64,000 nt of DNA from a virus. The stretch lies in IMG/VR virus record IMGVR_UViG_3300035180_002703, positions 1-64,000 of that record; one strand, 5' to 3'. This document shows, in pieces, positions 1 through 64,000 of the stretch. The translations under genes were made by a program, and so were the position numbers. The notes under the pieces were generated by a model that was given only the letters and a program-made list of their open reading frames with translations, was not told the origin of the DNA and did no database searches. Positions within the stretch are counted from its first letter, which is position 1. Every line of letters starts with the position of its first letter.

Positions 1-66
1 TCGACTGCCGTCGGGGTTTCATCGTTTGGGGCCGGGCCATATACGGTCACGCTGCCGAACCCAGGG

Positions 67-630
67 TTGTGGTACGTGTGGGCGTTTGATTCGTCCGGCG
101 TAGTTGCAGAGCCTGGTGCGGTTTGGGCGTCTAGCAGTAACGTGTCCGAGCTTGAGGCGGTTGGGCTGAAGATACGTGACATTCTGAGGGATAACCAGAA
201 GGGCATCGAGGCGATACTCCATACTGTTTACCCGGACTCGACGCTAAAATGCATTCATTACGGGTCGGCGGTGCTGGTAGATGATTTCCCTGCCATCCTG
301 GTGCGAGACCCGAGAGACGATGTAGAATGGGCGTTTTTCCCGTACGGGGAAATTCACACGTACCGGTTCACGATCTTCTGCCTGGTCATTCATCCAGACG
401 AACAGACAGAGATGGACTTCGCGACACAGTTCGGGGAAGCTGTCAAATTCATTCTGCGGCAGCCGCACTACGTAACGATTACACTCGATAGCGGTGTCGT
501 GATTGATAACTGCCAGGTATCGGACATCCGCGTCGACGATACCGATCTTGGCGGCGACGCTGCACATGGTGCAGTTGCGTCACTGTCGTGGAGTGGCGTT
601 GCTATCAAGCAGCACACGGAGGGAGCATAA
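67..630 (+). CDS. Putative head-tail joining / tail completion protein
   Basis: 187 aa ORF at the start of a structural operon; call from position and size only, start uncertain. Confidence 0.4.
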   Translation: MWYVWAFDSSGVVAEPGAVWASSSNVSELEAVGLKIRDILRDNQKGIEAILHTVYPDSTLKCIHYGSAVLVDDFPAILVRDPRDDVEWAFFPYGEIHTYRFTIFCLVIHPDEQTEMDFATQFGEAVKFILRQPHYVTITLDSGVVIDNCQVSDIRVDDTDLGGDAAHGAVASLSWSGVAIKQHTEGA

Positions 631-633
631 AGA

Positions 634-1443
634 ATGGCAATTACAGCGTCTCAACTGACGACACTGACCGACTATGATGGGCAGACATACGTCAAGGCGT
701 TGGGCAATGCGTCGAGCGACATTGGGCTTGGCGATTCGTCCCAGGCTATTGGGTCCGACTGGGGTGTTAGCAAGAATGTGAGGAATCAGATCGCGTCGGC
801 ATTGGCATTTCAGTCCGTCGACTTTCTTTCCTACATCAGCGCGCTGAACTCAACGGCTACGCGCATTGACGCGGCGTCATATGTTGCTGGCGTACTCCAG
901 CCGGAGTACAATGCGCTCGTTTCTTTGTGTGCCTCTAGCGGCATCTCAGGGGTATCTTCGCTAGATACATACTGCAGCTACTACAACACCGGGGCGGGTG
1001 GTCCTTGGTCTGCGCTTTTGTCCCCTGACTTTCGTACGCTCTACGGCATTCTCAACGTCGGGTCGTACCCGTCACCGTGGAATGTATACTTTGAGGTTCT
1101 TCAGGGCACGACGTATACGAACGGATTGAGGAAGTTGGTCGTGGGCGGTTCGCAGACCGCCGGGCAGGATATCGACCCAAACAAGTATGCCGGTGGATTT
1201 GGGCAGGTGAAATGGACTGGCGTGACAGGGTCCGGCTCGGCGTCGGTTACTGGCACATGGCGCAAGACAGACGGATCGACCCAGACCGGAAATGGCTCTG
1301 CTGCCATTGCTGGAGCAAGCGGCACTGCGGTATTGACTCCGCCGTTCCCAAATGCATTGTTGCTGTCTGTGACCAATATCAGCGTCACTGGCCTTTCAGC
1401 CGGAACGGTTTACGTTGAGGCAAAGCGCCCTACTGGCAGGTAG
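634..1443 (+). CDS. Hypothetical virion structural protein
   Basis: RBS GGAG upstream; G/S/T/A-rich, beta-rich C-terminus; structural context. Confidence 0.5.
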   Translation: MAITASQLTTLTDYDGQTYVKALGNASSDIGLGDSSQAIGSDWGVSKNVRNQIASALAFQSVDFLSYISALNSTATRIDAASYVAGVLQPEYNALVSLCASSGISGVSSLDTYCSYYNTGAGGPWSALLSPDFRTLYGILNVGSYPSPWNVYFEVLQGTTYTNGLRKLVVGGSQTAGQDIDPNKYAGGFGQVKWTGVTGSGSASVTGTWRKTDGSTQTGNGSAAIAGASGTAVLTPPFPNALLLSVTNISVTGLSAGTVYVEAKRPTGR

Positions 1444-1444
1444 T

Positions 1445-2305
1445 ATGAACGCTTCGCCGCAGCATGGTTCTGGTGAGCGACGTCCAGAGGTACCACCGAA
1501 TATCCGCTGGTTCGTGACGTCGTGCGGCATTGGGGATTACATCATCGTGTTTTCCCCAATCGCCGAGTATCTGAGAAAGTGGCCATACGCCATAGCCCAT
1601 GTGGCGATTCAGCCTTCACTGAAAGCGTGTTGCATCGAAGGTTGGGACCGTGTTGAGTATATCGTATCCGATACGTGCCCAGAAGGTTTTACCGACATAC
1701 TTTCGACGACGTGGAAGGACCTGCCGCCGGATTATGAAGGAGCGCCGCACAGGTACGCATGGTGGTTTCTCGCGGGGCTGTCATGGTGGAACAAGCGACT
1801 ATGGTACTTCCCGACCAGAGAGGAAGTTGCTGCCGCCGATGCGTTATGGGGTAAGGGTAGGCCGAGGGTGTCTTTGCAATGGCATGGAACGTTCAAGGAC
1901 AAGACACATAGCGGATGGCCTGATGTAGCCCGATGGTTCATGGACCACGGCGCGAACCTGATGGGCTTGGATCAGTATGGCATGACTAATGCGATAGGTC
2001 CAAGGCTGGTTGGAACCCGTTCTATTCGTGAGGTGCTGGCTGTGGCTGCGACTGCGGATATTCACGTTGGGTTCTGCTCCGGGCCTTCATATGCGGCATT
2101 GGGGGCTAACGTTCCGTCTGTAATTCTGTTTCCGTACGATCAGCCGCACGAGATATTCTTGCCGATAACAACGCCTAACGTCTGGTGTCATCATCATCTG
2201 GGCAGCTTGGAAACAATAGGGACTAAAGAGATATTGGCAAGCTGCAATGAGGCATGGTCGCAGGTGATAGCGAAGTCGCGTGAAGAGGGGCACACAGGAT
2301 GGTAA
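1445..2305 (+). CDS. GT9 (heptosyltransferase-like, GT-B) glycosyltransferase
   Basis: GIGDY N-terminal motif and HVGFCSGPSYAALGANVPSVILF C-terminal motif; paralogue of 16471..17328. Confidence 0.75.
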   Translation: MNASPQHGSGERRPEVPPNIRWFVTSCGIGDYIIVFSPIAEYLRKWPYAIAHVAIQPSLKACCIEGWDRVEYIVSDTCPEGFTDILSTTWKDLPPDYEGAPHRYAWWFLAGLSWWNKRLWYFPTREEVAAADALWGKGRPRVSLQWHGTFKDKTHSGWPDVARWFMDHGANLMGLDQYGMTNAIGPRLVGTRSIREVLAVAATADIHVGFCSGPSYAALGANVPSVILFPYDQPHEIFLPITTPNVWCHHHLGSLETIGTKEILASCNEAWSQVIAKSREEGHTGW

Positions 2306-3081
2306 AGCTTGACGTATGCGCAGGGCGGTTCTGTCCGTTGTGTGGAGACGTTGGCCGTCTCGCATTTGACAAAGACGCATACCACCTGCGTGAATGCCGC
2401 GGAGAGGCTGTGGGGCGTTCTCACCCGCCCGTATTGTTATCGTGGCTGTGGCGAAGCGAAACCGAATATGATCGCCTATATCTCGAAGACTTGAACTACC
2501 ATAACGCGGTTCAGCGTGCTGGTGGGCAGGTGCCATTTGATGGGCGCGAAGAGGAGCTGGCTCGCGCGGCACACTCTAGGATGCGCCACCTGGAGCCATT
2601 CGTCAGCCCTGGCGCTAGCATATGTGATGTAGGTGCTGCGTACGGGATGCAGTCGCTTATTGCTTGTGCGATGGGCTATACGGCATTTTCGCTAGAGCCC
2701 AACCCAATGGTGGTTTCAGTAGCGCGTGCGGTTGGTAGACGTATTGAGGTAGGTACGTGGCGCGATGTAAAAGGCAATTGGGATGTCATCACTCTATTCG
2801 ACGTGTTCGAGCACTTGACGCGTCCGCGCGCGTGTTTGCGTCATCTGGTGAACTGTCTTACCCCGGCAGGCGTAATCTTATTGGAGATGCCAGAATGGGA
2901 CGCTGGTAACAGCCGGTGCATGAAGCACGTCAGACCGGAGCAACATCCGGTACTCTATTCGGCAGGCGCTGCGGAGCAGTTGTTTTCCGAAGAGGGTCTG
3001 CGTGTACTGGAGTTTCATAGGCCGGTGCGCGGTGAATTGGGTAAGATGTCGTGGTTGCTCATGCGTTCGGAAGTGGAGTAA
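2299..3081 (+). CDS. Class I SAM-dependent methyltransferase
   Basis: ICDVGAAYG motif I, WDVITLFDVFEHL, LTPAGVILLEMP; N-terminal CPLC. Confidence 0.85.
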   Translation: MVKLDVCAGRFCPLCGDVGRLAFDKDAYHLRECRGEAVGRSHPPVLLSWLWRSETEYDRLYLEDLNYHNAVQRAGGQVPFDGREEELARAAHSRMRHLEPFVSPGASICDVGAAYGMQSLIACAMGYTAFSLEPNPMVVSVARAVGRRIEVGTWRDVKGNWDVITLFDVFEHLTRPRACLRHLVNCLTPAGVILLEMPEWDAGNSRCMKHVRPEQHPVLYSAGAAEQLFSEEGLRVLEFHRPVRGELGKMSWLLMRSEVE

Positions 3082-3247
3082 AGCGCCGCGCCCGCCTATC
3101 TCCACTATGGTCGCCGGAGGCTTACAGCGTTGTTTAGAAGCCTGGTGCGACCAACAGATGCCGCTGGCCTGGCCCCCTCCGGGCTTGTGCGGCAGAGCCT
3201 GCCGGGAGGCTACCCCCTCTCCCCTCCCGGCAGGGGAATTAGATCGG

Positions 3248-3319
3248 TGGGGGATCGTCTAGTGGCAAGACACCGGGTGTGATCCCGGAGAGATCGGTTC
3301 GATTCCGACAGCCCAGCCA
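3248..3319 (+). ncRNA. tRNA-like RNA copy 1 (no canonical anticodon loop)
   Basis: D arm nearly identical to the tRNA-Gln, GGTTCGATTCC T arm, CCA end; anticodon arm CCGGG-TGTGAT-CCCGG; only 4 acceptor pairs. Confidence 0.7.
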
Positions 3320-3342
3320 TATTGAGATGGGGATTGGTTTGA

Positions 3343-3414
3343 CGGGGGATCGTCTAGTGGCAAGACACCGGCTAACGAGCCGGAGAGATCGGTTCGATTC
3401 CGACAACCCGACCA
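3343..3414 (+). ncRNA. tRNA-like RNA copy 2 (no canonical anticodon loop)
   Basis: 95-nt period repeat of copy 1; anticodon arm CCGGC-TAACGA-GCCGG; CGGG/CCCG acceptor end, ACCA. Confidence 0.7.
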
Positions 3415-3437
3415 TATTGAGGTGGGAATGGCTTTGG

Positions 3438-3511
3438 TGGGGGATCGTCTAGTGGCAGGACATCGGCCTTTGAAGCCGTCAGCCCGGGTTCGAATCCTGG
3501 TCCCCCAGCCA
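3438..3511 (+). tRNA. tRNA-Gln(UUG)
   Basis: Acceptor TGGGGGA/TCCCCCA with U1-A72, anticodon loop CT-TTG-AA, GGTTCGAATCC T arm, encoded CCA. Confidence 0.93.
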
Positions 3512-3525
3512 CACCGAGGTGTGTG

Positions 3526-4218
3526 ATGCCGCGCATAATGGAGGTCGATCTTGGCAGCCTAATGGGGTATTGGCCTCCCGGCGTCAGCCCTGTGGTATTG
3601 GCGATTGACTGCGACACCAGGGAGGCAACACGCATACTTGAGACGTTGGCGAAGCGCCATGAAGAGCTGGGGCCGGTAGCCAAAGACGTCGCCAAGATAC
3701 TGCGAGAGGATTTGGGGGAACAGTTCAAACAGGGGGGCGATCCTCCCTGGGTGCCGCTCAAGCCATCGACGCTGGCTGCCAAAATGATCAACGGGCTTCC
3801 GCCAAAAGGGAAGAATGGGAAGGTGCTGCCTAGACTGCGTCAGAACGGCGGAGCAACGAGCATCCTGATTGCAACCGGGGCGTTGAGAGACTCCTACCGG
3901 CAAAGCGGTGTGCGCGGGCACGTAGAGATCATAGACGAAAAGACGGGTGCCGTTGAGGTGGGGTCGCAATTGCCGGTTCCGGGCGGGAAAGTGAGCCTGG
4001 CTGCCATCCACCAATATGGGACCAGCCCTTATACGATTGTTCCTAGGGTGGCGCGGGCGCTTAGGTTCATTGGATCGAATGGAGAGCAGGTGTTGGCTAA
4101 GATTGTGCATCATCCAGGACTGCCCGCGCGTCCCGTGCGTATAACAGATAATGCACTAGGAAAGATCGTTACTCGAATGAAGAAGCACTTGCTGGGTTCG
4201 GAGTCGGCTGTGGTCTAG
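3526..4218 (+). CDS. Phage virion morphogenesis protein (Mu gpG / P2 gpS-like)
   Basis: PPWVPLKPST, ILIATGALRDS, LAAIHQYGT, LPARP motifs. Confidence 0.8.
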   Translation: MPRIMEVDLGSLMGYWPPGVSPVVLAIDCDTREATRILETLAKRHEELGPVAKDVAKILREDLGEQFKQGGDPPWVPLKPSTLAAKMINGLPPKGKNGKVLPRLRQNGGATSILIATGALRDSYRQSGVRGHVEIIDEKTGAVEVGSQLPVPGGKVSLAAIHQYGTSPYTIVPRVARALRFIGSNGEQVLAKIVHHPGLPARPVRITDNALGKIVTRMKKHLLGSESAVV

Positions 4219-4231
4219 ATTGAGCATAGTG

Positions 4232-4317
4232 TGGCCGAGTAGTTTGGCGTACGGCCCGCCAACGAGCGTACACGGCTCCAATCCGATAGGCAGCGTCCTG
4301 TCGGGCTGGGGCCGTGT
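4232..4317 (+). promoter_or_regulatory. Conserved two-hairpin leader element B, copy 1 (before tail tube gene)
   Basis: Matches 61125..61216 in sequence and pairing with compensatory changes. Confidence 0.7.
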
Positions 4318-4390
4318 TGTATTTTCGGATATGCGCAAGAACCGGTTCTCCGGGTAAAGGCCACGAACAGATGGCCGGGGAGTAATTGAA

Positions 4391-5251
4391 ATGGCAACTG
4401 CGACCACCCAATTTTATAAGAGTGTATTGCTGATCGGTTCGACGCCCATCCCGGCATACCCGGGTGCCACATTGCGGTGCGATAAGAACTGGGCAATCCC
4501 TCCAATCATTGGGAACTACTGGCAATGGAACTATGGGATCGGGTTCAGGCAGCCGGTTGTGGATATCAACCTAGTTGTGCGCGATAAGGCTGGTGAAGCG
4601 CTATCCGCTAGCTTCCTGAACATGTTCACGACCCGATCGGCTGATGCTGCGCATGACACCACGGCGATTACGGGTGGAATCCAGTATTGGGATGGGCGCA
4701 CAGGTTTTACGATGAATGGAGCCAAGGCCGACTCCTTCTCGATATCGTGTGCAAAGGGTGAGGACATCCAGATGTCCGTGCGTTTCGTTGGAACGACGAT
4801 CACCGCGCTCGGTTCTGCGCCTGTGGTGTCTGCTTGGGATAACACGCAGATACTGCGGTTCAAGGGCGTCAATCTGGGCAGCGCGATGACAGACAAGATT
4901 TGGCGGTTTGGTCTGTCGTTTTCCAACAACCACTCGCCAGACATGTCGCTCAACGGTTCCGAATTCCCCGCCGCGCAGAACGCTGGGATGATGACCGTTG
5001 GCTTCAACTGCCGTGCACAGGCGGCAGACGCTGCGGCAATTGAAGCGCTCGATGCATCCGGCCCGTTCGCCCAGACGGTTGTCATCACCGGCAGCACGAA
5101 GACCTGCACGTTTACGCTGAACGGCTTGCTGGCTAACAATCCTTCGGACCGCGTGATCACCGTTCCTCGTAACATGCGCGACTATGTGTGGTCGTGTCTG
5201 GGCGGCGATGGTCAAACGACCGCCCCGCTGACCATTTCTTCAACATTCTAA
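4391..5251 (+). CDS. Putative major tail (tube) protein
   Basis: 286 aa beta-rich ORF directly before chaperone/frameshift and tape measure genes. Confidence 0.7.
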   Translation: MATATTQFYKSVLLIGSTPIPAYPGATLRCDKNWAIPPIIGNYWQWNYGIGFRQPVVDINLVVRDKAGEALSASFLNMFTTRSADAAHDTTAITGGIQYWDGRTGFTMNGAKADSFSISCAKGEDIQMSVRFVGTTITALGSAPVVSAWDNTQILRFKGVNLGSAMTDKIWRFGLSFSNNHSPDMSLNGSEFPAAQNAGMMTVGFNCRAQAADAAAIEALDASGPFAQTVVITGSTKTCTFTLNGLLANNPSDRVITVPRNMRDYVWSCLGGDGQTTAPLTISSTF

Positions 5252-5268
5252 AGATAAGGGGAGAGGGT

Positions 5269-5808
5269 ATGGCAATCCGAGAAGTCAAAGTTGTACTGGA
5301 GGTTATCGAGAACGAGCTTGATGGCAGTGAAACGATCGTCCCAAACGAGCGTGACTTTGCCGCAGGTGAAAGCAAGATATCTCAGCTGGAGAAGCAGCTA
5401 GAGAACGCGACGTCTCGCAAGGACAGGAACAGTATATCGTTGCTCAAGCGACAGATCGCTGCGCTTCGTTCTGCCATTGATACGATGAAACAGCAGAGGT
5501 CGGCGGTCGTCGGGAAGGCGCAGAAGTACACGTACACATTGGTGAAGCCGACGTACGGGCGATGGCTTGAGGCGGAGGGAGCCGCTAAAACGATCCAGGA
5601 TGACGGCAGCGTAGTTGTAGACCAGCTGCGCATCCAGCGGGAGCTTCTGCCAGAGTGCGTCAAGGGGATGTCGCCGGAGCAGGTGGCGGAGCTTTCCCCA
5701 AACATCGCTGTCTACCTTTGGGGCGTTCTGCAGAATGCGATTTGGCCTGATCCGGCGCGCCTCCCTTTCTCGTTGCCGTCATCGCAGACTTCAACGATGG
5801 AAGACTAA
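5269..5808 (+). CDS. Tail assembly chaperone (lambda gpG-like)
   Basis: Between tail tube and tape measure; slippery C CCT TTC at 5763..5769. Confidence 0.75.
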   Translation: MAIREVKVVLEVIENELDGSETIVPNERDFAAGESKISQLEKQLENATSRKDRNSISLLKRQIAALRSAIDTMKQQRSAVVGKAQKYTYTLVKPTYGRWLEAEGAAKTIQDDGSVVVDQLRIQRELLPECVKGMSPEQVAELSPNIAVYLWGVLQNAIWPDPARLPFSLPSSQTSTMED

Positions 5809-5987
5809 GGAACGCTGATCGGCTATTGTACGAGGCCCAGTTGTATATCAACTGGAAGAACACCGGAGCATTGCCGCGTCCGATTTACGATATGGACGTG
5901 ACGACAATGCTCTACCTGTTTGCCATTGAGGCCGAGATGAATCCCGACTTTGATACGAGCGAGCTTGCGGCTAAGAACGTCGGCTGA
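5763..5987 (+). CDS. -1 frameshift extension of the chaperone (gpGT-like)
   Basis: -1 frame from CCCTTTC is open (PFLVAVIADFNDGRLRNAD...LAAKNVG) to TGA 5985..5987, filling the gap to the tape measure gene. Confidence 0.75.
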   Translation, partial: PFLVAVIADFNDGRLRNADRLLYEAQLYINWKNTGALPRPIYDMDVTTMLYLFAIEAEMNPDFDTSELAAKNVG

Positions 5988-6027
5988 AAACGCGTGTGTC
6001 CATGCAGATAGACAGAGGTACACATAG

Positions 6028-9000
6028 ATGGCAGGAAGCTCTGATAACAAGGTAACCCTGTCGATACAGTGGGAGGGCATGGAGAAGGCGCTTCAGGACA
6101 TCTCGCGCTTTCGCCAGGAGCTGGATAGGCTTGGGACGGGCACTGGCGCGTTCCGTCCTAGCTCGGCATCTGCTGGTGCTGGGCCATTGCCCCAAGGAGC
6201 ATCCCCAGGTGCTCCTGCGCCTCCTGACCCGTATTCTGGTTATCGCCCTCCGTCCGCGCCGCAGGGAGCCTCCGGTACGAGCACTGCGATGGTCCCGTTG
6301 GGGTATGCCGGGGCTGGTGGGTGGTGGCAGTCGCAGCAAGCCCCGTCTGGTCCTGCCCCCGGAGAATATGCTCCTGCCGCGCCCGGGGTATATCGACTTG
6401 CTTCTGGTGCTGGGATAGACATTGGCAATGGCGTGACTGCATTTCCCCCTCAGCAGTCGTCTGGCGGAGGAGGGGGTGGAGGCATCGGTACCGTCTCATG
6501 TTCTACGATGACAGTTTCTGCCCAGACGGTTGTCGTGTCTGGTTCTGTTATCAGTGGCGGCGCGGCTGGAGCAGGTGGAACAGGTGGAGGGGGAGGGACA
6601 GGCATAGCGGGCCCTGGAGGGAGCGCGTTCGGATTAGGTGATTTGGCTTCCATGTTCAGCGGAGGCGGATCGACCTTCGGCGGAGGGTCTGGGGTGTTGC
6701 AGAGCTTCCTTAGCAAAGCTGGGTCTATGACCAGTGGCGCTGGCATATTGAGAGCTGCATTGGGGTTCCCTGCTGGAGCGGCGATTTGGGCCGGGTTGGA
6801 ACTAGGTGGGACCCTGGCTCAATACAGCTTGATGGGAAGCCAACCGACTTGGCAGCTCGGGTTGGAACAGCGCACGGCTCAGCAAGCCGGGCAATGGCTG
6901 GACCCATATTCCGCGGCTGCGGACTGGGAAATCAAAAAGTCCCAAGGCGAATATAATGAGAAGGGCGGGGACCCGTTCGCGCAGATATTTGGCGAAGTCC
7001 CCATTTACAAGCAATGGTGGGAAAGTACCTACGGCAGGCCGATCATTGAGGAGGGCAAGAAGAGGGCCGCCGATAAAGAGTACTACCATCTTCTAAAGGT
7101 ACGGCAAGCTTTGGAAGGCGGTCACACACCAATCACAGACTGGAGATTTGATGTAACGCAGCCGATGGTGTCATTAGCATCCATGATGCCATCCACAACC
7201 GGTGCTGCCGCGATGTTCAACAGAGATACCGACGAATGGATCGCAAACAAGATTGGCAGATATGGAAAGGATGGCGAAATCATCAATCCGGGACAGGGGT
7301 TTAGCATTGATGACCTCATGAGAGAACAGAGCTCCATATTGCGAGCATCGTCGGTGCTAGGGAATGACCCGATGTTGCAGCGCATCCTCAACTCGCAGAA
7401 CTGGAGCAAGGAAGTAAAGGGATATGCCTTGGACGCGGGGCAATACTTCGCGAGCACTGGGGATGTGTTCTCGGTAAGGTCTTTGCTGCCCGATCTCGGT
7501 AAGGAGGCATCTGACCAACTGCTTACTACGGCAATGCGTGTCAGGAGCCTTCAGATAACGCAGCAGTACGGACAGGCTGCGGCAACAAGCGCATCGGCTG
7601 GCGTTGAATACGCGAGAGGAACCGGCGCTGGTTACCAAAGCGTAGCAGCCGCCATTGGGAAAATGGCAGACCCATTGAAGCAACAGGCGAATTCGTTGCG
7701 TCAGCAGGCGGCTATCAGGACCAACCCGCTCGAAGCAGCGCAAATGAATGCGCAGGCAGATCAGCTAGAGGCGCAGGCGGCATCGATCCCGCAGCAACAG
7801 ACCAGGACGCTGATCAGTGGAGAAATGACATTGTTCTCCGCCCACCAGAGCATGGCTGAAACGCAGCTGACGAAAGCCATGTATGGGGGCGGTTCCGCGG
7901 AAGATGTTGTGGGAGCATATGGGGGGCTAAGAAAGCAGGCTCAGTCTAGGGCGGCTCAGTTCCTGGCTAACGCCACAAGGCCGGGCATACCTCCGGAAGA
8001 GGCGGAGGAATGGCGGGCCCGGGCAGCGGCAGAGGAATTGCAGGCATCGATCATGATCCCGCGTCAGGCAGGGCAGTTCCAGATCGGGTATGGGACCGCG
8101 CAGTTGGGTGTTCTCGGGGCTCAGGTGCAGTCGGGGATGACAATGGCCCAATTGTTCGGAGCGCCACTGGCTCAGTATCAGGCCGGAATGGGTCAGGTTG
8201 GGCTGATCCAGAAGCAGCAGGAATTCACCAACTGGCAGTTGTCGAACGCTGGCACCTTGGGGCTATCTCAAACAGAGCAGCTTCAATTGCAGCGCGAACT
8301 TGTGGACCTGAAAAGGCAGGAGGTCTCCGTTACCCAGCAGGTCATTCGCAGCTACTATTCCATGAGTACTAGCATTGCCTCGACCGAACGCGGGATTGCA
8401 CAGACGCAGCAGGGGCGAGCGAGCATTACCGGGGTAGGCGGCACAGCAGCGGTCCCGTATTGGGAACAGTCAATGAAGAAGGGCCACGAGGAGATCGATG
8501 CTATCGACAGAGAGATCAAAGCGCGGCTCGACCAAGGTCAGGACCCAAACTCGCCGGAGGTTGTAGCGCTGAAGGCCAAGCGCGAGGTCGCACTTACTAA
8601 TCTCGAACAGACGCGCGGAGGGATCGCTGGTACGCCAATGCCATATGAGTTCCGTATGGCACAGCGCGGAACCGAGTTCGCCTTCAACGTCATGTCGCGG
8701 ACCTATTTGCCGTGGGGTAACCAACGCGGGGCGCTTGTTGGCCTAATGGGATACGCCGGACAAGAACTGCAGACGATCAACGATCTGGAGAGGAAGGCGC
8801 ATCAATCTGGTGAGTGGCAGCCGTGGATGGAGGAGGCTTTCCAGCAGCGGCGCATCGATGTCGGCAACAGGATGGTCGGATACCAGCAGCAATACGAAAG
8901 CGGCTTCATGGACCGGCTGATCTCTTCCACATACAACGCTCCGCAGTCGATGGCTTTCGTGGCAAGCAGGTTTACGCAAATGGAAGCGGCTCCATTTATG

Positions 9001-9375
9001 CAGATGATGGGACCTGCTTGGGGGTTCTCATCGACCGCGACCAGAGATTTCTACCGTGACAGATATCCGAGATTGGCCAATTCGTTGATTGGTCAACTTC
9101 AGAAACCGGAGGGATTTATCTCGACGGGCATGTCCGGGGCTCAACCGCCGACGCTCCTGGGCGACCTGACTGGCAAGGGCGCGCTCGGGTTCTTGGGCGG
9201 AGGTAGTGGCGGGCCGGAACTGACTGTCCATATCGTTGTACATGACACGGCGGGGAAGGAGCTTGGCCGCGAGAGCCAGCGCGTGACGATTGGCGATATG
9301 ACCAATGGGGCGCTGTCACTCACGCTGCCGATGATGGGTATGGGATGGGCCGCTGGAGGTGCGGCTCACCAGTAA
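6028..9375 (+). CDS. Tape measure protein
   Basis: 1115 aa A/Q/G-rich helical ORF after the chaperone pair; N-terminal VTLSIQWEG. Confidence 0.75.
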   Translation: MAGSSDNKVTLSIQWEGMEKALQDISRFRQELDRLGTGTGAFRPSSASAGAGPLPQGASPGAPAPPDPYSGYRPPSAPQGASGTSTAMVPLGYAGAGGWWQSQQAPSGPAPGEYAPAAPGVYRLASGAGIDIGNGVTAFPPQQSSGGGGGGGIGTVSCSTMTVSAQTVVVSGSVISGGAAGAGGTGGGGGTGIAGPGGSAFGLGDLASMFSGGGSTFGGGSGVLQSFLSKAGSMTSGAGILRAALGFPAGAAIWAGLELGGTLAQYSLMGSQPTWQLGLEQRTAQQAGQWLDPYSAAADWEIKKSQGEYNEKGGDPFAQIFGEVPIYKQWWESTYGRPIIEEGKKRAADKEYYHLLKVRQALEGGHTPITDWRFDVTQPMVSLASMMPSTTGAAAMFNRDTDEWIANKIGRYGKDGEIINPGQGFSIDDLMREQSSILRASSVLGNDPMLQRILNSQNWSKEVKGYALDAGQYFASTGDVFSVRSLLPDLGKEASDQLLTTAMRVRSLQITQQYGQAAATSASAGVEYARGTGAGYQSVAAAIGKMADPLKQQANSLRQQAAIRTNPLEAAQMNAQADQLEAQAASIPQQQTRTLISGEMTLFSAHQSMAETQLTKAMYGGGSAEDVVGAYGGLRKQAQSRAAQFLANATRPGIPPEEAEEWRARAAAEELQASIMIPRQAGQFQIGYGTAQLGVLGAQVQSGMTMAQLFGAPLAQYQAGMGQVGLIQKQQEFTNWQLSNAGTLGLSQTEQLQLQRELVDLKRQEVSVTQQVIRSYYSMSTSIASTERGIAQTQQGRASITGVGGTAAVPYWEQSMKKGHEEIDAIDREIKARLDQGQDPNSPEVVALKAKREVALTNLEQTRGGIAGTPMPYEFRMAQRGTEFAFNVMSRTYLPWGNQRGALVGLMGYAGQELQTINDLERKAHQSGEWQPWMEEAFQQRRIDVGNRMVGYQQQYESGFMDRLISSTYNAPQSMAFVASRFTQMEAAPFMQMMGPAWGFSSTATRDFYRDRYPRLANSLIGQLQKPEGFISTGMSGAQPPTLLGDLTGKGALGFLGGGSGGPELTVHIVVHDTAGKELGRESQRVTIGDMTNGALSLTLPMMGMGWAAGGAAHQ

Positions 9376-9448
9376 AAAGTAGGTTGGGCGGCCAACGATG
9401 CCGCCGAGCGTCTGTTGTGGTATGCGCTTGCATGAAAGGAGTATGAAT

Positions 9449-9949
9449 ATGAAGCGCGCCGTGTTGTCTTTGTTTGTCGCATTTGAGATGGTTCTGGCGA
9501 TTGCGTGCCAGGCCGGTCCGATCCCCGCCCCGCATGGCGTTGATGGCATTAGTCTGGATGGCAAAAGTACCATCGCGATTGGCATGGACGTTACTGCTAC
9601 GCAGTATGACTGGGGGGTTGTGGCGAGCGGCAGAGTAAACATCATGGCATGGTTCGGCCCATTCCGTGGGATTGCCCTTGCTCAGGCCGCAACGGTACAT
9701 ACGACTGTGCTCGATGACGGCTCCGTCCAGTCCGTAGTCCGAACTGGAAGGTTCTCGTACACCGATCTGACCAATTGGGTGCCAGGATATTCCAGCGGTA
9801 TCAAGTACTACTGGGCTACCGCAGAAGTGACCGTTGTGGTCGGGAAAAGGAACCTGGCTGGGTTCAACATCTACCGATCCGATACCGGGCAGTTGATCGC
9901 GTCGGTTCCGCTTTCCCCTGTAGTGGCTGGGAACATGGCGATCTACTAG
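9449..9949 (+). CDS. Hypothetical secreted protein (moron-like)
   Basis: RBS AAGGAG; signal-peptide-like MKRAVLSLFVAFEMVLAIACQA. Confidence 0.6.
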   Translation: MKRAVLSLFVAFEMVLAIACQAGPIPAPHGVDGISLDGKSTIAIGMDVTATQYDWGVVASGRVNIMAWFGPFRGIALAQAATVHTTVLDDGSVQSVVRTGRFSYTDLTNWVPGYSSGIKYYWATAEVTVVVGKRNLAGFNIYRSDTGQLIASVPLSPVVAGNMAIY

Positions 9950-9965
9950 GCATTTCTGGCAGAAC

Positions 9966-10007
9966 GAGCGGAGGGCCTACTCGGATTACCGAGAGGCCCT
10001 TTCGTTT
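9966..10007. terminator. Hairpin between convergent genes, likely terminator
   Basis: GAGCGGAGGGCCT-ACTCGG-ATTA-CCGAG-AGGCCCTTTCGTTT. Confidence 0.6.
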
Positions 10008-10264
10008 GCCGACTTCCATTTGTCAATGACATCTTCGATTTCATCAACCGAAAACCACATACTCTCCAATGCGTTGCTGAGTTTGGTGCGAACACAATCA
10101 GCATTCTCTCGATCGGCAATGGTTTCTGGTGAGTTATCCTCTCTCCAATACGCCTCATATTCCATGCGTTCGGCCTCCAGGACGTATTTCTCTAGCTCAC
10201 TACCAATCCACCGGAATTGTGTTACCAGCGTCGTGAGACCGCCGATGTCTTTCTCTGTCATCAT
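9986..10264 (-). CDS. Hypothetical helical protein
   Basis: ORF with GGAGGG RBS, coupled to the upstream minus-strand gene. Confidence 0.6.
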   Translation of the reverse strand: MMTEKDIGGLTTLVTQFRWIGSELEKYVLEAERMEYEAYWREDNSPETIADRENADCVRTKLSNALESMWFSVDEIEDVIDKWKSANERASR

Positions 10265-10530
10265 TTGATCGCCCTCCACAGCTCAGAGACGGCTGTCTGA
10301 ATGTAGTCGTCCGCATTGTACAGGCAGTAGGAGACAAACTTAGGGTCCTGTATCGTTTCCTTCTGCAGCATGTAGTAGGGAACATCCGGAGGCGTGTCGT
10401 TGTTCCATTCTGCGTATTTGCGCACGGCGACTCTGATTTCTTCCAGTCTGAGCATCAACTCACCGATGAACTGAAGCCTCTGCCAGTCCTTCGGATACAC
10501 CGCCTTCTGGCTCACATCTGTGCTATCCAT
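10261..10530 (-). CDS. Hypothetical protein
   Basis: Strong poly-G RBS on the minus strand (C run 10534..10553). Confidence 0.6.
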   Translation of the reverse strand: MDSTDVSQKAVYPKDWQRLQFIGELMLRLEEIRVAVRKYAEWNNDTPPDVPYYMLQKETIQDPKFVSYCLYNADDYIQTAVSELWRAIK

Positions 10531-10553
10531 TCACCCCCCCCCCCTCCCCCTCC

Positions 10554-10784
10554 TTACTGAGCAGGCGACCGCTGCCCACCGAATTCCTCAGCGACTGCGG
10601 AAAGCGTTTGCTCGGCGATGTTCAAGCACATCACTGCGAGATCGTGGCAGGACAGCGTTTCGAGGACAATCATCTCCCTCTCGATAGCCGATAGCAGGCT
10701 CCGTCGAATGCCTGCACTCCGGCAGAGCTCGGCCTGCTTGACCCCCAGCTTATTACGTACGGCTTTGAGCTCGGTTCCTGTCAT
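10554..10784 (-). CDS. XRE-family HTH transcriptional regulator
   Basis: ELKAVRNKLGVKQAELCRSAGIRRSLLSAIER. Confidence 0.85.
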   Translation of the reverse strand: MTGTELKAVRNKLGVKQAELCRSAGIRRSLLSAIEREMIVLETLSCHDLAVMCLNIAEQTLSAVAEEFGGQRSPAQ

Positions 10785-10803
10785 TGAATTCACCCCCTGG
10801 CGT

Positions 10804-10870
10804 ATCATATCGGAATGGTGTCCAGATTGTCAATAGACACCTTGACATTTTTTTCATGGTCTGATACACT
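10804..10870. promoter_or_regulatory. Divergent sigma70 promoters with candidate operator
   Basis: Leftward TTGACA(10833-10828)-18-TATGAT; rightward TTGACA(10842)-17-TACACT with extended TG; inverted GGTGTC/GACACC at 10817/10836. Confidence 0.7.
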
Positions 10871-10902
10871 TCGCCAAACAGTCTCGGCAGGAGGATTTCA
10901 GC

Positions 10903-12420
10903 GTGAACTACCAGAAGGCCCCATTTCCGTGGTTCGGCGGGAAGGCCGACGCCTCGCCTACGGTTTGGGCCGCACTCGGCGACGTTCCTCACTATATAGA
11001 ACCGTTCGCCGGTTCTCTTGCCGTGCTACTGCGCCGCCCGCATCCGGCCAATCGTCCATACTACTCCGAGACCGTAGCCGACATTGACGCGCTGCTGACG
11101 AATTTCTGGCGGTCGGTTCAGCTCAAGCCGCAGGAGACGGCAGAGGCGGCGAGCTATCCGGTGTCGGAGCTAGACAAACACGCTCGTGGGTGTCACCTTC
11201 TGAAATGGCGGCAGAGCGAGGCAACGGCGCGCCTGGCGGGCGATCCTACATTCTGCGATCCGGTAGTTGCCGGGTGGTGGGCGTGGTGCGTGAGTTGCTC
11301 GATAGGCGCATGGGGCATCGGCGGCCCGTGGTGGCCGGATGAAAACGGCATACTGCGCAAGAGAAAGCGCGGGACGGGGGTGCCAGGCGATGGACCGGAG
11401 ACCGTCAACAACGGGCGAGGCGTCAATCATGCGAGCATGCGCGAGCCTGGAGTGCTCGGCAACCTACCTCATCTTGTCTCGAACGGACAGGGCGTCAACC
11501 GCCCGCAGTCGCGAGAACCGGGAGTGCTCGGCAATCGTCCGGAGATCGTCGACAACGGGCGGGGCGTCAATCGCCCGCAATCGCGAGAACCGGGAGTGAA
11601 AGGCGATCTGCCCCATATCAGCAAAACCGGACAGGGCGTCAATCATCCGCACACTCGCGAGCCTGGAGTGCTCGGCAATATCCCCGACTTGAACAAGCTT
11701 GGCGGTGTCAATAGTGCGCAAGCGCGCGAGCCAGGGGTGACAGGCGATCGGGTGTTTCTCACCGACAACGGACAAGGCGTCAATCGCCAGAACATGCGCG
11801 AACTGGGAGTGATTGGCAGCTCCCCTGAGCCGCAGGATGACGTAGAGGCCGCAATCGCCAACGACTACGAAGAGACTGGCGGCTACCATCCGATGACAAT
11901 GCCGGAGGTGCGCCGATGGTTCGCGTTCCTGTCGGCCAGGCTCCGCCACGTCCGCATCATCAACGGTGACTGGTCTGGCGCAGTCAACGGAAGCTATGAG
12001 CGGCTCATGACATCCGGAGCATCGCTCACGCTCCCCGTTCGGCAGGGTAAAGGGCCGTGCGGAGTGTTCCTCGACCCGCCTTATGGGGTAGATGACCGCT
12101 GCGACTATATCTACGGCGACAACGACAGTCTGCAGGTGGCCGCGCGCGTGCGCAAGTGGTGCCTAGAGCATGGTGACGACCCCCGCTATCGGATCGTCTA
12201 CGCTGGGTTCGACCAGGAAGGCGAAGCACTGGTCGCCGCGGGTTGGCGCGAGGTCGAGTGGTTTCGCGGAGGGTTCCTCAAAGGCGGCCTGGGCAACATG
12301 AAGCGGGAAAGGGGTGATGGCCCCGGCCATCAGCAGCATCGCGAGCGTCTCTGGCTATCGCCGCATTGCCTAACAGCATCGGAGCCAAGCGAGCCGGAAC
12401 AGCCAACACTAGAGTTGTAG
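10903..12420 (+). CDS. D12-class (Dam-like) N6-adenine DNA methyltransferase with six internal 24-aa repeats
   Basis: FPWFGGK, YIEPFAGS (motif I), FLDPPY (motif IV); repeats at 11377..11805. Confidence 0.88.
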   Translation: MNYQKAPFPWFGGKADASPTVWAALGDVPHYIEPFAGSLAVLLRRPHPANRPYYSETVADIDALLTNFWRSVQLKPQETAEAASYPVSELDKHARGCHLLKWRQSEATARLAGDPTFCDPVVAGWWAWCVSCSIGAWGIGGPWWPDENGILRKRKRGTGVPGDGPETVNNGRGVNHASMREPGVLGNLPHLVSNGQGVNRPQSREPGVLGNRPEIVDNGRGVNRPQSREPGVKGDLPHISKTGQGVNHPHTREPGVLGNIPDLNKLGGVNSAQAREPGVTGDRVFLTDNGQGVNRQNMRELGVIGSSPEPQDDVEAAIANDYEETGGYHPMTMPEVRRWFAFLSARLRHVRIINGDWSGAVNGSYERLMTSGASLTLPVRQGKGPCGVFLDPPYGVDDRCDYIYGDNDSLQVAARVRKWCLEHGDDPRYRIVYAGFDQEGEALVAAGWREVEWFRGGFLKGGLGNMKRERGDGPGHQQHRERLWLSPHCLTASEPSEPEQPTLEL

Positions 12421-12491
12421 TAACAGTCGCAGAGCGTATCATACACGATAGCTCCTCCCTGCGGGTTCTTGTTCCTGAAGGAGGAGCTATC

Positions 12492-13337
12492 ATGGCAGAG
12501 CCTGTGGTTATTGAAGCGACGGACGATGTTGTAGACTGGGGGCTTCAGGTAATTGGGGCAGAGGCCGCGTGGCGAGAAACGCGGGGCGAGGGCGTGCGCG
12601 TTGCGGTGTTGGATACTGGGTGGCCGCAGCACCCAGATTTGCCAAACGTGGTAGCCCGCGCATGTTTCACAGGAGACGGGGACGGGCATGATGATGTTGG
12701 GCATGGGACGCACACCGCTGGTATCATCGGGGCAATCGACAACGGGATCGGCGTGATTGGCGTAGCTCCCGGGTGCGAGCTTCTATGTGGACGTGTTATC
12801 CCCATGACCACCCCGGCGCAGCTGGCAGACGGCATCGATTGGGCGATTGAGCAGGGGGCGCACATCATCAACATGTCGCTTGGATCACCATTTGACTATG
12901 TTGAAGTGCATATGGCGGTCAAACGCGCATACGATGCTGGGGTTGTTCTGGTCGCCGCCGCCGGGAACACATACCTGGATGGCGTTGACACGATCGCTTA
13001 CCCTGCCAGGTACCCGGAGGTATTGGCGGTTGGCGCGGTCGACACGAGTCTGCATAAGGCGTCGTTTTCGGCTGCCGGTCCTGAGCTGGCAAACTCGGTT
13101 GCGATGCCAGGTGTGTCCATGCTTTCGTGCTGGCTAAATGGTGGTTACGCTCGCATGTCAGGAACAAGCTGCGCGGCACCTATGCTGTCCGGCCTGATTG
13201 CGCTTATCATCGCACACGCCAAAGCTGATCGGTCAAGCGTACATGAAGTAGTGCAAAACACGCTGCATGCAATCGCTCGGAAGGAAGATGACTTCAACTT
13301 CACCGGGTGGGGCATCCCTGATGCAAGCAAGCTATGA
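12492..13337 (+). CDS. S8 subtilisin-like serine protease
   Basis: VAVLDTG, GHGTHTAG, AAAGN, SGTSCAAP catalytic motifs; no signal peptide or propeptide visible. Confidence 0.95.
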   Translation: MAEPVVIEATDDVVDWGLQVIGAEAAWRETRGEGVRVAVLDTGWPQHPDLPNVVARACFTGDGDGHDDVGHGTHTAGIIGAIDNGIGVIGVAPGCELLCGRVIPMTTPAQLADGIDWAIEQGAHIINMSLGSPFDYVEVHMAVKRAYDAGVVLVAAAGNTYLDGVDTIAYPARYPEVLAVGAVDTSLHKASFSAAGPELANSVAMPGVSMLSCWLNGGYARMSGTSCAAPMLSGLIALIIAHAKADRSSVHEVVQNTLHAIARKEDDFNFTGWGIPDASKL

Positions 13338-13357
13338 AGAGGGGCATGCAATAGGAT

Positions 13358-15292
13358 ATGGCTTCATGGCATATAGTCGTTATAGCGCGCGGGCTGACGA
13401 CGACTAACGAGACGCTCTGGCCGCAATTAGAACAGATCGAGCAGTCGATTGTCGTCATCGACTCCGGCGCATCCCAGCCTCTTATGCGCCGGGTATCAAA
13501 GTTTGCCACCTATATGCGGATAGAGCGCCCGGCATTCAACTGGGCGGTCTATGCTAACGCCGGTGCTGCAATAGCCCCGCGCGGCACCGACAACCTCCTT
13601 TTCCTACATGACGATGTGTCGCTGACTGATGGTGCCAGCACGCTACCTGCGCTAGAGCCCGCGCTCGTTGGTAACGGGATCGGGCTCGCAGTCCCCCACA
13701 TGACCGGAGCATGTAGAACGTCGGCTCAAATGTGGTCTGGCCCGTGGTTTGCGCCATATTTCCACACGACAGAATATGTGTCCGGGGCTGTTGTGGCTGT
13801 ATCGGCCAAGCTGTTTCGCGAAGTCGGCGGATGGGATGACAGATTCACCGCCGCTGACTGGCACGCTCCGGACTTGCAGTATCGGCTTGCGGAGGCCGGC
13901 TATGTCGTCGCGGTTGTGCCTTCCATATCATGTCACCACCTTGGCTGTGTCACGTATGGTGACGCGATCGAGGCTAGAACTCATAATCAGGGCGTCTTCT
14001 GTCTTGTGCATGGCATCAGCTCCGATTGTGGGTTGCGCCCGATGTTGCCAAGAATCGCCCCACATGAAGAGTCTTCCGAATGTTGGGTCATGAAAGGCAC
14101 GACGGAGCATTTTGTTAGGTCGCTGGGAAAAACGAAGGGAACGGTGATTGTTGATTGTGAGGCGCACCCCAGTGCTGACTGGAACATGATTGTGTCCACT
14201 GTAAGGTGCTCCCCGGCGATTGACGATCGCCCCGATGTGCTCGCCGTGAATTTGGCGGGCTCCGACAATGTAAAGCTGCATGACATGCGTCGGGGTGCTC
14301 CCACAGTGATAACGGGCAGAAGACTCCGGCTCGGTGACGAATATAGGCTCCGACAACAAGCGGACGAAATCCACTGGGGGTTGCTGCAACATTCCGGCAT
14401 TGGCGACCTTGTAATGATGACCCCGGCCATTGCCCGGTTCCGTCTAGAGTACCCTCGCGTTCGCATCATTGCTCACGGTTACTGGGAGGCTATTACAGTT
14501 CTGGATAACCTGCCAGAGATTGATGAAATTGTATGGCACAGGGAAAGACCAATACAGGTGCCTGCGGCATTCATGGACTTTACCGGCGGGAATGCAAGAG
14601 AAGGTACGATCAGATGGCCGTACTATCAATTGGGGCTTGACCCAGATGACGATCCGGATCGCAGAATGCGATATCGGGTTAGGGCAGAAGAGTTTGATCG
14701 AGCGGTTGCATGGCTTCGGTCCGTAGGGATACGTGACGAACCCATACTAGGTCTTCAGGCACATGGCTCATGGGCGATGAAGCAGTGGGAGCATACATCC
14801 GAGCTTTCCAGGCTGTGGCAGGCTGCCGGTGGGCGAGTAGTCCTGTTCGCTCCGGATTCGAATCGGAGGCCCGAATGCCCAGGAGCTGACATTCTCCCGC
14901 TGATGTCTATTCGTGAGGCTATGGCGGTCCTGTCTGTCTGTGATTGCTGGGTGGGGCATGACAGTGGTCCAACGCTCATTGCGGCTGCTATGCGTATACC
15001 AACTGTCGTGCTGGTTGGCTCCCACGATCCCAAGGGGTTGCTGATGGACGCGCACACCGAGAATGTTACGGTATTCCGGGCCATCAGCCCAGACCAGTGC
15101 CGCGAGTCTCATGGGAAATCATGCCGATGCCCGATGACGCTCACTTATTGTCCTTTGAGGGGTGAGGATGGCGCTGGGGCGGATTGTCTCGATGCTGTGA
15201 ATGCGGAAACAGTAATGGCGGAGCTGGAGCAGATGCCGCGGTGGTCGCGCCCGTTGGAGCAACGCTTTGGGGTGATCTCGATGTTGGATTAG
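13358..15292 (+). CDS. Fused GT2-like + GT9-like glycosyltransferase
   Basis: N-term LLFLHDD and GGWDDRF (GT-A); C-term GIGDLVM and WVGHDSGPTLIAAAM (GT9). Confidence 0.8.
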   Translation: MASWHIVVIARGLTTTNETLWPQLEQIEQSIVVIDSGASQPLMRRVSKFATYMRIERPAFNWAVYANAGAAIAPRGTDNLLFLHDDVSLTDGASTLPALEPALVGNGIGLAVPHMTGACRTSAQMWSGPWFAPYFHTTEYVSGAVVAVSAKLFREVGGWDDRFTAADWHAPDLQYRLAEAGYVVAVVPSISCHHLGCVTYGDAIEARTHNQGVFCLVHGISSDCGLRPMLPRIAPHEESSECWVMKGTTEHFVRSLGKTKGTVIVDCEAHPSADWNMIVSTVRCSPAIDDRPDVLAVNLAGSDNVKLHDMRRGAPTVITGRRLRLGDEYRLRQQADEIHWGLLQHSGIGDLVMMTPAIARFRLEYPRVRIIAHGYWEAITVLDNLPEIDEIVWHRERPIQVPAAFMDFTGGNAREGTIRWPYYQLGLDPDDDPDRRMRYRVRAEEFDRAVAWLRSVGIRDEPILGLQAHGSWAMKQWEHTSELSRLWQAAGGRVVLFAPDSNRRPECPGADILPLMSIREAMAVLSVCDCWVGHDSGPTLIAAAMRIPTVVLVGSHDPKGLLMDAHTENVTVFRAISPDQCRESHGKSCRCPMTLTYCPLRGEDGAGADCLDAVNAETVMAELEQMPRWSRPLEQRFGVISMLD

Positions 15293-15315
15293 GCATTCCC
15301 GCAGTGCGGGAATGC
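15293..15315. promoter_or_regulatory. Palindrome TTCCCGCA-G-TGCGGGAA, copy 1
   Basis: Intergenic; same core at 40271..40285 and 63080..63096. Confidence 0.6.
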
Positions 15316-15331
15316 GTGTTTGGAGGTTGGC

Positions 15332-16501
15332 ATGGATGCTGTCAGACCAATAGAATACTGGCCCAATGCGGTGCATGCGAGGCTGTCGGCTCGATGCCAA
15401 CTGAACTGCTCATTTTGCGAACGTGTGAATTGGAAAACTGGTGACTTGCCTGCAGAGCCGGACATGCCGGGAACGGTATGGAAAGCCATCGCCGAGAAGT
15501 ACATGCCATACGTTGATGGCATAGAACTGGTAGGGCTGGGAGAGCCGACGCTGAGTGCTATTTTCCAGATGGCGTGCCTCGACGTTGTTGGCGCTGGCAA
15601 AAAGCTTTACTTCGCGACCAACGGGATGACGCTTGGGCGGAAGTGGTTGCACGAAGTGGTCGGCGAGACGCCCACAGTGTCTGTTTCGATCGATGCGTGG
15701 GATGCCGAATCCTACAAAATGATCCGCGGGGAGCCAAGCTGGGATGCTGAGAAGCAGTGGAAGAAGCTGTTGGATGGCATACGCGCGTTTAGGGCCGCCA
15801 AACCGAAAGCCCGAATGCACTCGCAGTACACCGGGCAGGTAGCGAACATCGACGGGTTGCCAAGCTTCATCAAGTTGGCAGCAAGCCTGGGGATACAGGA
15901 TGTCACTCTTCGCCCCGTTCATGGGCACGCTGTAGCCAGAGAGAATGTGTCGCTTCGATACGAGCGTGATCGGACGGAGAGAGCTATAGATGCGGCGCGT
16001 GCCGAGGCTGAGAAAGCGGGAATCATGTTCATTGCCGAGCGCCCCGCATACTCGAAGCTATCTATGAAGTCCGGGAAGCGTGTTGGCGGGGTCGTCCGTT
16101 ACTTAGACTTCGTCCCGTTGAATATGGCCACCTGCCCTGTTAGCGAGGTGACATCAAGTGGTAGTACGACGACAACGACGACGACAACGACGACAACGAC
16201 GCCAAAAATAGGGCCGCCGGGAGTAGGGTTTGCTGAAGGGGCTGTGGAGCCTGTCGTTATTCGATCCAAGCGCAAGCTTCGCGACGTTGAGCCTGAGGTA
16301 GTCAAGATCAATCAGCCGGTGATCGTAGCAGCTAACGGCGAATGCTGGTCGTGTTTCGGTCGCCACGTAGTGGGCAATGTGCTGGATGACGACTGGCTAA
16401 CATTGGTTCGCAGGCCGAGATATCAGGAATTCCTTCGGAACAGAGCGACCGGACAGGTATTACAGGATACATGGTGCAGGAACTGCCCGAGGGTGATGTA
16501 G
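15332..16501 (+). CDS. Radical SAM protein with SPASM/twitch-like C-terminus and internal poly-Thr
   Basis: CQLNCSFC, GLGEPTL, FATNG; C-terminal CWSC...VGNV...CRNC; 12 Thr at 16166..16201. Confidence 0.9.
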   Translation: MDAVRPIEYWPNAVHARLSARCQLNCSFCERVNWKTGDLPAEPDMPGTVWKAIAEKYMPYVDGIELVGLGEPTLSAIFQMACLDVVGAGKKLYFATNGMTLGRKWLHEVVGETPTVSVSIDAWDAESYKMIRGEPSWDAEKQWKKLLDGIRAFRAAKPKARMHSQYTGQVANIDGLPSFIKLAASLGIQDVTLRPVHGHAVARENVSLRYERDRTERAIDAARAEAEKAGIMFIAERPAYSKLSMKSGKRVGGVVRYLDFVPLNMATCPVSEVTSSGSTTTTTTTTTTTTPKIGPPGVGFAEGAVEPVVIRSKRKLRDVEPEVVKINQPVIVAANGECWSCFGRHVVGNVLDDDWLTLVRRPRYQEFLRNRATGQVLQDTWCRNCPRVM

Positions 16502-17328
16502 CTCCCGACCTACGGTGGTATATCACCCCATGTGGAATAGGCGATTATTTGTGCGTGTTCATGGCCGTTGGCGCATACTTGCGCAAATGGCCAAACGCTA
16601 TAGCTCATATCGCGTATTGGCCGTGTCCTGCCGCGGAGTGTATCCTCGGGTGGGATCGCGTCGCGTACACCGCCATCACGCGTCAGCCGGATGGGTACTG
16701 GGATATTCTGCAGCAGTCTTCCCGCCATTTGGATATGCCCTGGTGGGTGTGTGGTTTCAACACCAGGAAAGAATGGTTTGACCGTTTGGGGCTGGATTGG
16801 GAACACAAGCGAATGTACTATCGAATAACTCCCGACGAAGAGCGGTTCGCATCTGGTGTCTGGGGGCCGCGGCGTCCAAGGGTATCTTTGCAGTGGCACG
16901 GCGGCGCAGCTCACAAGACGTACTCGCATATGCGGGAGGTGTATGACTGGTTTGAGAAGAGGGGCGCGAACGTCGTCGGCCTGGATCAGCGAGGAGTGTC
17001 TGATGGATATGGGCGAGCATTGCGAGGAGATTACCCTGTACGCGAAATGCTGTCAATACCAGCTACCGCCGATATGCACATTGGGATGTGTTCTGGCCCT
17101 TCGTATGCTGCTATTGGATCAAACGTTCCCACAGTCATGCTGCTACCATATGACGACCCAGACGAAATTTTCGAGCCCCTGGAGTCTCCCCCAGTATGGT
17201 CACACTTGAAGTTTTCCGACATTGAGGGGATACCGCTTTCAGACATTCTGCGGTCGTGTGAGGAGATGTGGGATCACGTAGTCGAGAACATGTGCGGGCG
17301 GGGAGCAGGCGAATGGCGATATTGGTAG
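16471..17328 (+). CDS. GT9-like glycosyltransferase (paralogue of 1445..2305)
   Basis: CGIGDY, RPRVSLQWHG, HIGMCSGPSYAAIGSNVPTVML. Confidence 0.75.
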   Translation: MVQELPEGDVAPDLRWYITPCGIGDYLCVFMAVGAYLRKWPNAIAHIAYWPCPAAECILGWDRVAYTAITRQPDGYWDILQQSSRHLDMPWWVCGFNTRKEWFDRLGLDWEHKRMYYRITPDEERFASGVWGPRRPRVSLQWHGGAAHKTYSHMREVYDWFEKRGANVVGLDQRGVSDGYGRALRGDYPVREMLSIPATADMHIGMCSGPSYAAIGSNVPTVMLLPYDDPDEIFEPLESPPVWSHLKFSDIEGIPLSDILRSCEEMWDHVVENMCGRGAGEWRYW

Positions 17329-17630
17329 ACATTGACGGAACGCTTGCTGAATATCACGGGTGGACAAGCTATACGCCGGTTGGCAATCCGGTCCCCAAAA
17401 TGGTAGAGCGTGTCAAGAAGTGGATCGCCCAGGGGAAAGACGTCAGGATATTCACAGCGAGAGCATGCGACCCAAGCGAAGTGCCCGAAGTGGAGGATTG
17501 GTGCGCTAAGCACCTAGGTGTCGTCTTGCCTGTCACAAACGTAAAAGAATGGGACGCGGAAGAGATTTGGGATGACCGCGCGGTTGGGGTTCGCCTGAAC
17601 AGCGGAGAGCGGGCTGATGGGCTGGAATGA
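17313..17630 (+). CDS. Small HAD-superfamily phosphatase
   Basis: ILVDIDGTLA motif I, IFTAR, K, IWDDRA motif IV. Confidence 0.85.
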   Translation: MAILVDIDGTLAEYHGWTSYTPVGNPVPKMVERVKKWIAQGKDVRIFTARACDPSEVPEVEDWCAKHLGVVLPVTNVKEWDAEEIWDDRAVGVRLNSGERADGLE

Positions 17631-17640
17631 GGGGTGAGTA

Positions 17641-19872
17641 ATGACGCCTGACCTGACCATTGTAATACCGACGCTAAACAATGTGCGATATACTGCGCAA
17701 TGTATGGCATCGCTTGCTCATGCGGCAGAAGGCGTCACCTATGAGGTGGTGGTCGTAGATAACGGGAGCGATGACGAAACCCTCTCTTTCGTTGGATCGC
17801 ACACTCCGGGGCAGTTGCGCGGTGGTGCGCAGGGACCATACCCGCCGAAAGCCGTCCGGTTGGTCAAGAACGATGTGCGCCGCGCGCTGGCTCGGTCGTG
17901 GAACATGGGGTTCGACGCTGCCGCCGGACGCCATGTGATCATTTCCAACAACGACGTTATCTATGCTCCCGGGTCCCTACGCGAAATGGTCTATGCTGCG
18001 GAGAGCAGTGACCAGGTCGGGATTGTTCTGCCGCTGTCTCCGCTAGACATTACCACGGCAAAACCGCGGCTTCTCGATCCGTCCAGTGGGCCGGAGGCGA
18101 TGGCGGAAAACATCGAGGAAGTTGCCAGGTGGGACGCCGCGCGATCCAAGATTCCGAATGACGTTATGCCGGTCCGCCATCCATACATCATGCAAGGCGG
18201 GTATGTGTTCCTGCTGAAACGCGATTGCTGGAACGTCGTTGGGAGGTTTGATGAAGAGTATGACCTGACCGGAGAGGATTACGACTACTTCTCCAGGACG
18301 TTGCGTTGGCGTAAGATCGTGCAGGCAAGGCGGGCATATGTAGAACATTTCGAGCGACAAACTCGCATGTGGCTCGGCGATGAAGAACACGAGCATGTCA
18401 TGCGCAATCGTTTTCGCCTTGCCGAGAAGCGAGACGGCCAGATTGAGATGTTCAGCGTTGTGATTCCAAACTATAATCGGATAGAAGCGCTGATTGCCGC
18501 ATTGGACTCGCTTGAACATCAGACGTTCCCGCATTGGAAGGCGTATGTGATCGATGACGGGTCGCCGGACTGGGACCGTATTCAGAAAGGCGTGGCCGAC
18601 CGATTTGGATGGGACGCTGGCCGGGTATGGTTCCTGCACCGACCGAAGAACTTGGGGCCGTCTGCTGCCAGAAACTACGGGCTTCGTTTGACGCGCGGAA
18701 AGTACGTGGCGTTTCTGGATTCCGACGACGTATGGAAGCCCAATCACCTTCAGCGGCATTGGGACGTCCATGAGGTTGGCAAGTATGCGGCGGTTTACTC
18801 CAACCCAGAGTTTGCATGGAGATGGTATGACGCTGATCAGCGCAAGTTTCTTTACCGACCAGACAAGCACCCGACCATCACCTACTGGGGGCCGTTTGAC
18901 AAGGAGAGGCTGAAGGCGTTCAACTACATCCAAACGTCCTCATTGTCGGTGTGGGGGCCTCTGGCGCGTGCGCTGGAGTTCCCGGAGGGAATGCACGTCG
19001 AGGAGGACTGGGAGTACTGCAAGCGCATTGCGGAACACGGTGACATCTATCACCTAGACGAAATAACGTGCCGCTATCATATCAGCCGCAACCCGGAGCA
19101 GGAGCACCTGATTAGCCGAGTGGTATCCTTTGAGACGACAGAAGCGTCGTGGGAAACGCGTCGGCTTGTGGTGATTCCCCACCAGCTGAGCGAGTCGGCC
19201 AAGCTGTCGGTTGTTATCCCGACGAAAGATCGGGCTGGGCTGCTTGGCAGGGCCATAGAATCCTGCATTATCTATCCAGATACGCCGGTGTGTGTTGTCG
19301 ATGATGGATCGGAGGACGCGGAATCTGTCCGTAAGGTAGTAAACGAGGCGCTACTGGGCTGTTTGTTGCGATCCCAGGAGAGCAAAGGCCCTTCATGGGC
19401 AAGAAACCGCGGCGTAGAGTACATGCCGTCCGAGTGGATACAGTTTCTCGATGACGACGACATTTTGACTGCGGATTGGGGGTCTAGGCTGGCCGTGCAC
19501 CTGACGGACGACTGGGATGTTATATTGGCACAAGCATTAGTACCAGATATGATGGGAGGATTCAGGGCTACTGATGATGTGTTCACGTCTCAGGTTGCCG
19601 TGCGCCGGAGCGCGTTCCTGAACGTCGGCGGATTCAAGGAAGATTTGTGGTGGGCTGAGGAGCGCGACCTTGTGGATCGCATGAAGACCTGGGGTGCGCG
19701 CATCAAATACATCAAGACGCCGCTTGTAATACGACCTGCGATTGGCGGTTCCGGTAAGCCTGAAACCGCGCAGAAGAATGAGCCGTGCAATGACTGTGGG
19801 CCTGTGGTCTTCAGGCCGTCCGCGGCACGGGATAAGCCACAGTCGAAGCGGCCTGCGCGCCCTGGATTCTGA
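17641..19872 (+). CDS. Triple-domain GT2 glycosyltransferase
   Basis: Three GT2 starts (TIVIPTLN, SVVIPNYN, SVVIPTKD) each with VVDNGS/IDDGS/VDDGS and NND/DSDD/DDDD motifs. Confidence 0.9.
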   Translation: MTPDLTIVIPTLNNVRYTAQCMASLAHAAEGVTYEVVVVDNGSDDETLSFVGSHTPGQLRGGAQGPYPPKAVRLVKNDVRRALARSWNMGFDAAAGRHVIISNNDVIYAPGSLREMVYAAESSDQVGIVLPLSPLDITTAKPRLLDPSSGPEAMAENIEEVARWDAARSKIPNDVMPVRHPYIMQGGYVFLLKRDCWNVVGRFDEEYDLTGEDYDYFSRTLRWRKIVQARRAYVEHFERQTRMWLGDEEHEHVMRNRFRLAEKRDGQIEMFSVVIPNYNRIEALIAALDSLEHQTFPHWKAYVIDDGSPDWDRIQKGVADRFGWDAGRVWFLHRPKNLGPSAARNYGLRLTRGKYVAFLDSDDVWKPNHLQRHWDVHEVGKYAAVYSNPEFAWRWYDADQRKFLYRPDKHPTITYWGPFDKERLKAFNYIQTSSLSVWGPLARALEFPEGMHVEEDWEYCKRIAEHGDIYHLDEITCRYHISRNPEQEHLISRVVSFETTEASWETRRLVVIPHQLSESAKLSVVIPTKDRAGLLGRAIESCIIYPDTPVCVVDDGSEDAESVRKVVNEALLGCLLRSQESKGPSWARNRGVEYMPSEWIQFLDDDDILTADWGSRLAVHLTDDWDVILAQALVPDMMGGFRATDDVFTSQVAVRRSAFLNVGGFKEDLWWAEERDLVDRMKTWGARIKYIKTPLVIRPAIGGSGKPETAQKNEPCNDCGPVVFRPSAARDKPQSKRPARPGF

Positions 19873-19886
19873 ACGAGAGGCGATAA

Positions 19887-22376
19887 ATGCCCGAGGTTAT
19901 CGGTGTATCAAGAGTAATCCTACAGCCGTTGCATCAGATGTGGACGATGCAGCGCAAGCCTCCAGCCGCCTTCACGGACTTTCTGGGGCAGTATGGCGCG
20001 CTTGGGTTCCCGCAAGTAGACGCGAATGGAATGACGGGCACCCAAACGCAGCATATGGAGATGAACCCAGTAGCCGGATGTGTCCATGCCCGTCGGATAT
20101 TCGTGCCACACAACAACACCATTGCATCCGGCGGAGACCCCTATGTAGTGCATTGCCCAAGGACAGGGCTCCCAAGTATTCCTTGGAGTGTGGTTTATAC
20201 GCGTGATGATGATACGTTTGATGAAGTTGTCCAAAGCGAATTGCATCCGCCGGGCTTCTGCGAGTGCGGCGTTATCCTCCATTGCGATGGGTATCTCCTC
20301 CCGGATGCACCCGCCGATGTAATTGCGAGCGCATATTTGCATGCCAGAGCGACTCTGTCCTCTCCATGCCAAGGGTTCACCGCATTACTGCTGCCGATTT
20401 TTCCGCAAATGACTGACACGGAAGAGGATAACCACCTCGACGTGTCGTGTGCGCTGCGATGGCGGTTGTATGGCGCGTTTTTTGACGAAGGCCCCTACAG
20501 GTGGTATTCGCTATCATTTCGCCCCGCCGGCGATGTGCGATTGGGATACAACGACTATGTCGACTCCGACGGAGAGCCCGTGGCGGATACGTGGGTATGG
20601 ATGGATAGCCCCGCAGTTGGGTCTAATTTGGGCACTCTATTTGCTGGGCAACCCAACCTAAGCTCCGAGTCGTTCATGGCGTGGGCGGGAGACGAAGCGG
20701 GTACTTATCCGTCACATTACGAACGCTCGTATGAATCAGACAATCAGATAGAAGTCCTGCTGATGGGCGGGAACATGCTCGTCACCATAGGCTCTGGGCA
20801 TACCCCGTGGGTCGTGCCGCTGATAGGGACCGACCGGTACGGCAATCACCTCTGGGGGGTGGACTCGTTCGCTGTTGTGTCGTGGGGATGTTTCCATCAC
20901 TTCTGGTCTGTTCACCCTACGAAATTCTACACAGATGCCACGATGGTGTCTAACGAGCAGAACCTTGGGTTCGTGCCCGACTATGCCCAGAATGAAACAT
21001 ATGTAATTCATTGCGGCCCAGACTTTGGCGCTGGGCGAACGGTGGGGTCAACCGGGTGGATACCCGCCGGCTCACCGGTCAGCGCCCAAAGAGAGTATTT
21101 GAATGGCACCAACCTGGTATATCGGTTGAACATCAGCAATGAATCGACAGGGACATGGAACGATAATGACTACGCCGATTACACGGCAGCTGTACGCGGC
21201 GTTTCGGCGTTCATGCCAGGCATTACCTATCGCAGCGGGGGCGGAGCGGTTGCTGTTGCGCCGGAAGTCATCACGGTTAGTCACTCATTCAACCTGTCTG
21301 ACCTTTCGATTACATCGCAGGCGCAGATCACCGTCAACAACTTTACCGGAGTATGGACAAATGATTGGCAATCTGGGTTCCTCGACAATCGCGGCCATGT
21401 GGGGATTACGATTGACTTGGGAGTTATGGGTGGCGGGGTATTTCGGCAGTTTACTGGGATCGGCAATACCCGATACGATGAAGAATGGGGGGCTGGAGGG
21501 GAGAACCACATCCGGATTACCTGCCGAGATGGATGGCTGCCGCTAAACACCCCGAGATGGAACCTGCCGTGGATGGATGGGTGGAATGTTCTCTACGCGT
21601 TGGGGTGGCTGGCAGAACACGGAGGGGTATCTCCAGATAGGATCGCGTGGAGGTCGGCAATCCCGCAGTACCCCTTTGACGAAAACGCGGACGGATCGCC
21701 GAGCTACTTCTTGCCGATCGGCCCTGCCGGCACGCCTCTGACGCGGCACACTGGGGGACAGATGTTGAGTGCCGTAATGAAGAAGATCGCGAACACGATT
21801 GGCTGTTTGCTCTTCTTTGACGTGTGGGGAGTGCTTAGGCTGCAGAAGTTTTCCATCCCAAGCGGGTCGTGGGCAACAAAGACTTTCACCCACACTGCCA
21901 ACTCTAATTTGTCTGAGATATTCGCCGGGGCGTCGTTCTCTTCGGACCTGTCGGAGGTTCGGAACGCAGTAACATGTATCGGCGTGAACGCGATGGGGCC
22001 GTTGTGGAACCCGGTCGTTGCGCACTTCACTGACGAAGGAAGCGTATGGAACGATTCGTCGCCAAACTTCCTGGGATATTACAACCCGCTGGTTTGGGCT
22101 GACAACATCTTCTCCGACATCGACTTCGCATCAGAGGCTGCGTATGAGCTCTTGTCCTTCCTGCGGCTTCCTGCGAAGACAGTCCAGTTTACATCATGGT
22201 TCCCGCCGGACCGGCCCATCTATCCTCTAGATTTGGTAAGAATAGTCAACCCAAGAAGCGGCGCGGGATCGTCCTGGTATAACAACCGTGGCTTCCTTGT
22301 TTTGGCTACCCAGATGATGTTGAAGAAGGGCGCACCACCATCGATCACCATAGCCGGTCGGTGGATGCCTAACTAG
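19887..22376 (+). CDS. Putative tail tip / baseplate hub protein
   Basis: 829 aa beta-rich; hub-like C-terminal half (IRITCRD, LLFFDVWGVLRL, IYPLDLVRI). Confidence 0.55.
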   Translation: MPEVIGVSRVILQPLHQMWTMQRKPPAAFTDFLGQYGALGFPQVDANGMTGTQTQHMEMNPVAGCVHARRIFVPHNNTIASGGDPYVVHCPRTGLPSIPWSVVYTRDDDTFDEVVQSELHPPGFCECGVILHCDGYLLPDAPADVIASAYLHARATLSSPCQGFTALLLPIFPQMTDTEEDNHLDVSCALRWRLYGAFFDEGPYRWYSLSFRPAGDVRLGYNDYVDSDGEPVADTWVWMDSPAVGSNLGTLFAGQPNLSSESFMAWAGDEAGTYPSHYERSYESDNQIEVLLMGGNMLVTIGSGHTPWVVPLIGTDRYGNHLWGVDSFAVVSWGCFHHFWSVHPTKFYTDATMVSNEQNLGFVPDYAQNETYVIHCGPDFGAGRTVGSTGWIPAGSPVSAQREYLNGTNLVYRLNISNESTGTWNDNDYADYTAAVRGVSAFMPGITYRSGGGAVAVAPEVITVSHSFNLSDLSITSQAQITVNNFTGVWTNDWQSGFLDNRGHVGITIDLGVMGGGVFRQFTGIGNTRYDEEWGAGGENHIRITCRDGWLPLNTPRWNLPWMDGWNVLYALGWLAEHGGVSPDRIAWRSAIPQYPFDENADGSPSYFLPIGPAGTPLTRHTGGQMLSAVMKKIANTIGCLLFFDVWGVLRLQKFSIPSGSWATKTFTHTANSNLSEIFAGASFSSDLSEVRNAVTCIGVNAMGPLWNPVVAHFTDEGSVWNDSSPNFLGYYNPLVWADNIFSDIDFASEAAYELLSFLRLPAKTVQFTSWFPPDRPIYPLDLVRIVNPRSGAGSSWYNNRGFLVLATQMMLKKGAPPSITIAGRWMPN

Positions 22377-22450
22377 GGTGTACATGCTGATCATCCTGTT
22401 GGGTTTTATATGTGGGGAGGCGCAATTCATGTAGAGGTGGGCATTGAACT

Positions 22451-22789
22451 ATGGCAGAGGCTGCAGCTGGGATCACGCCGGAAGAGCGCAAGGTTGCGCG
22501 ATACATTGCGACTCACTGGAAAACATTGGTACCAGCATTGGCGGTGATTATTGGCTGGGCAATCCAGTATCAGGTGGGCAACGCCCAGAACGATATTGAG
22601 CATGGCGTTATGAAATCTCAATTGCAGGTGAATGCTGCCGACAATAGGAAAGTGAAAGACGATCTTCTATCGGTGCGCGTACAAACAGAGCAGGAGCTAG
22701 GCGAAGTCAAGGCCGATGTGCGAGAGGTGAAAGCGGATATCCGCGAGGTTCGAGATACTGTTAGATGGATTCGTGGCCGCCTAAGGTAG
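22451..22789 (+). CDS. Single-TM coiled-coil protein (lysis module candidate)
   Basis: TLVPALAVIIGWAI followed by heptad repeats. Confidence 0.55.
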   Translation: MAEAAAGITPEERKVARYIATHWKTLVPALAVIIGWAIQYQVGNAQNDIEHGVMKSQLQVNAADNRKVKDDLLSVRVQTEQELGEVKADVREVKADIREVRDTVRWIRGRLR

Positions 22790-22807
22790 GGCGGAAGGAG
22801 CACTGAA

Positions 22808-23176
22808 ATGAGCATTTGGGGTGGGATCGTACGGATGTTTACTCTGCCAAAGAATCGCAACTCGCTGTCGGATATCCTCGGGCATGACGCTGCGGATGCG
22901 ATTACGGCTACCGTCAACAGCCTGGTCCAGGAGGCTGCGGCAAGCGCGCTGAAGTCGCTTGCTGGCAACATTGAACACGGATCGGACAAGATCGGGGTAG
23001 AAGTCACTCATGCAGTAACGGGAGCCCTCAAGGGGGTTTCGCCGGTACTGGCTGATACAGTCAACGCCGCAGTTGGCGAGGCTATTGGCAATGCGAAGGC
23101 TGTTGCGTTGGATGACGTAGAGAAGCTGACGGCAAAGGTTGTCGATCAGGTCTCTGGCGCGCTGAAGCTAAAGTAG
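22808..23176 (+). CDS. Hypothetical Ala-rich protein
   Basis: RBS AAGGAG; ORF in lysis region. Confidence 0.55.
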   Translation: MSIWGGIVRMFTLPKNRNSLSDILGHDAADAITATVNSLVQEAAASALKSLAGNIEHGSDKIGVEVTHAVTGALKGVSPVLADTVNAAVGEAIGNAKAVALDDVEKLTAKVVDQVSGALKLK

Positions 23177-23181
23177 CTGCC

Positions 23182-23643
23182 ATGCAAATGCTTGTTGGGG
23201 ACGGGTCGTACCTAGCTGTCGGGCTACGCGTTCTGGTTGACGGAGATGACCTGCTGGTCAAGAACGTACGGGCGACGTGGTTCGGCGGGAGTAACGACCC
23301 GGATGATTCTGGCCTTACGGCGTCTGGCGTCTCGACGCGCGGACGCCCAAATCTTATGGGGTGCTCCCTGCCTATGGACCTGGGCCCGGGCGCGAAACAG
23401 AACCCATGCCACGGATCGCCAATCCCGCGAATCCCCTGGTTCACTCGTGTGCGGGTGTATTCTTACGTCAATCAGAGGGTGTTGACCGTCCCGCTTATTG
23501 ACATTGGGCCTTCTCGGCCACCGATCGCGCACGCACCGATCGACCTGACCCAAGCAGCATATCGAGCACTCGCCGGGTCGCTGGAGAAAGATTTGAGCGT
23601 AGACTTCCGCATCATTGGCGGTGCCAGATATCTACACGGATAA
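23182..23643 (+). CDS. RlpA-like double-psi beta-barrel protein, candidate endolysin
   Basis: ATWFG...LTASG...LIDIGP...IDLTQAAYRAL resembles the DPBB/RlpA signature. Confidence 0.65.
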   Translation: MQMLVGDGSYLAVGLRVLVDGDDLLVKNVRATWFGGSNDPDDSGLTASGVSTRGRPNLMGCSLPMDLGPGAKQNPCHGSPIPRIPWFTRVRVYSYVNQRVLTVPLIDIGPSRPPIAHAPIDLTQAAYRALAGSLEKDLSVDFRIIGGARYLHG

Positions 23644-23648
23644 CAGAC

Positions 23649-23816
23649 ATGCTCAAATTTGCTATTCTCACACTGTGCTATGGTATTCTGGCGGCGGCGG
23701 CTACATGGACCGTTACGCCGTCGTGGCGTGCCGCGCTCTGGGGTGGTGTCGTGGGGGCCGCCGCGTACGTCAAGGGCAAGCTCGAAGAGCAGCCGGGTCA
23801 AGACAAGGAGGGCTAA
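23649..23816 (+). CDS. Putative holin (55 aa, two TM segments), absent from the ORF track
   Basis: MLKFAILTLCYGILAAAATWTVTPSWRAALWGGVVGAAAYVKGKLEEQPGQDKEG; fills the gap exactly. Confidence 0.65.
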   Translation: MLKFAILTLCYGILAAAATWTVTPSWRAALWGGVVGAAAYVKGKLEEQPGQDKEG

Positions 23817-24122
23817 ATGGCCGCGACGGATAGACAGATGCAGGACTACTGCGACCAGAGGATTCGCGTGCGAGCCGAACAGGTTCGCGCGCTTCTGGCC
23901 GCGATGCAGGACGACAAGGCCGCGATTGACGACGTCTACGCCCGCGCGAACGATCCTAACTCTCCGTGGGCAGACGCGCGTACGGACGGCCCGCCGCATC
24001 TGCTGGTGAGCAGTGACATATTGGCCTACAACACGTTCATCATGGACATGATCGCGGCGATCCAGAACGACGCGCAGTGGCCTGTGCTATCCAAGGCGTG
24101 CGTGAGGCCGGTCGGGAGCTAA
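23817..24122 (+). CDS. Hypothetical protein
   Basis: RBS AAGGAGG; operon position. Confidence 0.6.
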   Translation: MAATDRQMQDYCDQRIRVRAEQVRALLAAMQDDKAAIDDVYARANDPNSPWADARTDGPPHLLVSSDILAYNTFIMDMIAAIQNDAQWPVLSKACVRPVGS

Positions 24123-24128
24123 TCGGCG

Positions 24129-25448
24129 ATGGCATGGACCGAACGGTACATCACGGCTTCTGCGCCGGGCGGGGGCGACGGGAGTCAAGGTAATCCGTGG
24201 ACGCTCGCCGAGGGGTTGACGAACCTCGCCGCGGGCATGCGCCTCAACCTGCTTGTGGGCACGTATACGAGGACGGCGGGGATCAACGTCACCGTAGGCG
24301 GGCCGCTCGCGATCCAGGGGTATTCGGTAACGCCGGGCGACGGCGGGCGAGCGACGATTGCATTAGGGAACACGAACGATGGCGGCCTGACGTTCAATGC
24401 CGGTTACCAGCAGGCTCGCGACCTTATCCTCACGAGCACCTATGCCGGGGGCAATCAGCTCTATGCAGTATCTATGAACGGCACCGGTTGCACTTGCGAA
24501 CGGGTTATCGCCTCCGGATGGTCTGGCAAAGCGTTCTTCCTGAATGGCAGTGAGGTAAAAACGATCCACTGCGAGGCCTATAACTGCTGCACGAATGGGA
24601 GTTCCGGCCAAGGCGCGTTCACGATCAACTACGACGGCGGCTGCTCGATCATAAGTTGCATTGCTCACGATATCAACCCGGCGAACGCAAACTCCCACGG
24701 GTTCCTGCTGACGGAGGATAACCAGGGCGCAACGATCGTAGATTGCATTGCGGACACATGCGGCGGCTACGGGTTCTATATCAATCGCCAGCGAGTAAAC
24801 CGCATAATCATCAACTGCGACGCGTACAACTGCGCGCTCGGCGGGTTCTATTGCAACGTCGCGTCGTATACGCCGGTTACCTACCTCAAGAACTGCAACG
24901 CGATCAGCAACGGCGGCTATGGCTACGCCTCGGCGCAGGCAGGGAACAAGCTGATCCTGGTGAACTGCTTCGATTACGGGAACACATCTGGTCGATTGTA
25001 CGATACCGGCGGGTGTTCGGACGAGTCGCCGAACAGTCACTATACGGCTGTCCCATATGTCGATGGGCCGAATGGGAACTTCGCGCTCGACCGAGTGAAC
25101 GGCGCGGCTGGGCGCGGGGCGTCTGCCCGATTCCTTCAGACACTCGGCTACACGGCGTCGATCCCGGCCTCGCGCGACATCGGAGCGGCCCAGCACGCGG
25201 ACCCTGTACTCGGTCTGCCTGCTGCAGGGTCGCTTTACGCCGGGAAGACCGTCACGGTAGACGGCACGGCGGCGGTGACTGGCACCCTTCGCGCGTCCAA
25301 CATCTCGAACCCCGACGCCGCGAACGGGGGCGAGGACCTTTCCGCTCCGATCCTCGGCTCGGGGCATACCGTTGACGGGATTGCGGGCAGTCTATCCGGC
25401 GGAAGCAGCGGCGGCATGGGCGGCATATTCGAAACGATCGTGAGGTAG
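24129..25448 (+). CDS. Right-handed beta-helix (pectin lyase-like) tail spike / depolymerase candidate
   Basis: Repeated (I/V)xxC(I/D/E)A(Y/D)NC..GF rungs; N-terminal GDGSQGNPWTL. Confidence 0.75.
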   Translation: MAWTERYITASAPGGGDGSQGNPWTLAEGLTNLAAGMRLNLLVGTYTRTAGINVTVGGPLAIQGYSVTPGDGGRATIALGNTNDGGLTFNAGYQQARDLILTSTYAGGNQLYAVSMNGTGCTCERVIASGWSGKAFFLNGSEVKTIHCEAYNCCTNGSSGQGAFTINYDGGCSIISCIAHDINPANANSHGFLLTEDNQGATIVDCIADTCGGYGFYINRQRVNRIIINCDAYNCALGGFYCNVASYTPVTYLKNCNAISNGGYGYASAQAGNKLILVNCFDYGNTSGRLYDTGGCSDESPNSHYTAVPYVDGPNGNFALDRVNGAAGRGASARFLQTLGYTASIPASRDIGAAQHADPVLGLPAAGSLYAGKTVTVDGTAAVTGTLRASNISNPDAANGGEDLSAPILGSGHTVDGIAGSLSGGSSGGMGGIFETIVR

Positions 25449-25452
25449 GGGC

Positions 25453-27300
25453 ATGTACCTGGGCTCATGGGCGATCAACGACGTTCTAACGTTCAGCGTA
25501 AACACGCATTCGTTCTCAACGGGCGTGGCTACGAACGCCGACTCCGCCCCCACCTATCGCGTTTACGAGGATAACACGGCTACCCCGATTTTGACCGGGT
25601 CCATGAGCGCATTCGATAGTGCGAATGCCGTCGGCCAGTACGTCGCGCAGATAACGTTGAGCGCAGCGAACGGCTTCGAGGTCGGGAAAACGTACACGAT
25701 CCGGGTCGCCGCGACCGTCGGCGGAGTAACTGGGGCATGTGTGCGAACGTTCCAGGTCGGGGCGAAGGTGAACACGACACTGGTAGCCGGTACGGCGCAG
25801 ACCGCGCGCGACCTAGGGAATGCACTCCCTGCTGCGGCTCCCGGCGCGAGCGGAGGACTGCCAACCACCAATGGCTCGAAGCTGCTCCAAACCGCGGACC
25901 TGACAGCTGGGCAGACGATCTCGGCGACCGTGACAGACAAAACCGGATTCGCGCTAACCTCCGCCGAGCATACGCTGATCTCTGGCACCGACGTTCCTGC
26001 CGGCCTAACTGCGCAGGGGTATACGACTACGCGGGCGGGCTATCTCGACACGCTCAACGGGATTGTCGCGGCCATCTGGAATGCTCTGACGTCTGGCATG
26101 GCTACAGTGGGGAGCATCGGTAAGCGCATCGCCGACTATCTCGACGTGGCGGTATCCTCGCGCGGCACGGGCACGGCACTCGACGCTTCGGGCGTACGAT
26201 CCGCGGTAGGTCTCGCCTCGGCGAACCTCGATACACAACTGAGCGGAATCTCGGGCAAGACGAACCTGATACCGGCTTCTCCGGCTGCCGTGGGGTCTGC
26301 AATGACCCTCGCGGCAAACTCCGTCAATGCCGCGGCCATTGCGACAGGTGCAATCGACGCCGATTCGATTGCCGCCGATGCCGTTACTAAGCTCCAGAAC
26401 GGGCTGAGCACCTATGCAGGAACCGATACGCCTGGCACGACTACATTGCTTAGCCGATTGTCCGCAGCGTGGGCATCACTGCTAGACGTCGCAGTGAGCA
26501 CGCGTGGCACGGGAACGGCGCTTGATGCCGCGGGTGTGCGATCTGCTGTTGGCCTGGCATCTGCCAATCTTGATACCCAGCTGGGGGGCATAAAGGCGAA
26601 GACGGACTTGCTCCCAGCCTCTCCCGCCGCCGTCGGGTCCGCGATGACGTTGGCTGCGAACTCAGTCAATGCGGCTGCCATCGCGACTGGCGCAATTGAC
26701 GCCGATTCTATAGCGTCGGATGCCGTTACTAAGCTCCAGAATGGGTTGAGCACGTATCAGGGCACGGACACTCCTGGGACAACTACACTGCTCAATCGCC
26801 TGTCTGCATCATGGGCTTCACTGCTTGACGTCGCTGTCAGCAGCCGTGGTACAGGAACCGCGCTAACTGCTGGTGACGTGCGGGCAGCTATCGGGATGGC
26901 GACAGCCAATCTTGACGCTCAGCTTGCTGCGTTGCCGACGACGGCGCATATCGACGCCAGGACGCTGCCGTCTGCAAGCTACGCATTGCAGTCCAGCCTC
27001 GATGCCCATCTGCCAGCTGCCATCAAGCGCAATCAGCCGCTCCCGGCGTTCGCATTCCAAATGGTCGACGCCACTGATCACGTCACGCCCAAGGCCGGAC
27101 TGACGGTGACCGCGCGGCGCAAACTCGACGGTGGCGCGTGGACCACGTGCACGAACCCGGTGACGTTTGATGCCACGGCTCCGGTTCCGACGTACATGAT
27201 CGACCTCGCGGCGGCGGACCTCAACGGCGCAGTCGTTACGTTGTGCTTTACGGCGAGCGGTGCCGATCCGCTCCAGCTTACACTACTGACGCAGGCATAG
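25453..27300 (+). CDS. Putative tail fibre with 114-aa internal repeats
   Basis: LDVAVS(S/T)RGTGTAL repeats at 26140, 26482, 26824 (342-nt period). Confidence 0.65.
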   Translation: MYLGSWAINDVLTFSVNTHSFSTGVATNADSAPTYRVYEDNTATPILTGSMSAFDSANAVGQYVAQITLSAANGFEVGKTYTIRVAATVGGVTGACVRTFQVGAKVNTTLVAGTAQTARDLGNALPAAAPGASGGLPTTNGSKLLQTADLTAGQTISATVTDKTGFALTSAEHTLISGTDVPAGLTAQGYTTTRAGYLDTLNGIVAAIWNALTSGMATVGSIGKRIADYLDVAVSSRGTGTALDASGVRSAVGLASANLDTQLSGISGKTNLIPASPAAVGSAMTLAANSVNAAAIATGAIDADSIAADAVTKLQNGLSTYAGTDTPGTTTLLSRLSAAWASLLDVAVSTRGTGTALDAAGVRSAVGLASANLDTQLGGIKAKTDLLPASPAAVGSAMTLAANSVNAAAIATGAIDADSIASDAVTKLQNGLSTYQGTDTPGTTTLLNRLSASWASLLDVAVSSRGTGTALTAGDVRAAIGMATANLDAQLAALPTTAHIDARTLPSASYALQSSLDAHLPAAIKRNQPLPAFAFQMVDATDHVTPKAGLTVTARRKLDGGAWTTCTNPVTFDATAPVPTYMIDLAAADLNGAVVTLCFTASGADPLQLTLLTQA

Positions 27301-27302
27301 CC

Positions 27303-27566
27303 ATGATAATCTCCTGGAGTAAACGCGGAACACGATATTTCGATTCAAGTTTCGTGCGTATTCTATATGGACGGCTCGCCGCGGCAGTGAATCGCCGCAA
27401 GGCAGTGCGGATAGTGCCATCCATCCTAGCCGACAGCATTGCCAAAAGCTCGTGTCTTGACATGGAAACGTTAGTATCGTCGGGTGCGATTGTCCGTGAT
27501 ATGGGGGTTGACATAGAAACGTTAGCATCGGCAGGGCCGGTTGTTGCTGGCGCGGAGGTGGAGTAG
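27303..27566 (+). CDS. Hypothetical protein
   Basis: Fills operon between 27300 and 27566. Confidence 0.5.
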   Translation: MIISWSKRGTRYFDSSFVRILYGRLAAAVNRRKAVRIVPSILADSIAKSSCLDMETLVSSGAIVRDMGVDIETLASAGPVVAGAEVE

Positions 27567-27895
27567 TGGATAGAGTTTCCCTAATCAAAGGAGAGTCCCG
27601 CGCCATCAAGGCTGTGGTTCGCACGACGCCCGGACAGACGTTGCAGATCACAGGCACTCCCACCTATGAGCTGACCGATGGGAATGGTGCTATGGTTTCA
27701 TCCGGGAACTGCGGCGGATGGGACACTGACGCCAAACAGGCCCCGGAGGCATATGCCCTGATAGCGACGGCGGCTGTGGACCCGGGTGCATATGATCTTC
27801 TGGTTACAATGGACGTTGTAGACTCGAACTCGGTGCAACAGAGAGTAAAAGTCCATTGCGTCATAGAGGTCATACATCACCCGCCGTGGCCATAG
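27566..27895 (+). CDS. Hypothetical Ig-like virion protein
   Basis: Beta-rich 109 aa with PGAYDLLVT; RBS GGAGG. Confidence 0.5.
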   Translation: MDRVSLIKGESRAIKAVVRTTPGQTLQITGTPTYELTDGNGAMVSSGNCGGWDTDAKQAPEAYALIATAAVDPGAYDLLVTMDVVDSNSVQQRVKVHCVIEVIHHPPWP

Positions 27896-27907
27896 AGCGG
27901 AGGCATT

Positions 27908-28990
27908 ATGCGTAAGATACAGAGGCTGTATCCACAACACGTGCTTGCAATGAATGAGCAGTGGGCGGCATTAGCGAGCGATCGTAGCCGCCCACTAGTA
28001 GAACTAGAAGCTAAAGCTAGAGAGATAATCCCAAAAGTCGGACATGCAACGGTATGGCGAGCCAGAAGTCTAGTCCTGGAAGGCAAAATCCCCGCACCGG
28101 GTTCCCTCAAACGATACGACACACCCCACGTCGGTGACAAAAAGATCGGGGACATTGACTGGCGGGAAATGCTGAATGCCACAAAGGAGTTTCAGCAGTA
28201 TCGCAAAACAACATCGTGGAGCAATGATCAGGCGACATGGGAACTGGACACAGACCAGGAGGTCGGCATTGCCATTATCGGAGATTGGCACTGGGGTTCT
28301 TGGGGCACCGACTATTCGCTGATCGAGCGGTTGACGGACGAAATTGTAAACACCCCGAACCTTTACATAATCGTCGTTGGCGATATGGAGCAAATGGCAA
28401 TCCGTCTCCGTGGTGTTTCAGAAGTTACTGACAACATGTGGCCTCCGGAATTGCAGCATGCATTCACGGAGTCTTGGCTCAAGACAGTAAAAGACAAGAT
28501 CGTCTGCGCATGTTGGGACAACCACAGCGTAGAGCGAGAAGAGCGAGGATCGGGCACATCTGTCTACAAGTGGATCATGTCAAGGCATGTTACCTACTTC
28601 AACGGCATTGCCCATGTGGACGTCCGCATAGGCAGGCAAATGTACCGGTTTGCCGTTTCGCACAGGTTTCGCGGTTCCTCAATGTTCAACCCTACGCATG
28701 CCCATGGCAGATACATTCGGCAGGAGGGACATGATAGGGAGATTGTTGTCGCGGGTGATACGCACGAGCCGGGAATGATGCAGTGCATGATCGGCCAAAG
28801 ACAGCGAACGCTGCTCAATTGTGGGTCGGCGCAGGTGGACTCGGGGTATGGCAAGCGATACTTTTCGCTCAAGACTGCAGAGGTGTTCCCAATGGTGGCT
28901 TTGCGACCGGACATACACAGAGTGACGCCATACTGGTCGATTACCCACTGGCTACGAATAGCTGGCCATGAGGATCAGCAGGAGGGATAG
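27908..28990 (+). CDS. Calcineurin-like metallophosphoesterase
   Basis: GDWH, VGD, DNH, SH, GDTH motifs. Confidence 0.85.
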   Translation: MRKIQRLYPQHVLAMNEQWAALASDRSRPLVELEAKAREIIPKVGHATVWRARSLVLEGKIPAPGSLKRYDTPHVGDKKIGDIDWREMLNATKEFQQYRKTTSWSNDQATWELDTDQEVGIAIIGDWHWGSWGTDYSLIERLTDEIVNTPNLYIIVVGDMEQMAIRLRGVSEVTDNMWPPELQHAFTESWLKTVKDKIVCACWDNHSVEREERGSGTSVYKWIMSRHVTYFNGIAHVDVRIGRQMYRFAVSHRFRGSSMFNPTHAHGRYIRQEGHDREIVVAGDTHEPGMMQCMIGQRQRTLLNCGSAQVDSGYGKRYFSLKTAEVFPMVALRPDIHRVTPYWSITHWLRIAGHEDQQEG

Positions 28991-28992
28991 CG

Positions 28993-29250
28993 GTGTCGGA
29001 ATGTGGATGTGATCGCGGGCAAGACGGCGGAGACGTTGTGAACCATCCGAGGCACTATTGCCGGGGCGGGATGGAGGCTAAGGACATTATAGCCGCAATG
29101 ATGCCACCCGAACTAACCGGGTATCAATGCTGGTGCTGGGGGAATGCCATGAAGTATATGCTCCGGCTCGGGTGTAAAGGCCCTGCGCTCGAAGACTTGG
29201 ACAAGGCGTTGGTGTACCTGCGATGGCTGCGGGAGTCATTGCGCAGGTAG
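28993..29250 (+). CDS. DUF3310-family protein
   Basis: DVVNHPRHY...GNAMKYMLR.G.K...EDLDKA..YL. Confidence 0.85.
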   Translation: MSECGCDRGQDGGDVVNHPRHYCRGGMEAKDIIAAMMPPELTGYQCWCWGNAMKYMLRLGCKGPALEDLDKALVYLRWLRESLRR

Positions 29251-29284
29251 CCGCCTTCAAATAGAATAACCCGAAAGTGATCAA

Positions 29285-29312
29285 GGCCCTGCCATCCGTG
29301 GCGGGGCCTCTA
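29285..29312 (+). terminator. GC-rich hairpin ending the late operon
   Basis: GGCCCTGCCA-TCCG-TGGCGGGGCC-TCTATGTAT. Confidence 0.6.
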
Positions 29313-29365
29313 TGTATCACCATACGAACAGGCAATACTTGCCTGCTTACGGCTTGATTGGTGAC

Positions 29366-29394
29366 AGTATACCACAACCCAAATGGCATGTCAA
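29366..29394 (-). promoter_or_regulatory. Leftward sigma70 promoter with no downstream ORF
   Basis: TTGACA-17-TATACT with extended TG on the minus strand. Confidence 0.75.
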
Positions 29395-29430
29395 GCCTTT
29401 TCCGCGAATTTTCGAAACTTTCTCGCTGGC

Positions 29431-29459
29431 TTGACTTTTCCGGGAAGGCGTGATATAAT
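29431..29459 (+). promoter_or_regulatory. sigma70 promoter
   Basis: TTGACT-17-TATAAT with TG. Confidence 0.85.
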
Positions 29460-29494
29460 ATACCAGTCAAACAGAACGATCAACGGGGGTAAGA

Positions 29495-29812
29495 ATGCGA
29501 GAGGTAGTTGACTGGAAGCTGTATGACACAGCTAATGCCATTCGTGTAGCTGACTTGGGTGATGACACGGAGGGCACTACCGAATGGATGGCCGGGCTTT
29601 ACTGGGAGCCGAACATGGCGGAATGGTTTCTGGCAGGATTTGGCAGGTCAGAGTCCCCGCTGGCGATTGAGACAGAGGCAGGCAAGAAGTCTAACTTCGC
29701 TGGGATCAAGCCAATGTCTCAACGCGAAGCTGAGGATTTCGTGGATCGGTTTGGGGATGATGAAGCACGTCGTGAGCTAAATGACTTTCTTGCTAATGGC
29801 AGGAAGGACTGA
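29495..29812 (+). CDS. Early protein, 'YDT' paralogue family
   Basis: MREVVDWKLYDT...LY...WFLAG.G..SP; similar to 31157, 36168, 36525. Confidence 0.7.
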   Translation: MREVVDWKLYDTANAIRVADLGDDTEGTTEWMAGLYWEPNMAEWFLAGFGRSESPLAIETEAGKKSNFAGIKPMSQREAEDFVDRFGDDEARRELNDFLANGRKD

Positions 29813-29840
29813 GGCGCAATAGCGCAGAATGGAGGGGGAA

Positions 29841-29990
29841 ATGGACCAACACATGGCGGATGACTTCTTCGGGCTTGCCGTTGCACTCGCAAGGGCCAAG
29901 GCTGACGAAGTGGCGATTGAGTCGGCGTTGATGTCGCTTGTGCAGACCGAGAAGCAGAATGCCAACGACAAGCAAAAGCTTGATAGCTAG
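29841..29990 (+). CDS. Small hypothetical protein (49 aa), absent from the ORF track
   Basis: RBS GGAGGGGG; MDQHMADDFFGLAVALARAKADEVAIESAL... Confidence 0.55.
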   Translation: MDQHMADDFFGLAVALARAKADEVAIESALMSLVQTEKQNANDKQKLDS

Positions 29991-30016
29991 CTAGCTATCG
30001 CGAAAGGAGAGGGACA

Positions 30017-31141
30017 ATGGTCATTGAGTGCAAGCGCAAAGAACTGTTCGATGCGATGGATCGCGTCTCATACGCCATCTCAAATCGAACGTCTCTGTCG
30101 GTAATGAAGCACGTGCTCATGGAAACTGTCGATAGCGACCATGTGAAGCTGAGCGCGGGCGACCTTGAGCTGTTTGTGTCAATCACCATTCCGGCATCCG
30201 TGAGGCAGACTGGTGCCTGCACGATGGAGGCCAAGCGCGGGTCGGAGCTGATTGGATCGCTTGTTGGGAATGAGGTGCTTCTCGATACGAAGCGTGGGTT
30301 TGCCGTGCATGTCGCCTGCGAAAATTCCAGGTACGTGCTCGCAGGTTTGGACCCCGAGAGCTATCCGAGTCTGCCAGAAGTGACAGATGAAATCAGCTTC
30401 ACGATTCCCCAGCGCACATTGCGAGAGATGATCAGGCAGACTGCGTTCGCGATGTCGAAAGATTACTCGCGAGCAAACATAGCTTGCACACTGTTCGACC
30501 TTGAGGAAAGCAAGCTCACCTTGGTTGCCACCGACTCGTTCCGTCTGGCATGCCGAAGTGAATCTGTCACGGATTCCAGCGGCTCGGCTCAGTCTCTTGT
30601 GCCCTCCCGCGCCATCACGGAGTTGAGCAAGCTGCTGGAGGACGCTCCGGGCGATGTGCGTGTGAGTGCGACATCCAGTCAGATCAAGTTCTCCATGCCG
30701 AACGACATCACGTTCATTTCCAGGCTTGTCGACGGCAAGTACATTGGTTACAAGCGCGTCATCCCGGAGTCTGCGTCTATCAAGCTCAAGACCCCGCGGC
30801 GCGAGCTGCTTGATGCCGTTCGTCGCGCAGAGATTGTGGCTTCCCGCGTTTCCCACCGCGTCACATTCCATTGGCATGAATCGACGCTGGCTGTCACTGC
30901 CAACGAAACGGACGGTGGCAGCGCGCGCGAGCTCGTGGATGGCTACTACGGAGCGCGTACTGACGTCAACATGGCGTTCAACGCGTTGTATCTTTCCGAC
31001 GCGCTCAAGGCTATGGACGGCCAATTCGTGGAGTTCCAGATGGATGACCCGGAGCGAACGGTGGTTCTGAGGCCTGTGGATGAAAAGGACAAGCCCGCAC
31101 CGGACTACCTTTGCATAGTCATGCCGATGAAGAGCTTCTAG
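30017..31141 (+). CDS. dnaN: DNA polymerase III beta sliding clamp
   Basis: 374 aa; LVATDSFRLA, SRLVDGKY..YKRVIP, FNALYL.DAL, YLCIVMPM C-terminus. Confidence 0.95.
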   Translation: MVIECKRKELFDAMDRVSYAISNRTSLSVMKHVLMETVDSDHVKLSAGDLELFVSITIPASVRQTGACTMEAKRGSELIGSLVGNEVLLDTKRGFAVHVACENSRYVLAGLDPESYPSLPEVTDEISFTIPQRTLREMIRQTAFAMSKDYSRANIACTLFDLEESKLTLVATDSFRLACRSESVTDSSGSAQSLVPSRAITELSKLLEDAPGDVRVSATSSQIKFSMPNDITFISRLVDGKYIGYKRVIPESASIKLKTPRRELLDAVRRAEIVASRVSHRVTFHWHESTLAVTANETDGGSARELVDGYYGARTDVNMAFNALYLSDALKAMDGQFVEFQMDDPERTVVLRPVDEKDKPAPDYLCIVMPMKSF

Positions 31142-31156
31142 ATCGGAGGCAAAGCC

Positions 31157-31528
31157 ATGAGGGAAACCGTGGATGGCACGACGTTCGACGAATCTCGCGC
31201 GGTGTTCGTGGCACACGTCGATTTCGAGGATTGCGAGGAGGATTGCGGCTGGAGCGGTGACATCTACGTGTACGACGACATAAGCAGATGGTTCCTGGTC
31301 GGGAAAGGCGGAGCATGGACCGTCTTCAGCAAGTGCATGGGTAAGTACGACGACAGGGAACCGGGGGAGGCTGTCCTTGAGCTATCCAAGGACGAAGTGA
31401 TCTACCTTCTCCGAGGCGAGGCGTCCGCGGCGTCGTATGATGCACTTCAGAAGTACGCGAAAGAGCTCGATTACGACCCAGACACGGACTACGATGACGA
31501 AGAGCCGTACATCTACGTTCTGGAATGA
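31157..31528 (+). CDS. Early protein, 'YDT' paralogue family
   Basis: MRETVDGTTFDE...IY...RWFLVGKGG. Confidence 0.7.
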   Translation: MRETVDGTTFDESRAVFVAHVDFEDCEEDCGWSGDIYVYDDISRWFLVGKGGAWTVFSKCMGKYDDREPGEAVLELSKDEVIYLLRGEASAASYDALQKYAKELDYDPDTDYDDEEPYIYVLE

Positions 31529-31547
31529 CGTGTGAGGGGCACCATCT

Positions 31548-31625
31548 GTGATAAAGTACCTCGGCTCCAAGCGTCTGCTATTGCCGAACATTCTTGCGTG
31601 TATAGAGGCATTACAGCCTAGGCTG
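31548..31625 (+). pseudogene. N-terminal remnant of a DNA adenine methyltransferase
   Basis: MIKYLGSKRLLLPNI matches the YxGxK start of D12-class MTases; motif I is absent and the frame runs into a promoter. Confidence 0.55.
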
Positions 31626-31745
31626 AGCTTCAGATGGTGCCCCCAACGTTCTGCGTTCGACTGCCGAGATCGCGGCTTTGGCCGCGCTCGGCGCATGCAT
31701 GAAGCATATCCTCCAGTTTATTTCCCAATAGAACGGCATCAGGGG

Positions 31746-31822
31746 TTGACATCGTGCGAACGGCATGATATAATATACATAGTAGTAAACGATAAGCCGC
31801 CACCGTTCGCGGGGCGCACGTT
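31746..31822 (+). promoter_or_regulatory. sigma70 promoter plus leader motif A copy 1 (31788..31822)
   Basis: TTGACA-17-TATAAT; AACG-ATAAGC-CGCC-A-CC(GTTCGC)GG-GGCG-CA-CGTT. Confidence 0.85.
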
Positions 31823-31836
31823 ATGGGGAGAGGGGT

Positions 31837-32634
31837 GTGGAGAAAGAGTACACGCAACAGTTGCTGGATCGCGCAGTGTGGAAACACCAGCGGTGGATGC
31901 GAGAGAAACGCTACGCGGCGCAGCGGCTCAATCTGTCAGACATTCAGCTGAACGGTCTCGATTTGTCGGGCCTTGACCTAAGCTACGCCATCTGCGTCAA
32001 CACGACTTTCAACAAGTGCAACCTGAAGGGCGTGAACCTGATGTTGGGTGTTGCGGCGCAGGCCCGATTCCTGGAATCGAATCTGCGAGGGGCTGATCTC
32101 TCCCATTCTATGCTGTCGGAGGCCACCTTCTGGGCGAGCATCCTGTCGGAGTCCGACTTTGGCAGCGCGAATTGCTCGGGTGCATGTTTTGACGAAGTAC
32201 TGCTTACCGGGGCGAGATTCAACAAGACCATCCTGTATGACGCAGTGTTCCGAAACGCTCACAACGTGCCGGAATCCGCTCGGGCGTTCTCCCGCATCAC
32301 TCCCGAAACCGGATCGTTCGAGATGTGGAAGAAATGCGACGGAGACGTGCTGGTGAGGCTTCTGGTTCCTGCGGATGCCCATCGGGAGAACGGGTGTTCG
32401 CGTCTACTGCGGGTCTCGAAAGCCGTTGTGCTGGAGATATTGGGGCCACACGGCGAAACGACGGTCAGAAACATGTCCGATCCAGATGTCGAGTACAAGG
32501 TCGGGGATGTTGTTACTCCGCGAGAAGGCTTCAACCCAGATTGGGAGAACGAGTATTCGGGAGGAATCCACGGATATCTGTCTCGCGCAGAGGCCGCATC
32601 ACCAGGTATTTACAAGATCGATGTTGACGAATGA
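31837..32634 (+). CDS. Pentapeptide-repeat protein with DUF5758-like C-terminal domain
   Basis: A(N/D)Lxx repeats; FEMWKKC..VRLLVPADA..LRVSKA..YKVG..GIHGYL. Confidence 0.85.
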   Translation: MEKEYTQQLLDRAVWKHQRWMREKRYAAQRLNLSDIQLNGLDLSGLDLSYAICVNTTFNKCNLKGVNLMLGVAAQARFLESNLRGADLSHSMLSEATFWASILSESDFGSANCSGACFDEVLLTGARFNKTILYDAVFRNAHNVPESARAFSRITPETGSFEMWKKCDGDVLVRLLVPADAHRENGCSRLLRVSKAVVLEILGPHGETTVRNMSDPDVEYKVGDVVTPREGFNPDWENEYSGGIHGYLSRAEAASPGIYKIDVDE

Positions 32635-32685
32635 CACAGAAGCGAAACACTTAGGCGCATACATTGGAAGAGGAGGAGAGGGAAT

Positions 32686-33060
32686 ATGGTATCGATTGTA
32701 ACTGTCGCAATGCCCGTGGAGATGGGGCAGAAGCTTGAGGAACTGCGTGCGGAATACGGACACGCATCGCGGTCGGCGATCGTTCGGATGGCGGTTGAAT
32801 CGTTCATCCGCGGCGGCGGCGTGGGTGGAGAGAAAAGCAAGTGTCCTGCTCTGACGTGGCATGCGGTATCAGATCAGTTGCCGGACGATTCGGAGGTGAA
32901 GCTCGTAACCGTTCTCGACTCACATGGTGGCCGTTGTGTGGCGACGTCCTATTACATCAAAGGCAGCTGGTACAGTGATGGCCCATACTCGTCGCTTCCT
33001 GTCATTGCATGGACCGATTGGCCGGAGGCATGGGACGGAGAGGTGAAGAAGAATGGATAA
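32686..33060 (+). CDS. Ribbon-helix-helix + DUF551-like protein
   Basis: IVTVAMP..LEEL....SRSAIVRMAV; WHAVSDQLP...VIAWTDWPE. Confidence 0.7.
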   Translation: MVSIVTVAMPVEMGQKLEELRAEYGHASRSAIVRMAVESFIRGGGVGGEKSKCPALTWHAVSDQLPDDSEVKLVTVLDSHGGRCVATSYYIKGSWYSDGPYSSLPVIAWTDWPEAWDGEVKKNG

Positions 33061-33511
33061 TGATGGATTGCAGGTCGCCGAACGAGCAGAAGAAGAGCGC
33101 GGGGGAGAAGCGATAAAGCCTGGCGATCTGGTGATCTGCGGCGTAAATGGTGATCGAGGCCGGGTTGTGCGAACTCACACCAAGCTGGTCTGGACGGATG
33201 AACCAGAGATGAAGGTGCACGAAGAGACTGTACTCACCTGCGAGCTGCCCGAATGGAGCACGGAATGGGAGTACGATGTCGATGAAGTGACCCCGGTAGA
33301 GATTGCACCGACTGGCACGAACAATGCGAACTGCAGTATTCGCGTTGGAGACGTCATCCAACTCGAAGAGACAGGTCTGCTTGCACGGGTTGAGTCTGTT
33401 ACACTCAAGACGAAAGGTACACACGATGGAGTCAAACAGTACCTAGCATTCTCGGTCGTTATCGAACCTGGGCAACGCATGGTCTTGTGGGATACCGAGG
33501 TTGATATTTAG
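33053..33511 (+). CDS. Hypothetical protein with two KOW/SH3-like units
   Basis: IKPGDLV..GRV and IRVGDVI..ARV. Confidence 0.55.
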   Translation: MDNDGLQVAERAEEERGGEAIKPGDLVICGVNGDRGRVVRTHTKLVWTDEPEMKVHEETVLTCELPEWSTEWEYDVDEVTPVEIAPTGTNNANCSIRVGDVIQLEETGLLARVESVTLKTKGTHDGVKQYLAFSVVIEPGQRMVLWDTEVDI

Positions 33512-33547
33512 ACTGCGAGGAGAACAACGACGCAAAGGAGGGTGGAA

Positions 33548-33766
33548 ATGGAGAACATCGGGCTGAAAGTCGGTGACAGGGTCGTGGTGCTGCATGACGG
33601 CGAGCCGGGCAAAGTGGTGTTTCTGTCTTCCTACGGCGGATGGACAACACTCACGGTCAAGGCTGATATTGGCGGATGTGGCACATGGATGCTGAACGGG
33701 CCGGATGCGATTGCCGAGGTGGTCCGCAAGGTGCCTGCAGAAACGGGATGTATCGCCAATGCCTGA
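33548..33766 (+). CDS. Small KOW-like protein
   Basis: LKVGDRVVVLHDGEPGKVV; RBS AAGGAGGG. Confidence 0.55.
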   Translation: MENIGLKVGDRVVVLHDGEPGKVVFLSSYGGWTTLTVKADIGGCGTWMLNGPDAIAEVVRKVPAETGCIANA

Positions 33767-33806
33767 GCTGGGGGCGTGGAGTGGAGAGGAATAGGAGGGG
33801 GAATCA

Positions 33807-34346
33807 ATGAACAAGGTCTCTCAAGAAGAAATGAAAGGAATCCTCCAGCGTCATAGTCTGTGGCTACTCACGAGCGCTGGAGGGGAGCGTGCTATGCTGG
33901 CGGGATGTGATTTGAGGGGTCTCGATCTATCGGAAGCGAACCTGGCATATGCCAACATGGCAGGCTGCATGCTCGATAATGCGAACCTTTCTCGCGCTAT
34001 GATGTCGTACGCAAACCTGGCCGACGCCACGCTGAGAGGGGTGAACGCCGTCGAGGCATCGTTCGATCGGGCCAACCTTTCTCACGCGATCCTGGCGCGG
34101 GCCGATCTGACGAATGCCAACCTGGAGTGGGCGATTTGTACGCAGACGGCATTCACCTACGCGAAGATGGATGGGATTCGGTTCTACGGCATCACGCTGG
34201 TTGGTGCATGGTTCATGGGAACGTCGGCTGTCGGCCATATGATAGAGGCTGCCAAGTATGATTTGAAGAACGCGCAGTGGACGCTCGACCGCATCGAAGA
34301 AGAGACCGAGAGACAGGCCAAACACGCACAGTTGTCGCAGTCGTAG
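33807..34346 (+). CDS. Pentapeptide-repeat protein
   Basis: ILQRHSLWL..GGERAML head, then ANLxx repeats. Confidence 0.9.
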   Translation: MNKVSQEEMKGILQRHSLWLLTSAGGERAMLAGCDLRGLDLSEANLAYANMAGCMLDNANLSRAMMSYANLADATLRGVNAVEASFDRANLSHAILARADLTNANLEWAICTQTAFTYAKMDGIRFYGITLVGAWFMGTSAVGHMIEAAKYDLKNAQWTLDRIEEETERQAKHAQLSQS

Positions 34347-34348
34347 CG

Positions 34349-34386
34349 TGCCCCAGTAAGCCGCCACCTTAGGGGGCGCATGGGCA
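34349..34386 (+). promoter_or_regulatory. Leader motif A copy 2
   Basis: CCCA-GTAAGC-CGCC-A-CC(TTAG)GG-GGCG-CA-TGGG, then AAGGAGG. Confidence 0.8.
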
Positions 34387-34398
34387 AGGAGGGGTGGG

Positions 34399-35079
34399 AT
34401 GACGAATAAGATGTCGCAGGAGAAGCTGGATCGGATTCTGGATGCACACGAGGCATGGCTGGGGAGGAAACCTGGAGGCAGAAGGGCTAGGCTGTGCGGA
34501 AAGAACATGTCGGGGCTGAACTTCGCGGGCCGTACGCTGAGGCACATCATCTTGGCAGACGCCGAACTGCACGGTGCGAACCTGTCCGGGGCCGATCTCG
34601 ACGCAGCGAATCTCAGTTGCGCGAACATGTGGAGGGTAAATGCAGAGCGAGCAACTTTCCGAGAGACGGACCTTTCTTGCGCCGATCTCTCAGGTGCGAG
34701 GCTGTTCGACGCCGATCTCGATACAGCGAATCTCAGTCACGCGAAGATGTGGGGTGCGAATGCGGAGCGGGCGGCTTTCCGAGAAGCGAACCTTTCTTGC
34801 GCCGATCTGCGGAAAGCGAACCTAGAAGGATCGGTGTTTACCCAGGCTAATCTGTCTGGAGCTCGCCTATCAGGTGCGCATATCGACGGCGCTAAGTGGA
34901 CGGACGCCGTCATGGCGATTGCGGATGTTCGCGATGTGGCTCCGACCGAGGAATTCCTGGATGCTTTTTACGATTGGAAGATATGTGTAGACAGTGCATA
35001 TACAACTTGCTGCCAGCGTTACGCAGTGGCGGTAGCCACCCAAACGAATGGCGCTGACGAAACGGAGGGGGAACAATGA
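34399..35079 (+). CDS. Pentapeptide-repeat protein
   Basis: ILDAHEAWL head; ADLSGANL repeats. Confidence 0.9.
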   Translation: MTNKMSQEKLDRILDAHEAWLGRKPGGRRARLCGKNMSGLNFAGRTLRHIILADAELHGANLSGADLDAANLSCANMWRVNAERATFRETDLSCADLSGARLFDADLDTANLSHAKMWGANAERAAFREANLSCADLRKANLEGSVFTQANLSGARLSGAHIDGAKWTDAVMAIADVRDVAPTEEFLDAFYDWKICVDSAYTTCCQRYAVAVATQTNGADETEGEQ

Positions 35080-35657
35080 AGCGAATGACACAGAAGAAGC
35101 TGAACAAGATTCTGGATGCACACGAGGCGTGGCTTAGGATGGAGAAGAAAGGGAAGAGGGCCATGCTTTGTGGAAAGAACATGTCCGGCTTGGACTTCTC
35201 GGGGCGAAAGCTGAGACACGCATGCATGGCGCATTCCGTTCTGATGTATGCGAACCTGCGGGGTGCGGATTTCTCAGATGCCATTCTGATCGACGCGATT
35301 ATGCTAGGAGCCGACGCAGAGAATGCGGTGTTCTGGAACGCGCACCTAACATCTGCAAATTTGTTGGATGCGAACCTGCGGAATGCGGACTTCACTCAGG
35401 CGATCGTTGTGGGGATTCTTCTAACGGAGGCGAACACGAAGGGGGCGATCTGGGACGACGCTGTTCGGCAATACTGGAATAAGCCCATGTGGTACTGGGA
35501 AACCGAGTTCGGAGAGTCGAAACATGACACAAACGAAACGGAGGGGGACAATGAAGCGAATGAAGCCAATGACACAGAAGGAGCTGAACAAGGTTCTGGA
35601 TGCACATCAAGCGTGGCTGAAACTGAGGAAGGGCGAGATGGCTGTCCTAGCCAGTAG
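35076..35657 (+). CDS. Pentapeptide-repeat protein
   Basis: Tandem paralogue; acidic tail overlaps the next gene. Confidence 0.85.
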   Translation: MKRMTQKKLNKILDAHEAWLRMEKKGKRAMLCGKNMSGLDFSGRKLRHACMAHSVLMYANLRGADFSDAILIDAIMLGADAENAVFWNAHLTSANLLDANLRNADFTQAIVVGILLTEANTKGAIWDDAVRQYWNKPMWYWETEFGESKHDTNETEGDNEANEANDTEGAEQGSGCTSSVAETEEGRDGCPSQ

Positions 35658-36078
35658 GAACATGTCCGGCTTGGACTTCTCGGGCAGGAACTTGTTCTTG
35701 GCAAACCTGTCTCGTGCTGATCTGCATGGCGCAAAACTGAGAGGTACGGACCTGCAGTCTTGCGACCTGAGCGGTGCGGATATGCATGATGTGGATGCAG
35801 AGGGTGCGTCATTCGAGAAGGCTCAGTTGACTCGTGCGTGCCTGAGGAAAGCGAACCTGCGCAGAGCAAATTTTAGCAAGGCGTGTCTTGCTGGCGCTGA
35901 TCTATCGGGTGCACATATCCAGAACGCAGTCTGGGATTATGCCGACATGAACTTCGGGTTTGCCAACGGAGTAATGCCGAGGGAAGAGCTGTTAGAGGCC
36001 CTGAAGCAGTGGAAGCTCCGTGTTGATGCCGAGTACGAGAAGTTCTGCGCGGATGTTGAGGAACACTCGGAGAAATAG
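35551..36078 (+). CDS. Pentapeptide-repeat protein
   Basis: RBS GGAGGGGG; VLDAHQAWL head; ANL repeats. Confidence 0.88.
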   Translation: MKRMKPMTQKELNKVLDAHQAWLKLRKGEMAVLASRNMSGLDFSGRNLFLANLSRADLHGAKLRGTDLQSCDLSGADMHDVDAEGASFEKAQLTRACLRKANLRRANFSKACLAGADLSGAHIQNAVWDYADMNFGFANGVMPREELLEALKQWKLRVDAEYEKFCADVEEHSEK

Positions 36079-36079
36079 C

Positions 36080-36159
36080 TTGACAAACCCGAAGAAGACG
36101 GGATATAATATGTACGTAGAAAGCCGATAAGACGCTACCTGTTACGGAGCGCGCGGGCT
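36080..36159 (+). promoter_or_regulatory. sigma70 promoter plus leader motif A copy 3 (36122..36159)
   Basis: TTGACA-18-TATAAT; CCG-ATAAGA-CGCT-A-CC(TGTTAC)GG-AGCG-CG-CGG. Confidence 0.8.
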
Positions 36160-36167
36160 GAGGGGGA

Positions 36168-36509
36168 ATGAGCATGAAGCGTGTGGTAAATGGCCTGCTG
36201 TACGATACCGACACTTCCCATTTGATTGCGGAGGGCTTGTCGAGAGACTATTGGGGAAGATCAGCATGGCAAGGCAGCCTGTATATCACGCCGAGGTCTC
36301 GCAGATGGTTCGTAGTGGGCCACGGCGATCCCGATAGCATCTTTTCGGGAATCCCAAATAACGAGGGGATTGTGCCAGTCGACTCCAAGTTTGTCGTGGA
36401 CATGCTCGAATACGTTGAGGAAGACGTGTTCAACATACTGCTGAAGTACAAAAGCGATCTTGGAATTCGCGATGCCGACGAAGTGCCAATTGGCACGGTC
36501 GGCTGCTAG
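36168..36509 (+). CDS. Early protein, 'YDT' paralogue family
   Basis: KRVVNGLLYDTDTS...LYITPRSRRWF. Confidence 0.75.
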   Translation: MSMKRVVNGLLYDTDTSHLIAEGLSRDYWGRSAWQGSLYITPRSRRWFVVGHGDPDSIFSGIPNNEGIVPVDSKFVVDMLEYVEEDVFNILLKYKSDLGIRDADEVPIGTVGC

Positions 36510-36524
36510 AAAGGAGAGGGAACA

Positions 36525-36872
36525 ATGAAGCAAGTCATTGACGGTATTCGCTACGATACCGAGAAGGCGGTTCCTGTTGCGCGGGTCTCCGGCAATAGCG
36601 GAACCCCGCACTGGTTCAGTGGCACGCTCTACATCACTCCGAGGTCTCGCCGGTGGTTTATGTCGGGCGATGGCGGTCCATACAGTCCGTTCGGCCAGAG
36701 CGTCGGCTGGGGCGCATACGCCAGCGGATCGGGGATCGCACCTCTAACTCCGGAGCGCGCTCGGGAGATTCTTGAGGGAGGGGATGATGAGTGCCAGAGC
36801 GCGATGGAAAGGTATGCCGAGGAGCTCGGCATCGTCGACGCGGATGACGTGAAGGAGCTGGCCACTGTCTGA
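36525..36872 (+). CDS. Early protein, 'YDT' paralogue family
   Basis: KQVIDGIRYDTEKA...LYITPRSRRWF. Confidence 0.75.
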   Translation: MKQVIDGIRYDTEKAVPVARVSGNSGTPHWFSGTLYITPRSRRWFMSGDGGPYSPFGQSVGWGAYASGSGIAPLTPERAREILEGGDDECQSAMERYAEELGIVDADDVKELATV

Positions 36873-36930
36873 TCGGTCCAGAACCCCGGGGGGGCAGGCA
36901 GAACACCCCCCGGGGGAAGAATAGAAGGGG

Positions 36931-37004
36931 TTGACAAGCCGACTATCGTATGATATAATATGTACATAGTCAAGCCGATAAGCCGCCAACAAGAGGCGCA
37001 CGGC
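36931..37004 (+). promoter_or_regulatory. sigma70 promoter plus leader motif A copy 4 (36974..37004)
   Basis: TTGACA-17-TATAAT; GCCG-ATAAGC-CGCC-A-ACAAGA-GGCG-CA-CGGC. Confidence 0.85.
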
Positions 37005-37019
37005 GAAAGGAGAGGGAAC

Positions 37020-37328
37020 ATGAACAGCACCGAGGCTCCTATGACGCTCACCGCGCTGGCCGCCGATCAGGAGTGGAACCTGGTGGAGTCGCTCAAGGGC
37101 ATCGCTGACGGGCAGCGTGTTCCAGAGACCATCGACACTCTGGTTCGTCTCGCCGAGGAGTATCAGAAGTCCGCTCGCGATAAGCTGGCCGAATCGGAAA
37201 GGCTGAAGAAGTATCCTGTATCGGCGCACTTCCTCGCTCACGAGAAGGAATGCGACGCGCTGGATGACGCTCGGGTTGCCAAGGCGTACAACGACATGGT
37301 GGATAGGCTCACGAAGTACCTGCACTGA
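37020..37328 (+). CDS. Hypothetical helical early protein
   Basis: RBS AGGAG; shares LKGIA(D/E)GQ..ET...TL with 37438..37842. Confidence 0.65.
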   Translation: MNSTEAPMTLTALAADQEWNLVESLKGIADGQRVPETIDTLVRLAEEYQKSARDKLAESERLKKYPVSAHFLAHEKECDALDDARVAKAYNDMVDRLTKYLH

Positions 37329-37329
37329 C

Positions 37330-37394
37330 TGCCGAAACCGGCTTTCGGGCCGGTCTGCACCGGGCGGCTCCCGGCGCACTGAAGAGGCAAGCCG
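37330..37394 (+). ncRNA. Type II hammerhead ribozyme 1
   Basis: TGCC-GAAA-[CCGGCT TTCG GGCCGG]-TC^-[TGCACCGGG CGGCT CCCGGCGCA]-CTGAAGA-GGCA; predicted cleavage after C37355. Confidence 0.9.
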
Positions 37395-37423
37395 ATAAGT
37401 CGCCACCTTAGGGGGCGCAACGG
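37392..37423 (+). promoter_or_regulatory. Leader motif A copy 5
   Basis: CCG-ATAAGT-CGCC-A-CC(TTAG)GG-GGCG-CAA-CGG directly after hammerhead 1. Confidence 0.8.
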
Positions 37424-37437
37424 AGGGGAGGGGAGAA

Positions 37438-37842
37438 ATGGATGACGTTGGTAGTGGTGGCTCCGTCTGGAGCGAAACCGTCTGGAAGATGCCGATGACG
37501 CTGGAGCTCCTGGAAAGACAGGCGATCGGTGCGGAAAGCGCGGCGCAGGAACACTCCGAGATTGCCAAGAGGGCTACCAGCCGGGCGGAAGCGAAGAAGG
37601 CGCGAGAGGAAGCAGATTACCTGTACGAGCTGGCCGACGAATACCGAGGGCTCGCACGTGATCTGAAGGGGATCGCGGAAGGACAGACGCTGGAAGAAAC
37701 GGTGAAGACACTGCGCAGTCTATCGCGAAGGAAGACAGGTATCCAACGACACAGGCAGTTGAGCGACTATGAGGAGATGGCAGATATTCTGTCATTCTAC
37801 CTGCGAGGATATACGGGAGAGGAGGATCACAATGAACAGTGA
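37438..37842 (+). CDS. Hypothetical helical early protein
   Basis: RBS GGAGGGGG; partial paralogue of 37020..37328. Confidence 0.6.
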   Translation: MDDVGSGGSVWSETVWKMPMTLELLERQAIGAESAAQEHSEIAKRATSRAEAKKAREEADYLYELADEYRGLARDLKGIAEGQTLEETVKTLRSLSRRKTGIQRHRQLSDYEEMADILSFYLRGYTGEEDHNEQ

Positions 37843-38494
37843 AGACACCTGGGCCAAGTGCCATGTGGACGTGGCTAACGCCGCGCTCGGTATCGCCCGC
37901 GAATACGGGCATCCGTGGGCGCATAGCTCCGTGGTTCCTCAAGCTGGGGGGTGGGAGCCAGAGGACAAGCGACCCACGCTCGAAGAAATCAAGATGCACA
38001 TCCCGTGTCGGATCGCACGCGGCGTTCTCACTCCGCGCGTCTCCTACGACGAAAACGGTTGGGTGCTGAGATTCAAGACGCCGGACGGGCGCGCGACCAT
38101 CCAGGTGTCGCATGAGACGGACCGCGACACGGAGTATTCAGTCACTGTCTGGAGGTCAGACGGATCGTGGGCGCGAGGCACGAAGTCTGGGCATTTCATC
38201 ATGGTCGGGGCCGACGACACTCGCTGGGGTATGCGCCATATGAAGGCATGGCAGCGAGCGTGGCGTGCGATTGGCATCGAGCCGCCGGAGTTTCCCGGGG
38301 TTCTCCGCGCTGAGTGGGACCTGATCGTCGACGCAGACAGTCCATTGCCAACAGGCACCGAGGATATATCGGGGGCAACCGTCCAGATCATGCCCTCGGC
38401 GCTCTTGACGGGGAGGGACCTGCTCAAACTGGTGCAGTATGCACGACACGTTATCGTCCGGGATGACGACTACCGGGCGTATCCTCTGGCATAA
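37832..38494 (+). CDS. Early protein, 'AREYG...RAW' paralogue family
   Basis: ANAALGIAREYG...WGMRHMKAWQRAWRAIG..FP; similar to 50121, 51654, 52814, 49415. Confidence 0.7.
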   Translation: MNSEDTWAKCHVDVANAALGIAREYGHPWAHSSVVPQAGGWEPEDKRPTLEEIKMHIPCRIARGVLTPRVSYDENGWVLRFKTPDGRATIQVSHETDRDTEYSVTVWRSDGSWARGTKSGHFIMVGADDTRWGMRHMKAWQRAWRAIGIEPPEFPGVLRAEWDLIVDADSPLPTGTEDISGATVQIMPSALLTGRDLLKLVQYARHVIVRDDDYRAYPLA

Positions 38495-38497
38495 CGG

Positions 38498-38526
38498 TTG
38501 ACGGGATCGGCGTGATGGGATATAAT
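38498..38526 (+). promoter_or_regulatory. sigma70 promoter of the replication operon
   Basis: TTGACG-17-TATAAT. Confidence 0.8.
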
Positions 38527-38567
38527 AAGTGTGCCGATATGGCTAATCTGATGGGAGGGACATATGC

Positions 38568-38786
38568 ATGAAAGGCAGGCCACGAAGAGAGATGCAGAGT
38601 TGCGATGTTGCGCTCTGGGAGTACGGTGGAGTACGGGCGTTCGTTGAGGAGCTAGACGCCGAAGGAGTTCCTCGCCCGAAGATCATTCAGGCGATTTCGG
38701 AGGCGGCTCCAGACGCGAAGATTCCGAAGTCCGCTCAAACGATCGGTAACTGGATACGGTACTGGAAGAACCCCGATCGCGGCTAA
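38568..38786 (+). CDS. Small HTH-like DNA-binding protein
   Basis: GVPRPKIIQAI...SAQTIGNWIR; first gene after the promoter. Confidence 0.5.
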   Translation: MKGRPRREMQSCDVALWEYGGVRAFVEELDAEGVPRPKIIQAISEAAPDAKIPKSAQTIGNWIRYWKNPDRG

Positions 38787-38805
38787 CGAGAGAAGGAGGG
38801 GGGAA

Positions 38806-39072
38806 ATGCCGGACCTGGTGTTGCAAACGGGCGTCAAAGTTCCCGCTCGCGATGTTACAGAAGCTTGGGCCATGACCGTGCCCGGCGATGGCGCGGAGAT
38901 ACACGTCAGGCTGCGGGACCGCGCACCGTTCTGCTTGGCGTTCGCATCTGAGCTGAGAAGCGCGCCGATACATGACATGATCGAGAGGCTGACGGACTGG
39001 CTCCGCTCACCTCAAGGCGATTTCGACCTGGAGGCCGAATGGCGCGAGGCGGATACGCGCGCGGGGCTCTGA
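38806..39072 (+). CDS. Hypothetical protein
   Basis: RBS AAGGAGG. Confidence 0.6.
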   Translation: MPDLVLQTGVKVPARDVTEAWAMTVPGDGAEIHVRLRDRAPFCLAFASELRSAPIHDMIERLTDWLRSPQGDFDLEAEWREADTRAGL

Positions 39073-39084
39073 AAGGAGAAGCAC

Positions 39085-39411
39085 TTGACCGACGAATATG
39101 CGGGCCTTAGAATACGGCGGTACGAACGAAAGCGGGCTCGAAGGGAGAAATTCCTGGAGAACTCATGGCGCACGCTGATCGCAGTCGCAGTCCTGGCAGG
39201 CATCGCAGTGGAGTATCACAGGCTGCAGGTTCTGGATAAGCTCGCACAGTCGCCGGTGGTGGTTTACATGCCATCGGAGCGGAAGGCGATGCGCGAGGTT
39301 CGACCGCTCGCGAGCCGGGGGAGGCGCGTTGTTCGCGAGTCAAGCGATCCGCATTACAAGGGAATGTTGCCGGCATTGCCAGACCTGCCGGGGAGAGGAG
39401 AGGGAGAATGA
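39085..39411 (+). CDS. Hypothetical single-TM protein
   Basis: RBS AAGGAG; TLIAVAVLAGIAV. Confidence 0.55.
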   Translation: MTDEYAGLRIRRYERKRARREKFLENSWRTLIAVAVLAGIAVEYHRLQVLDKLAQSPVVVYMPSERKAMREVRPLASRGRRVVRESSDPHYKGMLPALPDLPGRGEGE

Positions 39412-40211
39412 GCGAGGCCGAGGAGAAACATGAGGCGGTGGGCTCCGCAGAGTGGGCCGCGAAGCGTTGCATCAAAATGCAGGGGGGTAAGTGGTACCTG
39501 CCAGTGGCTCCGCGCGTACAGTGGTTTAGAACGGTGCATCCCGACTGGGGTATCAGCACGTCCCTGATCGAGGGCGGCCACGAGGCGGGGTTCGCGACGG
39601 TGCAGGCGATCATCTACAACCCCGAGGGCCGGCTGCTCGCATCCGGGATGAAGACCGAGTCCAAGCATGACTTTCCCGCAGGGTGGGTCGAGAAGGCGGA
39701 GAGTGGCGCTGTGGGCCGGGCGCTGGCATTGCTCGGGTTCGGCACGCAGTTCACGCCGGAACTTGACGAAGCGCCGCGGATCGTCGATACTCCACGGCGT
39801 CCCGTCTCGGATCACGGAGGCCTGCCGGTGTCCACGAAGGTCACGGACAGCATCTGGGAGGGTGACGGACCCTGTCCGTTCTGCCATGCCAAACCTGGCA
39901 CGGGGCACGTCGAGGCGTGTCGATACATCGGAAAGTCGCCCGAGGAGGTGGACAAGGACATCGCGGCACGGCGATGGATCGCGGAGTTGGCGAAGCGCGG
40001 CTACACTGACAAAGAAAGCCGCGCGCGTGTTCTCCGCGACGTGTTGACATGGAAGGCCGGCGGGAAGGTCAACCCGCGAGTCCCTCCGCCGGTGCTTTCG
40101 ACTTACACTGCCGCCGACTTCAGGCTCGCGGTCGATAACCTGGAGGCCTACGAGGCGGTGCGGAACAAGACCGATCAGGCGCTCGCATCGAGCGCTGACT
40201 TCACGGATTAG
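39408..40211 (+). CDS. Putative Rad52/Sak-like single-strand annealing protein
   Basis: YLPVAPRVQWFR...VEKAESGAVGRALALLGFG; replication module context. Confidence 0.65.
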   Translation: MSEAEEKHEAVGSAEWAAKRCIKMQGGKWYLPVAPRVQWFRTVHPDWGISTSLIEGGHEAGFATVQAIIYNPEGRLLASGMKTESKHDFPAGWVEKAESGAVGRALALLGFGTQFTPELDEAPRIVDTPRRPVSDHGGLPVSTKVTDSIWEGDGPCPFCHAKPGTGHVEACRYIGKSPEEVDKDIAARRWIAELAKRGYTDKESRARVLRDVLTWKAGGKVNPRVPPPVLSTYTAADFRLAVDNLEAYEAVRNKTDQALASSADFTD

Positions 40212-40230
40212 ACATGCTACATAACTCGGT

Positions 40231-40271
40231 GAAACCCCGTCCGCCGCCGGTTCGTCGGGCGGGGTTTCTTT
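40231..40271 (+). terminator. Intrinsic terminator
   Basis: GAAACCCCGTCCG...CGGGCGGGGTTTCTTT. Confidence 0.65.
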
Positions 40272-40300
40272 CCCGCAGTGCGGGAGAAGGGAGGGTGGGT

Positions 40301-40621
40301 ATGCCTTGGTATAGGATGACCGCTAAACCGCGCTCTGCGAGCGAATCCTGGGTCTTTACGTGCCCTTCCTGCGGGCACGAGGCGTGGGCGGTTAGCGAGG
40401 AACTTCCTGGCTATACTCGCATCGAATGGGGCTGCATCAGCCCGGATTGCCCGGCGGGCGGTTCGCAGTGGATCGAGCACAAGAGGGAACGCGCGGTGGC
40501 GGCTCCGGAGGGGCGCTCGTGGGGCGCAGTCAACGTGGCGATTGTCGTTGCGGCCCTGGTCGCGTTCTGGTGGGGGTTCGTGCCCTGGGCCGTCGAAATG
40601 CTGGTCCGACTCTGGAAGTAG
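40301..40621 (+). CDS. Zn-ribbon + C-terminal TM protein (paralogue 1)
   Basis: CPSCG...EWGC....C; hydrophobic C-terminus. Confidence 0.65.
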   Translation: MPWYRMTAKPRSASESWVFTCPSCGHEAWAVSEELPGYTRIEWGCISPDCPAGGSQWIEHKRERAVAAPEGRSWGAVNVAIVVAALVAFWWGFVPWAVEMLVRLWK

Positions 40622-40646
40622 CTCTGCGAGGCAAAGGAGGGGGGAA

Positions 40647-41012
40647 ATGGGTTCTGAAGTGAGCCGGGAGCGGATGTCGTCTCAAGAACAGTCGATGTTG
40701 ACCGGCGTGGTTGATTTCGAACTATTCGAGCTCACCTGTCCGCGCTGCGGGGCCACGGCCGTTGCCATTGCCGAGTCGCGAGATGGCGGCGTATATGCCG
40801 AGTGGGATTGCTGCGACGACATGTGCGGGCTGCATGGGGGTATGTGGACGGAGGAGTGCTCGCGGGATCGTGGGCCGATGAAAACTATGCCGCCGGTGGC
40901 GATCATCACGCTTGCGAATCTGAGGCTGGCTGCGATAGCTATCGGGATATTGCTGGCGTTCTGCTTGCATTACAGCGGATTTCTTCACGCGCTGACTGCG
41001 GTGCTTCGATGA
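40647..41012 (+). CDS. Zn-ribbon + C-terminal TM protein (paralogue 2)
   Basis: CPRCG...EWDC....CG; hydrophobic C-terminus. Confidence 0.65.
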   Translation: MGSEVSRERMSSQEQSMLTGVVDFELFELTCPRCGATAVAIAESRDGGVYAEWDCCDDMCGLHGGMWTEECSRDRGPMKTMPPVAIITLANLRLAAIAIGILLAFCLHYSGFLHALTAVLR

Positions 41013-41401
41013 ACGAGAAGTCTTCTTCCGGTGGCTGGGAAGTCATCAGGTCCGCGATGGGCCGTGAGCTGGCCATGTTCAACGAGTACAGGCCGGCGAC
41101 GTTCGAGTCACATTCGCTTTTGCGACGTTGCCCGTATTGCGGGCATTTGTCCGACCTTTCCGTTAGGTGGCGTCCCGGGGGGGCCTACGTCGAATGGGAC
41201 TGCGAGCCGCGGTATTGCGGGCGACGCGGCTACGCATGGTGGAGGCGCAGGCCGCTGATCAGCAGGCTTCTTCGCAAGCTTCGGCGCGAGGGGATTACGC
41301 GCGATGACCTCAAGCGTCTCGGGGCAATCGCGGCAGAGGTCGCCTTCTGGCTTTGCTACGCTGCATGGATGGCATCACTACTTGCGAAACTACGGAGATA
41401 G
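41009..41401 (+). CDS. Zn-ribbon + C-terminal TM protein (paralogue 3)
   Basis: CPYCG...EWDC....CG; hydrophobic C-terminus. Confidence 0.65.
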   Translation: MNEKSSSGGWEVIRSAMGRELAMFNEYRPATFESHSLLRRCPYCGHLSDLSVRWRPGGAYVEWDCEPRYCGRRGYAWWRRRPLISRLLRKLRREGITRDDLKRLGAIAAEVAFWLCYAAWMASLLAKLRR

Positions 41402-41404
41402 AAA

Positions 41405-42361
41405 TTGGGCACGCTATCGGAAGGACTGCTGGCACGATTGAACGAACCTGTCCCGGCAGGTGCGCAGGAGCGATACCTGGAATGGCTCGACGCGGGGTTG
41501 TTCGCGCCGGTGCCGGAGATCGGGCCGTCGGAGCTGCGGGAATGGGTGAGACTGTCGATTACTCGGGTGAAAACGCTGGCATTCAAATTGGGCATGCTCT
41601 ACGCGTACGGCACACAGACGTTCGGCGAAGAGGTTAGACAGGTCGCGGAGGAAGCGGGCGTTAGCTTGCATACGATCGAGAACAACGCGTCGATCATTCG
41701 CAGGTTCGGTGGATCGCCGGAACTGCGGGCCATTGCGGCAAGCGACGGCATCACCACGCGGCATTTGGACGCGCTATGCGACCGACGCCTGGACGACTCG
41801 GAGCGGGTGGAGCTTGGCAAGACGATTGTCGATCGCGGGATGTCGAGCATTGCGGCTCGGGCGCTCGTTCGGGAATACGTCTCGGCGCGCGAGGATATCA
41901 AGGAATCGCCGGAATGGTCTCCGGGCGGGCCGTTCGACGCGTCGGCGGCGTCGAGGGCGGTGGACGCTGTCATCTCCTCCGCGAAGGCGCGCGATATCGC
42001 GTCGGTCCTTCTTGGCCTGCTCGATGACCGTCTGCCAGACTGGCGCGCGGAGTTCGGTATCGCTCGTGACGCTGACAAGTGCGACGCGCTGCAGGCGGCT
42101 ATGAGTGCCCTTCTGACGGCATACAAGGCGCATGGTGGGACGTTGGAGGATATCATGGCCGCCGATCCGACGATTGGCCGCCGGTGCGACTGGGTGTCGG
42201 AAATGACCGGGGAATGCATACCTGCCATCATCGAAGGCTATGCGCGCGGTGGTAGGACTGTGCTCGTAGACGTCGACGGATTTGACAGGGACCGCGGGCG
42301 CGCGCGTATCGTTCCGACCGAGGCTGTCCGTCTTGAGCTCACACGCAAAGGAGGCTCATAG
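41405..42361 (+). CDS. Hypothetical protein, possible HTH
   Basis: 318 aa; VRQVAEEAGVSLHTIEN. Confidence 0.55.
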   Translation: MGTLSEGLLARLNEPVPAGAQERYLEWLDAGLFAPVPEIGPSELREWVRLSITRVKTLAFKLGMLYAYGTQTFGEEVRQVAEEAGVSLHTIENNASIIRRFGGSPELRAIAASDGITTRHLDALCDRRLDDSERVELGKTIVDRGMSSIAARALVREYVSAREDIKESPEWSPGGPFDASAASRAVDAVISSAKARDIASVLLGLLDDRLPDWRAEFGIARDADKCDALQAAMSALLTAYKAHGGTLEDIMAADPTIGRRCDWVSEMTGECIPAIIEGYARGGRTVLVDVDGFDRDRGRARIVPTEAVRLELTRKGGS

Positions 42362-42362
42362 C

Positions 42363-42755
42363 ATGGTTGGTTCCCGTCGGATGAAGTACGGCAATAACCG
42401 GGTTCGGGTGGATGGGCAGTTGTTCGACTCTGTCGGAGAGTACGAGCATTGGAAGCATTTGCGGGAACGGGAGGCTGCCGGGGAGATCAGTGATCTGAAG
42501 CGACAGATGGCATTCGAGCTTGCTCCGTCACTTGTCCTCTGGGGTCGCAAGAAACCTGCATTGCGATACATCGCCGATTACGTGTACATGGAGAACGGCG
42601 AGCGTGTTGTCGCTGACTACAAGGGCGGGCCGCTGACGCCATTGTTTCGCGCGAAGGCGCATCTGCTGAAGGCGGTGCATGGCATCGATATCCTCATTGT
42701 GCGTGGTCGGGCCGATCGTCGCGGGAGGGGCGGAAATGAAGCGAATAACGCTTGA
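42363..42755 (+). CDS. DUF1064-family putative endonuclease
   Basis: KYGN..V.VDG..FDS..E, LKRQ..FEL, YIADYVY, VVADYKG. Confidence 0.85.
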   Translation: MVGSRRMKYGNNRVRVDGQLFDSVGEYEHWKHLREREAAGEISDLKRQMAFELAPSLVLWGRKKPALRYIADYVYMENGERVVADYKGGPLTPLFRAKAHLLKAVHGIDILIVRGRADRRGRGGNEANNA

Positions 42756-44127
42756 TCTGAATGATCTGGTTGTGCAGGGAAACATTCGGCGTTTGACGTT
42801 TGCCGAACGGGGCGCGTTCGACATATTATTGGAGCAGTATATCACGCGCGGAGGCTCGCTGCCGTTGGACGTGGACGAATGTTGCGATTTGGCCTCGGCG
42901 CGAACTGAGGAGGATCGGGCGGTAGTGAAGTCGACGCTGTCGGCGGCGTTTCGTGCGACCGATGATGGTTGGCGCAGCACCTGGGCCGATGGTCTCGCGG
43001 AGCGTGTCGGTCGGCGTTCGGACACCTATCGGGAGAATGCCGTGGCGCGTTGGTCGAAGTCGCGGAATGGCGTTGATATCGCTGATAATGCATGCAATAG
43101 CATCGGCGAAAATGCAATTGCAATGCAATTGCATCCGGAGAAATGCAATTGCATCGGCTCGAACGGGATCGGACCGAAAATCGCATCTGATAGTGCTGAT
43201 AATGGCGTTGATATCGCTGATAACTCATGCAATTGCATCGAATCACATGCAATTGGAATGCAATTGCATCAGGCGGAATGCAATTGCAATGCAATAGCAT
43301 CGGCGGGAATGCAATTGCATCAGGCGGAATGCAATTGCAATGCAATAGCATCAGATTGCATGAATTCGCATGGAATCGCGTCGAAAAGCGTCCAAGATGG
43401 CGATGATGACGCTGTTTCTGACGTTCCCCCCCCTTATAACCCCCCTATATACAAAGACTCTATACTAATACAAAGAGTCTTTGACTCTAAGAGACTCTCT
43501 ACCTCTGAAGACTCTATATCTAACAAAGAGTCTTGTAAGACTCTAAAAGACTATAAAGACGAAGAGAGTCTTGGCGTTGAGAAGAGAGATTGTACGAATT
43601 ACCACTCTTGCGCAAATCGCGTCGATTTTGCGCTTTTCGATGTCGAAAACGACGTTGAAGCACAGGGCGATGGCGTTGCGCAACCTGACGTCGCGAACAA
43701 CGCCACGACGCTGGACCCGGGGCACGGTGGTAGTAGTCGCTCGAAAGGATGGACCGCGGAGGAAGTGAAGGAGAAACAGTTGCGTGGCTTCAACAGGTTC
43801 TGGGAACTTCAACCCCGAAAGGTCGATAAGGCTCGGTGCTGGGCATGGTGGCAGCGCAACGTTCGCGAACGCGGCATCGCTCCGGCTATCATCAACGGCT
43901 TCAAGGCATATCTCGCCACGTGCAATCCGGAGGATAACTTCAAGTACGCGAAGCGACCCATAACCTGGCTCCGTGGTAGGTGCTGGGAGGACGAAGGGCT
44001 CGATCCTTCTGCTCTGGAGGCTGTTCTACCTGCTCGCGAACCCATCCGCGATCTCGGATTCGAGTATAGTGCAGAGAATCTCGAACGAACGCTCGGAATC
44101 TCGCTTCCACGCGCGAAAAGCGGCTAA
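42736..44127 (+). CDS. Replication initiator (YdaU/DUF1376-like N-terminus, lambda O-like layout)
   Basis: LTFAERGAFDILL..Y...GSLP; C-term FNRFW..PRKVDK, RPITWLRGRCWEDE; internal DNA repeats; precedes DnaB. Confidence 0.8.
   Translation: MKRITLDLNDLVVQGNIRRLTFAERGAFDILLEQYITRGGSLPLDVDECCDLASARTEEDRAVVKSTLSAAFRATDDGWRSTWADGLAERVGRRSDTYRENAVARWSKSRNGVDIADNACNSIGENAIAMQLHPEKCNCIGSNGIGPKIASDSADNGVDIADNSCNCIESHAIGMQLHQAECNCNAIASAGMQLHQAECNCNAIASDCMNSHGIASKSVQDGDDDAVSDVPPPYNPPIYKDSILIQRVFDSKRLSTSEDSISNKESCKTLKDYKDEESLGVEKRDCTNYHSCANRVDFALFDVENDVEAQGDGVAQPDVANNATTLDPGHGGSSRSKGWTAEEVKEKQLRGFNRFWELQPRKVDKARCWAWWQRNVRERGIAPAIINGFKAYLATCNPEDNFKYAKRPITWLRGRCWEDEGLDPSALEAVLPAREPIRDLGFEYSAENLERTLGISLPRAKSG
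43066..43575. repeat. Probable replication origin inside the initiator gene
   Basis: About eight TGCAATTGCA palindromes plus variants, duplicated AATGGCGTTGATATCGCTGATAA (43066, 43201), then an AT-rich tract with AGACTCT/AGAGTCT repeats. Confidence 0.7.
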
Positions 44128-44231
44128 TCCGGTTCGTTGTACTCGTTTCGGCTTAGAACGCGTCTGCGGGCATCCTGGCGCGATTACGGGGCATTGTGGA
44201 AGTTCGACGAAACTAGCATCGGAGGATTCGC

Positions 44232-45617
44232 GTGAGTAACAACCGTCTGCCGCCGCAAAGTCTGGAAATGGAACAGGCAGTCTGCGGCGCTATGCTGATC
44301 GACCCGGAAGCGGTCTGGACGTGCGCATCCATTCTCCGACAAACGGACTTCTACCGAGTCGAACATGGTACCGTCTTCGCAGCAGTCATCGCCGTCGCGT
44401 CGCGCGGGCAGGCGGTCGACGTGCTCACAGTCCAAGAAGAGCTTCGCTCGGCAGGCAATCTCGAAACTTGCGGAGGCGCTCCTTATCTGGTTCACCTCAC
44501 AGACTGTGTACCTTCTGCAGCTAACGCGGAATATTATGCTAAGGTCGTGGCGGAGAAAGCTACTCTGCGACGTATCTCGGACGCTGGCTCGCAGCTGCGT
44601 ACGATGGTCTATGCGGATTACGACGAAATCGGCGATGTCTGCGATAAGGCGTTTCGTACGGTCATGGACGCAGTTTCGCATCGTGATAGTCGCAACCCAT
44701 CAGACGCTCGTACGCTGGTCGAAGAAATTCTCGCGGAAGTCGATAAATTGCGCGAAACTGGAGAAATTCCGGGCCTTTCTACCGGATTCGCTGATCTCGA
44801 TACGGCAACGGCGGGGTTCTGCGGAGGTGAACTCGTTATCGTCGCAGGCGCTCCGTCTATGGGCAAATCGGCTTTCGCGCTCCAAATCGCTCGCCACGTC
44901 GCTCGCAAGCACGGGCCCGTCCTTATCGTCTCACTCGAAATGTCTGGACGGGAAATCATGCATCGACAACTTTCTATCGAATCTGGTATCGACCTGCTAC
45001 GATTGCGACGCGGAATGGTCTCGAAGGAAGAGCGAGAAACGCTAGATAGAGTCGGAAAGACTCTCTGCTCGGAACCGGTGCTCATTCACGATCGCGGCGT
45101 CGATTCGCTCGGCGCAATCCGACAAGCAGTTCGACGAATGAGGCCGGAACCGGTTATGGTGCTCGTCGATTACCTGCAAATCATGCGAGTCGAACGTGTC
45201 ACGGATAATCGGGCGCAGGACCTCGGCGCTATCTGCAGAGGCTTGAAACGTCTCGGCATGGATTACGAAATGCCAGTGGTCCTATTGTCACAACTTTCAC
45301 GCGAAATCGCAAGGCGAAACGATCGCAAACCGGTTATGTCTGATCTCCGAGACTCGGGCGCGATAGAACAGGACGCGGATATCGTGCTCGGATTGTATCG
45401 CGAGAATTACTACAAGTCACAAGGCGTTGTAACGCGAGACTCGCCACCGGAGGAAGCGGAAATCCTGATCATGAAACAACGCAACGGGCCGCGCGGTTCG
45501 GTTCGCGTTATGTTTCGACCGGCTACGGCGCAGTGGGCGTCTGGAATGTTTGGCGCGCGTGCTGACGCATACACGCGATATGATCAGACGCCAAACGATG
45601 AAGACTATACCGACTAG
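44232..45617 (+). CDS. dnaB: Replicative DnaB helicase
   Basis: PPQSLEMEQAVCG, GAPSMGKS Walker A, VDYLQ, LSQLSR, SDLRDSGAIEQDAD, KQRNGP. Confidence 0.97.
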   Translation: MSNNRLPPQSLEMEQAVCGAMLIDPEAVWTCASILRQTDFYRVEHGTVFAAVIAVASRGQAVDVLTVQEELRSAGNLETCGGAPYLVHLTDCVPSAANAEYYAKVVAEKATLRRISDAGSQLRTMVYADYDEIGDVCDKAFRTVMDAVSHRDSRNPSDARTLVEEILAEVDKLRETGEIPGLSTGFADLDTATAGFCGGELVIVAGAPSMGKSAFALQIARHVARKHGPVLIVSLEMSGREIMHRQLSIESGIDLLRLRRGMVSKEERETLDRVGKTLCSEPVLIHDRGVDSLGAIRQAVRRMRPEPVMVLVDYLQIMRVERVTDNRAQDLGAICRGLKRLGMDYEMPVVLLSQLSREIARRNDRKPVMSDLRDSGAIEQDADIVLGLYRENYYKSQGVVTRDSPPEEAEILIMKQRNGPRGSVRVMFRPATAQWASGMFGARADAYTRYDQTPNDEDYTD

Positions 45618-45628
45618 GAGGGGAAGTT

Positions 45629-45967
45629 ATGCAGGTACCGGAACTCTTCACGATCGCGCGCGAAGCGGGCGTGCGCGTTCGCTTGATGGATGGGCGGATC
45701 GTGTTCGGGCCGCGCGCGGCGTTCGAAGCTCTACCGGCGCATGTTCAAGATGGTCTGCGTGCAGCGAAAGCGATCTTTGCATTACACGTGGACGAAACCG
45801 GAGAGGTGACTGGCTATCGGCAGTGGGGGCCGTGCGACGACACGGCGCATCCGGAAGGTCTCGGGCGTTGTGCAGTCTGTTGGCGGATAGTTCACAATGA
45901 TGGCGTTTGTCGCATAGGCGATAACGGGGAATTCACGATCACTCACTCGGCTTGTTCTGGTACATAG
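45629..45967 (+). CDS. Hypothetical protein with C-terminal Cys/His cluster
   Basis: RBS GGAGG; CAVC...H..C. Confidence 0.55.
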   Translation: MQVPELFTIAREAGVRVRLMDGRIVFGPRAAFEALPAHVQDGLRAAKAIFALHVDETGEVTGYRQWGPCDDTAHPEGLGRCAVCWRIVHNDGVCRIGDNGEFTITHSACSGT

Positions 45968-45968
45968 A

Positions 45969-46080
45969 TGGTAACGTTTTGGTCAATTTCAGGCTGTTTG
46001 GTAAGGCTTTGGTAAGGCGATGGTCAAGTCCTGGTAAGTTTGGTAAGGCTTTGGTAAGCTTCTGGTAAGGCTTTGGTACC
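45969..46080 (+). repeat. Array of about ten TGGTAAG-core repeats, ~11-bp period
   Basis: TTTGGTAAGGC and variants in an intergenic region. Confidence 0.8.
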
Positions 46081-46165
46081 ATCCTCGTGCTGTTTCTCCT
46101 TGTACTATCCTCAACGTCCGATAATGTGCTTTACGCCATTCGAGAAACTTTTTTTCGAAGTGGGC

Positions 46166-46194
46166 TTGACAAGCTCGGGCCGTTATGGTAGTAT
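46166..46194 (+). promoter_or_regulatory. sigma70 promoter
   Basis: TTGACA-17-TAGTAT with TG; T-tract upstream. Confidence 0.75.
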
Positions 46195-46235
46195 ATATTC
46201 ATAACAAGGCGAAAGACGGAAGGGGGGCGAGGGGA

Positions 46236-46469
46236 ATGTGTTCAGTCGATGTAGAGGCGTTGCGGGATACCGTGAAGTGGCTTCGGGGGAGAAGTGAAGA
46301 TCATCTTGTAGTAGCTCGGAACTGGGATAACGACGTCGCATACTATAGCGCTAAGCCGGGCTACCGAGAAGAGGTTCAGGTGTATGCGGCGTTTCGGGAT
46401 TCGTTTCGCAAGCGATCGGCGGAGGTGTTGGAGATCGCGGAGATGGTCGAGAAAGCGATACTACCATGA
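46236..46469 (+). CDS. Small helical early protein
   Basis: RBS GAGGGG; first of six consecutive helical ORFs. Confidence 0.6.
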   Translation: MCSVDVEALRDTVKWLRGRSEDHLVVARNWDNDVAYYSAKPGYREEVQVYAAFRDSFRKRSAEVLEIAEMVEKAILP

Positions 46470-46486
46470 TGGAAGGAGGCAGGGGA

Positions 46487-46711
46487 ATGTCAGATGTGTT
46501 GCGTACGAGGCTGTTGGTAGGGAAACTGCGCGAGATTGGAACCGGTCTGCGAGAAAGCCAGGAGAAGTGTCCTGACAAGACGAACGCGATTGGTTGGGGT
46601 GATCGGGCGGATGGCGTGGAGGCTTTTGCTGACGCTCTGTCTAAGGCGCTGGACTCACACGCGCGATATGATGTGGAAACGGCGTTTGAGATTGTGTTTG
46701 GCGCGCGATAG
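46487..46711 (+). CDS. Small helical early protein
   Basis: RBS AAGGAGG. Confidence 0.6.
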   Translation: MSDVLRTRLLVGKLREIGTGLRESQEKCPDKTNAIGWGDRADGVEAFADALSKALDSHARYDVETAFEIVFGAR

Positions 46712-46714
46712 AAA

Positions 46715-46778
46715 GCCGAAACCGGTCTTCGGGCCGGTCTATGCAGGACGGCTACCTGCATACTGAAGAGGCAAGCTT
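46715..46778 (+). ncRNA. Type II hammerhead ribozyme 2
   Basis: GCC-GAAA-[CCGGTC TTCG GGCCGG]-TC^-[TATGCAGG ACGGCTA CCTGCATA]-CTGAAGA-GGC; predicted cleavage after C46739. Confidence 0.92.
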
Positions 46779-46811
46779 CTGCATAAGTCGGCACCTTCGG
46801 GGCCGCGGCAG
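46779..46811 (+). promoter_or_regulatory. Leader motif A copy 6
   Basis: CTGC-ATAAGT-CGGC-A-CC(TTCG)GG-GCCG-CG-GCAG directly after hammerhead 2. Confidence 0.8.
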
Positions 46812-46824
46812 GTTGGAGGTAGAT

Positions 46825-47133
46825 ATGACGTCGCAGGAGGAGTCTCGGGTGCGCCGTGTTCTGTCGGATTTATACTATGCTAGCAGTGAGGGGGAAGGAC
46901 TGGCGAAGCAGTGGGAAGAGTGGGCACATGAGGCCGAAACTAATCAGAACAAGTGGATATCTGCTGAAGCGAAGGCGAAGAAGGCAGAATACTGCAGGAA
47001 GATTGCGGGGGTTCATGCTATGACTGCGATGCATTTGGGCGGTATTGCGGATGCTATTGCGGGTGCTATCAACGCTGGTGCGCTTGACGCGCTGGAAGAC
47101 ATATTCGGCGCGGTTTACGGGGTTCGGGATTAG
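46825..47133 (+). CDS. Small helical early protein
   Basis: RBS GGAGGT. Confidence 0.65.
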   Translation: MTSQEESRVRRVLSDLYYASSEGEGLAKQWEEWAHEAETNQNKWISAEAKAKKAEYCRKIAGVHAMTAMHLGGIADAIAGAINAGALDALEDIFGAVYGVRD

Positions 47134-47150
47134 CTTTGGCGTTGTGCTAG

Positions 47151-47183
47151 GCGCATAAGTCGGCACCTATCGGGCCGCGGCGC
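47151..47183 (+). promoter_or_regulatory. Leader motif A copy 7
   Basis: GCGC-ATAAGT-CGGC-A-CC(TATC)GG-GCCG-CG-GCGC. Confidence 0.8.
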
Positions 47184-47199
47184 ATGGAGGGGCGAAGGA

Positions 47200-47454
47200 A
47201 TGTCTAAGGCGGAGCGGTTGCGGGGGCTAGTGTCGAAGTTGTACGAGATGGCGGATGGTGCGGGCGTTCGCGCGGCTTATAATCAAAGCTTGGCGAATAG
47301 GGAGCGGGAGTCTGAAGTGTGGGTTGCGCCGGAGTCGCGCGCGGCATTGGTCGCTATGTACCGGGCTCAAGCTGACGCTGCGGCGAATAGGAAGCTGGAG
47401 CTAGCATGGCTTGCTAATCAGGTCGAGCAGATACTGGATCAGGAGGGGGAATGA
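47200..47454 (+). CDS. Small helical early protein
   Basis: RBS; similar layout to neighbours. Confidence 0.65.
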   Translation: MSKAERLRGLVSKLYEMADGAGVRAAYNQSLANRERESEVWVAPESRAALVAMYRAQADAAANRKLELAWLANQVEQILDQEGE

Positions 47455-47753
47455 TGGATATCGAACTGCTTCGAGTGATCGTTCAGGAACTGCGGGCCCG
47501 GGCCGCGAAACTGCAGGAAGAGGCGGGCGCATGGGCGGAGGATATGCAGAACATGGAGGCGAAGGCCGAAGCGAGTCCGGCGTTTCGCGAGGAATACTTG
47601 GAGAGTGCACGCGTGTCGAAGATATTCGCTAATGCAGGAAAGGCGCACGCGAAAGAACTGTCGGAGTTGGCGGAGCTGATCGATTCTGCCACGAACGGTT
47701 TCGCGGGCAAGGCGTTGTGCACGGCAATCGAGAGCGCGGCGCGGGCGCGCTAG
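47451..47753 (+). CDS. Small helical early protein
   Basis: RBS AGGAGG; coiled-coil-like. Confidence 0.65.
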   Translation: MMDIELLRVIVQELRARAAKLQEEAGAWAEDMQNMEAKAEASPAFREEYLESARVSKIFANAGKAHAKELSELAELIDSATNGFAGKALCTAIESAARAR

Positions 47754-47766
47754 AAGGAGGGGAGCG

Positions 47767-48318
47767 ATGGATTTCGATAGGGTCGAAGGGGTTGCGTCGG
47801 AGTTGGAGTTCCGGGCGCGAGAGTATCGCAGACTCTCTCAGGAGGCCGCGGAGGCCGCGGAGAGGGCCGAGAAGTCGGACGGTTGGCAGACTCCTGAAGA
47901 CAAGGCGCGCGAGGTGGTTCTGCACAAGGCGCGCGCGGAGTTGTACACCATGCGGGCGAGTGAGATGGAGGATATGTCTCGGCGGTTGTACGACGCGTTG
48001 TATCCTGCCGAGGAGAAGGGCTGTCCGTCGTCGAAGAACTTCGACAGTCTCCGATTTGTCATGGCGGATATGTGGCATCGCGTGCAGGAATATCGCGATA
48101 ACTCGCCGGAAATGCTGGCAGTTATCGTTCGGGCGGAGCAGGCGGATTGTTGGAAGACTGCGGAGGCCAAGGCGCGCGGGTGTGCATACTACGGGGAGTA
48201 TGCGAAGGGATACAAGGACTGGGCGCGGGAGCTTGAGGATTTGGAATACGATTTGCGATATGGGCTGTTTCCTGAAGAGTACGAGCAGGAAGAGGAAGAG
48301 GAGAAGGAGGGGGAATAA
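47767..48318 (+). CDS. Helical early protein with acidic tail
   Basis: RBS AAGGAGG; ends EEYEQEEEEEKEGE. Confidence 0.65.
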   Translation: MDFDRVEGVASELEFRAREYRRLSQEAAEAAERAEKSDGWQTPEDKAREVVLHKARAELYTMRASEMEDMSRRLYDALYPAEEKGCPSSKNFDSLRFVMADMWHRVQEYRDNSPEMLAVIVRAEQADCWKTAEAKARGCAYYGEYAKGYKDWARELEDLEYDLRYGLFPEEYEQEEEEEKEGE

Positions 48319-48596
48319 TGGACGCGAATCTGTTTTCGAAGTTCGTCTGCATGGTCAACGACCGCAAGGATGGTAAGACGTTCGGCGCGGATTTGAGGCT
48401 CAGGCCGAGTGGTCGTTTTATCCTCGTCGCTGACGAAGTCGAAGTCGCGAAGGCGCTGGGGCGGGAATACTACGACTGCGACCCGCGGAGGACTGCCATT
48501 GTCGAGATCAGCGTTCGCGATGCGTTCGCGATGATGGCGCGTGACTGTGACGAAGAGACTCTTGCGCACTATGCCCGCGTGTTGGCGCGGGCATAG
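48318..48596 (+). CDS. Early protein (paralogue of 48612..48914)
   Basis: FGADLRLRPSGRFILV...ALGR...ETLAHYA. Confidence 0.65.
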   Translation: MDANLFSKFVCMVNDRKDGKTFGADLRLRPSGRFILVADEVEVAKALGREYYDCDPRRTAIVEISVRDAFAMMARDCDEETLAHYARVLARA

Positions 48597-48611
48597 GAAG
48601 GAGGCGGAGGA

Positions 48612-48914
48612 ATGTCTGCAAAGTCGCGTTCGACGGGGTACCGAGAAGAGCGGTCGGAACATGTCTGCGTTCTCAGTACGCTATCGTACCATAATCCGTT
48701 TGGGCCGGAATTGCGGATAATGCCAGATGGCAGGTTCTTCATGGTCGGAAACGCGGGCGAGATCGCTGACGCGTTGGGACGGGATACCTGCGAAGGCAGT
48801 CGGTGGGCTAGCGTCGTTGTGTCGATCACGGCGCGCGAGGCGTTCGAACTACTGACGCGCGAAGGTGATTCGGAAACGTTGTCGCGCTATGCGTTCGCGC
48901 TAGCTGGCATGTAG
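48612..48914 (+). CDS. Early protein (paralogue of 48318..48596)
   Basis: FGPELRIMPDGRFFMV...ALGR...ETLSRYA. Confidence 0.65.
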   Translation: MSAKSRSTGYREERSEHVCVLSTLSYHNPFGPELRIMPDGRFFMVGNAGEIADALGRDTCEGSRWASVVVSITAREAFELLTREGDSETLSRYAFALAGM

Positions 48915-48938
48915 GGAAACATACCAGGCAACGAACAC

Positions 48939-49021
48939 TTGACAAGTCTTTGCGGGCGTGATATAATATGTGTGTTGGTGAACGGGAGGGGCCGGTAAGT
49001 CGCCACTACGGGGCGCGCGGT
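48939..49021 (+). promoter_or_regulatory. sigma70 promoter plus leader motif A copy 8 (48991..49021)
   Basis: TTGACA-17-TATAAT; GCCG-GTAAGT-CGCC-A-C(TACG)G-GGCG-CG-CGGT. Confidence 0.85.
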
Positions 49022-49034
49022 TCGGAGGTGTTCG

Positions 49035-49418
49035 ATGGACGCGAAGGGGCTGGCGGTTCGTGTGAACGCGTTGCAGTGGCGAATCTGGAAGGGCGTCGGG
49101 GTCGAAGTGTCTTATGATGACGCTTACCGATTGCGAGGGGCGGCGGAGAGTCTGCGCCGGTGGTATCGCATGGAATACGGAAACGGGCGCGGTCAGGTAA
49201 CGCGCGATAAGTCTGGCAGGTCGGTTTTCGTCGATTGCGTTACGACTAAGGCGAAACCGGTTCCAGATCGTGAGGCGGTGGCGTTGCGTGAGGTTATGGA
49301 GGTATGCGCAAGGTGCGGTTTGGCATACCGAACGAGCCACGATTTCCGTGGTTCGGTCTTGTTCGTGTTCTCTCAGTCGGATACTACTGCGCATCCGAAG
49401 GCGGTCGCGTGCGAATGA
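49035..49418 (+). CDS. Early protein (paralogue of 51196..51570)
   Basis: DDAYRLRGAAESLRRWY..E.G...D.RG..L. Confidence 0.7.
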   Translation: MDAKGLAVRVNALQWRIWKGVGVEVSYDDAYRLRGAAESLRRWYRMEYGNGRGQVTRDKSGRSVFVDCVTTKAKPVPDREAVALREVMEVCARCGLAYRTSHDFRGSVLFVFSQSDTTAHPKAVACE

Positions 49419-49996
49419 GACCGCGAACCGATTGGGCGCAGATCGCGCCGAAACACTGGGACCGTGTCAGCGTCGGCATGGCGAACGCTGTGCTGCGCGT
49501 GGCGCGCGTGGTACATGGCGCGCGGAATGACCTCGAAACATGGATAACGTCAAGCGCCGTACCTGTGCGGGGCGAGTGGATGGGGGAGCATCCGAAGTTG
49601 GAGGATATCGCCGAAGGGCTTTCCGTTGTCGAGGATTTGCCGTTCGTGTCTCAGTATGATGGGCGATTCCACTACTACCAGGACATTCGAGAAGGGATTT
49701 TCTCGTGTCGCGTGTCCGAGCCCGTTCATGGCGGAGCTGTCGAAACGATCATAGAAACTGGTGCGGGTTGGTCCGCGCTTGCGGGGATGGTCGATTCCGA
49801 GGGGTTCTGCGAGGTTCGCGGAAACATGGAGAAGGCGGATTCCTACTGGTACGAGGCGTGGGCGGCGATAGGTTTGACGGCACCTATGGGGCCGGTTATG
49901 AAACATGGAGAGGGAGAGTGTCTGCGGTGGTTCAAGCGCGGATACGGGCATTATGCCGGGCCCATTCAGCTGTCGTTACTCTTGGAGGCGGTCTGA
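49415..49996 (+). CDS. Early protein, divergent 'RAW' family member ending in QLSLL
   Basis: MANAVLRVAR...YEAWAAIGL; ATGA-coupled to the previous gene. Confidence 0.6.
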   Translation: MRPRTDWAQIAPKHWDRVSVGMANAVLRVARVVHGARNDLETWITSSAVPVRGEWMGEHPKLEDIAEGLSVVEDLPFVSQYDGRFHYYQDIREGIFSCRVSEPVHGGAVETIIETGAGWSALAGMVDSEGFCEVRGNMEKADSYWYEAWAAIGLTAPMGPVMKHGEGECLRWFKRGYGHYAGPIQLSLLLEAV

Positions 49997-50023
49997 ACGG
50001 GAGCACGAAAGCCGGGGGGGGGC

Positions 50024-50112
50024 TTGACAAGCTCTGTCGAGTGTGATATAATATGTGTGCAGTTGGACGGGGGGCCGATAAGTCGCCATTGCCAGTCTGG
50101 CAGGCGCGCGGT
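50024..50112 (+). promoter_or_regulatory. sigma70 promoter plus leader motif A copy 9 (50074..50112)
   Basis: TTGACA-17-TATAAT; GCCG-ATAAGT-CGCC-A-T-TGCC(AGTCT)GGCA-GGCG-CG-CGGT. Confidence 0.85.
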
Positions 50113-50120
50113 TCGGAGGA

Positions 50121-50798
50121 ATGAAGATGGACGCGGAGCAGGTTTGGGCGGCGTTGCCGGTGCGTTTGAAGAATGTGGCGCTTGCCATGGCCCGTGAGTA
50201 TAATCACGGGTGGGCCGCGTCGTCTGCAGTACCGCCGGCGGGCGAATACTGGGAGTTTCCGGAGGAGGTCCCGTCGTTGGATCAGATCAAGGCGGGAACT
50301 CCTGAAGGACCGCGCGGGCGTGGTATCGCCGGCCCGTGCGTGTCGGGAGCTGACGGATTCTTGTACATTACTCATGGCTCGGCCACGGGCAGGCTGCTCA
50401 TTATCGTTCGGTATTCGGAGCAGGAGGGCGAGCGGTATACCGTGCGCATCGCTCGTCCGAACGGGAGGAACGCGCAGGGAACATACTGCGTGGATCAGCA
50501 GCAGTATGCCGGGAGCGCGGAGGCTACCGCGTGGGGCCCGCGGCATTTTGCCGCGTGGCATCGCGCGTGGGGAGTGCTTGGCCTTTCTCCGGCGTTCCCG
50601 GAACTCGCGCGAGAGTGGGAGTTCGACTTGACGGAGGAAGGAATCCCGAATGACGGGCGGTTGGAGTTTGCGACCGTTCACCTGCGGGCGGGAGCCCGTC
50701 CGCGGGCGGAGGACTTGTATGATTGTCTTCGCATCGCTGACGCAGTCTATGTTCACGGGGCGAACGGAGGAGTCGCCCGGATAGTTGCGCAGGACTGA
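50121..50798 (+). CDS. Early protein, 'AREYG...RAW' paralogue family
   Basis: VWAALP...AREY...WGPRHFAAWHRAWGVLGL..FP. Confidence 0.7.
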   Translation: MKMDAEQVWAALPVRLKNVALAMAREYNHGWAASSAVPPAGEYWEFPEEVPSLDQIKAGTPEGPRGRGIAGPCVSGADGFLYITHGSATGRLLIIVRYSEQEGERYTVRIARPNGRNAQGTYCVDQQQYAGSAEATAWGPRHFAAWHRAWGVLGLSPAFPELAREWEFDLTEEGIPNDGRLEFATVHLRAGARPRAEDLYDCLRIADAVYVHGANGGVARIVAQD

Positions 50799-50839
50799 TC
50801 GGCGGGAGCAGGTTCGGGCGCGTGCAGGTGCGGGCGAGG

Positions 50840-51080
50840 GGCGCAGAGTCTCTCGCTCGTGCTTGCGCGTGCTCGTGCGTGTCGGGCGCGTACGCGGGCG
50901 CATACGGTCGGGCGCGTGTTCGTGGTACCCGCGGGCGTTCGCGCGCGTCTCCGTCGATCCTGGCGCGATTATGGCGCATTCTGGCAGGGGCCCGGGCCGT
51001 CGTGCGTGCGTGCGTGCGTGTTCGCGTGCGTGCGTTCGCGTGTTGCCGTCTATGGTATCTGGCAATAGGCGAAACATACC
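50840..51080 (+). repeat. Dispersed intergenic repeat with (GTGC)n microsatellite, copy 1
   Basis: Near-identical blocks at 52290..52705, including TCTGGCAATAGGCGAAACATAC before the -35. Confidence 0.75.
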
Positions 51081-51102
51081 GGGATAATCTTTCGGGCAGG
51101 GC

Positions 51103-51182
51103 TTGACAGGTTCGGCGGCGCATGGTAGTATATATGCATAACTACCGATAAGTCGTCACTACCGAGAGGCAGGGCGCGCGGT
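51103..51182 (+). promoter_or_regulatory. sigma70 promoter plus leader motif A copy 10 (51144..51182)
   Basis: TTGACA-17-TAGTAT; ACCG-ATAAGT-CGTC-A-hairpin(GAGA)-GGCG-CG-CGGT. Confidence 0.8.
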
Positions 51183-51195
51183 GCGGAGGGGTGAC

Positions 51196-51570
51196 ATGGA
51201 CGCATACGATAAGACCGAACTCGTTCGGTTGCGGATTCTCGCCGGGTGCGGTGTCAAGCTTGCCTTTGATGATGCGCAGACTCTGCGCCGGGCCGCGCGA
51301 ACGCTTCGCCGCTGGTACGAGGCGGAATGTGGGGATGCATCGGGCGTCGTTTTCCGCGGGCCGGGCGGTAAGCCGTTCCGCGAGTCTTATACGGGCGCGT
51401 CTGTTCCCGTACGCGATATGGAGTCTGGCGCGGTCCGCCGCGTGCAGGAGGTTTGTACGCGGTATGGGCTAAGCTATAAGCTGAACACGGACCCGCGCGG
51501 CGGCGTGCTATATGTTACGTCTCCCGCGTTGTCGTTAGATTATTCGTTCGGTGTGCCCGTCGACGTTTGA
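51196..51570 (+). CDS. Early protein (paralogue of 49035..49418)
   Basis: DDAQTLRRAARTLRRWYEAECG...DPRG..LY. Confidence 0.7.
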   Translation: MDAYDKTELVRLRILAGCGVKLAFDDAQTLRRAARTLRRWYEAECGDASGVVFRGPGGKPFRESYTGASVPVRDMESGAVRRVQEVCTRYGLSYKLNTDPRGGVLYVTSPALSLDYSFGVPVDV

Positions 51571-51602
51571 TGGGGCGCAGGTTCGGGCGGGGTGCTGGTA
51601 GT

Positions 51603-51640
51603 CGCCGGTAAGGCGCTAACGCGAAGGCGGGCGCGCGGCG
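51603..51640 (+). promoter_or_regulatory. Leader motif A copy 11
   Basis: CGCCG-GTAAGG-CGCT-A-A-CGC(GAAG)GCG-GGCG-CG-CGGCG, then AGGAGG. Confidence 0.8.
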
Positions 51641-51653
51641 CAGGAGGGATTCG

Positions 51654-52058
51654 ATGGATTCTCATGAGGTGTGGGCGGCGCTTCCGGAGCATGTGCGCGA
51701 AGTGGCGCAACGCATCGCGCGCGAATACGGGCCGAATGTCTCTCTTTCCGAGTCGGCGTTCGAGTGTTGCGGCGGGTTGTGTTGGGGATACCGCGGGTAT
51801 GACGGGGCCCGATTCTATATCGCGATACTCTGGACCGAGGATAGGGGGTTGCGGTGCTTCGTTGGGGTCGACGGATACCTGCCGCATATCGCATATGGTT
51901 CGTGTTCGCTGACGGACGGGAAACTGCTTGAGCATCATGCAGACTCGGGAGAGTGGCAGGACCGTCACTATGCGGCGTGGCGTCGCGCGTGGGGCGCAGT
52001 CGGGTTGTCTGTGCCGTTTCCGGGAGCGGCGCAGGAGGTTCGCTATGATTGTCTGTGA
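51654..52058 (+). CDS. Early protein, 'AREYG...RAW' paralogue family
   Basis: VWAALP...IAREYG...RHYAAWRRAWGAVGL..PFP. Confidence 0.7.
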   Translation: MDSHEVWAALPEHVREVAQRIAREYGPNVSLSESAFECCGGLCWGYRGYDGARFYIAILWTEDRGLRCFVGVDGYLPHIAYGSCSLTDGKLLEHHADSGEWQDRHYAAWRRAWGAVGLSVPFPGAAQEVRYDCL

Positions 52059-52254
52059 TTATCACTCCAAGGGCCGGGGCGCGTCGTTCTCCGGGTCTCG
52101 GGTGACTATTCGGACCGCTTCAGGCAGTGTAGTCGACGTTATCTACGTGCCGTCATGGTACGGTTTGAGGTACCTGCGGCAGCATCCGTCTGGTACATAC
52201 GGGCGCAGGTTCTCGGCGGCGTGCGCGCGGGCCCGGGAGTTGGATCAGGGCTAA
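52045..52254 (+). CDS. Small hypothetical protein
   Basis: RBS AGGAGG; MIVCDYHSKGRG... Confidence 0.5.
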   Translation: MIVCDYHSKGRGASFSGSRVTIRTASGSVVDVIYVPSWYGLRYLRQHPSGTYGRRFSAACARARELDQG

Positions 52255-52289
52255 GCGCGGTTCTCGGCGGGCGCAGTAAGCGGGCGGGA

Positions 52290-52705
52290 GGCGCAGAGTC
52301 TCTCGCCCGTTCGCGTGCGTGCGTGCTCGTGCTCGTGCTCGTGCGTGCGTGCGTGTCGGGCGCGTACGCGGGCGCATACGGTCGGGCGCGTGTCGCAGGT
52401 ACCTGCGGGCGTTCGCGCGCGTCTCCGTCGATCCTGGAGCGGTTGCGGCGCATTCTGTCGCGGTGGTAGTCTGTCGGCGGCGTGTTCGCGTGTCGGTCGT
52501 TCGCGCGTGCGTGTTCGCGTGCACTACCTGCCGGGCGCGGTGGTAGTCTACCTGCCGGCGGCGCGGGCTGGATCGGGCGGCGCAGGTACCACGGCGGGCG
52601 CGTCGTGCTCGTGCTCGTGCGTGCGTATGCGTGCGTGCGTATGCGTGCGCGTGCGTGTTCGCGTGCGCGTTGCCGGGGGGTTGTCTGGCAATAGGCGAAA
52701 CATAC
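52290..52705 (+). repeat. Dispersed intergenic repeat with (GTGC)n microsatellite, copy 2
   Basis: See 50840..51080. Confidence 0.75.
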
Positions 52706-52727
52706 TAAGTTTTTTTAGTCGCGGCTA

Positions 52728-52806
52728 TTGACTCGGCGCGCGCGGCGTGGTATTATCTATGCATAACAACCGGTAAGGCGCTATCGCAAAGGCGAGGCGC
52801 GCGGTT
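52728..52806 (+). promoter_or_regulatory. sigma70 promoter plus leader motif A copy 12 (52768..52806)
   Basis: TTGACT-17-TATTAT; AACCG-GTAAGG-CGCT-A-TCGC(AAAG)GCGA-GGCG-CG-CGGTT. Confidence 0.8.
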
Positions 52807-52813
52807 CGGAGGA

Positions 52814-53203
52814 ATGAAAATGGACGCTCTGCAGCAGGTTCGCGAAGCATGGGCCGGTCTGCCGTACCTGGTGAAGGCGCGCGCGGGCGCGGTGGCGGCA
52901 GTGTTCAACGTCGACGAGCCTTCTGACTATGCGTTTGTCGGTTCAGACGGTGCCTATGGCTGGTCGTGTGCGGTAGTTCCGAGCGGGCTTTCTGTTCTCA
53001 TTCGTTCCCGGGCGTCCGGTATGCTCCTGGTCGTTACTGTGTACAACGAGGAAGGGCAGGCTATCACGGCGTCGATCGGAGAGGACATGTTCGAAACTAC
53101 AACGATCGGTACGGAGTGGGGGCCGCGGCAAGCGGCGCTTTGGAATCAGGTTTGGGCGGTTCTCGGATACCGTATGCCGTTTCCTGTTCCCGTGAAGTGC
53201 TAG
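52814..53203 (+). CDS. Early protein, 'RAW' paralogue family
   Basis: AWAGLP...WGPRQAALWNQVWAVLGYRMPFP. Confidence 0.7.
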   Translation: MKMDALQQVREAWAGLPYLVKARAGAVAAVFNVDEPSDYAFVGSDGAYGWSCAVVPSGLSVLIRSRASGMLLVVTVYNEEGQAITASIGEDMFETTTIGTEWGPRQAALWNQVWAVLGYRMPFPVPVKC

Positions 53204-53249
53204 GCGTGCAAGGGCCGGGCGGGGCGCAAGCTCCGCTCGGCTTGCAGGT

Positions 53250-53289
53250 CGCCGGTAAGTCGCTAACGCCGGAAGGCGGGCGCGCGGCG
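53250..53289 (+). promoter_or_regulatory. Leader motif A copy 13
   Basis: CGCCG-GTAAGT-CGCT-A-A-CGCC(GGAA)GGCG-GGCG-CG-CGGCG, then AGGAGG. Confidence 0.8.
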
Positions 53290-53302
53290 CAGGAGGAATG
53301 AC

Positions 53303-53482
53303 ATGGCCGGTTTCGTTGTCTGCTACATGCCGTCGGCGCAGTCGGCAGGTTCGGCGGAGCAGGTTCGGCGCGTGCAGGTTCGCGCGCAGGATACCCGGGC
53401 GCAGGACCGGGCGCGGGCGGTGCAGCGGGCGCAGGCGCGGCGTGCGAAGCTCTTCGAGCGGGCCGCCGAGTCTGTCGAGTAG
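53303..53482 (+). CDS. Small basic protein (59 aa), absent from the ORF track
   Basis: RBS AGGAGG at normal spacing; MAGFVVCYMPSAQ...RRAKLFERAAESVE. Confidence 0.5.
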   Translation: MAGFVVCYMPSAQSAGSAEQVRRVQVRAQDTRAQDRARAVQRAQARRAKLFERAAESVE

Positions 53483-53689
53483 TTCGGCAGGGCGGGAGGT
53501 TTCGACGGCGCAGGGGCTTGCCGTCGAAGATCGGGCGGGGCGCGCGAACGCTCCGCCCATTCTTTCGCGTGTCGTACATAGGCGGGCGCGTGTCGCAGGT
53601 ACCTGCGGGCGGTTCCGTGCGTCTCCGGGCATCCTGGAGCGGTTGCGGGGCGTTCTAGCGGGCGCGTTCGCGTGCAGTCTGCAGGATAG

Positions 53690-56565
53690 GCGGCGCAGGT
53701 ACCCGGCGGGCGCAGGTACCCGGCGGGCGCAGGTACCCGGCGGCGCAGTCTGTCGGAGATCCGGCGGGCGCAGGTACCCGGGCGGCGCTTACCCGGCGGC
53801 ACTACCCGGCGGCACTACCCGGCGGGCGCAGGTTTCGGCGGGTTCCGTACCCGGGCGGCGCTTACCTGTTCGCGTATCCGTTCACTACCTGCGGGCGTCG
53901 CTTCTACCCGTACCCGTTCTGCTACCCGTTCCGTACCCGTGCGGCGCGTGTCCGTCCATCCTGGAGCGAAAGCGGCGCATTCTGGCAGGTACCCGGCGGC
54001 ACTACCCGGGCGCAGGTACCCGGCGGCGTACCCGTTCACTACCTGCGGGCAGGTACCCGGGCGGCTACCCGGCGGCTACCCGTTCCGTACCTGCGGGCGG
54101 AGCTTCTACCCGGGCGGAGCTTCTACCCGGGCGGGCAGGTACCCGGTGGACGCGTTCGCGCGCGTTCTACCCGTCGACCGGCTACCCGTTCGCGTGCAGG
54201 ATACCCGGGCGGCGCTTACCCGGCCCATAGGCGGCGCTTACCCGGGCGGGCCCATAGGCGGGCGGCTACCTGCTACCTGCTACCCGGGCGGAGCTTCTAC
54301 CCGTTGCCATTCGGCGGCGCTTCTACCCGGCCCATAGGCGGCCCATAGGCGGCGCTTACCTGCTACCCGGGCGGCTACCTGCTCTGCTACCCGGCCCATA
54401 GGCGGCAGGTACCCGGGCGGCAGGTACCCGGGCGGCTTGCCGTACCACGGCGGGCGGGTCCATAGGCGGGCGGGTTCCGCAGGTTCCGTACCCGGCGGCG
54501 CTTGCCGTACCCGTTGCCGTACCTGCTACCCGGGCGGCAGGATAGGCGGGCGGGCCCATAGGCGGGCGGGTTCGGCGGCGTACCTGCTACCTGCTACCTG
54601 CTACCCGTTGCCGTACCCGGCGGCGCTTGCCGTACCTGCTACCCGGGCGGCGCTTCTACCTGTTCGCTCGTACCTGCTACCCGTACCCGTGCGGCAGGTT
54701 CCGTGCTCGTGCAGGTACCCGGGCGGCGCTTACTGCTACCCGTTGCCGTACCCGGCGGCGTGTTCGGCTCGTGCTACCCGTACCCGTTACCCGTGCAGGT
54801 TCGGCGGCAGGTACCTGCTCTGCTACCCGGCTTCTACCCGGCTTCGGCTTCGGCGCGCGGCTTCACCTTCTACCCGGCTTCATGGCGCTTACCTGCTACC
54901 CGTACCCGTGCAGTCTTCTGCTACCCGGCTTCTGCTCGTGCAGGTTCGGCAGGTTCGCGATACCCGGCGGCTTCTACCCGTCGACCGTCTACCTGCTACG
55001 GCGTCTTTGCCGTACCTGCTCTGCTACCCGTACCCGGTGCGGCGGCTTCGTACCCGTGCAGGTTCGCGCGCGGCTTCTACTCGGCGGCTTTCGGCGGCTT
55101 CTACCCGTCGACCGTCTACCTGTTCGGCGGATTTGCCGTACCCGTACCCGTACCCGTACCCGTACCCGTGCAGGTTCGGCGGCGGCTTCTACCCGGCTTC
55201 ACCTTCTACCCGGCTTCTGCTACCCGGCTTCGTACCCGTGCGGCTTCGCGGTATCCTGCGGCTTCTACCCGGCTTCTTCTCGGCTTTGGACGGCTTCGCG
55301 GCGGCTTCTACGGAGCTTACCTGCTACCTGCTTCGCGGCGGCTTCACCTTCGCGGCTTCTCGGAGGATACGGCGGCTTTCTGCTACCCGGTGCGGCTTTC
55401 TGCTACCCGGCTTCACCTTCTCGGCTTCACCTTCTCGGCTTTCTGCTACCCGTGCGGCTTCGGCTTCACCTTCTCGGCGGCTTCTACCCGGCTTCTCGGA
55501 GGATACGGCGCTTACCCGTTACCCGTGCAGGTTCGGCGGCTTCGGCGGTCTTCGGCTTCTACCCGGCTTCTGCTACCCGTGCGGCTTCGCGGGTTCGGCT
55601 TCGGCGGCTTCTGCTACCTGCTTCGCGGCGGCTTCTACCTGCTACGCGGCTTCGCGGCTTCTGCTACCCGGCTTCTACCTGCTACCCGGCTTCTACCTGC
55701 TACGCGGCTTCTACGGCGCTTCTACGGCTTCGGCGGCGCTTACCTGCTACCCGTACCCGGTGGACGCCTTCGCCTTCTCGGCGGCTTCTACGCGGCTTCT
55801 ACTGCTACCCGTGCGGCTTCGCCTTCGGCTTCGGCGGCGGCTTCTGCTACCTGCTACCTGCTCTGCTACCCGGCTTCGGAGTGATACCCGGCTTCGGAGT
55901 GTTTCGGAGGATACGGCGCTTACCTGCTACGCGGCGGCTTCGCGGGTTCGGCTTCTTCGCCTACTCGGCGGCTTCGTACCCGTGCGGCTTCTACCTGCTA
56001 CCCGGCTTCTCGGCTTTCGGCGGCTTCCATGGCGCTTACCTGCTACCTGCTACCTGCTACCTGCTATCTGCTACCTGCTACCTGCTATCTGCTACCTGCT
56101 ACCTGCTACCTGCTACCTGCTATCTGCTACCTGCTACCTGCTACCTGCTACCCGGCTTCTTCTCGGCTTCTCGGCGGCTTCGGAGTGTTTCGGAGTGCTA
56201 CCCGGCTTCGGCGGCTTCGGTCGCAGGTATGGGCGCAAGCATGGGCGCAGGTATGGGCGCGGCTTCTGCTACCTGCTACCCGGCGGCTTTGGACGGCTTC
56301 GCTTGTGCTACCCGTACCCGATACCTGCGCCATACCCGGCGGCTTCGCGGCTTTGGACGGCTTCGGAGTGTTTCGGAGGATATGGCGGCTTCGCGGCTTC
56401 TGCTACCCGGCTTCTACCCGGCTTCTATGCGGCGGCTTCTGCTACCTGCTACCCGGTTTCTATGCGGGTTCGGGTTCGGGTTCGGCTTCTACCCGGCTTC
56501 TGCTACTCGGCGGATTCGGAGTGTTTCGGAGTGTTTCGGAGGATTATCGGCAGGTTCGCGCGAAT
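53690..56565. repeat. 3-kb low-complexity mosaic short-word array upstream of terS
   Basis: Built from CTACCTG, CTACCCG, CGGCTT(C), GCAGGT, CCGTAC; tandem (CTACCTG)n at ~56036..56150. Confidence 0.9.
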
Positions 56566-56580
56566 TTTCGCATACGAGGC

Positions 56581-56610
56581 TTGACAGTTTCGCGGGTTAT
56601 TATCTATAAC
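56581..56610 (+). promoter_or_regulatory. Candidate sigma70 promoter upstream of the terminase genes
   Basis: TTGACA-18-TATAAC. Confidence 0.55.
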
Positions 56611-56886
56611 ACGGCGAATCTGCTGGTACGCCGTGTCCGTGCGCCGTAGCTTATCGGCGCGTATGATATAGGCGGAAGGTCGTACTACTTGCGGTCTTCC
56701 GCCATTCTTTGGGGAGCATAGGGAGTAAGGGAGCATGGGCAGGGAGCGTCGGAATCTCTCGGCGGTCGAATTGGAGCAGGAACGGCGGGAGCGGGAGAGG
56801 GAGCGAAGGGAGCGGGAACGGCGCAGGAGTCGGCGCAGTAAGCGTCGCGGGTGGATGGATTCGGCGCAGTATAGGGAGTATGTCTG

Positions 56887-57723
56887 ATGCCGCGGACTAA
56901 GGGAGCGAAGGCGGGGGGTGACGATTCGAACGTCGCGCCGGTACGGACTACGAAGGGTCCGCCTACTATGCGTGGCGCGCGGGAGATTGGGCAGCTAGTA
57001 ACGGAGGAAGACGCGGCGGCCATTCGTGCGCAAGCGGAGGAGTATAATCGTGCGTCTGAGGAACGAGAGTCGCTCGAAGTTGGAAAGGGGATACTCCCTC
57101 GGCGTCGCAAGGCGATAGTTCCTCGGCGTGCGAGGCCGAAGGGAGAGCTTGCGCCACTTCTTCCGCAGCAGGAGTTATTCGTCAAGGAGTATCTGACGCG
57201 TGCGCATAGAAGCGCGGCGGTTGCGGCGCGGCTTGCGGGGTATGGCAGGGATAAAGACGTCCATAAAGTGATGGGCTATAAGCTAGTCCATCAGCCCAAT
57301 ATCAAGAATGCCATTGCGCGTGCGTTAGAAGCGACTCGGATGGAGGTCGAGGAGGCCATGTCGCGGCTTGGGGCTGCGGCGCGCGGGGTTGGTGCGTATC
57401 TACGCGCGGACGAAACCGGGTATTTGACGTTGGACGTGAAGCAGATGCTCGAAGACGGCAACGGTGATTTGATTGTTGAGATATCGGATAACGGGCGGGG
57501 TCAGACGGTGAAATTTGCGAATCCGCAGGAGGCTCAGAAGTTCATTGCGTCTGTTGGTATGAAAGTTGAGACGGGGTTTGGCGCGAAGAACGTTCAGCCT
57601 ACTGCGCGGGTGGATGTTGACTTGAACGTAGTATTCAAGAGCGTGGCGGACATTTTGACGGAGCGTGCGGGGTTGACGATCGACGCGGAGAAATCGCCCA
57701 ATGAATATACCGACGTCGATTGA
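56887..57723 (+). CDS. terS: Terminase small subunit
   Basis: QQELFVKEYL...AAVAARLAGY...GYKLV..PNIKNAI; overlaps terL. Confidence 0.85.
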   Translation: MPRTKGAKAGGDDSNVAPVRTTKGPPTMRGAREIGQLVTEEDAAAIRAQAEEYNRASEERESLEVGKGILPRRRKAIVPRRARPKGELAPLLPQQELFVKEYLTRAHRSAAVAARLAGYGRDKDVHKVMGYKLVHQPNIKNAIARALEATRMEVEEAMSRLGAAARGVGAYLRADETGYLTLDVKQMLEDGNGDLIVEISDNGRGQTVKFANPQEAQKFIASVGMKVETGFGAKNVQPTARVDVDLNVVFKSVADILTERAGLTIDAEKSPNEYTDVD

Positions 57724-59596
57724 TCCTCTTTCCGCGGAGCGGATACAAGCGGCCATTGATGCGTTGAAGGCGCAGGGCAAGGACCCGACGCTAGAGTTGA
57801 ACACTGCGATGCAGGAGGCGCAGCAGAAGGCCTTTCGAGTATGGCGAGATGGCAGTCCTCCGATGTCGCTTGGTCCGTTTGCGTATCGGGTTGCGGGGTT
57901 CAACCTATCGGCGCGTCAGGAGGCGGCGTTTCGTGGCGCGGGGTTATGGTATCCGCAGGATGTGATATCGCCCGACAGGCGTGTTCAGGAGGTTGTGCTA
58001 GCGTTTGGCAAGGGCAGCGGCAAGGACCGTATCGCGAGCATATTCATTGCCTACATGGCGTACTTGGTGCTTCACTTGGCGGGTGATCCTGCGATCTACT
58101 ATGGTCTTGCGCCAAAGACGCCATTGCACATCCTGAACGTCGCGCCGTCGGAGGACTTGGCGCGGCGTGTTTTCTTTGCCTACCTGAAGCAGGATATCGG
58201 GAGTGATTTGTTTGCGCCGTTCATTACGAATCCGAAGATGCAGATACTGTCGGACGAAATCCGGTTTCCAGATGTTGGGTTGTACTTGTACTCGGCGCAT
58301 TCCAACTCGAAGGGTATGGATGGGTACAACCTATTGGCATGGATCATGGACGAAGCCGATGACTTCCTCGATAACGAGAAGCGGAGCAATGCGGATATCG
58401 TCCACAACATCCTGCGGTCTTCTGCCAACACCCGTTTGCGGAACCGTTGGGTTGGAATGGTTATCAGCTACATGCGGTATGCGGAGGGGTTTGTAGACCG
58501 CGTATACCGTCGTGGCAAGGGCGACCCGACGTTCTTTGTTGACAAGGCGGCGACGTGGGAGGTGCGCGAGGATGTAAGTCGTGACGATCCGGGCATTGCG
58601 TCCGACTACGCGAACGACCCGGCGGATGCGGCGGCGCGGTACGAGTGTAGGCCGCTTCAGATTGCGGATGCGTTCTTCGAGATGCCGGAGAAGATCGACG
58701 CGGCTGTTGATAACGAGCGGTTTCCGTGCATTGACGTGGTGACGAACGAGATCATACGGTCGGAGCGTCCGGACGGATCGGTGATTGAGACGATAGGTGG
58801 GGGTTTACTGAGTTCCCACCCAAAGCCTGGGGCGACATACTTTCTAGCGGGTGATGGCGGGCTTTCGGGCGACTCCTTTGCCATTGCATTGTTCCGTGTT
58901 GACGCGCAGGAGAGGGGCGCGGAGTGGCTATGCCCGGATTGCACGCGGTTCGGGACTGATCAGGAGGTGCTCGGTGTAGCGCACTACGAGATCATGCCGC
59001 CGTATTCTCGTGCGGAGGAGGATGCTTACTGCGGCGTGTGTGGGATGGCGATCACCGAGCGTGAATACGGCACGTTACGATGCGACGGGTGGGCGCACAA
59101 GGTAATGGGCGAGCGCAAGTCGGTGCTTGTGAACGGTCGTCCTGTGACGTTGCCACAGGTGATTGAGGAGGGTCTGTTGGAGTTCAGGCCGGAGCGTGCG
59201 TCTCGGGTTGGGCAGGTCAACCGGCCCGTAAACTTCGCGTCGGTTCAGAATGTGTGCCGAGACATTATCCAGTCGTGCGCTGTGGTACAGGCTCGGTTTG
59301 ACCCCTGGAACACTGCGCAGATGGTGCAGGGGTTGCAGGGCGTTTGCGATGTAGACGTTATTCAGTTCTCACAACCGGAGCAATACCGTCGGGCGCGGGT
59401 TGTCAAGGCGATGTTGTATGCAGGGTTGATTTCTTTGTTGCCGAATGAGAAAAGGGACAAGGAATGGAAGCGTCTACAGCGAAATAAGGAGCGTATCGAT
59501 CACCCCGAGGGAGGGTCCAAGGATTTGTACGATGCGGAGTCTGTTGCCATATGGTTGGCTGCCCGATGGGCATGTGGCGCGCTAGAGGTGGTCTAA
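57701..59596 (+). CDS. terL: Terminase large subunit
   Basis: Walker A GKGSGKD, Walker B WIMDEAD, nuclease AGDGGLSGDS, FDPWN, IDHP.GGSKDL.DA. Confidence 0.92.
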   Translation: MNIPTSIDPLSAERIQAAIDALKAQGKDPTLELNTAMQEAQQKAFRVWRDGSPPMSLGPFAYRVAGFNLSARQEAAFRGAGLWYPQDVISPDRRVQEVVLAFGKGSGKDRIASIFIAYMAYLVLHLAGDPAIYYGLAPKTPLHILNVAPSEDLARRVFFAYLKQDIGSDLFAPFITNPKMQILSDEIRFPDVGLYLYSAHSNSKGMDGYNLLAWIMDEADDFLDNEKRSNADIVHNILRSSANTRLRNRWVGMVISYMRYAEGFVDRVYRRGKGDPTFFVDKAATWEVREDVSRDDPGIASDYANDPADAAARYECRPLQIADAFFEMPEKIDAAVDNERFPCIDVVTNEIIRSERPDGSVIETIGGGLLSSHPKPGATYFLAGDGGLSGDSFAIALFRVDAQERGAEWLCPDCTRFGTDQEVLGVAHYEIMPPYSRAEEDAYCGVCGMAITEREYGTLRCDGWAHKVMGERKSVLVNGRPVTLPQVIEEGLLEFRPERASRVGQVNRPVNFASVQNVCRDIIQSCAVVQARFDPWNTAQMVQGLQGVCDVDVIQFSQPEQYRRARVVKAMLYAGLISLLPNEKRDKEWKRLQRNKERIDHPEGGSKDLYDAESVAIWLAARWACGALEVV

Positions 59597-60222
59597 TGAC
59601 AGAGGAAGAGTTTAGACGGACCTTCGACCCGTTACGCTCCTATGCGCTTCATCTCGCTCGTGCTATGAGTTGTTCGGCTGATGAAGCGGAGGACGTGGCG
59701 CAGGACGCTATGGTAAGGGCATACAATCATCGGGACGAATACGACCCGATGCGGCCCGCCCGTGCCTGGTTTACGGTGATTGTGCGACACATTGTGATCG
59801 ACCATCATCGCAGGGCTGCGCACCGGGAGCACGTTGTGGAGGTTGCGCGTGACGCGTACCCTGTAGTGACGCGCGATCCGTCGTGTGATTTGGCGATACT
59901 GGGCATATTAGCGGATGCCGCGGCGCGTGCGAGTTGTGGTGCAATGGACATAGACGCTGCGATCATGGCGCATGTGCAGGGGTACACGTACAAGGAGATT
60001 GCGCGCGAGCTGTCGATGGAGGGGAGATTTGTAAGCGTTGCCCAGGCAAAGAGATTGGCGCGCGTAGGTCTCGACCGATTGAAATCGGAGCTACTTCGCG
60101 CGGGTAGTGGGGTTCCGAGCAATGACACCAGGTCCCGCAGACGCCGATGCCGTAGCAGAGACATGAGGATTGAGATTGAGAGTGAGGATTGCCAGGGATC
60201 GCTTCCATTTCTGATTGACTAG
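59596..60222 (+). CDS. ECF-like (sigma70 group 4) RNA polymerase sigma factor
   Basis: EAEDVAQDAMVRAY, AWFTVIVRH..IDHHR, GYTYKEIAREL. Confidence 0.88.
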   Translation: MTEEEFRRTFDPLRSYALHLARAMSCSADEAEDVAQDAMVRAYNHRDEYDPMRPARAWFTVIVRHIVIDHHRRAAHREHVVEVARDAYPVVTRDPSCDLAILGILADAAARASCGAMDIDAAIMAHVQGYTYKEIARELSMEGRFVSVAQAKRLARVGLDRLKSELLRAGSGVPSNDTRSRRRRCRSRDMRIEIESEDCQGSLPFLID

Positions 60223-60243
60223 AAGGCTTGGCTGGGATATAAT
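60215..60243 (+). promoter_or_regulatory. sigma70 promoter
   Basis: TTGACT-17-TATAAT. Confidence 0.75.
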
Positions 60244-60353
60244 AAAGGCGCGATCGTGTATCGTGGGAGGGGACCGGGTTGGAGATACGGCGGTCTTGGA
60301 CGAACATGGCGGCCAGTTATTGTGTTGAGAACGTAGATAAGGAGGGGGGAGCT

Positions 60354-61109
60354 ATGCCTGGAGTATTTGTGCCAGAAGGCATTGATGAAGTTCTGAGGTC
60401 CCATAAGAGGTGGTTGAGCGGTAGAGGTGGAGGGGAGCGAGCCAACCTGTCTGGGGTCGATTTGTCGCACATCAGGTTTGGGGATGTGAAGCTGAAGGAC
60501 GCTAACCTGGCAGAGGCCAACCTTGATGAAGCGTGGTTGGTTGGTGCTGATCTGTGTGGTGCCAACCTTTCCGGTGCGAGCATGAAGTGTACGACGTTGA
60601 GCAACGCGTCACTTCGCGGGGCTAATCTGACGAACTCGGATTTGTTTGACGCGGACCTGAGGTCTGCCGATCTAACCGGGGCGAATCTGTCCGGCGCGAT
60701 GTTGAGCCGGACGCAACTGAAGAATGCTATATGCGATAATGTGATTGCTGCTGGGATGTCGCTTGTTTACGTCAAGGGAGCGCCCGAATCGTTGCGCGCA
60801 TGGTCGTCCATCGTGCCAGAGACTGGCTCATTCGAGCTGTGGAAGCGATGCCGCGATGGTGTGATAGTAAGGCTGTTGGTCCCAGAGGATGCGAAGCGAA
60901 CGAACGCGGCAAGACGTGCTGTGCGGGTATCCAAGGCTATTGTTCTGGAAGTAATTGGTGCCGATGAAGCTCGCAGCTTGTATTCGAATGATGTTGTCTA
61001 TCGCGTTGGTGAAACGGTCGAGCCGGAGGACGAATACGAGGACGATTGGACAATGAGCTGTGCGTCGGGCATCTACGGGTACTTGACACGGCTAGAGGCA
61101 GAAGCGTAG
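60354..61109 (+). CDS. Pentapeptide-repeat protein with DUF5758-like domain
   Basis: Paralogue of 31837..32634. Confidence 0.88.
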   Translation: MPGVFVPEGIDEVLRSHKRWLSGRGGGERANLSGVDLSHIRFGDVKLKDANLAEANLDEAWLVGADLCGANLSGASMKCTTLSNASLRGANLTNSDLFDADLRSADLTGANLSGAMLSRTQLKNAICDNVIAAGMSLVYVKGAPESLRAWSSIVPETGSFELWKRCRDGVIVRLLVPEDAKRTNAARRAVRVSKAIVLEVIGADEARSLYSNDVVYRVGETVEPEDEYEDDWTMSCASGIYGYLTRLEAEA

Positions 61110-61124
61110 TACGGCACGGCGATT

Positions 61125-61216
61125 TGGCCGCATGAAGTGGCGTGTGGCCCGCCACTGAGCGAGATGGCTCCAATCCGCCAGGCAGAGTTCCCGGCGGGCT
61201 GGAGCCGTTATCGCTT
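61125..61216 (+). promoter_or_regulatory. Conserved two-hairpin leader element B, copy 2 (before portal)
   Basis: Matches 4232..4317. Confidence 0.7.
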
Positions 61217-61236
61217 GTTTGGAGGATACTGAGGTG

Positions 61237-63069
61237 ATGACCTTCGGCATTGATTCCGGCCCTGTTGGCGAGGCTATTTCCAACGCATTGCAGTCTTTTC
61301 GCCCTAGTTTGTGGGATCGATTGCGCGGGTCCGACCACTTGCGCGGTCTTGCATTGGAACACATGGCGAAGGCGTATGTGAGCGCCGAAAAGCGCACGCT
61401 GGAGGCTGCAGAGCAGGGCGCAGTTGTTGCACAGACGCTAATGCTTGGTGGGCGATATGGAACCATGCAGGGCGTGCAGGATAAGACGGAGGCCACATGC
61501 TCAGCATTGCGGCTGTATGCGCGTCAATGCGAGGCGGTTGCTGCCATTCGCCAATGCAGGGTTTCTCAGATCGCGCCTTTCGCTAGCCGTCCGGAGATCG
61601 ATCATGGGATGCCTAAGGGGCCCGGGTTCCGCGTTCGGATGACAAGCCGATCTCATGAAGCAACCCCAGAAGATCGGCACAACATCGAGCGTTTGGAGCA
61701 GATGATCGAGGAATGCGGGTTTGTAGAGCCGCCGGAGGACGAACGTCCGATAACCTACCAGCGAGGGTTCGAGCCATTCCTTCGCATGGTTATCGACGAT
61801 AGGTTGACGTTGGGCTGGTTCGCCGTGAGGATGTGGAGCGACAAAGAAGACCCGCACCGGTTCCCCGTTGTTAGTTTCCAGGCTTGGGACGCAGGAAGAA
61901 TCCAGCACGCTCGTGGTTGGGTTGACAAGGTAAAACGCGGGGTGCCTGTGCATACGCCCCCCGTGGATATGCGCGAGGACCCACATGGGCGAGTGCGATA
62001 TGTGGAGGTCGGCGAGGGCTCGTCTACCGGCAGCGTGATTGCTCAATACACGGACAAGCAAATGGCGATGTGGATCGGGCAGCCTCGCACTGATACTCGC
62101 CTCAACGGGTATGGGCTAGGTGAATGTGAGTTGGCGATGTCCTCCGCGGCGTCGTGGGTATATGCGAGGCAGTACAATTCGCTTCGCTTCCGCCGAGATA
62201 GTCTGCCCAGAGGCTTCCTGACTGTGTTTGGCAATGTGGACGAACACGCATTGCAGCGCATCCGGCTTTCGTTTGCTCAGCAGGGCACTGGGGTGGATAA
62301 TTCGCGGAGCTTCCCGATTGTGCACGGAACGCCCCAGACGGGGTCGTCCATTCAATGGACGCCGATCGACATGTCCTCAAGAGACATGGAATACACCCAG
62401 TTCTTTTACACGTTGGGAGTGATCATCCACGCGTTGTTCCAGATTCACCCAGACGAAACCGGGTTTGCCAGCGCGTCCCCGTTCCGTGCCGCTCTGTCCG
62501 AACCTTCTCCGGAGTCACAGCTCAAATGGTCTCAGGACAGAGGGCTGAACGACCTTCTGCGGAGCGTCGCGTCGTTTATGAACCGGCAGATCGTCTGGCG
62601 TCTCTATCCAGATCGTCGGTACTCGTTCGAGTTTGTTGGGCTGGGTGATTATGATCGAATGCAGCGTGTCGAGTATTACGCTCAGATGCTGGCAACTGGC
62701 ATGATTACTCCACGCGATGTGTGGGCGGAGCTTGACCAGCCGCTCCCAGAGGGCCTTGAGGATCACCCAGCATGGGACTTGCCGATGCCGTTTGCTCAGG
62801 GGCTTCAGTATGTTGACTCTCAGCGGCAGCAGGCGATTGCGGAACAGCAGCAGCAACAGCAGCAGGCCCAGGGGCAGGAGGCGCACCAGGCGAGCATGGA
62901 CGCCCATCGCATGCAGATGATGGCGCAAAGCGGCCAGCAGCAGATGGAGGGTGGTGAAGAGGGAGATGAAGAGAACGGGCAGGTCGATAGGTCTGCGGGT
63001 TATTCTATGCAGAAAGCGTTGGCAGACATACCGATCTATCTAGAGCCGCTATTGGGGCGGCACGCGTAA
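61237..63069 (+). CDS. Portal protein
   Basis: NGYGLGECE, FRRDSLPRGFL, W.PI.MS.RDMEY, IHPDE.G; follows terminase; Q-rich tail. Confidence 0.88.
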   Translation: MTFGIDSGPVGEAISNALQSFRPSLWDRLRGSDHLRGLALEHMAKAYVSAEKRTLEAAEQGAVVAQTLMLGGRYGTMQGVQDKTEATCSALRLYARQCEAVAAIRQCRVSQIAPFASRPEIDHGMPKGPGFRVRMTSRSHEATPEDRHNIERLEQMIEECGFVEPPEDERPITYQRGFEPFLRMVIDDRLTLGWFAVRMWSDKEDPHRFPVVSFQAWDAGRIQHARGWVDKVKRGVPVHTPPVDMREDPHGRVRYVEVGEGSSTGSVIAQYTDKQMAMWIGQPRTDTRLNGYGLGECELAMSSAASWVYARQYNSLRFRRDSLPRGFLTVFGNVDEHALQRIRLSFAQQGTGVDNSRSFPIVHGTPQTGSSIQWTPIDMSSRDMEYTQFFYTLGVIIHALFQIHPDETGFASASPFRAALSEPSPESQLKWSQDRGLNDLLRSVASFMNRQIVWRLYPDRRYSFEFVGLGDYDRMQRVEYYAQMLATGMITPRDVWAELDQPLPEGLEDHPAWDLPMPFAQGLQYVDSQRQQAIAEQQQQQQQAQGQEAHQASMDAHRMQMMAQSGQQQMEGGEEGDEENGQVDRSAGYSMQKALADIPIYLEPLLGRHA

Positions 63070-63123
63070 TACAAGCATCTTCCCGCAGTGCGGGAACGTG
63101 CCCAAGGATAAAAGGAGATTCCA

Positions 63124-63402
63124 ATGGGAGCAGTGCCATTCCACCCAAGCCGCAACAATCACCCGACGGCTCCATCTACACAGTGGGAGCTGGTCGATCT
63201 TTCCGGTGGTGATTGGATTCCACAGAACTTCGTACCGAGATATCTGTTTATCGGAGGCGCTGGGAACTTGAGCGTGTGCGACCAAAACGGCGGGTCTGTG
63301 CTGACTGCATATCCGGTGCAGGCGGGGTGGATGTTGCCGCTCGCTGTGGGCAGGGTCGTTGCTGCCACAACGACTGCAACAAACATCCTCGCGCTGAAGT
63401 AG
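63124..63402 (+). CDS. Small beta-rich virion protein candidate
   Basis: RYLFIGGAGNLSV...LPLAV.RV.A.TTATNILAL; RBS AAGGAG. Confidence 0.6.
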   Translation: MGAVPFHPSRNNHPTAPSTQWELVDLSGGDWIPQNFVPRYLFIGGAGNLSVCDQNGGSVLTAYPVQAGWMLPLAVGRVVAATTTATNILALK

Positions 63403-63468
63403 CCGCATTCCATTTATTGCCCGGCGGTGTATAATAAGTGCGACGGGCAATCACTAGAGGAGGGGGAA

Positions 63469-64000
63469 ATGGACTCGGACGATGTGCAAAAAGCTTTGGA
63501 GCAGCACGATCTGTGGCTGCACAACGGAGTTGGGGGACGTCGCGCGAACCTGGCTGGAGCATGCCTGTCGGATATGTTCCTGATGCAGGTCAATCTGAGG
63601 GGCGCTAACCTCGCCGGAGCGAGTTTCTCGGGCGCGATCTTGAATGGGGCTGACTTGTCGTATGCGAACCTCGCGGATGCGGACTTTCAGCATGCCAAGA
63701 TGGGGCGGGCCACTCTGGCCGGGGCTATCCTGGCACGAGCCAATTTCGCTGATGCTGACCTATCGGATGCTAATCTGAACCAGGCAAACCTGGCTGGGGC
63801 CAGCTTCAAGCGTGCTCAGTTGACGCACGTCACATGCTGGGGCGTGATTATGGCGAACGTCAATCTTGAGCACGCAGCCGATATCCCGGAGCACATGCGG
63901 ATTTTGTCTTCTATTGTGCCGCCAGATGGCCCGTTCGAGATGTGGCAACGATGTGCCAACAACGTTTACGTGCGGTTCAGGGTCCCCAGCGATGCAAAGC
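63469..64000 (+). CDS. Pentapeptide-repeat protein with DUF5758-like domain (runs off the window)
   Basis: LEQHDLWL..GGRRANL, ANLxx repeats, IVP..G.FEMW.RC. Confidence 0.85.
   Translation, partial: MDSDDVQKALEQHDLWLHNGVGGRRANLAGACLSDMFLMQVNLRGANLAGASFSGAILNGADLSYANLADADFQHAKMGRATLAGAILARANFADADLSDANLNQANLAGASFKRAQLTHVTCWGVIMANVNLEHAADIPEHMRILSSIVPPDGPFEMWQRCANNVYVRFRVPSDAK

Follow-up and report, generated by a model that had tools for sequence, protein, structure and literature searches.

Two late structural genes of a phage, one for the tail tube and the other for the portal, lie 57 kb apart in the stretch of 64,000 nt analysed here (the window), and a preliminary description of this DNA proposed that the same structured leader RNA precedes both. 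The locus therefore raises the question of whether this repeated sequence is a genuine RNA element and, if so, what it does to the transcripts that run from one late gene into the next.

Copies and distribution of element B

The repeated sequence, element B, is about 90 nt long; the phage has at least three copies of it, diverged from one another, and the three in the record are all on the + strand. Copy 1 (4233..4326; found by sequence, blastn and the CM R1, with a score of 103 bits) lies between the tail-completion and tail-tube genes, and copy 2 (61126..61220; sequence and CM R1, 104 bits) separates pentapeptide-repeat gene 1 from the portal gene. Re-inspection of the sequence showed that both stretches had been quoted correctly in the preliminary description, and both of the copies it claimed are real, but the count in the record is three: copy 3 (genome 64237-64332, or 64241-64335 as delimited for the list of parts; CM R1, 99 bits) lies outside the window, 237 nt beyond its end, following pentapeptide-repeat paralogue 2. 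In blastn comparisons against the 74-kb record, copies 1 and 2 share 80.6% identity over 72 nt (E 3e-12), copies 1 and 3 share 75% over 84 nt (E 1.6e-9), and copies 2 and 3 share 75% over 103 nt (E 1.4e-10). Overall, copies 1 and 2 are 75-81% identical and are embedded in unrelated flanks, which align at the random level of ~50% over 200 nt upstream and 100 nt downstream. With similarity far above chance, element B is confirmed as real. The parts of copy 1 are ordered as a 5' GGCCG, hairpin 1, a GAGC linker, hairpin 2 and a U-rich tail. All three copies begin 14-17 nt after the stop codon of the upstream gene, and the distance to the next start codon is variable, from ~25 to 76 nt.

The prediction that further copies would be found ahead of other late genes was borne out once, by copy 3, and a fourth, beyond the 67%-complete record, is hinted at by the placement of reads from four DNA runs, which also showed an 8.4-kb contig, ~8% diverged, that spans copies 2 and 3. 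Among the sequencing runs listed for the phage, none was of RNA. CM R1 found no match on 19 portal-related loci or in five whole related virus records, and none downstream of the pentapeptide-repeat genes that a Rhizobium phage and a mycobacteriophage carry; within the window, the CM run with its filters off gave no extra copy. The regions upstream of the portal and tail-tube genes of the relatives are short or occupied by other genes, and the closest relative, with 71% portal identity, is known only from a Logan contig. No homologue was found among GenBank phages by blastn, and pattern scans of IMG/VR and GTDB genomes returned only chance matches in coding regions and one terminator of a Pirellulales MAG, a near-identical hairpin that is present in single copy after an HMGL-like gene and is an ordinary terminator between convergent genes.

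The view that element B belongs to no known Rfam family also held. At the gathering thresholds of Rfam 15, the whole window yielded only tRNA and Hammerhead_II, both located elsewhere, and permissive scans of copies 1 and 2 (E up to 10) gave nothing better than E ~1. DUF2800 RNA (RF02960) was rejected as a chance match to copy 2, at 15.4 bits against a gathering threshold of 60.2 (E 1.3), and was absent for copy 1; the short blocks in common (UGAGC, CAAUCCG and GG.CUG) fall at model positions 71-150, such that the match covers only half of the model. As it stands, element B is a well-supported, narrowly distributed candidate RNA motif of putative function, and we propose that the sense-strand RNA of the late region contains it as a structured module specific to this lineage.

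Fold and strand

A common fold, comprising a short hairpin 1 (6 bp) and a long two-part hairpin 2 (9+9 bp), is found in all three copies, with the AA/CU internal loop of hairpin 2 conserved and its lower-stem sequence invariant. From the consensus fold and pair counts, hairpin 1 of copy 1 (4244..4262, +) is formed by UUGGCG and CGCCAA around the 7-nt loop UACGGCC, and that of copy 2 (61137..61155, +) by GUGGCG and CGCCAC around UGUGGCC. Hairpin 2 of copy 1 (4270..4317, +; -34.8 kcal/mol) consists of the lower stem, the AA/CU internal loop, a 9-bp upper stem and a 6-nt loop, and its counterpart in copy 2 occupies 61165..61207 (+; -30.5 kcal/mol); energies across the three copies range from -30.5 to -34.8 kcal/mol, and whole-element folding z-scores are -4.2 and -5.3. 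The linker between the hairpins is 8-10 nt in every copy. Extensions of hairpin 2 bring the helix up to 23-24 bp in copies 1 and 2, and the conserved GAGC linker is able to pair with the U-rich tail, lengthening the helix.

Paired cells make up 97% of the consensus fold, compared with 39-57% in slid controls, and compensatory changes occur at five pairs, a level reached by 4 of 500 shuffles. Those recognized in the preliminary description are real: the U-A pair at the base of hairpin 1 in copy 1 is G-C in copy 2, and in hairpin 2 A-U is replaced by C-G and U-G by C-G. The covariation is thin, being drawn from the sequences of three copies in one genome. The + strand is favoured for the structure because the consensus fold holds 12 G-U cells and the CM score is 103 bits on that strand versus 27 bits. 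Together with the positions of the copies, these results support the earlier reading of element B as a structured sense-strand RNA cis element repeated ahead of late structural genes.

They also bear on whether the repeat could instead act as DNA: as a palindromic operator, as a promoter recognized by the phage sigma factor, or as a site of recombination or of a mobile repeat. Such a role would be consistent with two conserved blocks ~15 nt apart, GGCTCCAATCCG and CGGGCTGG, and with the variability of the slots, in which relatives carry other DNA; however, the compensatory changes fall within the supposed spacer, the G-U pairs are sensible only in + strand RNA, and the copies are without target-site duplications or terminal repeats, making a DNA-level element very improbable.

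The preliminary description further noted that the upstream GGCCG is complementary to the hairpin 1 loop, which might allow an alternative fold or partial pseudoknot. The complementarity is present in copy 1 (5 bp) and copy 2 (7 bp) but is interrupted by a C-A mismatch in copy 3, and no alternative fold is conserved over the three copies. A full H-type pseudoknot was rejected on loop length and the copy 3 mismatch, and we infer that it would be sterically implausible, since a loop of zero nucleotides would have to connect the loop helix to the 3' strand of hairpin 1. A switch made of RNA only was rejected as well, as the nascent-RNA folds are unlike one another among the copies and include no conserved antiterminator fold. 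The complementarity is better read as an alternative pairing.

The same structural results weigh on the idea of a new self-cleaving ribozyme, a late-region counterpart of the hammerhead cassettes that this genome carries. Some nucleotides in the junctions and loops are invariant, the genome is shared with a hammerhead, and the intercistronic position is of the hammerhead kind. Set against this are a fold of two simple hairpins, for which tertiary pairing finds no support, a candidate pseudoknot that fails in copy 3, and the absence of any family match even at E up to 10, a level at which hammerhead, twister, twister-sister, pistol, hatchet and HDV-like classes all went undetected. An HDV-like nested double pseudoknot, threaded by hand, fails because the P2 pairing is, by our own inspection, not conserved. 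A ribozyme is the explanation to which we attach the slightest probability.

Gene context, U-rich tails and read-through

The copies sit intercistronically in long same-strand gene arrays. The tail-completion gene (Phage_tail_S; 3523..4218, +) ends with a TAG stop 14 nt before the GGCCG of copy 1, and the tail-tube gene (4391..5251, +; phrog_290) follows. Copy 2 is preceded, in order, by a phage sigma-factor gene (Sigma70_r2; 59551..60222, +), a sigma-70-type promoter-like site (TTGACT-17-TATAAT, 11/12; 60215..60243, +) and pentapeptide-repeat + DUF5758 gene 1 (60279..61109, +), a moron-like insert; downstream are the portal ribosome-binding site GGAGG (61221-61225, +) and the portal gene (61219/61237-63069, +; phrog_12, PF04860). 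The identities originally given to the tail-tube and portal genes are right, the former matching PF18906 (Phage_tube_2) at 29.7 bits, above the cut-off of 27. Pentapeptide-repeat paralogue 2 (63427..64000 and on to genome 64224, +) is followed by copy 3 and then by a 244-aa gene with no assigned function (genome 64346-65080). Two coding explanations were rejected at these junctions. Stop-codon read-through would accord with an upstream TAG in 3/3 copies, but 47% of all stops are TAG, and in two of the copies the frame that follows it ends after no more than 8-9 codons; a conserved small ORF is contradicted by an ATG in copy 2 only and by indels between the copies.

Directly after hairpin 2, all three copies have a U-rich tract with 7-8 U in 12 nt (copy 1, 4315..4326, +, 8 in 12; copy 2, 61208-61220, +, running up to the portal ribosome-binding site), against a genome mean of 2.5 and a 99th percentile of 6; tail scores of 1.9-2.5 correspond to the 96th-99th percentile of the genome. 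Hairpin 2 has the stable GC-rich form of an intrinsic terminator in all three copies. The U-tract is interrupted, its longest run being at most 4 U, and a generic terminator scan flagged copies 1 and 3 via partial stems only. Elsewhere in the same genome, a second terminator-like hairpin (9965-10005) has a tail, CTTTCGTTTG, identical to that of copy 3.

The morons of lambdoid phages are promoter-gene-terminator cassettes closed by factor-independent terminators. The pentapeptide-repeat genes closed by copies 2 and 3 are preceded by TTGACT-17-TATAAT or TATAAT sites and have homologues that are early genes in other phages; relatives have the sigma-factor gene directly next to the portal gene, and both the repeat gene and the element are missing there. 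By analogy, a pentapeptide-repeat gene with its promoter-like site and element is laid out as a moron. The U-tract, and with it the terminator-like anatomy, and this moron-like link were absent from the preliminary description. Like moron terminators, element B places a GC-rich hairpin and U-rich tail a few nucleotides past a stop codon, and at two of its sites the gene that it closes is an accessory one with a promoter, inserted amid conserved late genes. Unlike them, it combines an interrupted U-tract with a hairpin of 18-20 bp whose internal loop is conserved, possesses a 45-nt 5' domain that is conserved too, persists as a sequence family at three sites, one of them lacking a moron, and has to be transcribed through if essential genes are to be expressed. 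Copy 1 falls outside the moron logic, since it is flanked by two tail genes and no promoter-like site was detected upstream of it.

Read-through is obligatory, since the ~30 nt between hairpin 2 and the portal start codon leave no room for a promoter, and with only ~25-40 nt from hairpin 2 to the start codons of the portal and copy 3 genes, the element lies in the leaders of both. The phage sigma factor may govern late transcription through the elements.

An obligatory late-gene leader that contains two conserved hairpins with invariant unpaired and lower-stem nucleotides, in a phage that encodes a sigma factor and evidently needs read-through, could be a cis-acting antitermination or protein-binding leader of the put or nut type, equipping the polymerase or recruiting a phage factor for the downstream late gene. 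The put sites of HK022 lie just downstream of early promoters, their hairpins abut with about one unpaired nucleotide, and they have no U-tail. Element B resembles put in being a cis RNA of two hairpins that recurs in phage transcripts and is partly invariant in sequence, but differs in its 8-10 nt linker, its intercistronic position in the late region and its terminator-like tail. The put-like antiterminator offered as an example in the preliminary description is consequently not favoured, the hairpins not being abutting, the site not promoter-proximal (the promoter-like site nearest to copy 2 is ~880 nt upstream) and the U-rich tail being the element's own. The Rfam scans gave no family match, and related phages with the same sigma-portal arrangement lack the element; a leader of this type is, in our judgement, distinctly unlikely.

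The tail and the fixed short distance from the upstream stop codon would also suit a trio of sibling small RNAs originating in 3' UTRs, each built of a 5' hairpin, a single-stranded linker that serves as the seed, and a terminator hairpin ending in a U-tail. This architecture matches Hfq-type small RNAs, and several paralogous copies are present; yet the terminator stem, rather than the linker, is conserved best, no conserved promoter or processing motif lies upstream, and complementarity to targets in the genome is not above chance, so that we regard small RNAs as very unlikely. A search for an antisense partner of the invariant 12-mer likewise gave matches at chance level only.

Proposed conditional termination and possible transcript processing

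The best explanation, held tentatively and at somewhat short of an even chance, is that element B is an intrinsic terminator, leaky or conditional, whose hairpin stays at the 3' end of transcripts and also makes up the leader of the gene downstream. On the copies, fold, strand, U-tail, gene context and need for read-through described above, we infer termination, its conditional nature and a role for the 5' domain. The GC-rich two-part hairpin with its immediate U-rich tract has the anatomy expected of a factor-independent terminator or 3'-end-forming site. The element would then serve as an insulator at which transcripts of the upstream units, two of three being pentapeptide-repeat cassettes with putative host-type promoters of their own, would be ended or attenuated and left with a protective 3' hairpin. 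Because late transcription must still pass through the element, the same structure would become the 5' leader of the tail-tube, portal and copy 3 genes. The 5' domain (GGCCG, the 6-bp hairpin and the GAGC linker) and the invariant lower stem might together constitute a recognition surface that sets the level of read-through, with a phage factor or a modified polymerase as candidate readers. Several features count against this explanation: the U-tract is interrupted, a hairpin of 18-20 bp is longer than those of typical intrinsic terminators, copy 1 has no moron context, the nascent-RNA folds share no antiterminator structure, and neither the conserved 45-nt 5' domain nor the invariant lower-stem sequence is needed by a plain terminator.

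A rival explanation is a site for processing and stability, in which RNase III or another endonuclease would cut the irregular ~20-bp helix as at the R sites of T7, leaving the upstream mRNA with a 3' hairpin and the downstream cistron with a defined 5' end. The intercistronic RNase III sites of T7 (e.g., R1.1) are repeated, similar hairpins in polycistronic phage mRNA; element B likewise forms mutually similar intercistronic hairpins with two helical halves around a small internal loop, and a stabilizing 3' hairpin is expected from both, but there is no sequence similarity and element B has an additional 5' hairpin and a U-tail. The helix of 18-24 bp, with two 9-bp halves about the conserved 2x2 internal loop, offers a 9+9 bp core of about two turns of double-stranded RNA, extendable by pairing of the GAGC linker with the U-rich tail, and lies between cistrons of long same-strand arrays. 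Moreover, a bona fide type II hammerhead is located between early genes of the same phage, and transcript cutting is therefore already part of its expression programme. RNase III, however, has no need of a conserved sequence, a hairpin 1 or a U-tail, and we judge a processing site unlikely, although it is the foremost of the rivals.

It is improbable that element B represents either a new class of conditional terminator/antitermination RNA or a new self-cleaving or processing RNA paired with the hammerhead cassettes. As a conditional class, its 5' domain and lower stem would be read by the polymerase itself or by a phage factor, whether the phage sigma factor or some other, such that early transcripts from host promoters would stop at the element and late transcripts would pass; as a partner of the hammerheads, it would belong to an expression programme built on RNA processing. 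Should element B indeed set read-through between accessory cassettes and essential structural genes, it would show how a phage can accept promoter-bearing inserts in its late operon without losing expression of the portal and tail-tube genes, and an RNA-level control point would be added to a genome in which a hammerhead ribozyme and another repeated leader motif are already at work.

Copies of element B and their gene context

The source of element B, a repeated RNA element of about 90 nt with two hairpins, is an uncultivated tailed phage (IMGVR_UViG_3300035180_002703) in which every gene lies on one strand and whose portal protein shares only 26-28% identity with SPO1-group portals. Two copies had been quoted in the preliminary description, and both sequences were confirmed on re-reading: copy 1 (4233-4326, + strand) precedes the tail-tube gene and copy 2 (61126-61220, + strand) the portal gene. 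When aligned, these share a block of approximately 90 nt with sharp edges, outside which the flanks of the copies align at about 50%, the random level. In a blastn comparison against the whole 74,464-nt record, the two copies are 80.6% identical across 72 nt (E 3e-12), and opposite-strand self-matches are accounted for by the palindromic hairpin. The preliminary description had also proposed a covariance-model search of the rest of the genome; built from the copies and combined with a mismatch-tolerant pattern search of the whole record, this yielded a third copy just past the window end (genome 64237-64332), and searching the record with filters disabled revealed no others. Pairwise identities of the three copies are 73-81%, with roughly equal mutual distances. 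Where metagenome contigs were aligned to the region, loose ends arose simply because copy 1 mapped onto copy 3. Two runs (X3 and X7) further yielded a contig that, at genome 64279, matches copy 3 in its hairpin-2 part but whose 30 upstream nt (ending ...GTACCGAGTGTAA) have no counterpart in the record, which is 67% complete by CheckV estimate; these contigs hint at a fourth copy in a missing or unassembled part of the genome.

Copy 2 lies in a block that runs terS, terL, a sigma-factor gene, a TTGACT-17-TATAAT site, pentapeptide-repeat/DUF5758 gene 1, the copy itself, and the portal gene. Downstream of the portal gene and a small ORF, a TATAAT site precedes pentapeptide paralogue 2, and copy 3 follows this paralogue; next come a 244-aa gene with no assigned function and a 2556-aa gene (65503-73173, beyond the window), which encodes a DarB-like methyltransferase/helicase. 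The gap of 422 nt in front of the latter (65081-65502) is highly structured. At the record's other end, a methyltransferase gene, a tRNA cluster, and the tail-completion gene come before copy 1; the tail-tube gene follows, and then an ORF of 1115 aa (6028-9375), taken as the tape-measure gene by position and size only. The two pentapeptide-repeat/DUF5758 paralogues (60215-61109 and 63400-64224) sit within the packaging and head gene block, each preceded by a host-type promoter-like site; relatives lack both at this position. In other phages, pentapeptide-repeat homologues are expressed early and adjoin repressors. Every copy begins 14-17 nt past a TAG stop codon, the identity of which is uninformative because TAG makes up 47% of stops in the genome. 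From the end of hairpin 2, it is about 30 nt to the portal start codon, 25-38 nt to the copy-3 gene, and 76 nt to the tail-tube start codon.

Two repeat arrays were also noted in the window. At 43066-43370, ATGCAATTGCA-type words (repeat family D5) form an iteron-like array, which may be a replication origin or binding array. A few short words (CTACCTG, CCCGTA, GGCTTC, and others) make up the second array, roughly 3 kb long (53700-56600), which is strand-asymmetric and overlaps an open frame of 715 aa immediately 5' of terS.

Anatomy and fold

At its 5' end, element B has GGCCG; after a variable spacer of 6 nt comes hairpin 1, whose stem has 6 bp in the first two copies but is weaker in copy 3, and whose loop has 7 nt. 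An 8-10-nt linker containing an invariant GAGC leads to hairpin 2, which is followed by a U-rich tail. In hairpin 2, the lower stem (7-9 bp) and the upper stem (9 bp) are separated by an internal loop, AA/CU in copies 1 and 2 and AA/GA in copy 3, and the terminal loop of 6-7 nt starts with CA. No variation occurs in GGCUCCAAUCCG or in most of the 3' lower strand; it is the upper stem (with compensation), loops, and spacers that differ between copies. RNAalifold recovered the fold unaided, 97% of cells pair on the given structure versus 39-57% when partners are slid, and both-sided changes occur at five pairs, values reached by 4 of 500 shuffles. Read on the opposite strand, 12 G-U cells would turn into A-C mismatches, and the covariance model gives 103 bits for the + strand versus 27 for the - strand; the structure therefore belongs to the sense RNA. 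It is well supported that element B is a selected structured RNA module on that strand.

The loop pseudoknot of the preliminary description, in which the 5' GGCCG pairs with CGGCC of loop 1, is available to copies 1 and 2, whereas copy 3 has a mismatch in it; since zero nucleotides are left to cross the 5-bp helix, it is read as an alternative pairing at most. Nascent-RNA folds differ among the three copies, and thus no conserved RNA-only switch was found. The 9+9-bp helix with its internal loop also fits a T7-style RNase III site, and such processing would be consistent with hammerhead use elsewhere in the phage, where a type II hammerhead ribozyme (37330-37397, + strand; 38.7 bits against an Rfam gathering score of 37) sits between early genes, right after a stop codon; this assignment is considered unlikely, and readings as a put- or nut-like element, a sibling sRNA, a ribozyme, or a DNA-level element are weaker still.

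Distribution

Element B matches no Rfam family, so the known identity that would have undercut the preliminary description was not encountered, and no homologues were found in the GenBank phages, IMG/VR, GTDB genomes, or related virus records searched. Hairpin 2 has just one convincing look-alike, an ordinary terminator in a planctomycete (Pirellulales) MAG, where two tandem hairpins (contig 5205-5295) lie between convergent genes, 3' of an HMGL-like gene; the second, occurring once in the MAG, is nearly identical to hairpin 2. Where portal identity is 36-44%, relatives have the sigma-factor gene directly adjoining the portal gene; among readable relatives the nearest, whose tail tube shares 48% identity, has a different small ORF between the tail-completion and tail-tube genes. 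Because the corresponding slots of relatives differ, all three elements occupy lineage-specific variable slots. As far as could be seen, element B is a motif without a family, confined to one phage lineage; it is classed with intercistronic terminator or processing hairpins.

Proposed termination and read-through

The stable hairpin 2 (-30 to -35 kcal/mol) with its U-rich tail (7-8 U in the 12 nt 3' of the hairpin, compared with a genome-wide mean of 2.5 and 6 at the 99th percentile), the fixed short distance after stop codons, and the promoter-gene-hairpin layout of two copies point to a 3'-end element of the intrinsic-terminator type. Hairpin and tail resemble another terminator-like hairpin of the same genome (9965-10010, after the gene at 9398-9949), the tail of which, CTTTCGTTTG, is also that of copy 3. 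The gap separating hairpin 2 from the portal start codon is too short for a promoter, so any termination must be partial, and element B therefore doubles as the leader of the gene that follows. The conserved 5' domain and invariant lower stem are not accounted for by a plain terminator; both were kept even as the pentapeptide-repeat genes next to copies 2 and 3 diverged to 46% amino-acid identity (paralogue 2 versus gene 1), and their conservation suggests recognition by a factor that sets read-through. Since these parts are left over by a plain terminator, the best, albeit tentative, explanation is that element B acts as a leaky or conditional terminator and insulator, which would terminate transcription in part, with the level of read-through set by the recognizing factor.

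Follow-up and report, generated by a model that had tools for sequence, protein, structure and literature searches.

The window, i.e. the whole 64,000-nt stretch of viral DNA that was analysed (IMGVR_UViG_3300035180_002703:1-64000), carries 13 copies of a structured element named here motif A, all on the + strand. The copies lie in two blocks, 31.8-37.4 kb and 46.8-53.3 kb, which flank the replication module. Their coordinates are given stem-to-stem, and the bit scores that accompany them were determined with the covariance model R2, which was built from 24 copies. In the first block, copy 1 (31788-31822, 41.2 bits, folded singly) is located behind a promoter at 31746-31774 and precedes a pentapeptide-repeat/DUF5758 gene (Pfam) with the start codon GTG at 31837. 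Copy 2 (34352-34384, 43.0 bits) is intercistronic, 5 nt past the upstream stop codon, and is followed by another pentapeptide-repeat gene (Pfam) with an ATG at 34399. Copies 3 (36123-36157, 39.9 bits) and 4 (36974-37004, 41.1 bits) have promoters at 36080-36109 and 36931-36959 and gene starts at 36168 and 37020, respectively, whereas copy 5 (37391-37424, 38.0 bits; gene start 37438) is placed directly 3' of a type II hammerhead ribozyme.

The second block opens with copy 6 (46779-46811, 37.9 bits; gene start 46825), directly 3' of a second hammerhead, and the intercistronic copy 7 (47151-47183, 40.5 bits; gene start 47200). Copies 8 (48991-49021, 35.4 bits), 9 (50074-50112, 29.7 bits) and 10 (51144-51182, 34.9 bits) are preceded by promoters at 48939-48967, 50024-50052 and 51103-51131 and lead to gene starts at 49035, 50127 and 51196, respectively. 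Copy 11 (51604-51639, 24.0 bits; gene start 51654) is intercistronic, copy 12 (52769-52805, 29.2 bits; gene start 52820) follows a promoter at 52728-52756, and copy 13 (53251-53288, 27.6 bits) is again intercistronic, in front of a short ORF starting at 53303 with a strong terminator (53533-53567) on its 3' side.

Upstream of motif A, three contexts were thus found: seven sigma70 promoters (10-12/12), two hammerheads and four plain intercistronic positions. A defined 5' end is not obligatory for the element, since these four copies are intercistronic. Seven of the 13 copies begin 5-15 nt from a predicted start site. Downstream, the arrangement is uniform: a strong Shine-Dalgarno (SD) sequence begins 1-5 nt past every copy, and the distance between the end of the motif and the start codon is 10-16 nt (median 14, 13 copies). 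The genes behind the copies are mutually unrelated: besides the two for pentapeptide-repeat proteins, they comprise two paralogue families and several genes for small unknown proteins; therefore, gene duplication alone cannot account for the repeats. Motif A was absent at the sigma70 promoters at 38498, 39085 and 46166, all of which front genes of the replication module, and it thus marks a class of genes and not every sigma70-driven gene. An anti-defence role of this class is suggested only by the pentapeptide repeats and the small ORFs. Most likely, motif A serves as the 5' leader for only part of the phage early genes, those with host-takeover or anti-defence functions.

Both hammerheads lie on the + strand. 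Hammerhead 1 (37330-37397, predicted cleavage after 37355) matched RF02276 with 38.7 bits, above the gathering score of 37, and its pseudoknot tail AGCCG overlaps the P1 5' arm of copy 5. Hammerhead 2 (46714-46780, predicted cleavage after 46739) scored 31 bits (E 0.009), below gathering, with its core GAAA, GUC and CUGAAGA intact. The features of the type II class, i.e. the GAAA, GUC and CUGANGA core, closed stems I and III and an open stem II, were present. These data bear out most of what the first-pass annotation had claimed about the arrangement: all 13 listed copies were recovered on the + strand with starts shifted by 0-3 nt, each just before a strong SD, seven after a consensus sigma70 promoter and two after a hammerhead. 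Its further claim, that the copies occur only in the early region, depends on a presumed status of that region; what is seen are the two blocks around the replication module.

The model R1, built from only 3 copies, recovered all 13 copies at 17-49 bits, and the next match reached 10.9 bits, with the exception of one hairpin at 49868-49899. This hairpin scored 18.8 bits with R1 but 9.3 bits with R2, lacked the motif and was rejected as a copy. With R2, the 13 copies were found at 24-43 bits, all on the + strand, and the next match in the window had 14.8 bits. No copy was detected with R1 in the last 11 kb of the genome, and no match at E <= 0.05 was obtained in 700 kb of unrelated viral loci. 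Motif A is a real, strand-specific structured RNA of about 31-39 nt.

The plan of the element consists of P1 (4-5 bp), an internal loop R-Y-A-A-G-N, P2, a bulged A, a free hairpin (P3), P2', C-R and P1'. P2 is composed of a C-G pair, a G-C pair and two covarying pairs, and P1 covaries freely; P2 and P3 together comprise 6-9 bp. When the copies were folded singly, P1, the internal loop, P2, the bulged A and P3 were formed in nearly all of them, with unremarkable thermodynamic z-scores. Covariation was determined with 28 copies, the 13 of the window and 15 from related metagenomic phages. The paired fraction was 96.3% of cells compared to 77.4% in shuffled alignments, and it fell to 40-55% when the partners were slid by 1-3 columns. 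Eight of the 10 pairs changed on both sides, a level reached by none of 500 shuffles. A7 and A8 of the loop, the bulged A and the 3' C were conserved in every copy covering them (27-28 of 28, one copy being cut short). In the window, TAAG, the bulged A and the 3' C were each present in 13/13 copies.

The covariation of P1 and P2 noted earlier in the window, with U-G and G-U pairs included, is accordingly confirmed by the larger set, and the apical hairpin is free, as had been described; its length and sequence both vary between copies. The invariance ascribed to TAAG applies only inside this genome; among the relatives TAAG widens to YAAG, 3 of the 28 copies carrying a C, and AAU is seen in 1-2 copies. 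The annotation had also proposed an RNA element in place of a DNA operator. That proposal agrees with our results: motif A acts at the RNA level because it is strand-specific, both stems covary, and about 10 G-U cells would be C-A mismatches if read on the opposite strand. The comparison with Rfam suggested in the same annotation, made here with Rfam 15, gave no family at the gathering score for any copy. In the region 31000-54500, no family touched a copy even at E <= 10, and a 431-nt scan with lax filters gave no match to the motif either. Motif A thus matches no RNA family described in Rfam 15.

In six related phages (G001-G005 and G011), the same order was found: sigma70 promoter or type II hammerhead, motif A, SD, ATG. 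The arrangement is kept although the proteins are just 30-65% identical. The hammerheads of the relatives scored 42-54.5 bits directly 5' of motif A copies, and the module of hammerhead, motif A and SD occurs in 5 genomes. G003 and G011 carry terminal repeats, which suggest that they are complete genomes; in relatives with such repeats, the motif A cluster lies 3.8-4.6 kb from one genome end. Altogether, at least 30 copies were counted in at least 7 phage contigs.

Outside the two blocks, a candidate anti-leader small RNA unit was detected at 56581-56709 (+ strand), consisting of a promoter (TTGACA-18-TATAAC, 56581-56610), a hairpin, an antisense segment and a 14-bp terminator (56671-56703) followed by AUUCUUU. 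The 8-nt loop of the hairpin, UAGCUUAU, displays the complement of AUAAG. The segment 56637-56658 is antisense to both arms of motif A and is the exact complement of the arms of copy 4. The fold z-score of the unit was -3.3, and it had no Rfam match. Further, an A-poor 3-kb array at 53.6-56.6 kb contains ten GGCGCTTACC words, antisense to GGUAAG-CGCC, and might be a further antisense or sponge RNA.

Motif A is plausibly a new structured 5'-UTR operator at which a trans-acting factor would set ribosome access for an early regulon, in the manner of the 5'-UTR motifs bound by Aca1 and Aca2, a reading in which about half of our confidence is placed. What the sequences show is a covarying structure in a constant position, repeated in many copies in the pattern of a regulon and conserved among divergent phages; the binding of a factor to motif A and its effect on translation initiation are what we infer. 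Each unit would open with a 5' boundary, set by a sigma70 start, by a self-cleaving hammerhead or by the end of the cistron before it, and continue with motif A, the SD and the start codon. The factor would recognise the invariant bases left unpaired (AA, the bulged A and the 3' C), which a conserved helical scaffold presents, and its occupancy would decide 30S loading since the base of the helix abuts the SD. The whole gene set would be tuned together and, most plausibly, switched off after the early phase. A putative translational operator fits best with the constant placement relative to the SD and with the unpaired bases that never vary, and both count against an antiterminator. It is also conceivable that motif A is a bacterial translation enhancer which docks directly on the 30S subunit.

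No RNA-binding or Aca-like partner protein and no HTH domain was identified among about 40 phage proteins scanned. The protein encoded at 32686-33057 gave a sub-threshold RHH_1 match (19.9 bits, cut-off 20.5), for which the PDB comparison provided no support, and its part conserved in the relatives is the C-terminal region and not RHH. One candidate in this phage is the antisense small RNA 56617-56709, which is compatible with the operator reading as its factor. That the leaders are the targets of this predicted RNA of about 93 nt, running from the promoter to the terminator at 56671-56709, is possible though unlikely. The apical loop would kiss the AUAAG loop of the leaders, and the pairing would spread over P1 and the loop (GCUUAUCGGC) and over P2'-CR-P1' (CCGUGCGCC), which lies 14-23 nt 5' of the start codon, so that the 30S subunit would be blocked or decay triggered. 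An exact 10-nt complement of the 5' arm is located 13 nt from an upstream 9-nt stretch complementary to copy 4 in its 3' arm, a pair whose chance expectation in 74 kb is estimated to be far below 1e-4, and a hairpin loop between a promoter and a terminator carries the sequence complementary to the invariant loop. As U and G oppose the variable R and N, pairing over about 19 nt is possible for 7-9 copies when wobbles are included, and the mean cofold binding energy was -14.7 kcal/mol for motif leaders vs -9.2 kcal/mol for 30 other leaders (p = 3e-4). However, four copies (P1 AACG, CCCA, CUGC, GCGC) pair through the loop only, and the element could be what is left of a leader copy after inversion and internal deletion. 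It also resembles a late-operon leader with an attenuating terminator, and it would be made constitutively, not late. No counterpart was found in the six relatives, including the two with terminal repeats, and the unit therefore cannot explain the group-wide conservation of motif A. An RNA-only temporal switch, in which the small RNA silences 13 dispersed AUAAG leaders while the hammerheads cut the polycistronic RNA into leader-headed units, is doubtful.

The constant abutment on the SD, the distance of 5-15 nt from predicted start sites and the recurrence of the hammerhead-motif-SD module in 5 genomes are also what a passive cis insulator or standby hairpin would produce, one keeping the SD single-stranded and independent of the upstream sequence with no trans factor, and perhaps protecting the 5' end too. 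The hammerhead-linked copies would then correspond, in nature, to the synthetic RiboJ part. This we consider rather unlikely: a passive hairpin has no need of an AA, a bulged A and a C that stay invariant from phage to phage although the stems are rewritten, and a strong SD is already present on every gene of the region, with or without the motif. Hammerhead-processed mRNAs presumably start with a stem I hairpin already, so that a second stabiliser would be redundant and a pure 5' stabiliser is disfavoured. Cleavage of the internal loop by a host or phage endoribonuclease, as by RNase III at the T7 R sites, would leave hairpin-ended upstream and short-leadered downstream mRNAs. It would suit the conserved asymmetric loop, the location between early cistrons and just past early promoters, like T7 R0.3, and the cluster near one genome end in the terminal-repeat relatives. 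Such processing is very unlikely, as the helix of only 10-14 bp with its 4-5 bp lower stem is too short for RNase III, and the ribozyme cut 35-40 nt upstream would make a second one redundant. A transcription-level element (a nut- or put-like antiterminator) or a small-ligand riboswitch would account for the position just 3' of early promoters and for the compact internal-loop pocket, but it is highly improbable. The 13 copies are spread over operons of 1-3 genes with 6 not beside a promoter, nothing downstream offers a partner for an alternative terminator or for sequestering the SD, the apical loop (the recognition element of boxB) varies freely with boxA absent, and no riboswitch family matched at E <= 10.

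Several known systems can be compared with the proposed operator. Aca2 and Aca1 bind structured RNA motifs that start just past the start site of anti-defence operons (PMC13551039); bound Aca2 occludes the RBS, and for Aca regulators control over more than one operon is predicted (PMC13551039 and its reference 11). Like motif A, these 5'-UTR motifs of acr-aca operons are structured and covarying. They lie just past the start sites of strong early promoters, as seven of the 13 copies do, and in front of genes of the anti-defence type, a role that is presumed for the genes behind motif A, and in the Aca case they are bound by a small phage regulator. The folds differ, being one small hairpin for Aca1 and two hairpins for Aca2, both derived from the promoter inverted repeat, and an HTH aca gene (RHH for Aca14) lies in the operon, while no HTH Aca gene was found here among about 40 proteins. 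In contrast to the Aca motifs, motif A has 13 copies per genome with 6 off-promoter, is coupled to ribozymes and has no matching DNA operator; no inverted repeat resembling it was seen when the promoter spacers were inspected by eye. The T4 translational repressor RegA is a single factor that targets the RBS regions of many early mRNAs unrelated to each other, which is the pattern proposed for the motif A regulon. RegA sites are unstructured, AU-rich and overlap the AUG, and motif A was rejected as a RegA operator, being a GC-rich fold upstream of the SD that ends 10-16 nt before the start codon.

RiboJ, made up of ribozyme, hairpin and RBS, was reportedly described as a working insulator by Lou et al. 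in 2012. The hammerhead-linked copies share its part order and presumed context-free RBS, whereas motif A is natural, contains invariant unpaired bases in its hairpin and lacks a ribozyme at 11/13 copies. The T7 early region contains the RNase III sites R0.3 to R1.3, repeated hairpins with an internal loop, which similarly follow early promoters and separate early genes. Motif A is much shorter, cleavage here would be supplied by the hammerheads, and a T7-type site, with at least 20 bp or about two helix turns, was rejected given the 4-5 bp of P1 and the 6-9 bp of P2 and P3. The c4 antisense RNA of P1/P7, a family held in Rfam, carries two short segments complementary to the leader near the RBS, with the a2/b2 targets. 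The 56.6-kb unit would likewise be a small phage RNA with two such segments, but it would have 13 dispersed targets instead of one, it had no Rfam match, and it is not conserved in the relatives. A lambdoid nut site was rejected because of the variable apical hairpin, with no conserved GNRA-like boxB pentaloop, and the missing boxA. A kink-turn (3-nt bulge, tandem sheared G-A/A-G) was rejected as well, since the opposite strand is C-R and never GA.

With motif A, phage biology would gain an RNA family that is new and well supported, as well as one of the rare regulons whose genes share a single structured leader as a post-transcriptional mark, with up to 13 copies per genome. Its recurrent fusion to type II hammerheads gives these ribozymes a clear job, the production of leader-headed, individually translatable early mRNAs, and is nature's version of a part in wide use in synthetic biology. 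Should the partner be a protein, the idea of Aca1/Aca2 as RNA-binding regulators would extend to another fold and to more genes; if it is the antisense RNA, the phage would possess an unusual sRNA-controlled regulon. With either partner, the motif A genes, including the pentapeptide-repeat proteins and many unknowns, form a defined candidate set for host takeover and anti-defence.

All 13 copies of motif A, a folded leader RNA, were confirmed where the first-pass annotation had put them, from copy 1 (31788-31822) to copy 13 (53251-53288). MAFFT did not align the 3' halves of the motif, and a covariance model (R1) was bootstrapped from three copies of equal length. With filters off, R1 recovered 13/13 copies at 17-49 bits. 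Outside the copies, its best match was a hairpin at 49868-49899 that does not carry the motif (18.8 bits), followed by one at 10.9 bits; the hairpin, which is without TAAG and scored 9.3 bits under the second model, was rejected as a member. With that second model (R2), built from 24 true copies, the window copies scored 24-43 bits, all on the + strand, and the next match 14.8 bits. No copy was detected in the final 11 kb of the genome, and no match at E <= 0.05 in 700 kb of unrelated viral loci. As a negative control, at least 80 chance loci from an antisense-pattern scan of viral contigs were used, none of them with the motif; the pattern scan of bacterial genomes resulted in single chance matches only. 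The earlier view that the motif is not a known family was upheld, as no Rfam 15 match was obtained at gathering score, with the limit relaxed to E <= 10, or in a small scan under lax settings.

Folding of single copies gave P1, the internal loop, P2, the bulged A and the apical hairpin in nearly every copy. A frequent pair in these folds joins the invariant 3' C to the G of UAAG, leaving N bulged. In the alignment A9, comprising 28 copies (13 from the window and 15 from relatives), standard pairs were present in 96.3% of cells compared with 77.4% after shuffling, two-sided changes were found in 8/10 pairs, and no measure was reached in any of the shuffles (0/500). With the partners slid by 1-3 columns, the pairing was 40-55%; a similar result was obtained with another copy alignment, A6. 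As proposed in the first-pass annotation, both stems covary: P1 in 4/4 pairs (e.g. C-G 17 vs G-C 8; G-C 12 vs C-G 11) and P2 in the inner two pairs, U-G included. The fit of A9 to the model biases it towards pairing, but both the slid controls and the folds of single sequences, which are independent of it, speak for a real signal. The unpaired A7, A8 and bulged A were conserved in 28/28 copies each, and the 3' C in 27/27 copies reaching it, the 28th copy being cut short. Y6 was U in 25 copies and C in 3, and G9 was present in 27/28, so of the positions that had been called invariant the bulged A and the 3' C hold in all covering copies, whereas the loop admits exceptions at Y6 and G9. The G-U pairs and the lack of minus-strand matches show that the element is RNA rather than a DNA palindrome or operator, in line with the initial interpretation.

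The counts of seven promoter-linked and two hammerhead-linked copies reported earlier both hold. The seven copies lie downstream of near-consensus sigma70 promoters, 5-15 nt from the likely start site, and 4 copies are intercistronic. The distance from the motif end to the start codon is 10-16 nt (median 14) with the SD 1-5 nt past P1', which agrees with the previous description of copies, all 13 on the + strand, that end a few nt before the SD. The proteins encoded downstream are mutually unrelated except for two paralogue sets. Only 13 of the about 45 + strand genes in 31.7-53.5 kb carry the motif, and the replication-module promoters at 38498, 39085 and 46166 are without it; therefore, the motif marks a gene class and not each promoter or gap. 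A conserved, partly palindromic stretch was observed just 3' of the early-promoter -10 at 31775-31787, 36110-36121, 36960-36972, 51132-51143 and 52757-52767, with the variants ATATGTACATAG, ATATGCATAAC and ATATGTACGTAG. Either a DNA-binding repressor could use it as an operator, as with Aca14-type repeats overlapping the -10, or the initial transcribed sequence itself could be conserved.

Both ribozymes are type II hammerheads on the + strand, located at 37330-37397 (38.7 bits, above gathering; predicted cleavage after 37355) and 46714-46780 (31 bits, core intact; predicted cleavage after 46739). In type II hammerheads loop I forms a pseudoknot with the tail that follows stem II (PMC3088659). 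At copy 5 (37391-37424) the pseudoknot tail AGCCG doubles as the P1 5' strand, and the corresponding overlap in relatives is 0-4 nt. The folding would probably proceed in sequence, the ribozyme first and the leader second. The cleaved mRNA would start with the stem I hairpin, in which case the motif would not be needed as a 5' stabiliser in the hammerhead-linked copies.

Relatives were found by IMG/VR pattern scan followed by the covariance model, and public collections were covered by pattern scan only. The metagenomic phage contigs G001-G005 carry 2-5 copies each, G011, found via the hammerhead-plus-motif pattern, carries three, and one further copy was found in the metagenome contig L339. 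The order in all relatives is a TTGACA-N17-TATAGT promoter or Hammerhead_II (42-54.5 bits), motif, SD and ATG. About 15 early-module proteins are common to the window and the motif-bearing relatives (30-90% identity), and the structural genes differ. A single-protein scan with TerL found no relatives. TerL relatives at 81% and 66% identity exist; the motif comparison covers the 40% set from the profile scan, and these phages are without the motif, which argues that the early module, rather than the structural genes, is what the motif moves with. Direct terminal repeats of 107 bp and 127 bp were found in G003 (37949 bp) and L346/G011 (38487 bp), respectively. The motif cluster of G011 lies 3.8-4.6 kb from one end with transcription directed inward, which fits an early region. 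The CheckV completeness of G003 and G011 was about 49%; these are probably complete 38-kb genomes judged against 74-kb relatives. The proteins at 25453-27300 and 23817-24122, next to a beta-helix protein at 24129, share 90-92% identity with their G001 and G003 counterparts compared with 30-65% for other shared genes, and this sequence comparison suggests that a tail-fibre or host-range module was exchanged recently. In metagenome contigs copy 13 is fused to copy 8 (48991-49021), 53263 being joined to 49008 and 49028-53506 omitted; at this joint the motif copies are recombination or assembly break-points among strains.

The full IMG/VR entry of the source record is 74,464 bp, of which the window is the first 64 kb, and its DNA was found in sediment and microbial-mat metagenomes. 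No match to the window was obtained by megablast among GenBank phages, and tblastn with a conserved early protein gave only remote matches in Paracoccus and Lactobacillus phages; therefore, the phage is without a cultured relative or an assigned host. The + strand carries nearly all genes, including those of the beta clamp (30017), a primase-like protein (42736), DnaB (44232) and TerL (57701). Four pentapeptide-repeat genes (31837, with a C-terminal DUF5758, 33807, 34399 and 35076) are grouped at 31837-35657 within the first motif block, and their products are candidate DNA-mimic or anti-defence proteins. Inside the primase-like gene, a near-perfect palindrome at 43279-43350 forms a long hairpin scoring on both strands. 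It could be an origin-type structure; the mir-33 match at this site (E 0.005) is spurious.

A candidate antisense small RNA unit at 56581-56709 (predicted transcript 56617-56709) could be a regulator of the motif leaders in the window phage. It has a TTGACA-18-TATAAC promoter and a 14-bp terminator with AUUCUUU, and its hairpin 8-nt loop UAGCUUAU includes the AUAAG complement. Within the unit, GCUUAUCGGC is exactly antisense to P1 and the loop of copy 4 (36974-37004), and CCGUGCGCC is antisense to the 3' arm of the same copy. The fold z-score was -3.3, and the cofold binding energy favoured motif leaders (mean -14.7 vs -9.2 kcal/mol, p = 3e-4). As the element clearly descends from the motif, this test has some circularity; with plain duplexfold energies there was no discrimination in the GC-rich genome. 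Several points argue against a general role: in 4 copies only the loop matches the unit, no counterpart was found in G001-G005 or G011, the two terminal-repeat genomes included, and an equally good reading of the unit is that of an attenuator-bearing leader of the late operon. A real regulatory role in this phage is considered unlikely, and the unit is not the reason for motif conservation. It directly precedes the packaging genes and looks like the leader of a late operon that has an attenuating terminator; its natural variants are confined to 56686 and 56688, within the loop of the terminator. A 3-kb A-poor array of few short words (53570-56560, AT skew down to -0.42) is flanked by strong terminators at 53533-53567 and 56671-56709 with the common tail CCGCC-ATTCTTT. 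Ten copies of GGCGCTTACC, antisense to the motif GGUAAG-CGCC minus N, are present in the array and none elsewhere in the genome. The array also holds several weak minus-strand R2 matches, and its length varies, as indicated by many internal joints in metagenome contigs.

The nearest documented precedent for a translational operator is the Aca2/Aca1 system, whose small phage regulators bind to structured RNA elements starting just past the start site of the anti-defence operon; Aca2 occludes the RBS, and predictions assign control of several operons to Aca proteins, the RHH member Aca14 included (PMC13551039). In contrast to the Aca family, motif A has a different fold and no promoter inverted repeat mirroring it was seen; its membership in the Aca-associated RNA motifs is not supported. 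A K-turn was ruled out by the C-R of the opposite strand, boxB by the freely varying apical loop, an RNase III site by the shortness of the motif, and a RegA-type site by its folded, GC-rich nature and position upstream of the SD. Two possible resemblances were considered and set aside, one between GCAAGUCG and the 16S h5/h6 junction, the other between UAAG and an extended SD in its 5' part. Pfam and PHROGs searches with about 40 early and middle proteins detected no RNA-binding domain. The Atlas look-up of the protein at 33053-33508 gave weak Tudor/CarD-like structural leads from a low-confidence model, and the only regulator-like match was a sub-threshold RHH match at 32686-33057. Co-occurrence with the motif was rejected as a sign that proteins 32686 and 33053 are partners, being non-specific, as the whole mosaic early module co-occurs.

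Motif A is a genuine leader RNA with a defined structure and represents a new family; it belongs to a phage early regulon and is repeatedly coupled to hammerhead ribozymes. The conserved 3-D arrangement in which a covarying scaffold presents unpaired bases, the fixed SD spacing and the multi-copy, class-specific spread are best explained by a trans-acting factor, and we give a translational operator function an even chance; such a factor would bind the leader and govern 30S loading.

Follow-up and report, generated by a model that had tools for sequence, protein, structure and literature searches.

Two type II hammerhead ribozymes between early genes of a phage and the probably separate structured leader RNA that adjoins them

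Two hammerhead RNAs were found in 74 kb of an uncultured phage, each between plus-strand genes of a co-directional early region. Both lie in the window analysed here, a stretch of 64,000 nucleotides from IMG/VR record IMGVR_UViG_3300035180_002703, and the promoter, genes and RNAs mapped around them are on its plus strand. The transcription unit of hammerhead 1 (HH1) is opened by a sigma-70 promoter at 36931..36959 (TTGACA-17-TATAAT with TG, 12/12 consensus). The promoter is followed by a structured RNA, here termed motif A (copy 4, 36969..37013; 32.9 bits with model R1), which forms the promoter-proximal leader of a 102-aa early gene (37020..37328). The stop codon of this gene ends 2 nt before HH1, which occupies 37330..37394 including its pseudoknot tail. 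On the 3' side of HH1 lies motif A copy 5 (37386..37432; 43.3 bits with model R1, together with pair counts), in which helix P1 joins 37392-37394 with 37421-37423, and P2 runs from G37399 to C37418 with A37405 bulged and a UUAG loop. A Shine-Dalgarno (SD) sequence at 37424-37434 and an ATG at 37438 then begin a 134-aa early gene (37438..37842).

Hammerhead 2 (HH2, 46714..46777 including the tail AGCU) belongs to a unit with a promoter at 46166 and, like HH1 behind its promoter at 36931, comes after the first small gene or genes of that unit. The gene before it (46466..46711; 74-81 aa) ends in a TAG at 46709-46711, 3 nt before HH2. Motif A copy 6 follows (46774..46820; 40.7 bits with model R1), with P1 formed by 46779-46782 and 46808-46811, and P2 from G46787 to C46806 with A46793 bulged and a UUCG loop. 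An SD sequence at 46815-46819 and an ATG at 46825 introduce another 102-aa early gene (46825..47133), behind which copy 7 (47146..47192; 44.1 bits with model R1) has no promoter or ribozyme upstream. No Pfam or PHROG family was found for the two 102-aa proteins or the 134-aa protein, and the proteins encoded beside ribozymes or 3' of motif A, in this phage and in unrelated contigs, gave no informative Pfam or PHROG family.

In HH1, stem II pairs U37330-C37333 with G37386-A37389, and the core is formed by G12-A14 at 37334-37336 and CUGAAGA at 37379-37385. Stem III (37337-37354) carries a UUCG loop, and C17 is C37355, which places the predicted cut between C37355 and U37356. Stem I (37356-37378) presents the loop sequence CGGCU (37365-37369), which forms a 5-bp pseudoknot with the tail AGCCG (37390-37394). 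In HH2, stem II has its 5' strand at G46715-C46717, with GGC at 46770-46772; the core consists of GAA at 46718-46720 and CUGAAGA at 46763-46769. Stem III (46721-46738) is capped by cUUCGg, C17 is 46739, and the predicted cut lies between C46739 and U46740. The loop of stem I (46740-46762) is ACGGCUA, in which GGCU pairs with the tail AGCU (46774-46777) in a 4-bp pseudoknot including one G-U pair.

As far as sequence can indicate, both elements are genuine-looking type II hammerheads. The core positions C3 U4 G5 A6 N7 G8 A9, G12 A13 A14, A15.1-U16.1 and H17 are intact in HH1 and HH2, each of which reads CUGAAGA, GAAA and U-C at 16.1-17. The cmscan alignments and minimum-free-energy folds give a three-way junction in both, in which loops close stems I and III while stem II is the open one. 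Each RNA, when isolated, has the hammerhead as its structure of lowest free energy (z -1.9 for HH2). A scan with the Rfam models, as suggested for hammerheads by an earlier sequence-only reading of this DNA, gave 38.7 bits against RF02276 for HH1 (E 2.5e-4, all families, entire window), above the gathering score of 37, whereas HH2, with 31 bits, remained below it (E 0.026 over the window and 1.2e-4 when searched locally). Covariation, seen for HH1 (with 9 relatives) and for HH2, extends over 10 hammerheads of the phage group: both partners have changed at five pairs in stem I and at one in the pseudoknot, and 91% of cells are paired versus 84% in shuffles, with none of 500 shuffles reaching the observed value. 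Pseudoknot pair 42-65 is CG in five of the copies and UA in the other five. That reading had described two type II hammerheads with full core, UUCG-capped stem III, paired stem I and a loop I complementary to the 3' tail, each starting shortly after a stop codon and directly followed by motif A and a ribosome-binding site (RBS); the alignments, folds and positions given above bear out all of these points.

The intact core of both RNAs, the rewriting of stem I between HH1 and HH2 with its pairing retained, the covarying pseudoknot, and E-values that are low considering that 64 kb were searched with all families make it extremely unlikely that the two are inactive relics or chance look-alikes and that any processing of the intergenic RNA is left to host RNases. 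The score of HH2 under the gathering threshold would fit such an explanation, as would the U4-to-C core change in the hammerhead of one relative (L074:8077-8145). The latter does mean that not all copies in the group need be active.

Motif A is a covarying RNA fold of about 45 nt that ends 1-4 nt 5' of the ribosome-binding site. Thirteen copies were detected in the phage with model R1, all on the plus strand. Its helices are paired in 94% of cells, compared with 75% in shuffles, and P1 shows covariation at each of its four pairs. UAAG, the bulged A and CC/GG are invariant and there is an outer helix, while the loop varies in sequence and in length (4-9 nt). The upstream neighbour is a promoter in seven copies, a hammerhead in two and neither in four. 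The seven promoters are of the consensus sigma-70 type (TTGACA-N17/18-TATAAT), which upholds, for 7/13 copies, the earlier description of motif A as a leader just 3' of consensus promoters. In one gene family led by motif A, the element upstream differs from place to place: promoter, hammerhead or plain hairpin. Motif A is the standard structured leader of about one third of the early genes of the phage, and it may be preceded by any of promoter, hammerhead and hairpin, or by a mere stop codon.

Copies of motif A in unrelated phage contigs (37-69% G+C across the motif) also directly precede an SD sequence and an ATG. The exact pattern had no match in IMG/VR; a looser pattern found motif A there. 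The loose-pattern scan of genome contigs gave 80 loci for 120 matching stretches, and among the loci listed one held a convincing full motif A (L152, a Clostridia MAG contig); another, L162, was set aside since it lies within apparent coding sequence. No Rfam 15 family matched any motif A copy (E up to 5 for the window and up to 10 for a 91-nt stretch), and no other ribozyme class of Rfam was detected upstream of the four copies with neither neighbour or of L102c. A T7-like or sigma-70 promoter or a DNA operator was rejected as the identity of motif A: P1 varies yet stays complementary, some of the pairs are G-U, motif A always points in the direction of transcription, and promoters of consensus type already stand upstream. 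An S8-site mimic, a k-turn and group II intron domain 5 were likewise discarded, as their bulge and loop positions, compared by eye, do not fit.

The sequence-only reading had regarded hammerhead and motif A as one fused and possibly switchable cassette. The same adjacency, looked for in related phages as it had suggested, does recur: 7/8 hammerheads in five related phage records directly abut motif A, and 9/10 do so in the whole group, although many of these junctions are homologous and are not independent counts. Abutment in 9/10 is also the appearance that a functional unit would be expected to have. With about 24 intergenic gaps in the phage, 13 of them containing motif A, both hammerheads would lie beside motif A by chance with p of about 0.28. 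In 93 of 100 similar phage hammerheads the RBS is joined directly, without motif A. Comparison of L095 with L102 shows a gene cassette inserted precisely between hammerhead and motif A, which indicates that the leader goes with the gene behind it and the ribozyme with the gene in front of it. That the two touch probably follows from the placement of the ribozyme after stop codons and of the leader before RBSs where spacers are very short.

Competition between the pseudoknot and P1 is the specific form that a coupled switch would take, such that folding of the leader or a factor bound to it controls cleavage, or cleavage controls exposure of the RBS. The overlap on which it depends is real at HH1, where the tail includes the entire 5' strand of P1 (37392-37394), but it is not general: of nine junctions, HH1 shares 3 nt, two (L014c and L074c) share 1 nt, and six, including HH2, share none. 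Loop I and the tail both remain on the 3' product, so any such competition would outlast cleavage. The tail-to-P1 linker varies from 0 to 5 nt, however, and hammerhead-motif A spacing is not conserved; P1 at HH1 has only 3 bp, and the joined regions fold to no stable alternative (z +0.9 and +1.0). Transcription, moreover, reaches the 3' strand of P1 only about 30 nt after the point at which the pseudoknot can form. A coupled switch is very unlikely on these grounds. The distance of 36-40 nt from cleavage site to motif A, as first calculated, is correct, but its supposed similarity to the promoter-proximal copies does not hold, since there P1 begins only about 6-17 nt from the inferred transcription start. 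With overlap mostly absent and 4/13 copies of motif A lacking both promoter and ribozyme upstream, the fused or switchable unit was not upheld. The sequence case for coupling is weak, and hammerhead and motif A probably act as separate modules and not as one fused device.

The placement of the ribozymes among genes is shared more widely. The hammerhead layout occurs in the five related records, and intergenic placement was also found in 100 other contigs. Among 100 distinct similar hammerheads from IMG/VR contigs, a stop triplet lies within 12 nt upstream in 94 (control 26%), and an SD sequence with a start codon lies within 70 nt downstream in 83 (control 19%), the median distance being 28 nt. 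A megablast search of GenBank phages with 36900-47300 gave no match, and the DnaB helicase, used as a query for related loci, found no relative. The sequencing runs listed as containing 36900-38400 are all DNA runs of sediment and microbial-mat metagenomes, and no RNA run is among them.

The ribozymes might serve the upstream message, for which a hairpin-capped 3' end with a cyclic phosphate would replace a terminator or processing hairpin, the new downstream 5' end being a by-product. Both ribozymes do come after the first small genes behind their promoters, and in L095, L102 and L031 the hammerhead stays constant beside an upstream 69-aa gene, despite a changing downstream gene. A plain hairpin occupies the equivalent site of homologous genes in L102 and L031. 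In L058 the hammerhead (427-495) precedes a terminator and then a new promoter, which suggests that selection may have acted on the 3' end of the upstream RNA rather than on the 5' end of the downstream one. The nearby SD sequence and start codon in 83% of similar hammerheads nevertheless imply that the downstream end matters too, and L074 and L102 seem, in unaligned sequences, to share the hammerhead and a downstream 83-aa gene, with the first residues of the upstream gene differing. A role confined to the upstream message is rather unlikely. Roles at the upstream and downstream ends are compatible with each other.

Taken together, the sequences suggest that HH1 and HH2 are probably functional type II hammerheads that cut polycistronic early RNA between cistrons, with motif A as a separate module. 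Each ribozyme would fold during transcription and cut immediately behind the stop codon that closes a small gene near the promoter. The stem III hairpin, bearing a 2',3'-cyclic phosphate, would then form the 3' end of the upstream message, and the downstream message would begin with a 5'-hydroxyl and the stem I hairpin from its first nucleotide. The stability and translation of adjacent cistrons would thereby become independent. Type II is the one permutation that would leave a hairpin at both new ends, and release of the products would melt just the 3-4 bp of stem II. Of the earlier proposal that such a cassette cuts early mRNA into units starting with motif A, the first part stands insofar as cleavage would free RNAs that start shortly before motif A; the coupling found no support.

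A broader scheme, quite unlikely as a whole, would make motif A a new and widespread element of translation initiation in phages, recognised either by a conserved factor of the host or by an antisense RNA of the phage, for which there is a candidate at 56616-56709. Promoter, ribozyme and hairpin would be interchangeable before it, leader folding at HH1 would depend on the state of the ribozyme, and hammerhead, leader and RBS would form a natural counterpart of the RiboJ insulator discussed below. Neither the five relatives nor the partial loci from other phages with motif A contained the antisense candidate.

Several known systems invite comparison. In phage T7, the polycistronic early mRNA is cut between cistrons by host RNase III into separately stable messages. 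There a host enzyme cuts long hairpins, whereas the cut predicted here is autocatalytic. The nut site of lambdoid phages combines a conserved boxA with a boxB hairpin of conserved loop sequence; motif A, in contrast, has no boxA-like block and a variable loop, and its 13 copies are each tied to an SD sequence.

The presence of hammerheads between phage genes has been on record since 2011. Perreault et al. (2011, PMC3088659) reported that hammerheads occurring in clusters in prophages are active both in vitro and in vivo, and proposed that they divide long phage transcripts into mRNAs of gene length. HH1 and HH2 have the core and permutation of the type II hammerheads of RF02276 (stems I and III capped, stem II open with 3-4 bp) and also their pseudoknot, in which loop I forms 4-5 bp with the nucleotides that immediately follow stem II. 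They show no structural difference from that class, with HH2 under its curated cut-off, and add just two good members to it. As in those prophage clusters, several ribozymes are located in one co-directional operon among small genes of varying identity. The phage described here differs in that a conserved structured leader follows the ribozyme, of which the paper (Fig. 3) describes none; unlike in that description, the same leader also stands 3' of promoters and before genes without a ribozyme. This leader is an uncatalogued structured RNA spread across unrelated phages. For the biological role of the hundreds of bacterial and phage hammerheads, the present phage group offers a clean natural test. 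Since promoter, ribozyme and hairpin each precede the same leader and related genes somewhere in the group, and elsewhere none of them does, the effect of self-cleavage on mRNA stability and translation could be measured with built-in controls.

The layout also mirrors RiboJ, a widely used synthetic-biology part composed of the sTRSV hammerhead and a 23-nt hairpin, which raises transcript abundance about 2-fold and protein 2-10-fold (PMC6206723). The order of self-cleaving hammerhead, hairpin and RBS is identical, and in both cases cleavage would strip the upstream context and leave a leader with a hairpin, so that the phage arrangement might work like this synthetic insulator. RiboJ is engineered from a plant satellite RNA ribozyme with an arbitrary hairpin, whereas the phage has a natural type II hammerhead and a hairpin with invariant bases. 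The likeness is therefore a functional analogy only.

The window contains two type II hammerhead ribozymes, HH1 (37330-37394) and HH2 (46714-46777), and the 74-kb record has no other hammerhead. The Rfam scan proposed in the sequence-only reading placed HH1 above the gathering score of the type II model (38.7 bits; gathering score 37), but left HH2 below it (31 bits), with an E-value of 1.2e-4 locally and of 0.026 when the whole window is run against all 4227 Rfam families. In both elements the core nucleotides are complete (CUGAAGA, GAA, the A15.1-U16.1 pair, and C17), stem II is short and open (GCC/GGC), stem III is capped by UUCG, and stem I is paired, with wholly different sequences in the two. 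The minimum-free-energy structure of each isolated element is the hammerhead. Cleavage is predicted at C37355/U37356 in HH1 and C46739/U46740 in HH2, the same sites as were read from the sequence alone. The complementarity between loop I and the 3' tail, also pointed out in that reading, is present in both, where CGGCU pairs with AGCCG (HH1) and GGCU with AGCU (HH2). Most type II hammerheads, however, are defined by just such a pseudoknot (Perreault et al. 2011, PMC3088659); it is a hallmark of the family and nothing peculiar to these two copies.

A pattern scan for the lineage of HH1 and HH2 returned 101 IMG/VR stretches, with 100 distinct ribozymes that had enough flanking sequence. A stop triplet lies within 12 nt upstream of 94 of the 100 (control 26%), and a Shine-Dalgarno (SD) sequence and start codon follow within 70 nt in 83 (control 19%); the median distance from ribozyme end to start codon is 28 nt. 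These counts indicate that a position right after a stop codon and right before a ribosome-binding site (RBS) is typical of phage type II hammerheads at large. The ribozymes of the window add new members to a class that is well known, as is the context in which they occur.

Both HH1 and HH2 are then followed by the hairpin of motif A, a leader of about 45 nt that is present at just 7 of the 100 distinct similar hammerheads. Hammerhead loci with motif A (L014, L031, L058, L074, L095, and L102) belong to five records, which have proteins in common with the window at 30-94% identity. The adjacency, sought in these related phages, was direct in seven of their eight hammerheads. In the remaining one, at L058:427-495 (-), a terminator hairpin comes after the hammerhead, and a consensus promoter and motif A come next; by this order the hammerhead closes a transcription unit at its 3' end and does not stand ahead of an RBS. 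Stem I and the pseudoknot covary among 10 hammerheads of the group. In the core of the hammerhead at L074:8077-8145 (+), U4 is replaced by C (CCGAUGA), yet the score is still 43.6 bits; this copy may be slowed or inactive.

The motif A model (R1), based on an alignment (A1) of 30 instances, detected 13 copies in the genome, all on the + strand from 31783 to 53297. The outermost part is helix P1 of about 4 bp, inside which lies an R-U-A-A internal loop; the inner helix, P2, begins with a G-C pair and one bulged base, continues with four pairs and an invariant bulged A, and closes with CC/GG, and the innermost loop is variable (4-9 nt). In the alignment, for which 10 of the 30 seed rows were chosen by eye, partly on P1 pairing, 94% of the cells at pair positions are paired vs 75% after shuffling, and none of 500 shuffles was as high. 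Both-sided changes occur at all four P1 pairs and at two P2 pairs, G-U pairs are found, and the signal is lost once partners are shifted by one column. The pairing pattern is the same in the phage group of the window taken alone, and R1 recovered extra copies outside the seed. Counted from the end of its 3' strand, P1 closes 1-4 nt upstream of the SD in the 12 copies that were read for this spacing. No Rfam family matches motif A.

Motif A can also be observed in unrelated contigs (L105; L119, three copies; L121; L125/L126, two copies; L133; L134; L136; L147; and L152, a Clostridia MAG contig), with a G+C content of 37-69% across the motif A stretch. In these contigs it always stands immediately before an SD and ATG, often right after a TTGACA/TATAAT-type promoter, and a search of nine viral loci among them found no hammerhead. 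The invariant bases, the fixed position beside the SD, and the occurrence in unrelated phages suggest a specific putative partner at translation initiation. The A+T-rich phage contig L105, with one motif A, carries a full ROOL RNA at 1247-1811 (-) (320 bits) with flanking tRNA genes.

Seven copies of motif A in the window (31783, 36118, 36969, 48986, 50069, 51139, and 52764; +) have a near-consensus sigma-70 promoter just upstream, two follow the hammerheads, and four (34347, 47146, 51599, and 53246; +) are preceded by a stop codon or hairpin, with neither a promoter-like site nor an Rfam ribozyme upstream. Motif A thus often has a 5' end nearby but does not need one. Cleavage had been expected to set motif A at a promoter-like distance from the new 5' end; instead, P1 starts 36 and 39 nt past the cut, compared with about 6-17 nt from the inferred transcription start in the promoter-type copies. 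A hairpin of about 18 bp, rich in G+C (53190-53245, +; fold z -2.3), abuts copy 53246 on its upstream side and may be a site of processing or a terminator that lacks a U tract. The early region also encodes three pentapeptide-repeat proteins (33807-35079 and 31837-32634, +), one with DUF5758, and motif A precedes two of the three.

Four results argue against the proposal that hammerhead and motif A form a fused, possibly switchable unit. First, the overlap of the pseudoknot tail with P1 is complete at HH1 only; it is reduced to one base at the junctions L014c and L074c, and is absent from HH2, L095, L058, L102b, L014b, and L074b, the linker varying from 0 to 5 nt. Second, L095:1730-2160 (-) and L102:11320-12085 (+) are near-identical from promoter through motif A and a 69-aa gene to the hammerhead, and divergent beyond; in L102, the ribozyme and the motif A copy common to both are separated by an additional cassette of 340 nt, made up of motif A', an 83-aa gene, and a hairpin. 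The position of this insert implies that the leader belongs with the gene downstream, and the ribozyme with the gene upstream. Motif A copies bound this cassette, and from the two sequences motif A may also be a recombination boundary for early-gene cassettes. Third, in the gene family with an EQVW N-terminus, motif A is always present and the upstream element is variable: a hammerhead (L014, L074, L095), a promoter (window 50069, 52764), or a hairpin or nothing (L031, L102, window 51599). Fourth, motif A occupies 13 of the roughly 24 early-region intergenic gaps that are 45 nt or longer (rough gene call), and the chance of two ribozymes both adjoining it is about 0.28. The simplest reading is that two positional rules coincide in short spacers, and that leader and gene form a gene cassette with interchangeable separators.

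A candidate small RNA of about 95 nt was also observed at 56581-56709 (+), with the promoter TTGACA-18-TATAAC, a hairpin, a subsequent 14-bp terminator hairpin with AUUCUU, and a fold z-score of -2.5. Stem and loop of the first hairpin carry reverse complements of the motif A arms (GCTTATCGGC, CCGTGCGCC), and the conserved AUAAGC of motif A has its antisense in the loop UAGCUUAU; matches to copies 36118, 36969, 37386, and 50069 extend across 9-10 nt. The candidate was not found in five relatives. In the nearby stretch 52000-56000, G+C reaches 0.67, AT skew is strongly negative, and long ORFs have no family matches.

What is new here is a conserved, uncatalogued leader common to promoter-driven, ribozyme-driven, and internal cistrons, together with comparative evidence that points to module-wise swapping of promoter, ribozyme, and leader parts. 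The ribozymes would cleave polycistronic early RNA between cistrons. Such cutting by hammerheads was proposed for prophages in 2011, and in that study tandem hammerhead arrangements taken from three bacterial genomes cleaved while being transcribed in vitro, one arrangement also in vivo (PMC3088659). The type II permutation would leave the upstream product with the stem III hairpin and a cyclic phosphate at its end, and the downstream product would begin with a 5'-OH on a first base already paired in stem I; melting of the 3-4 bp stem II alone would suffice for release. In bacterial mRNA, RNase E-dependent decay is slowed by hairpins at the 5' terminus and by ends that are not monophosphates, and exonucleases are slowed by hairpins at the 3' end, so both products would have protected ends. 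The order of ribozyme, hairpin leader, and RBS is the same as in the synthetic insulator RiboJ, which raises transcript about 2-fold and protein 2-10-fold (PMC6206723).
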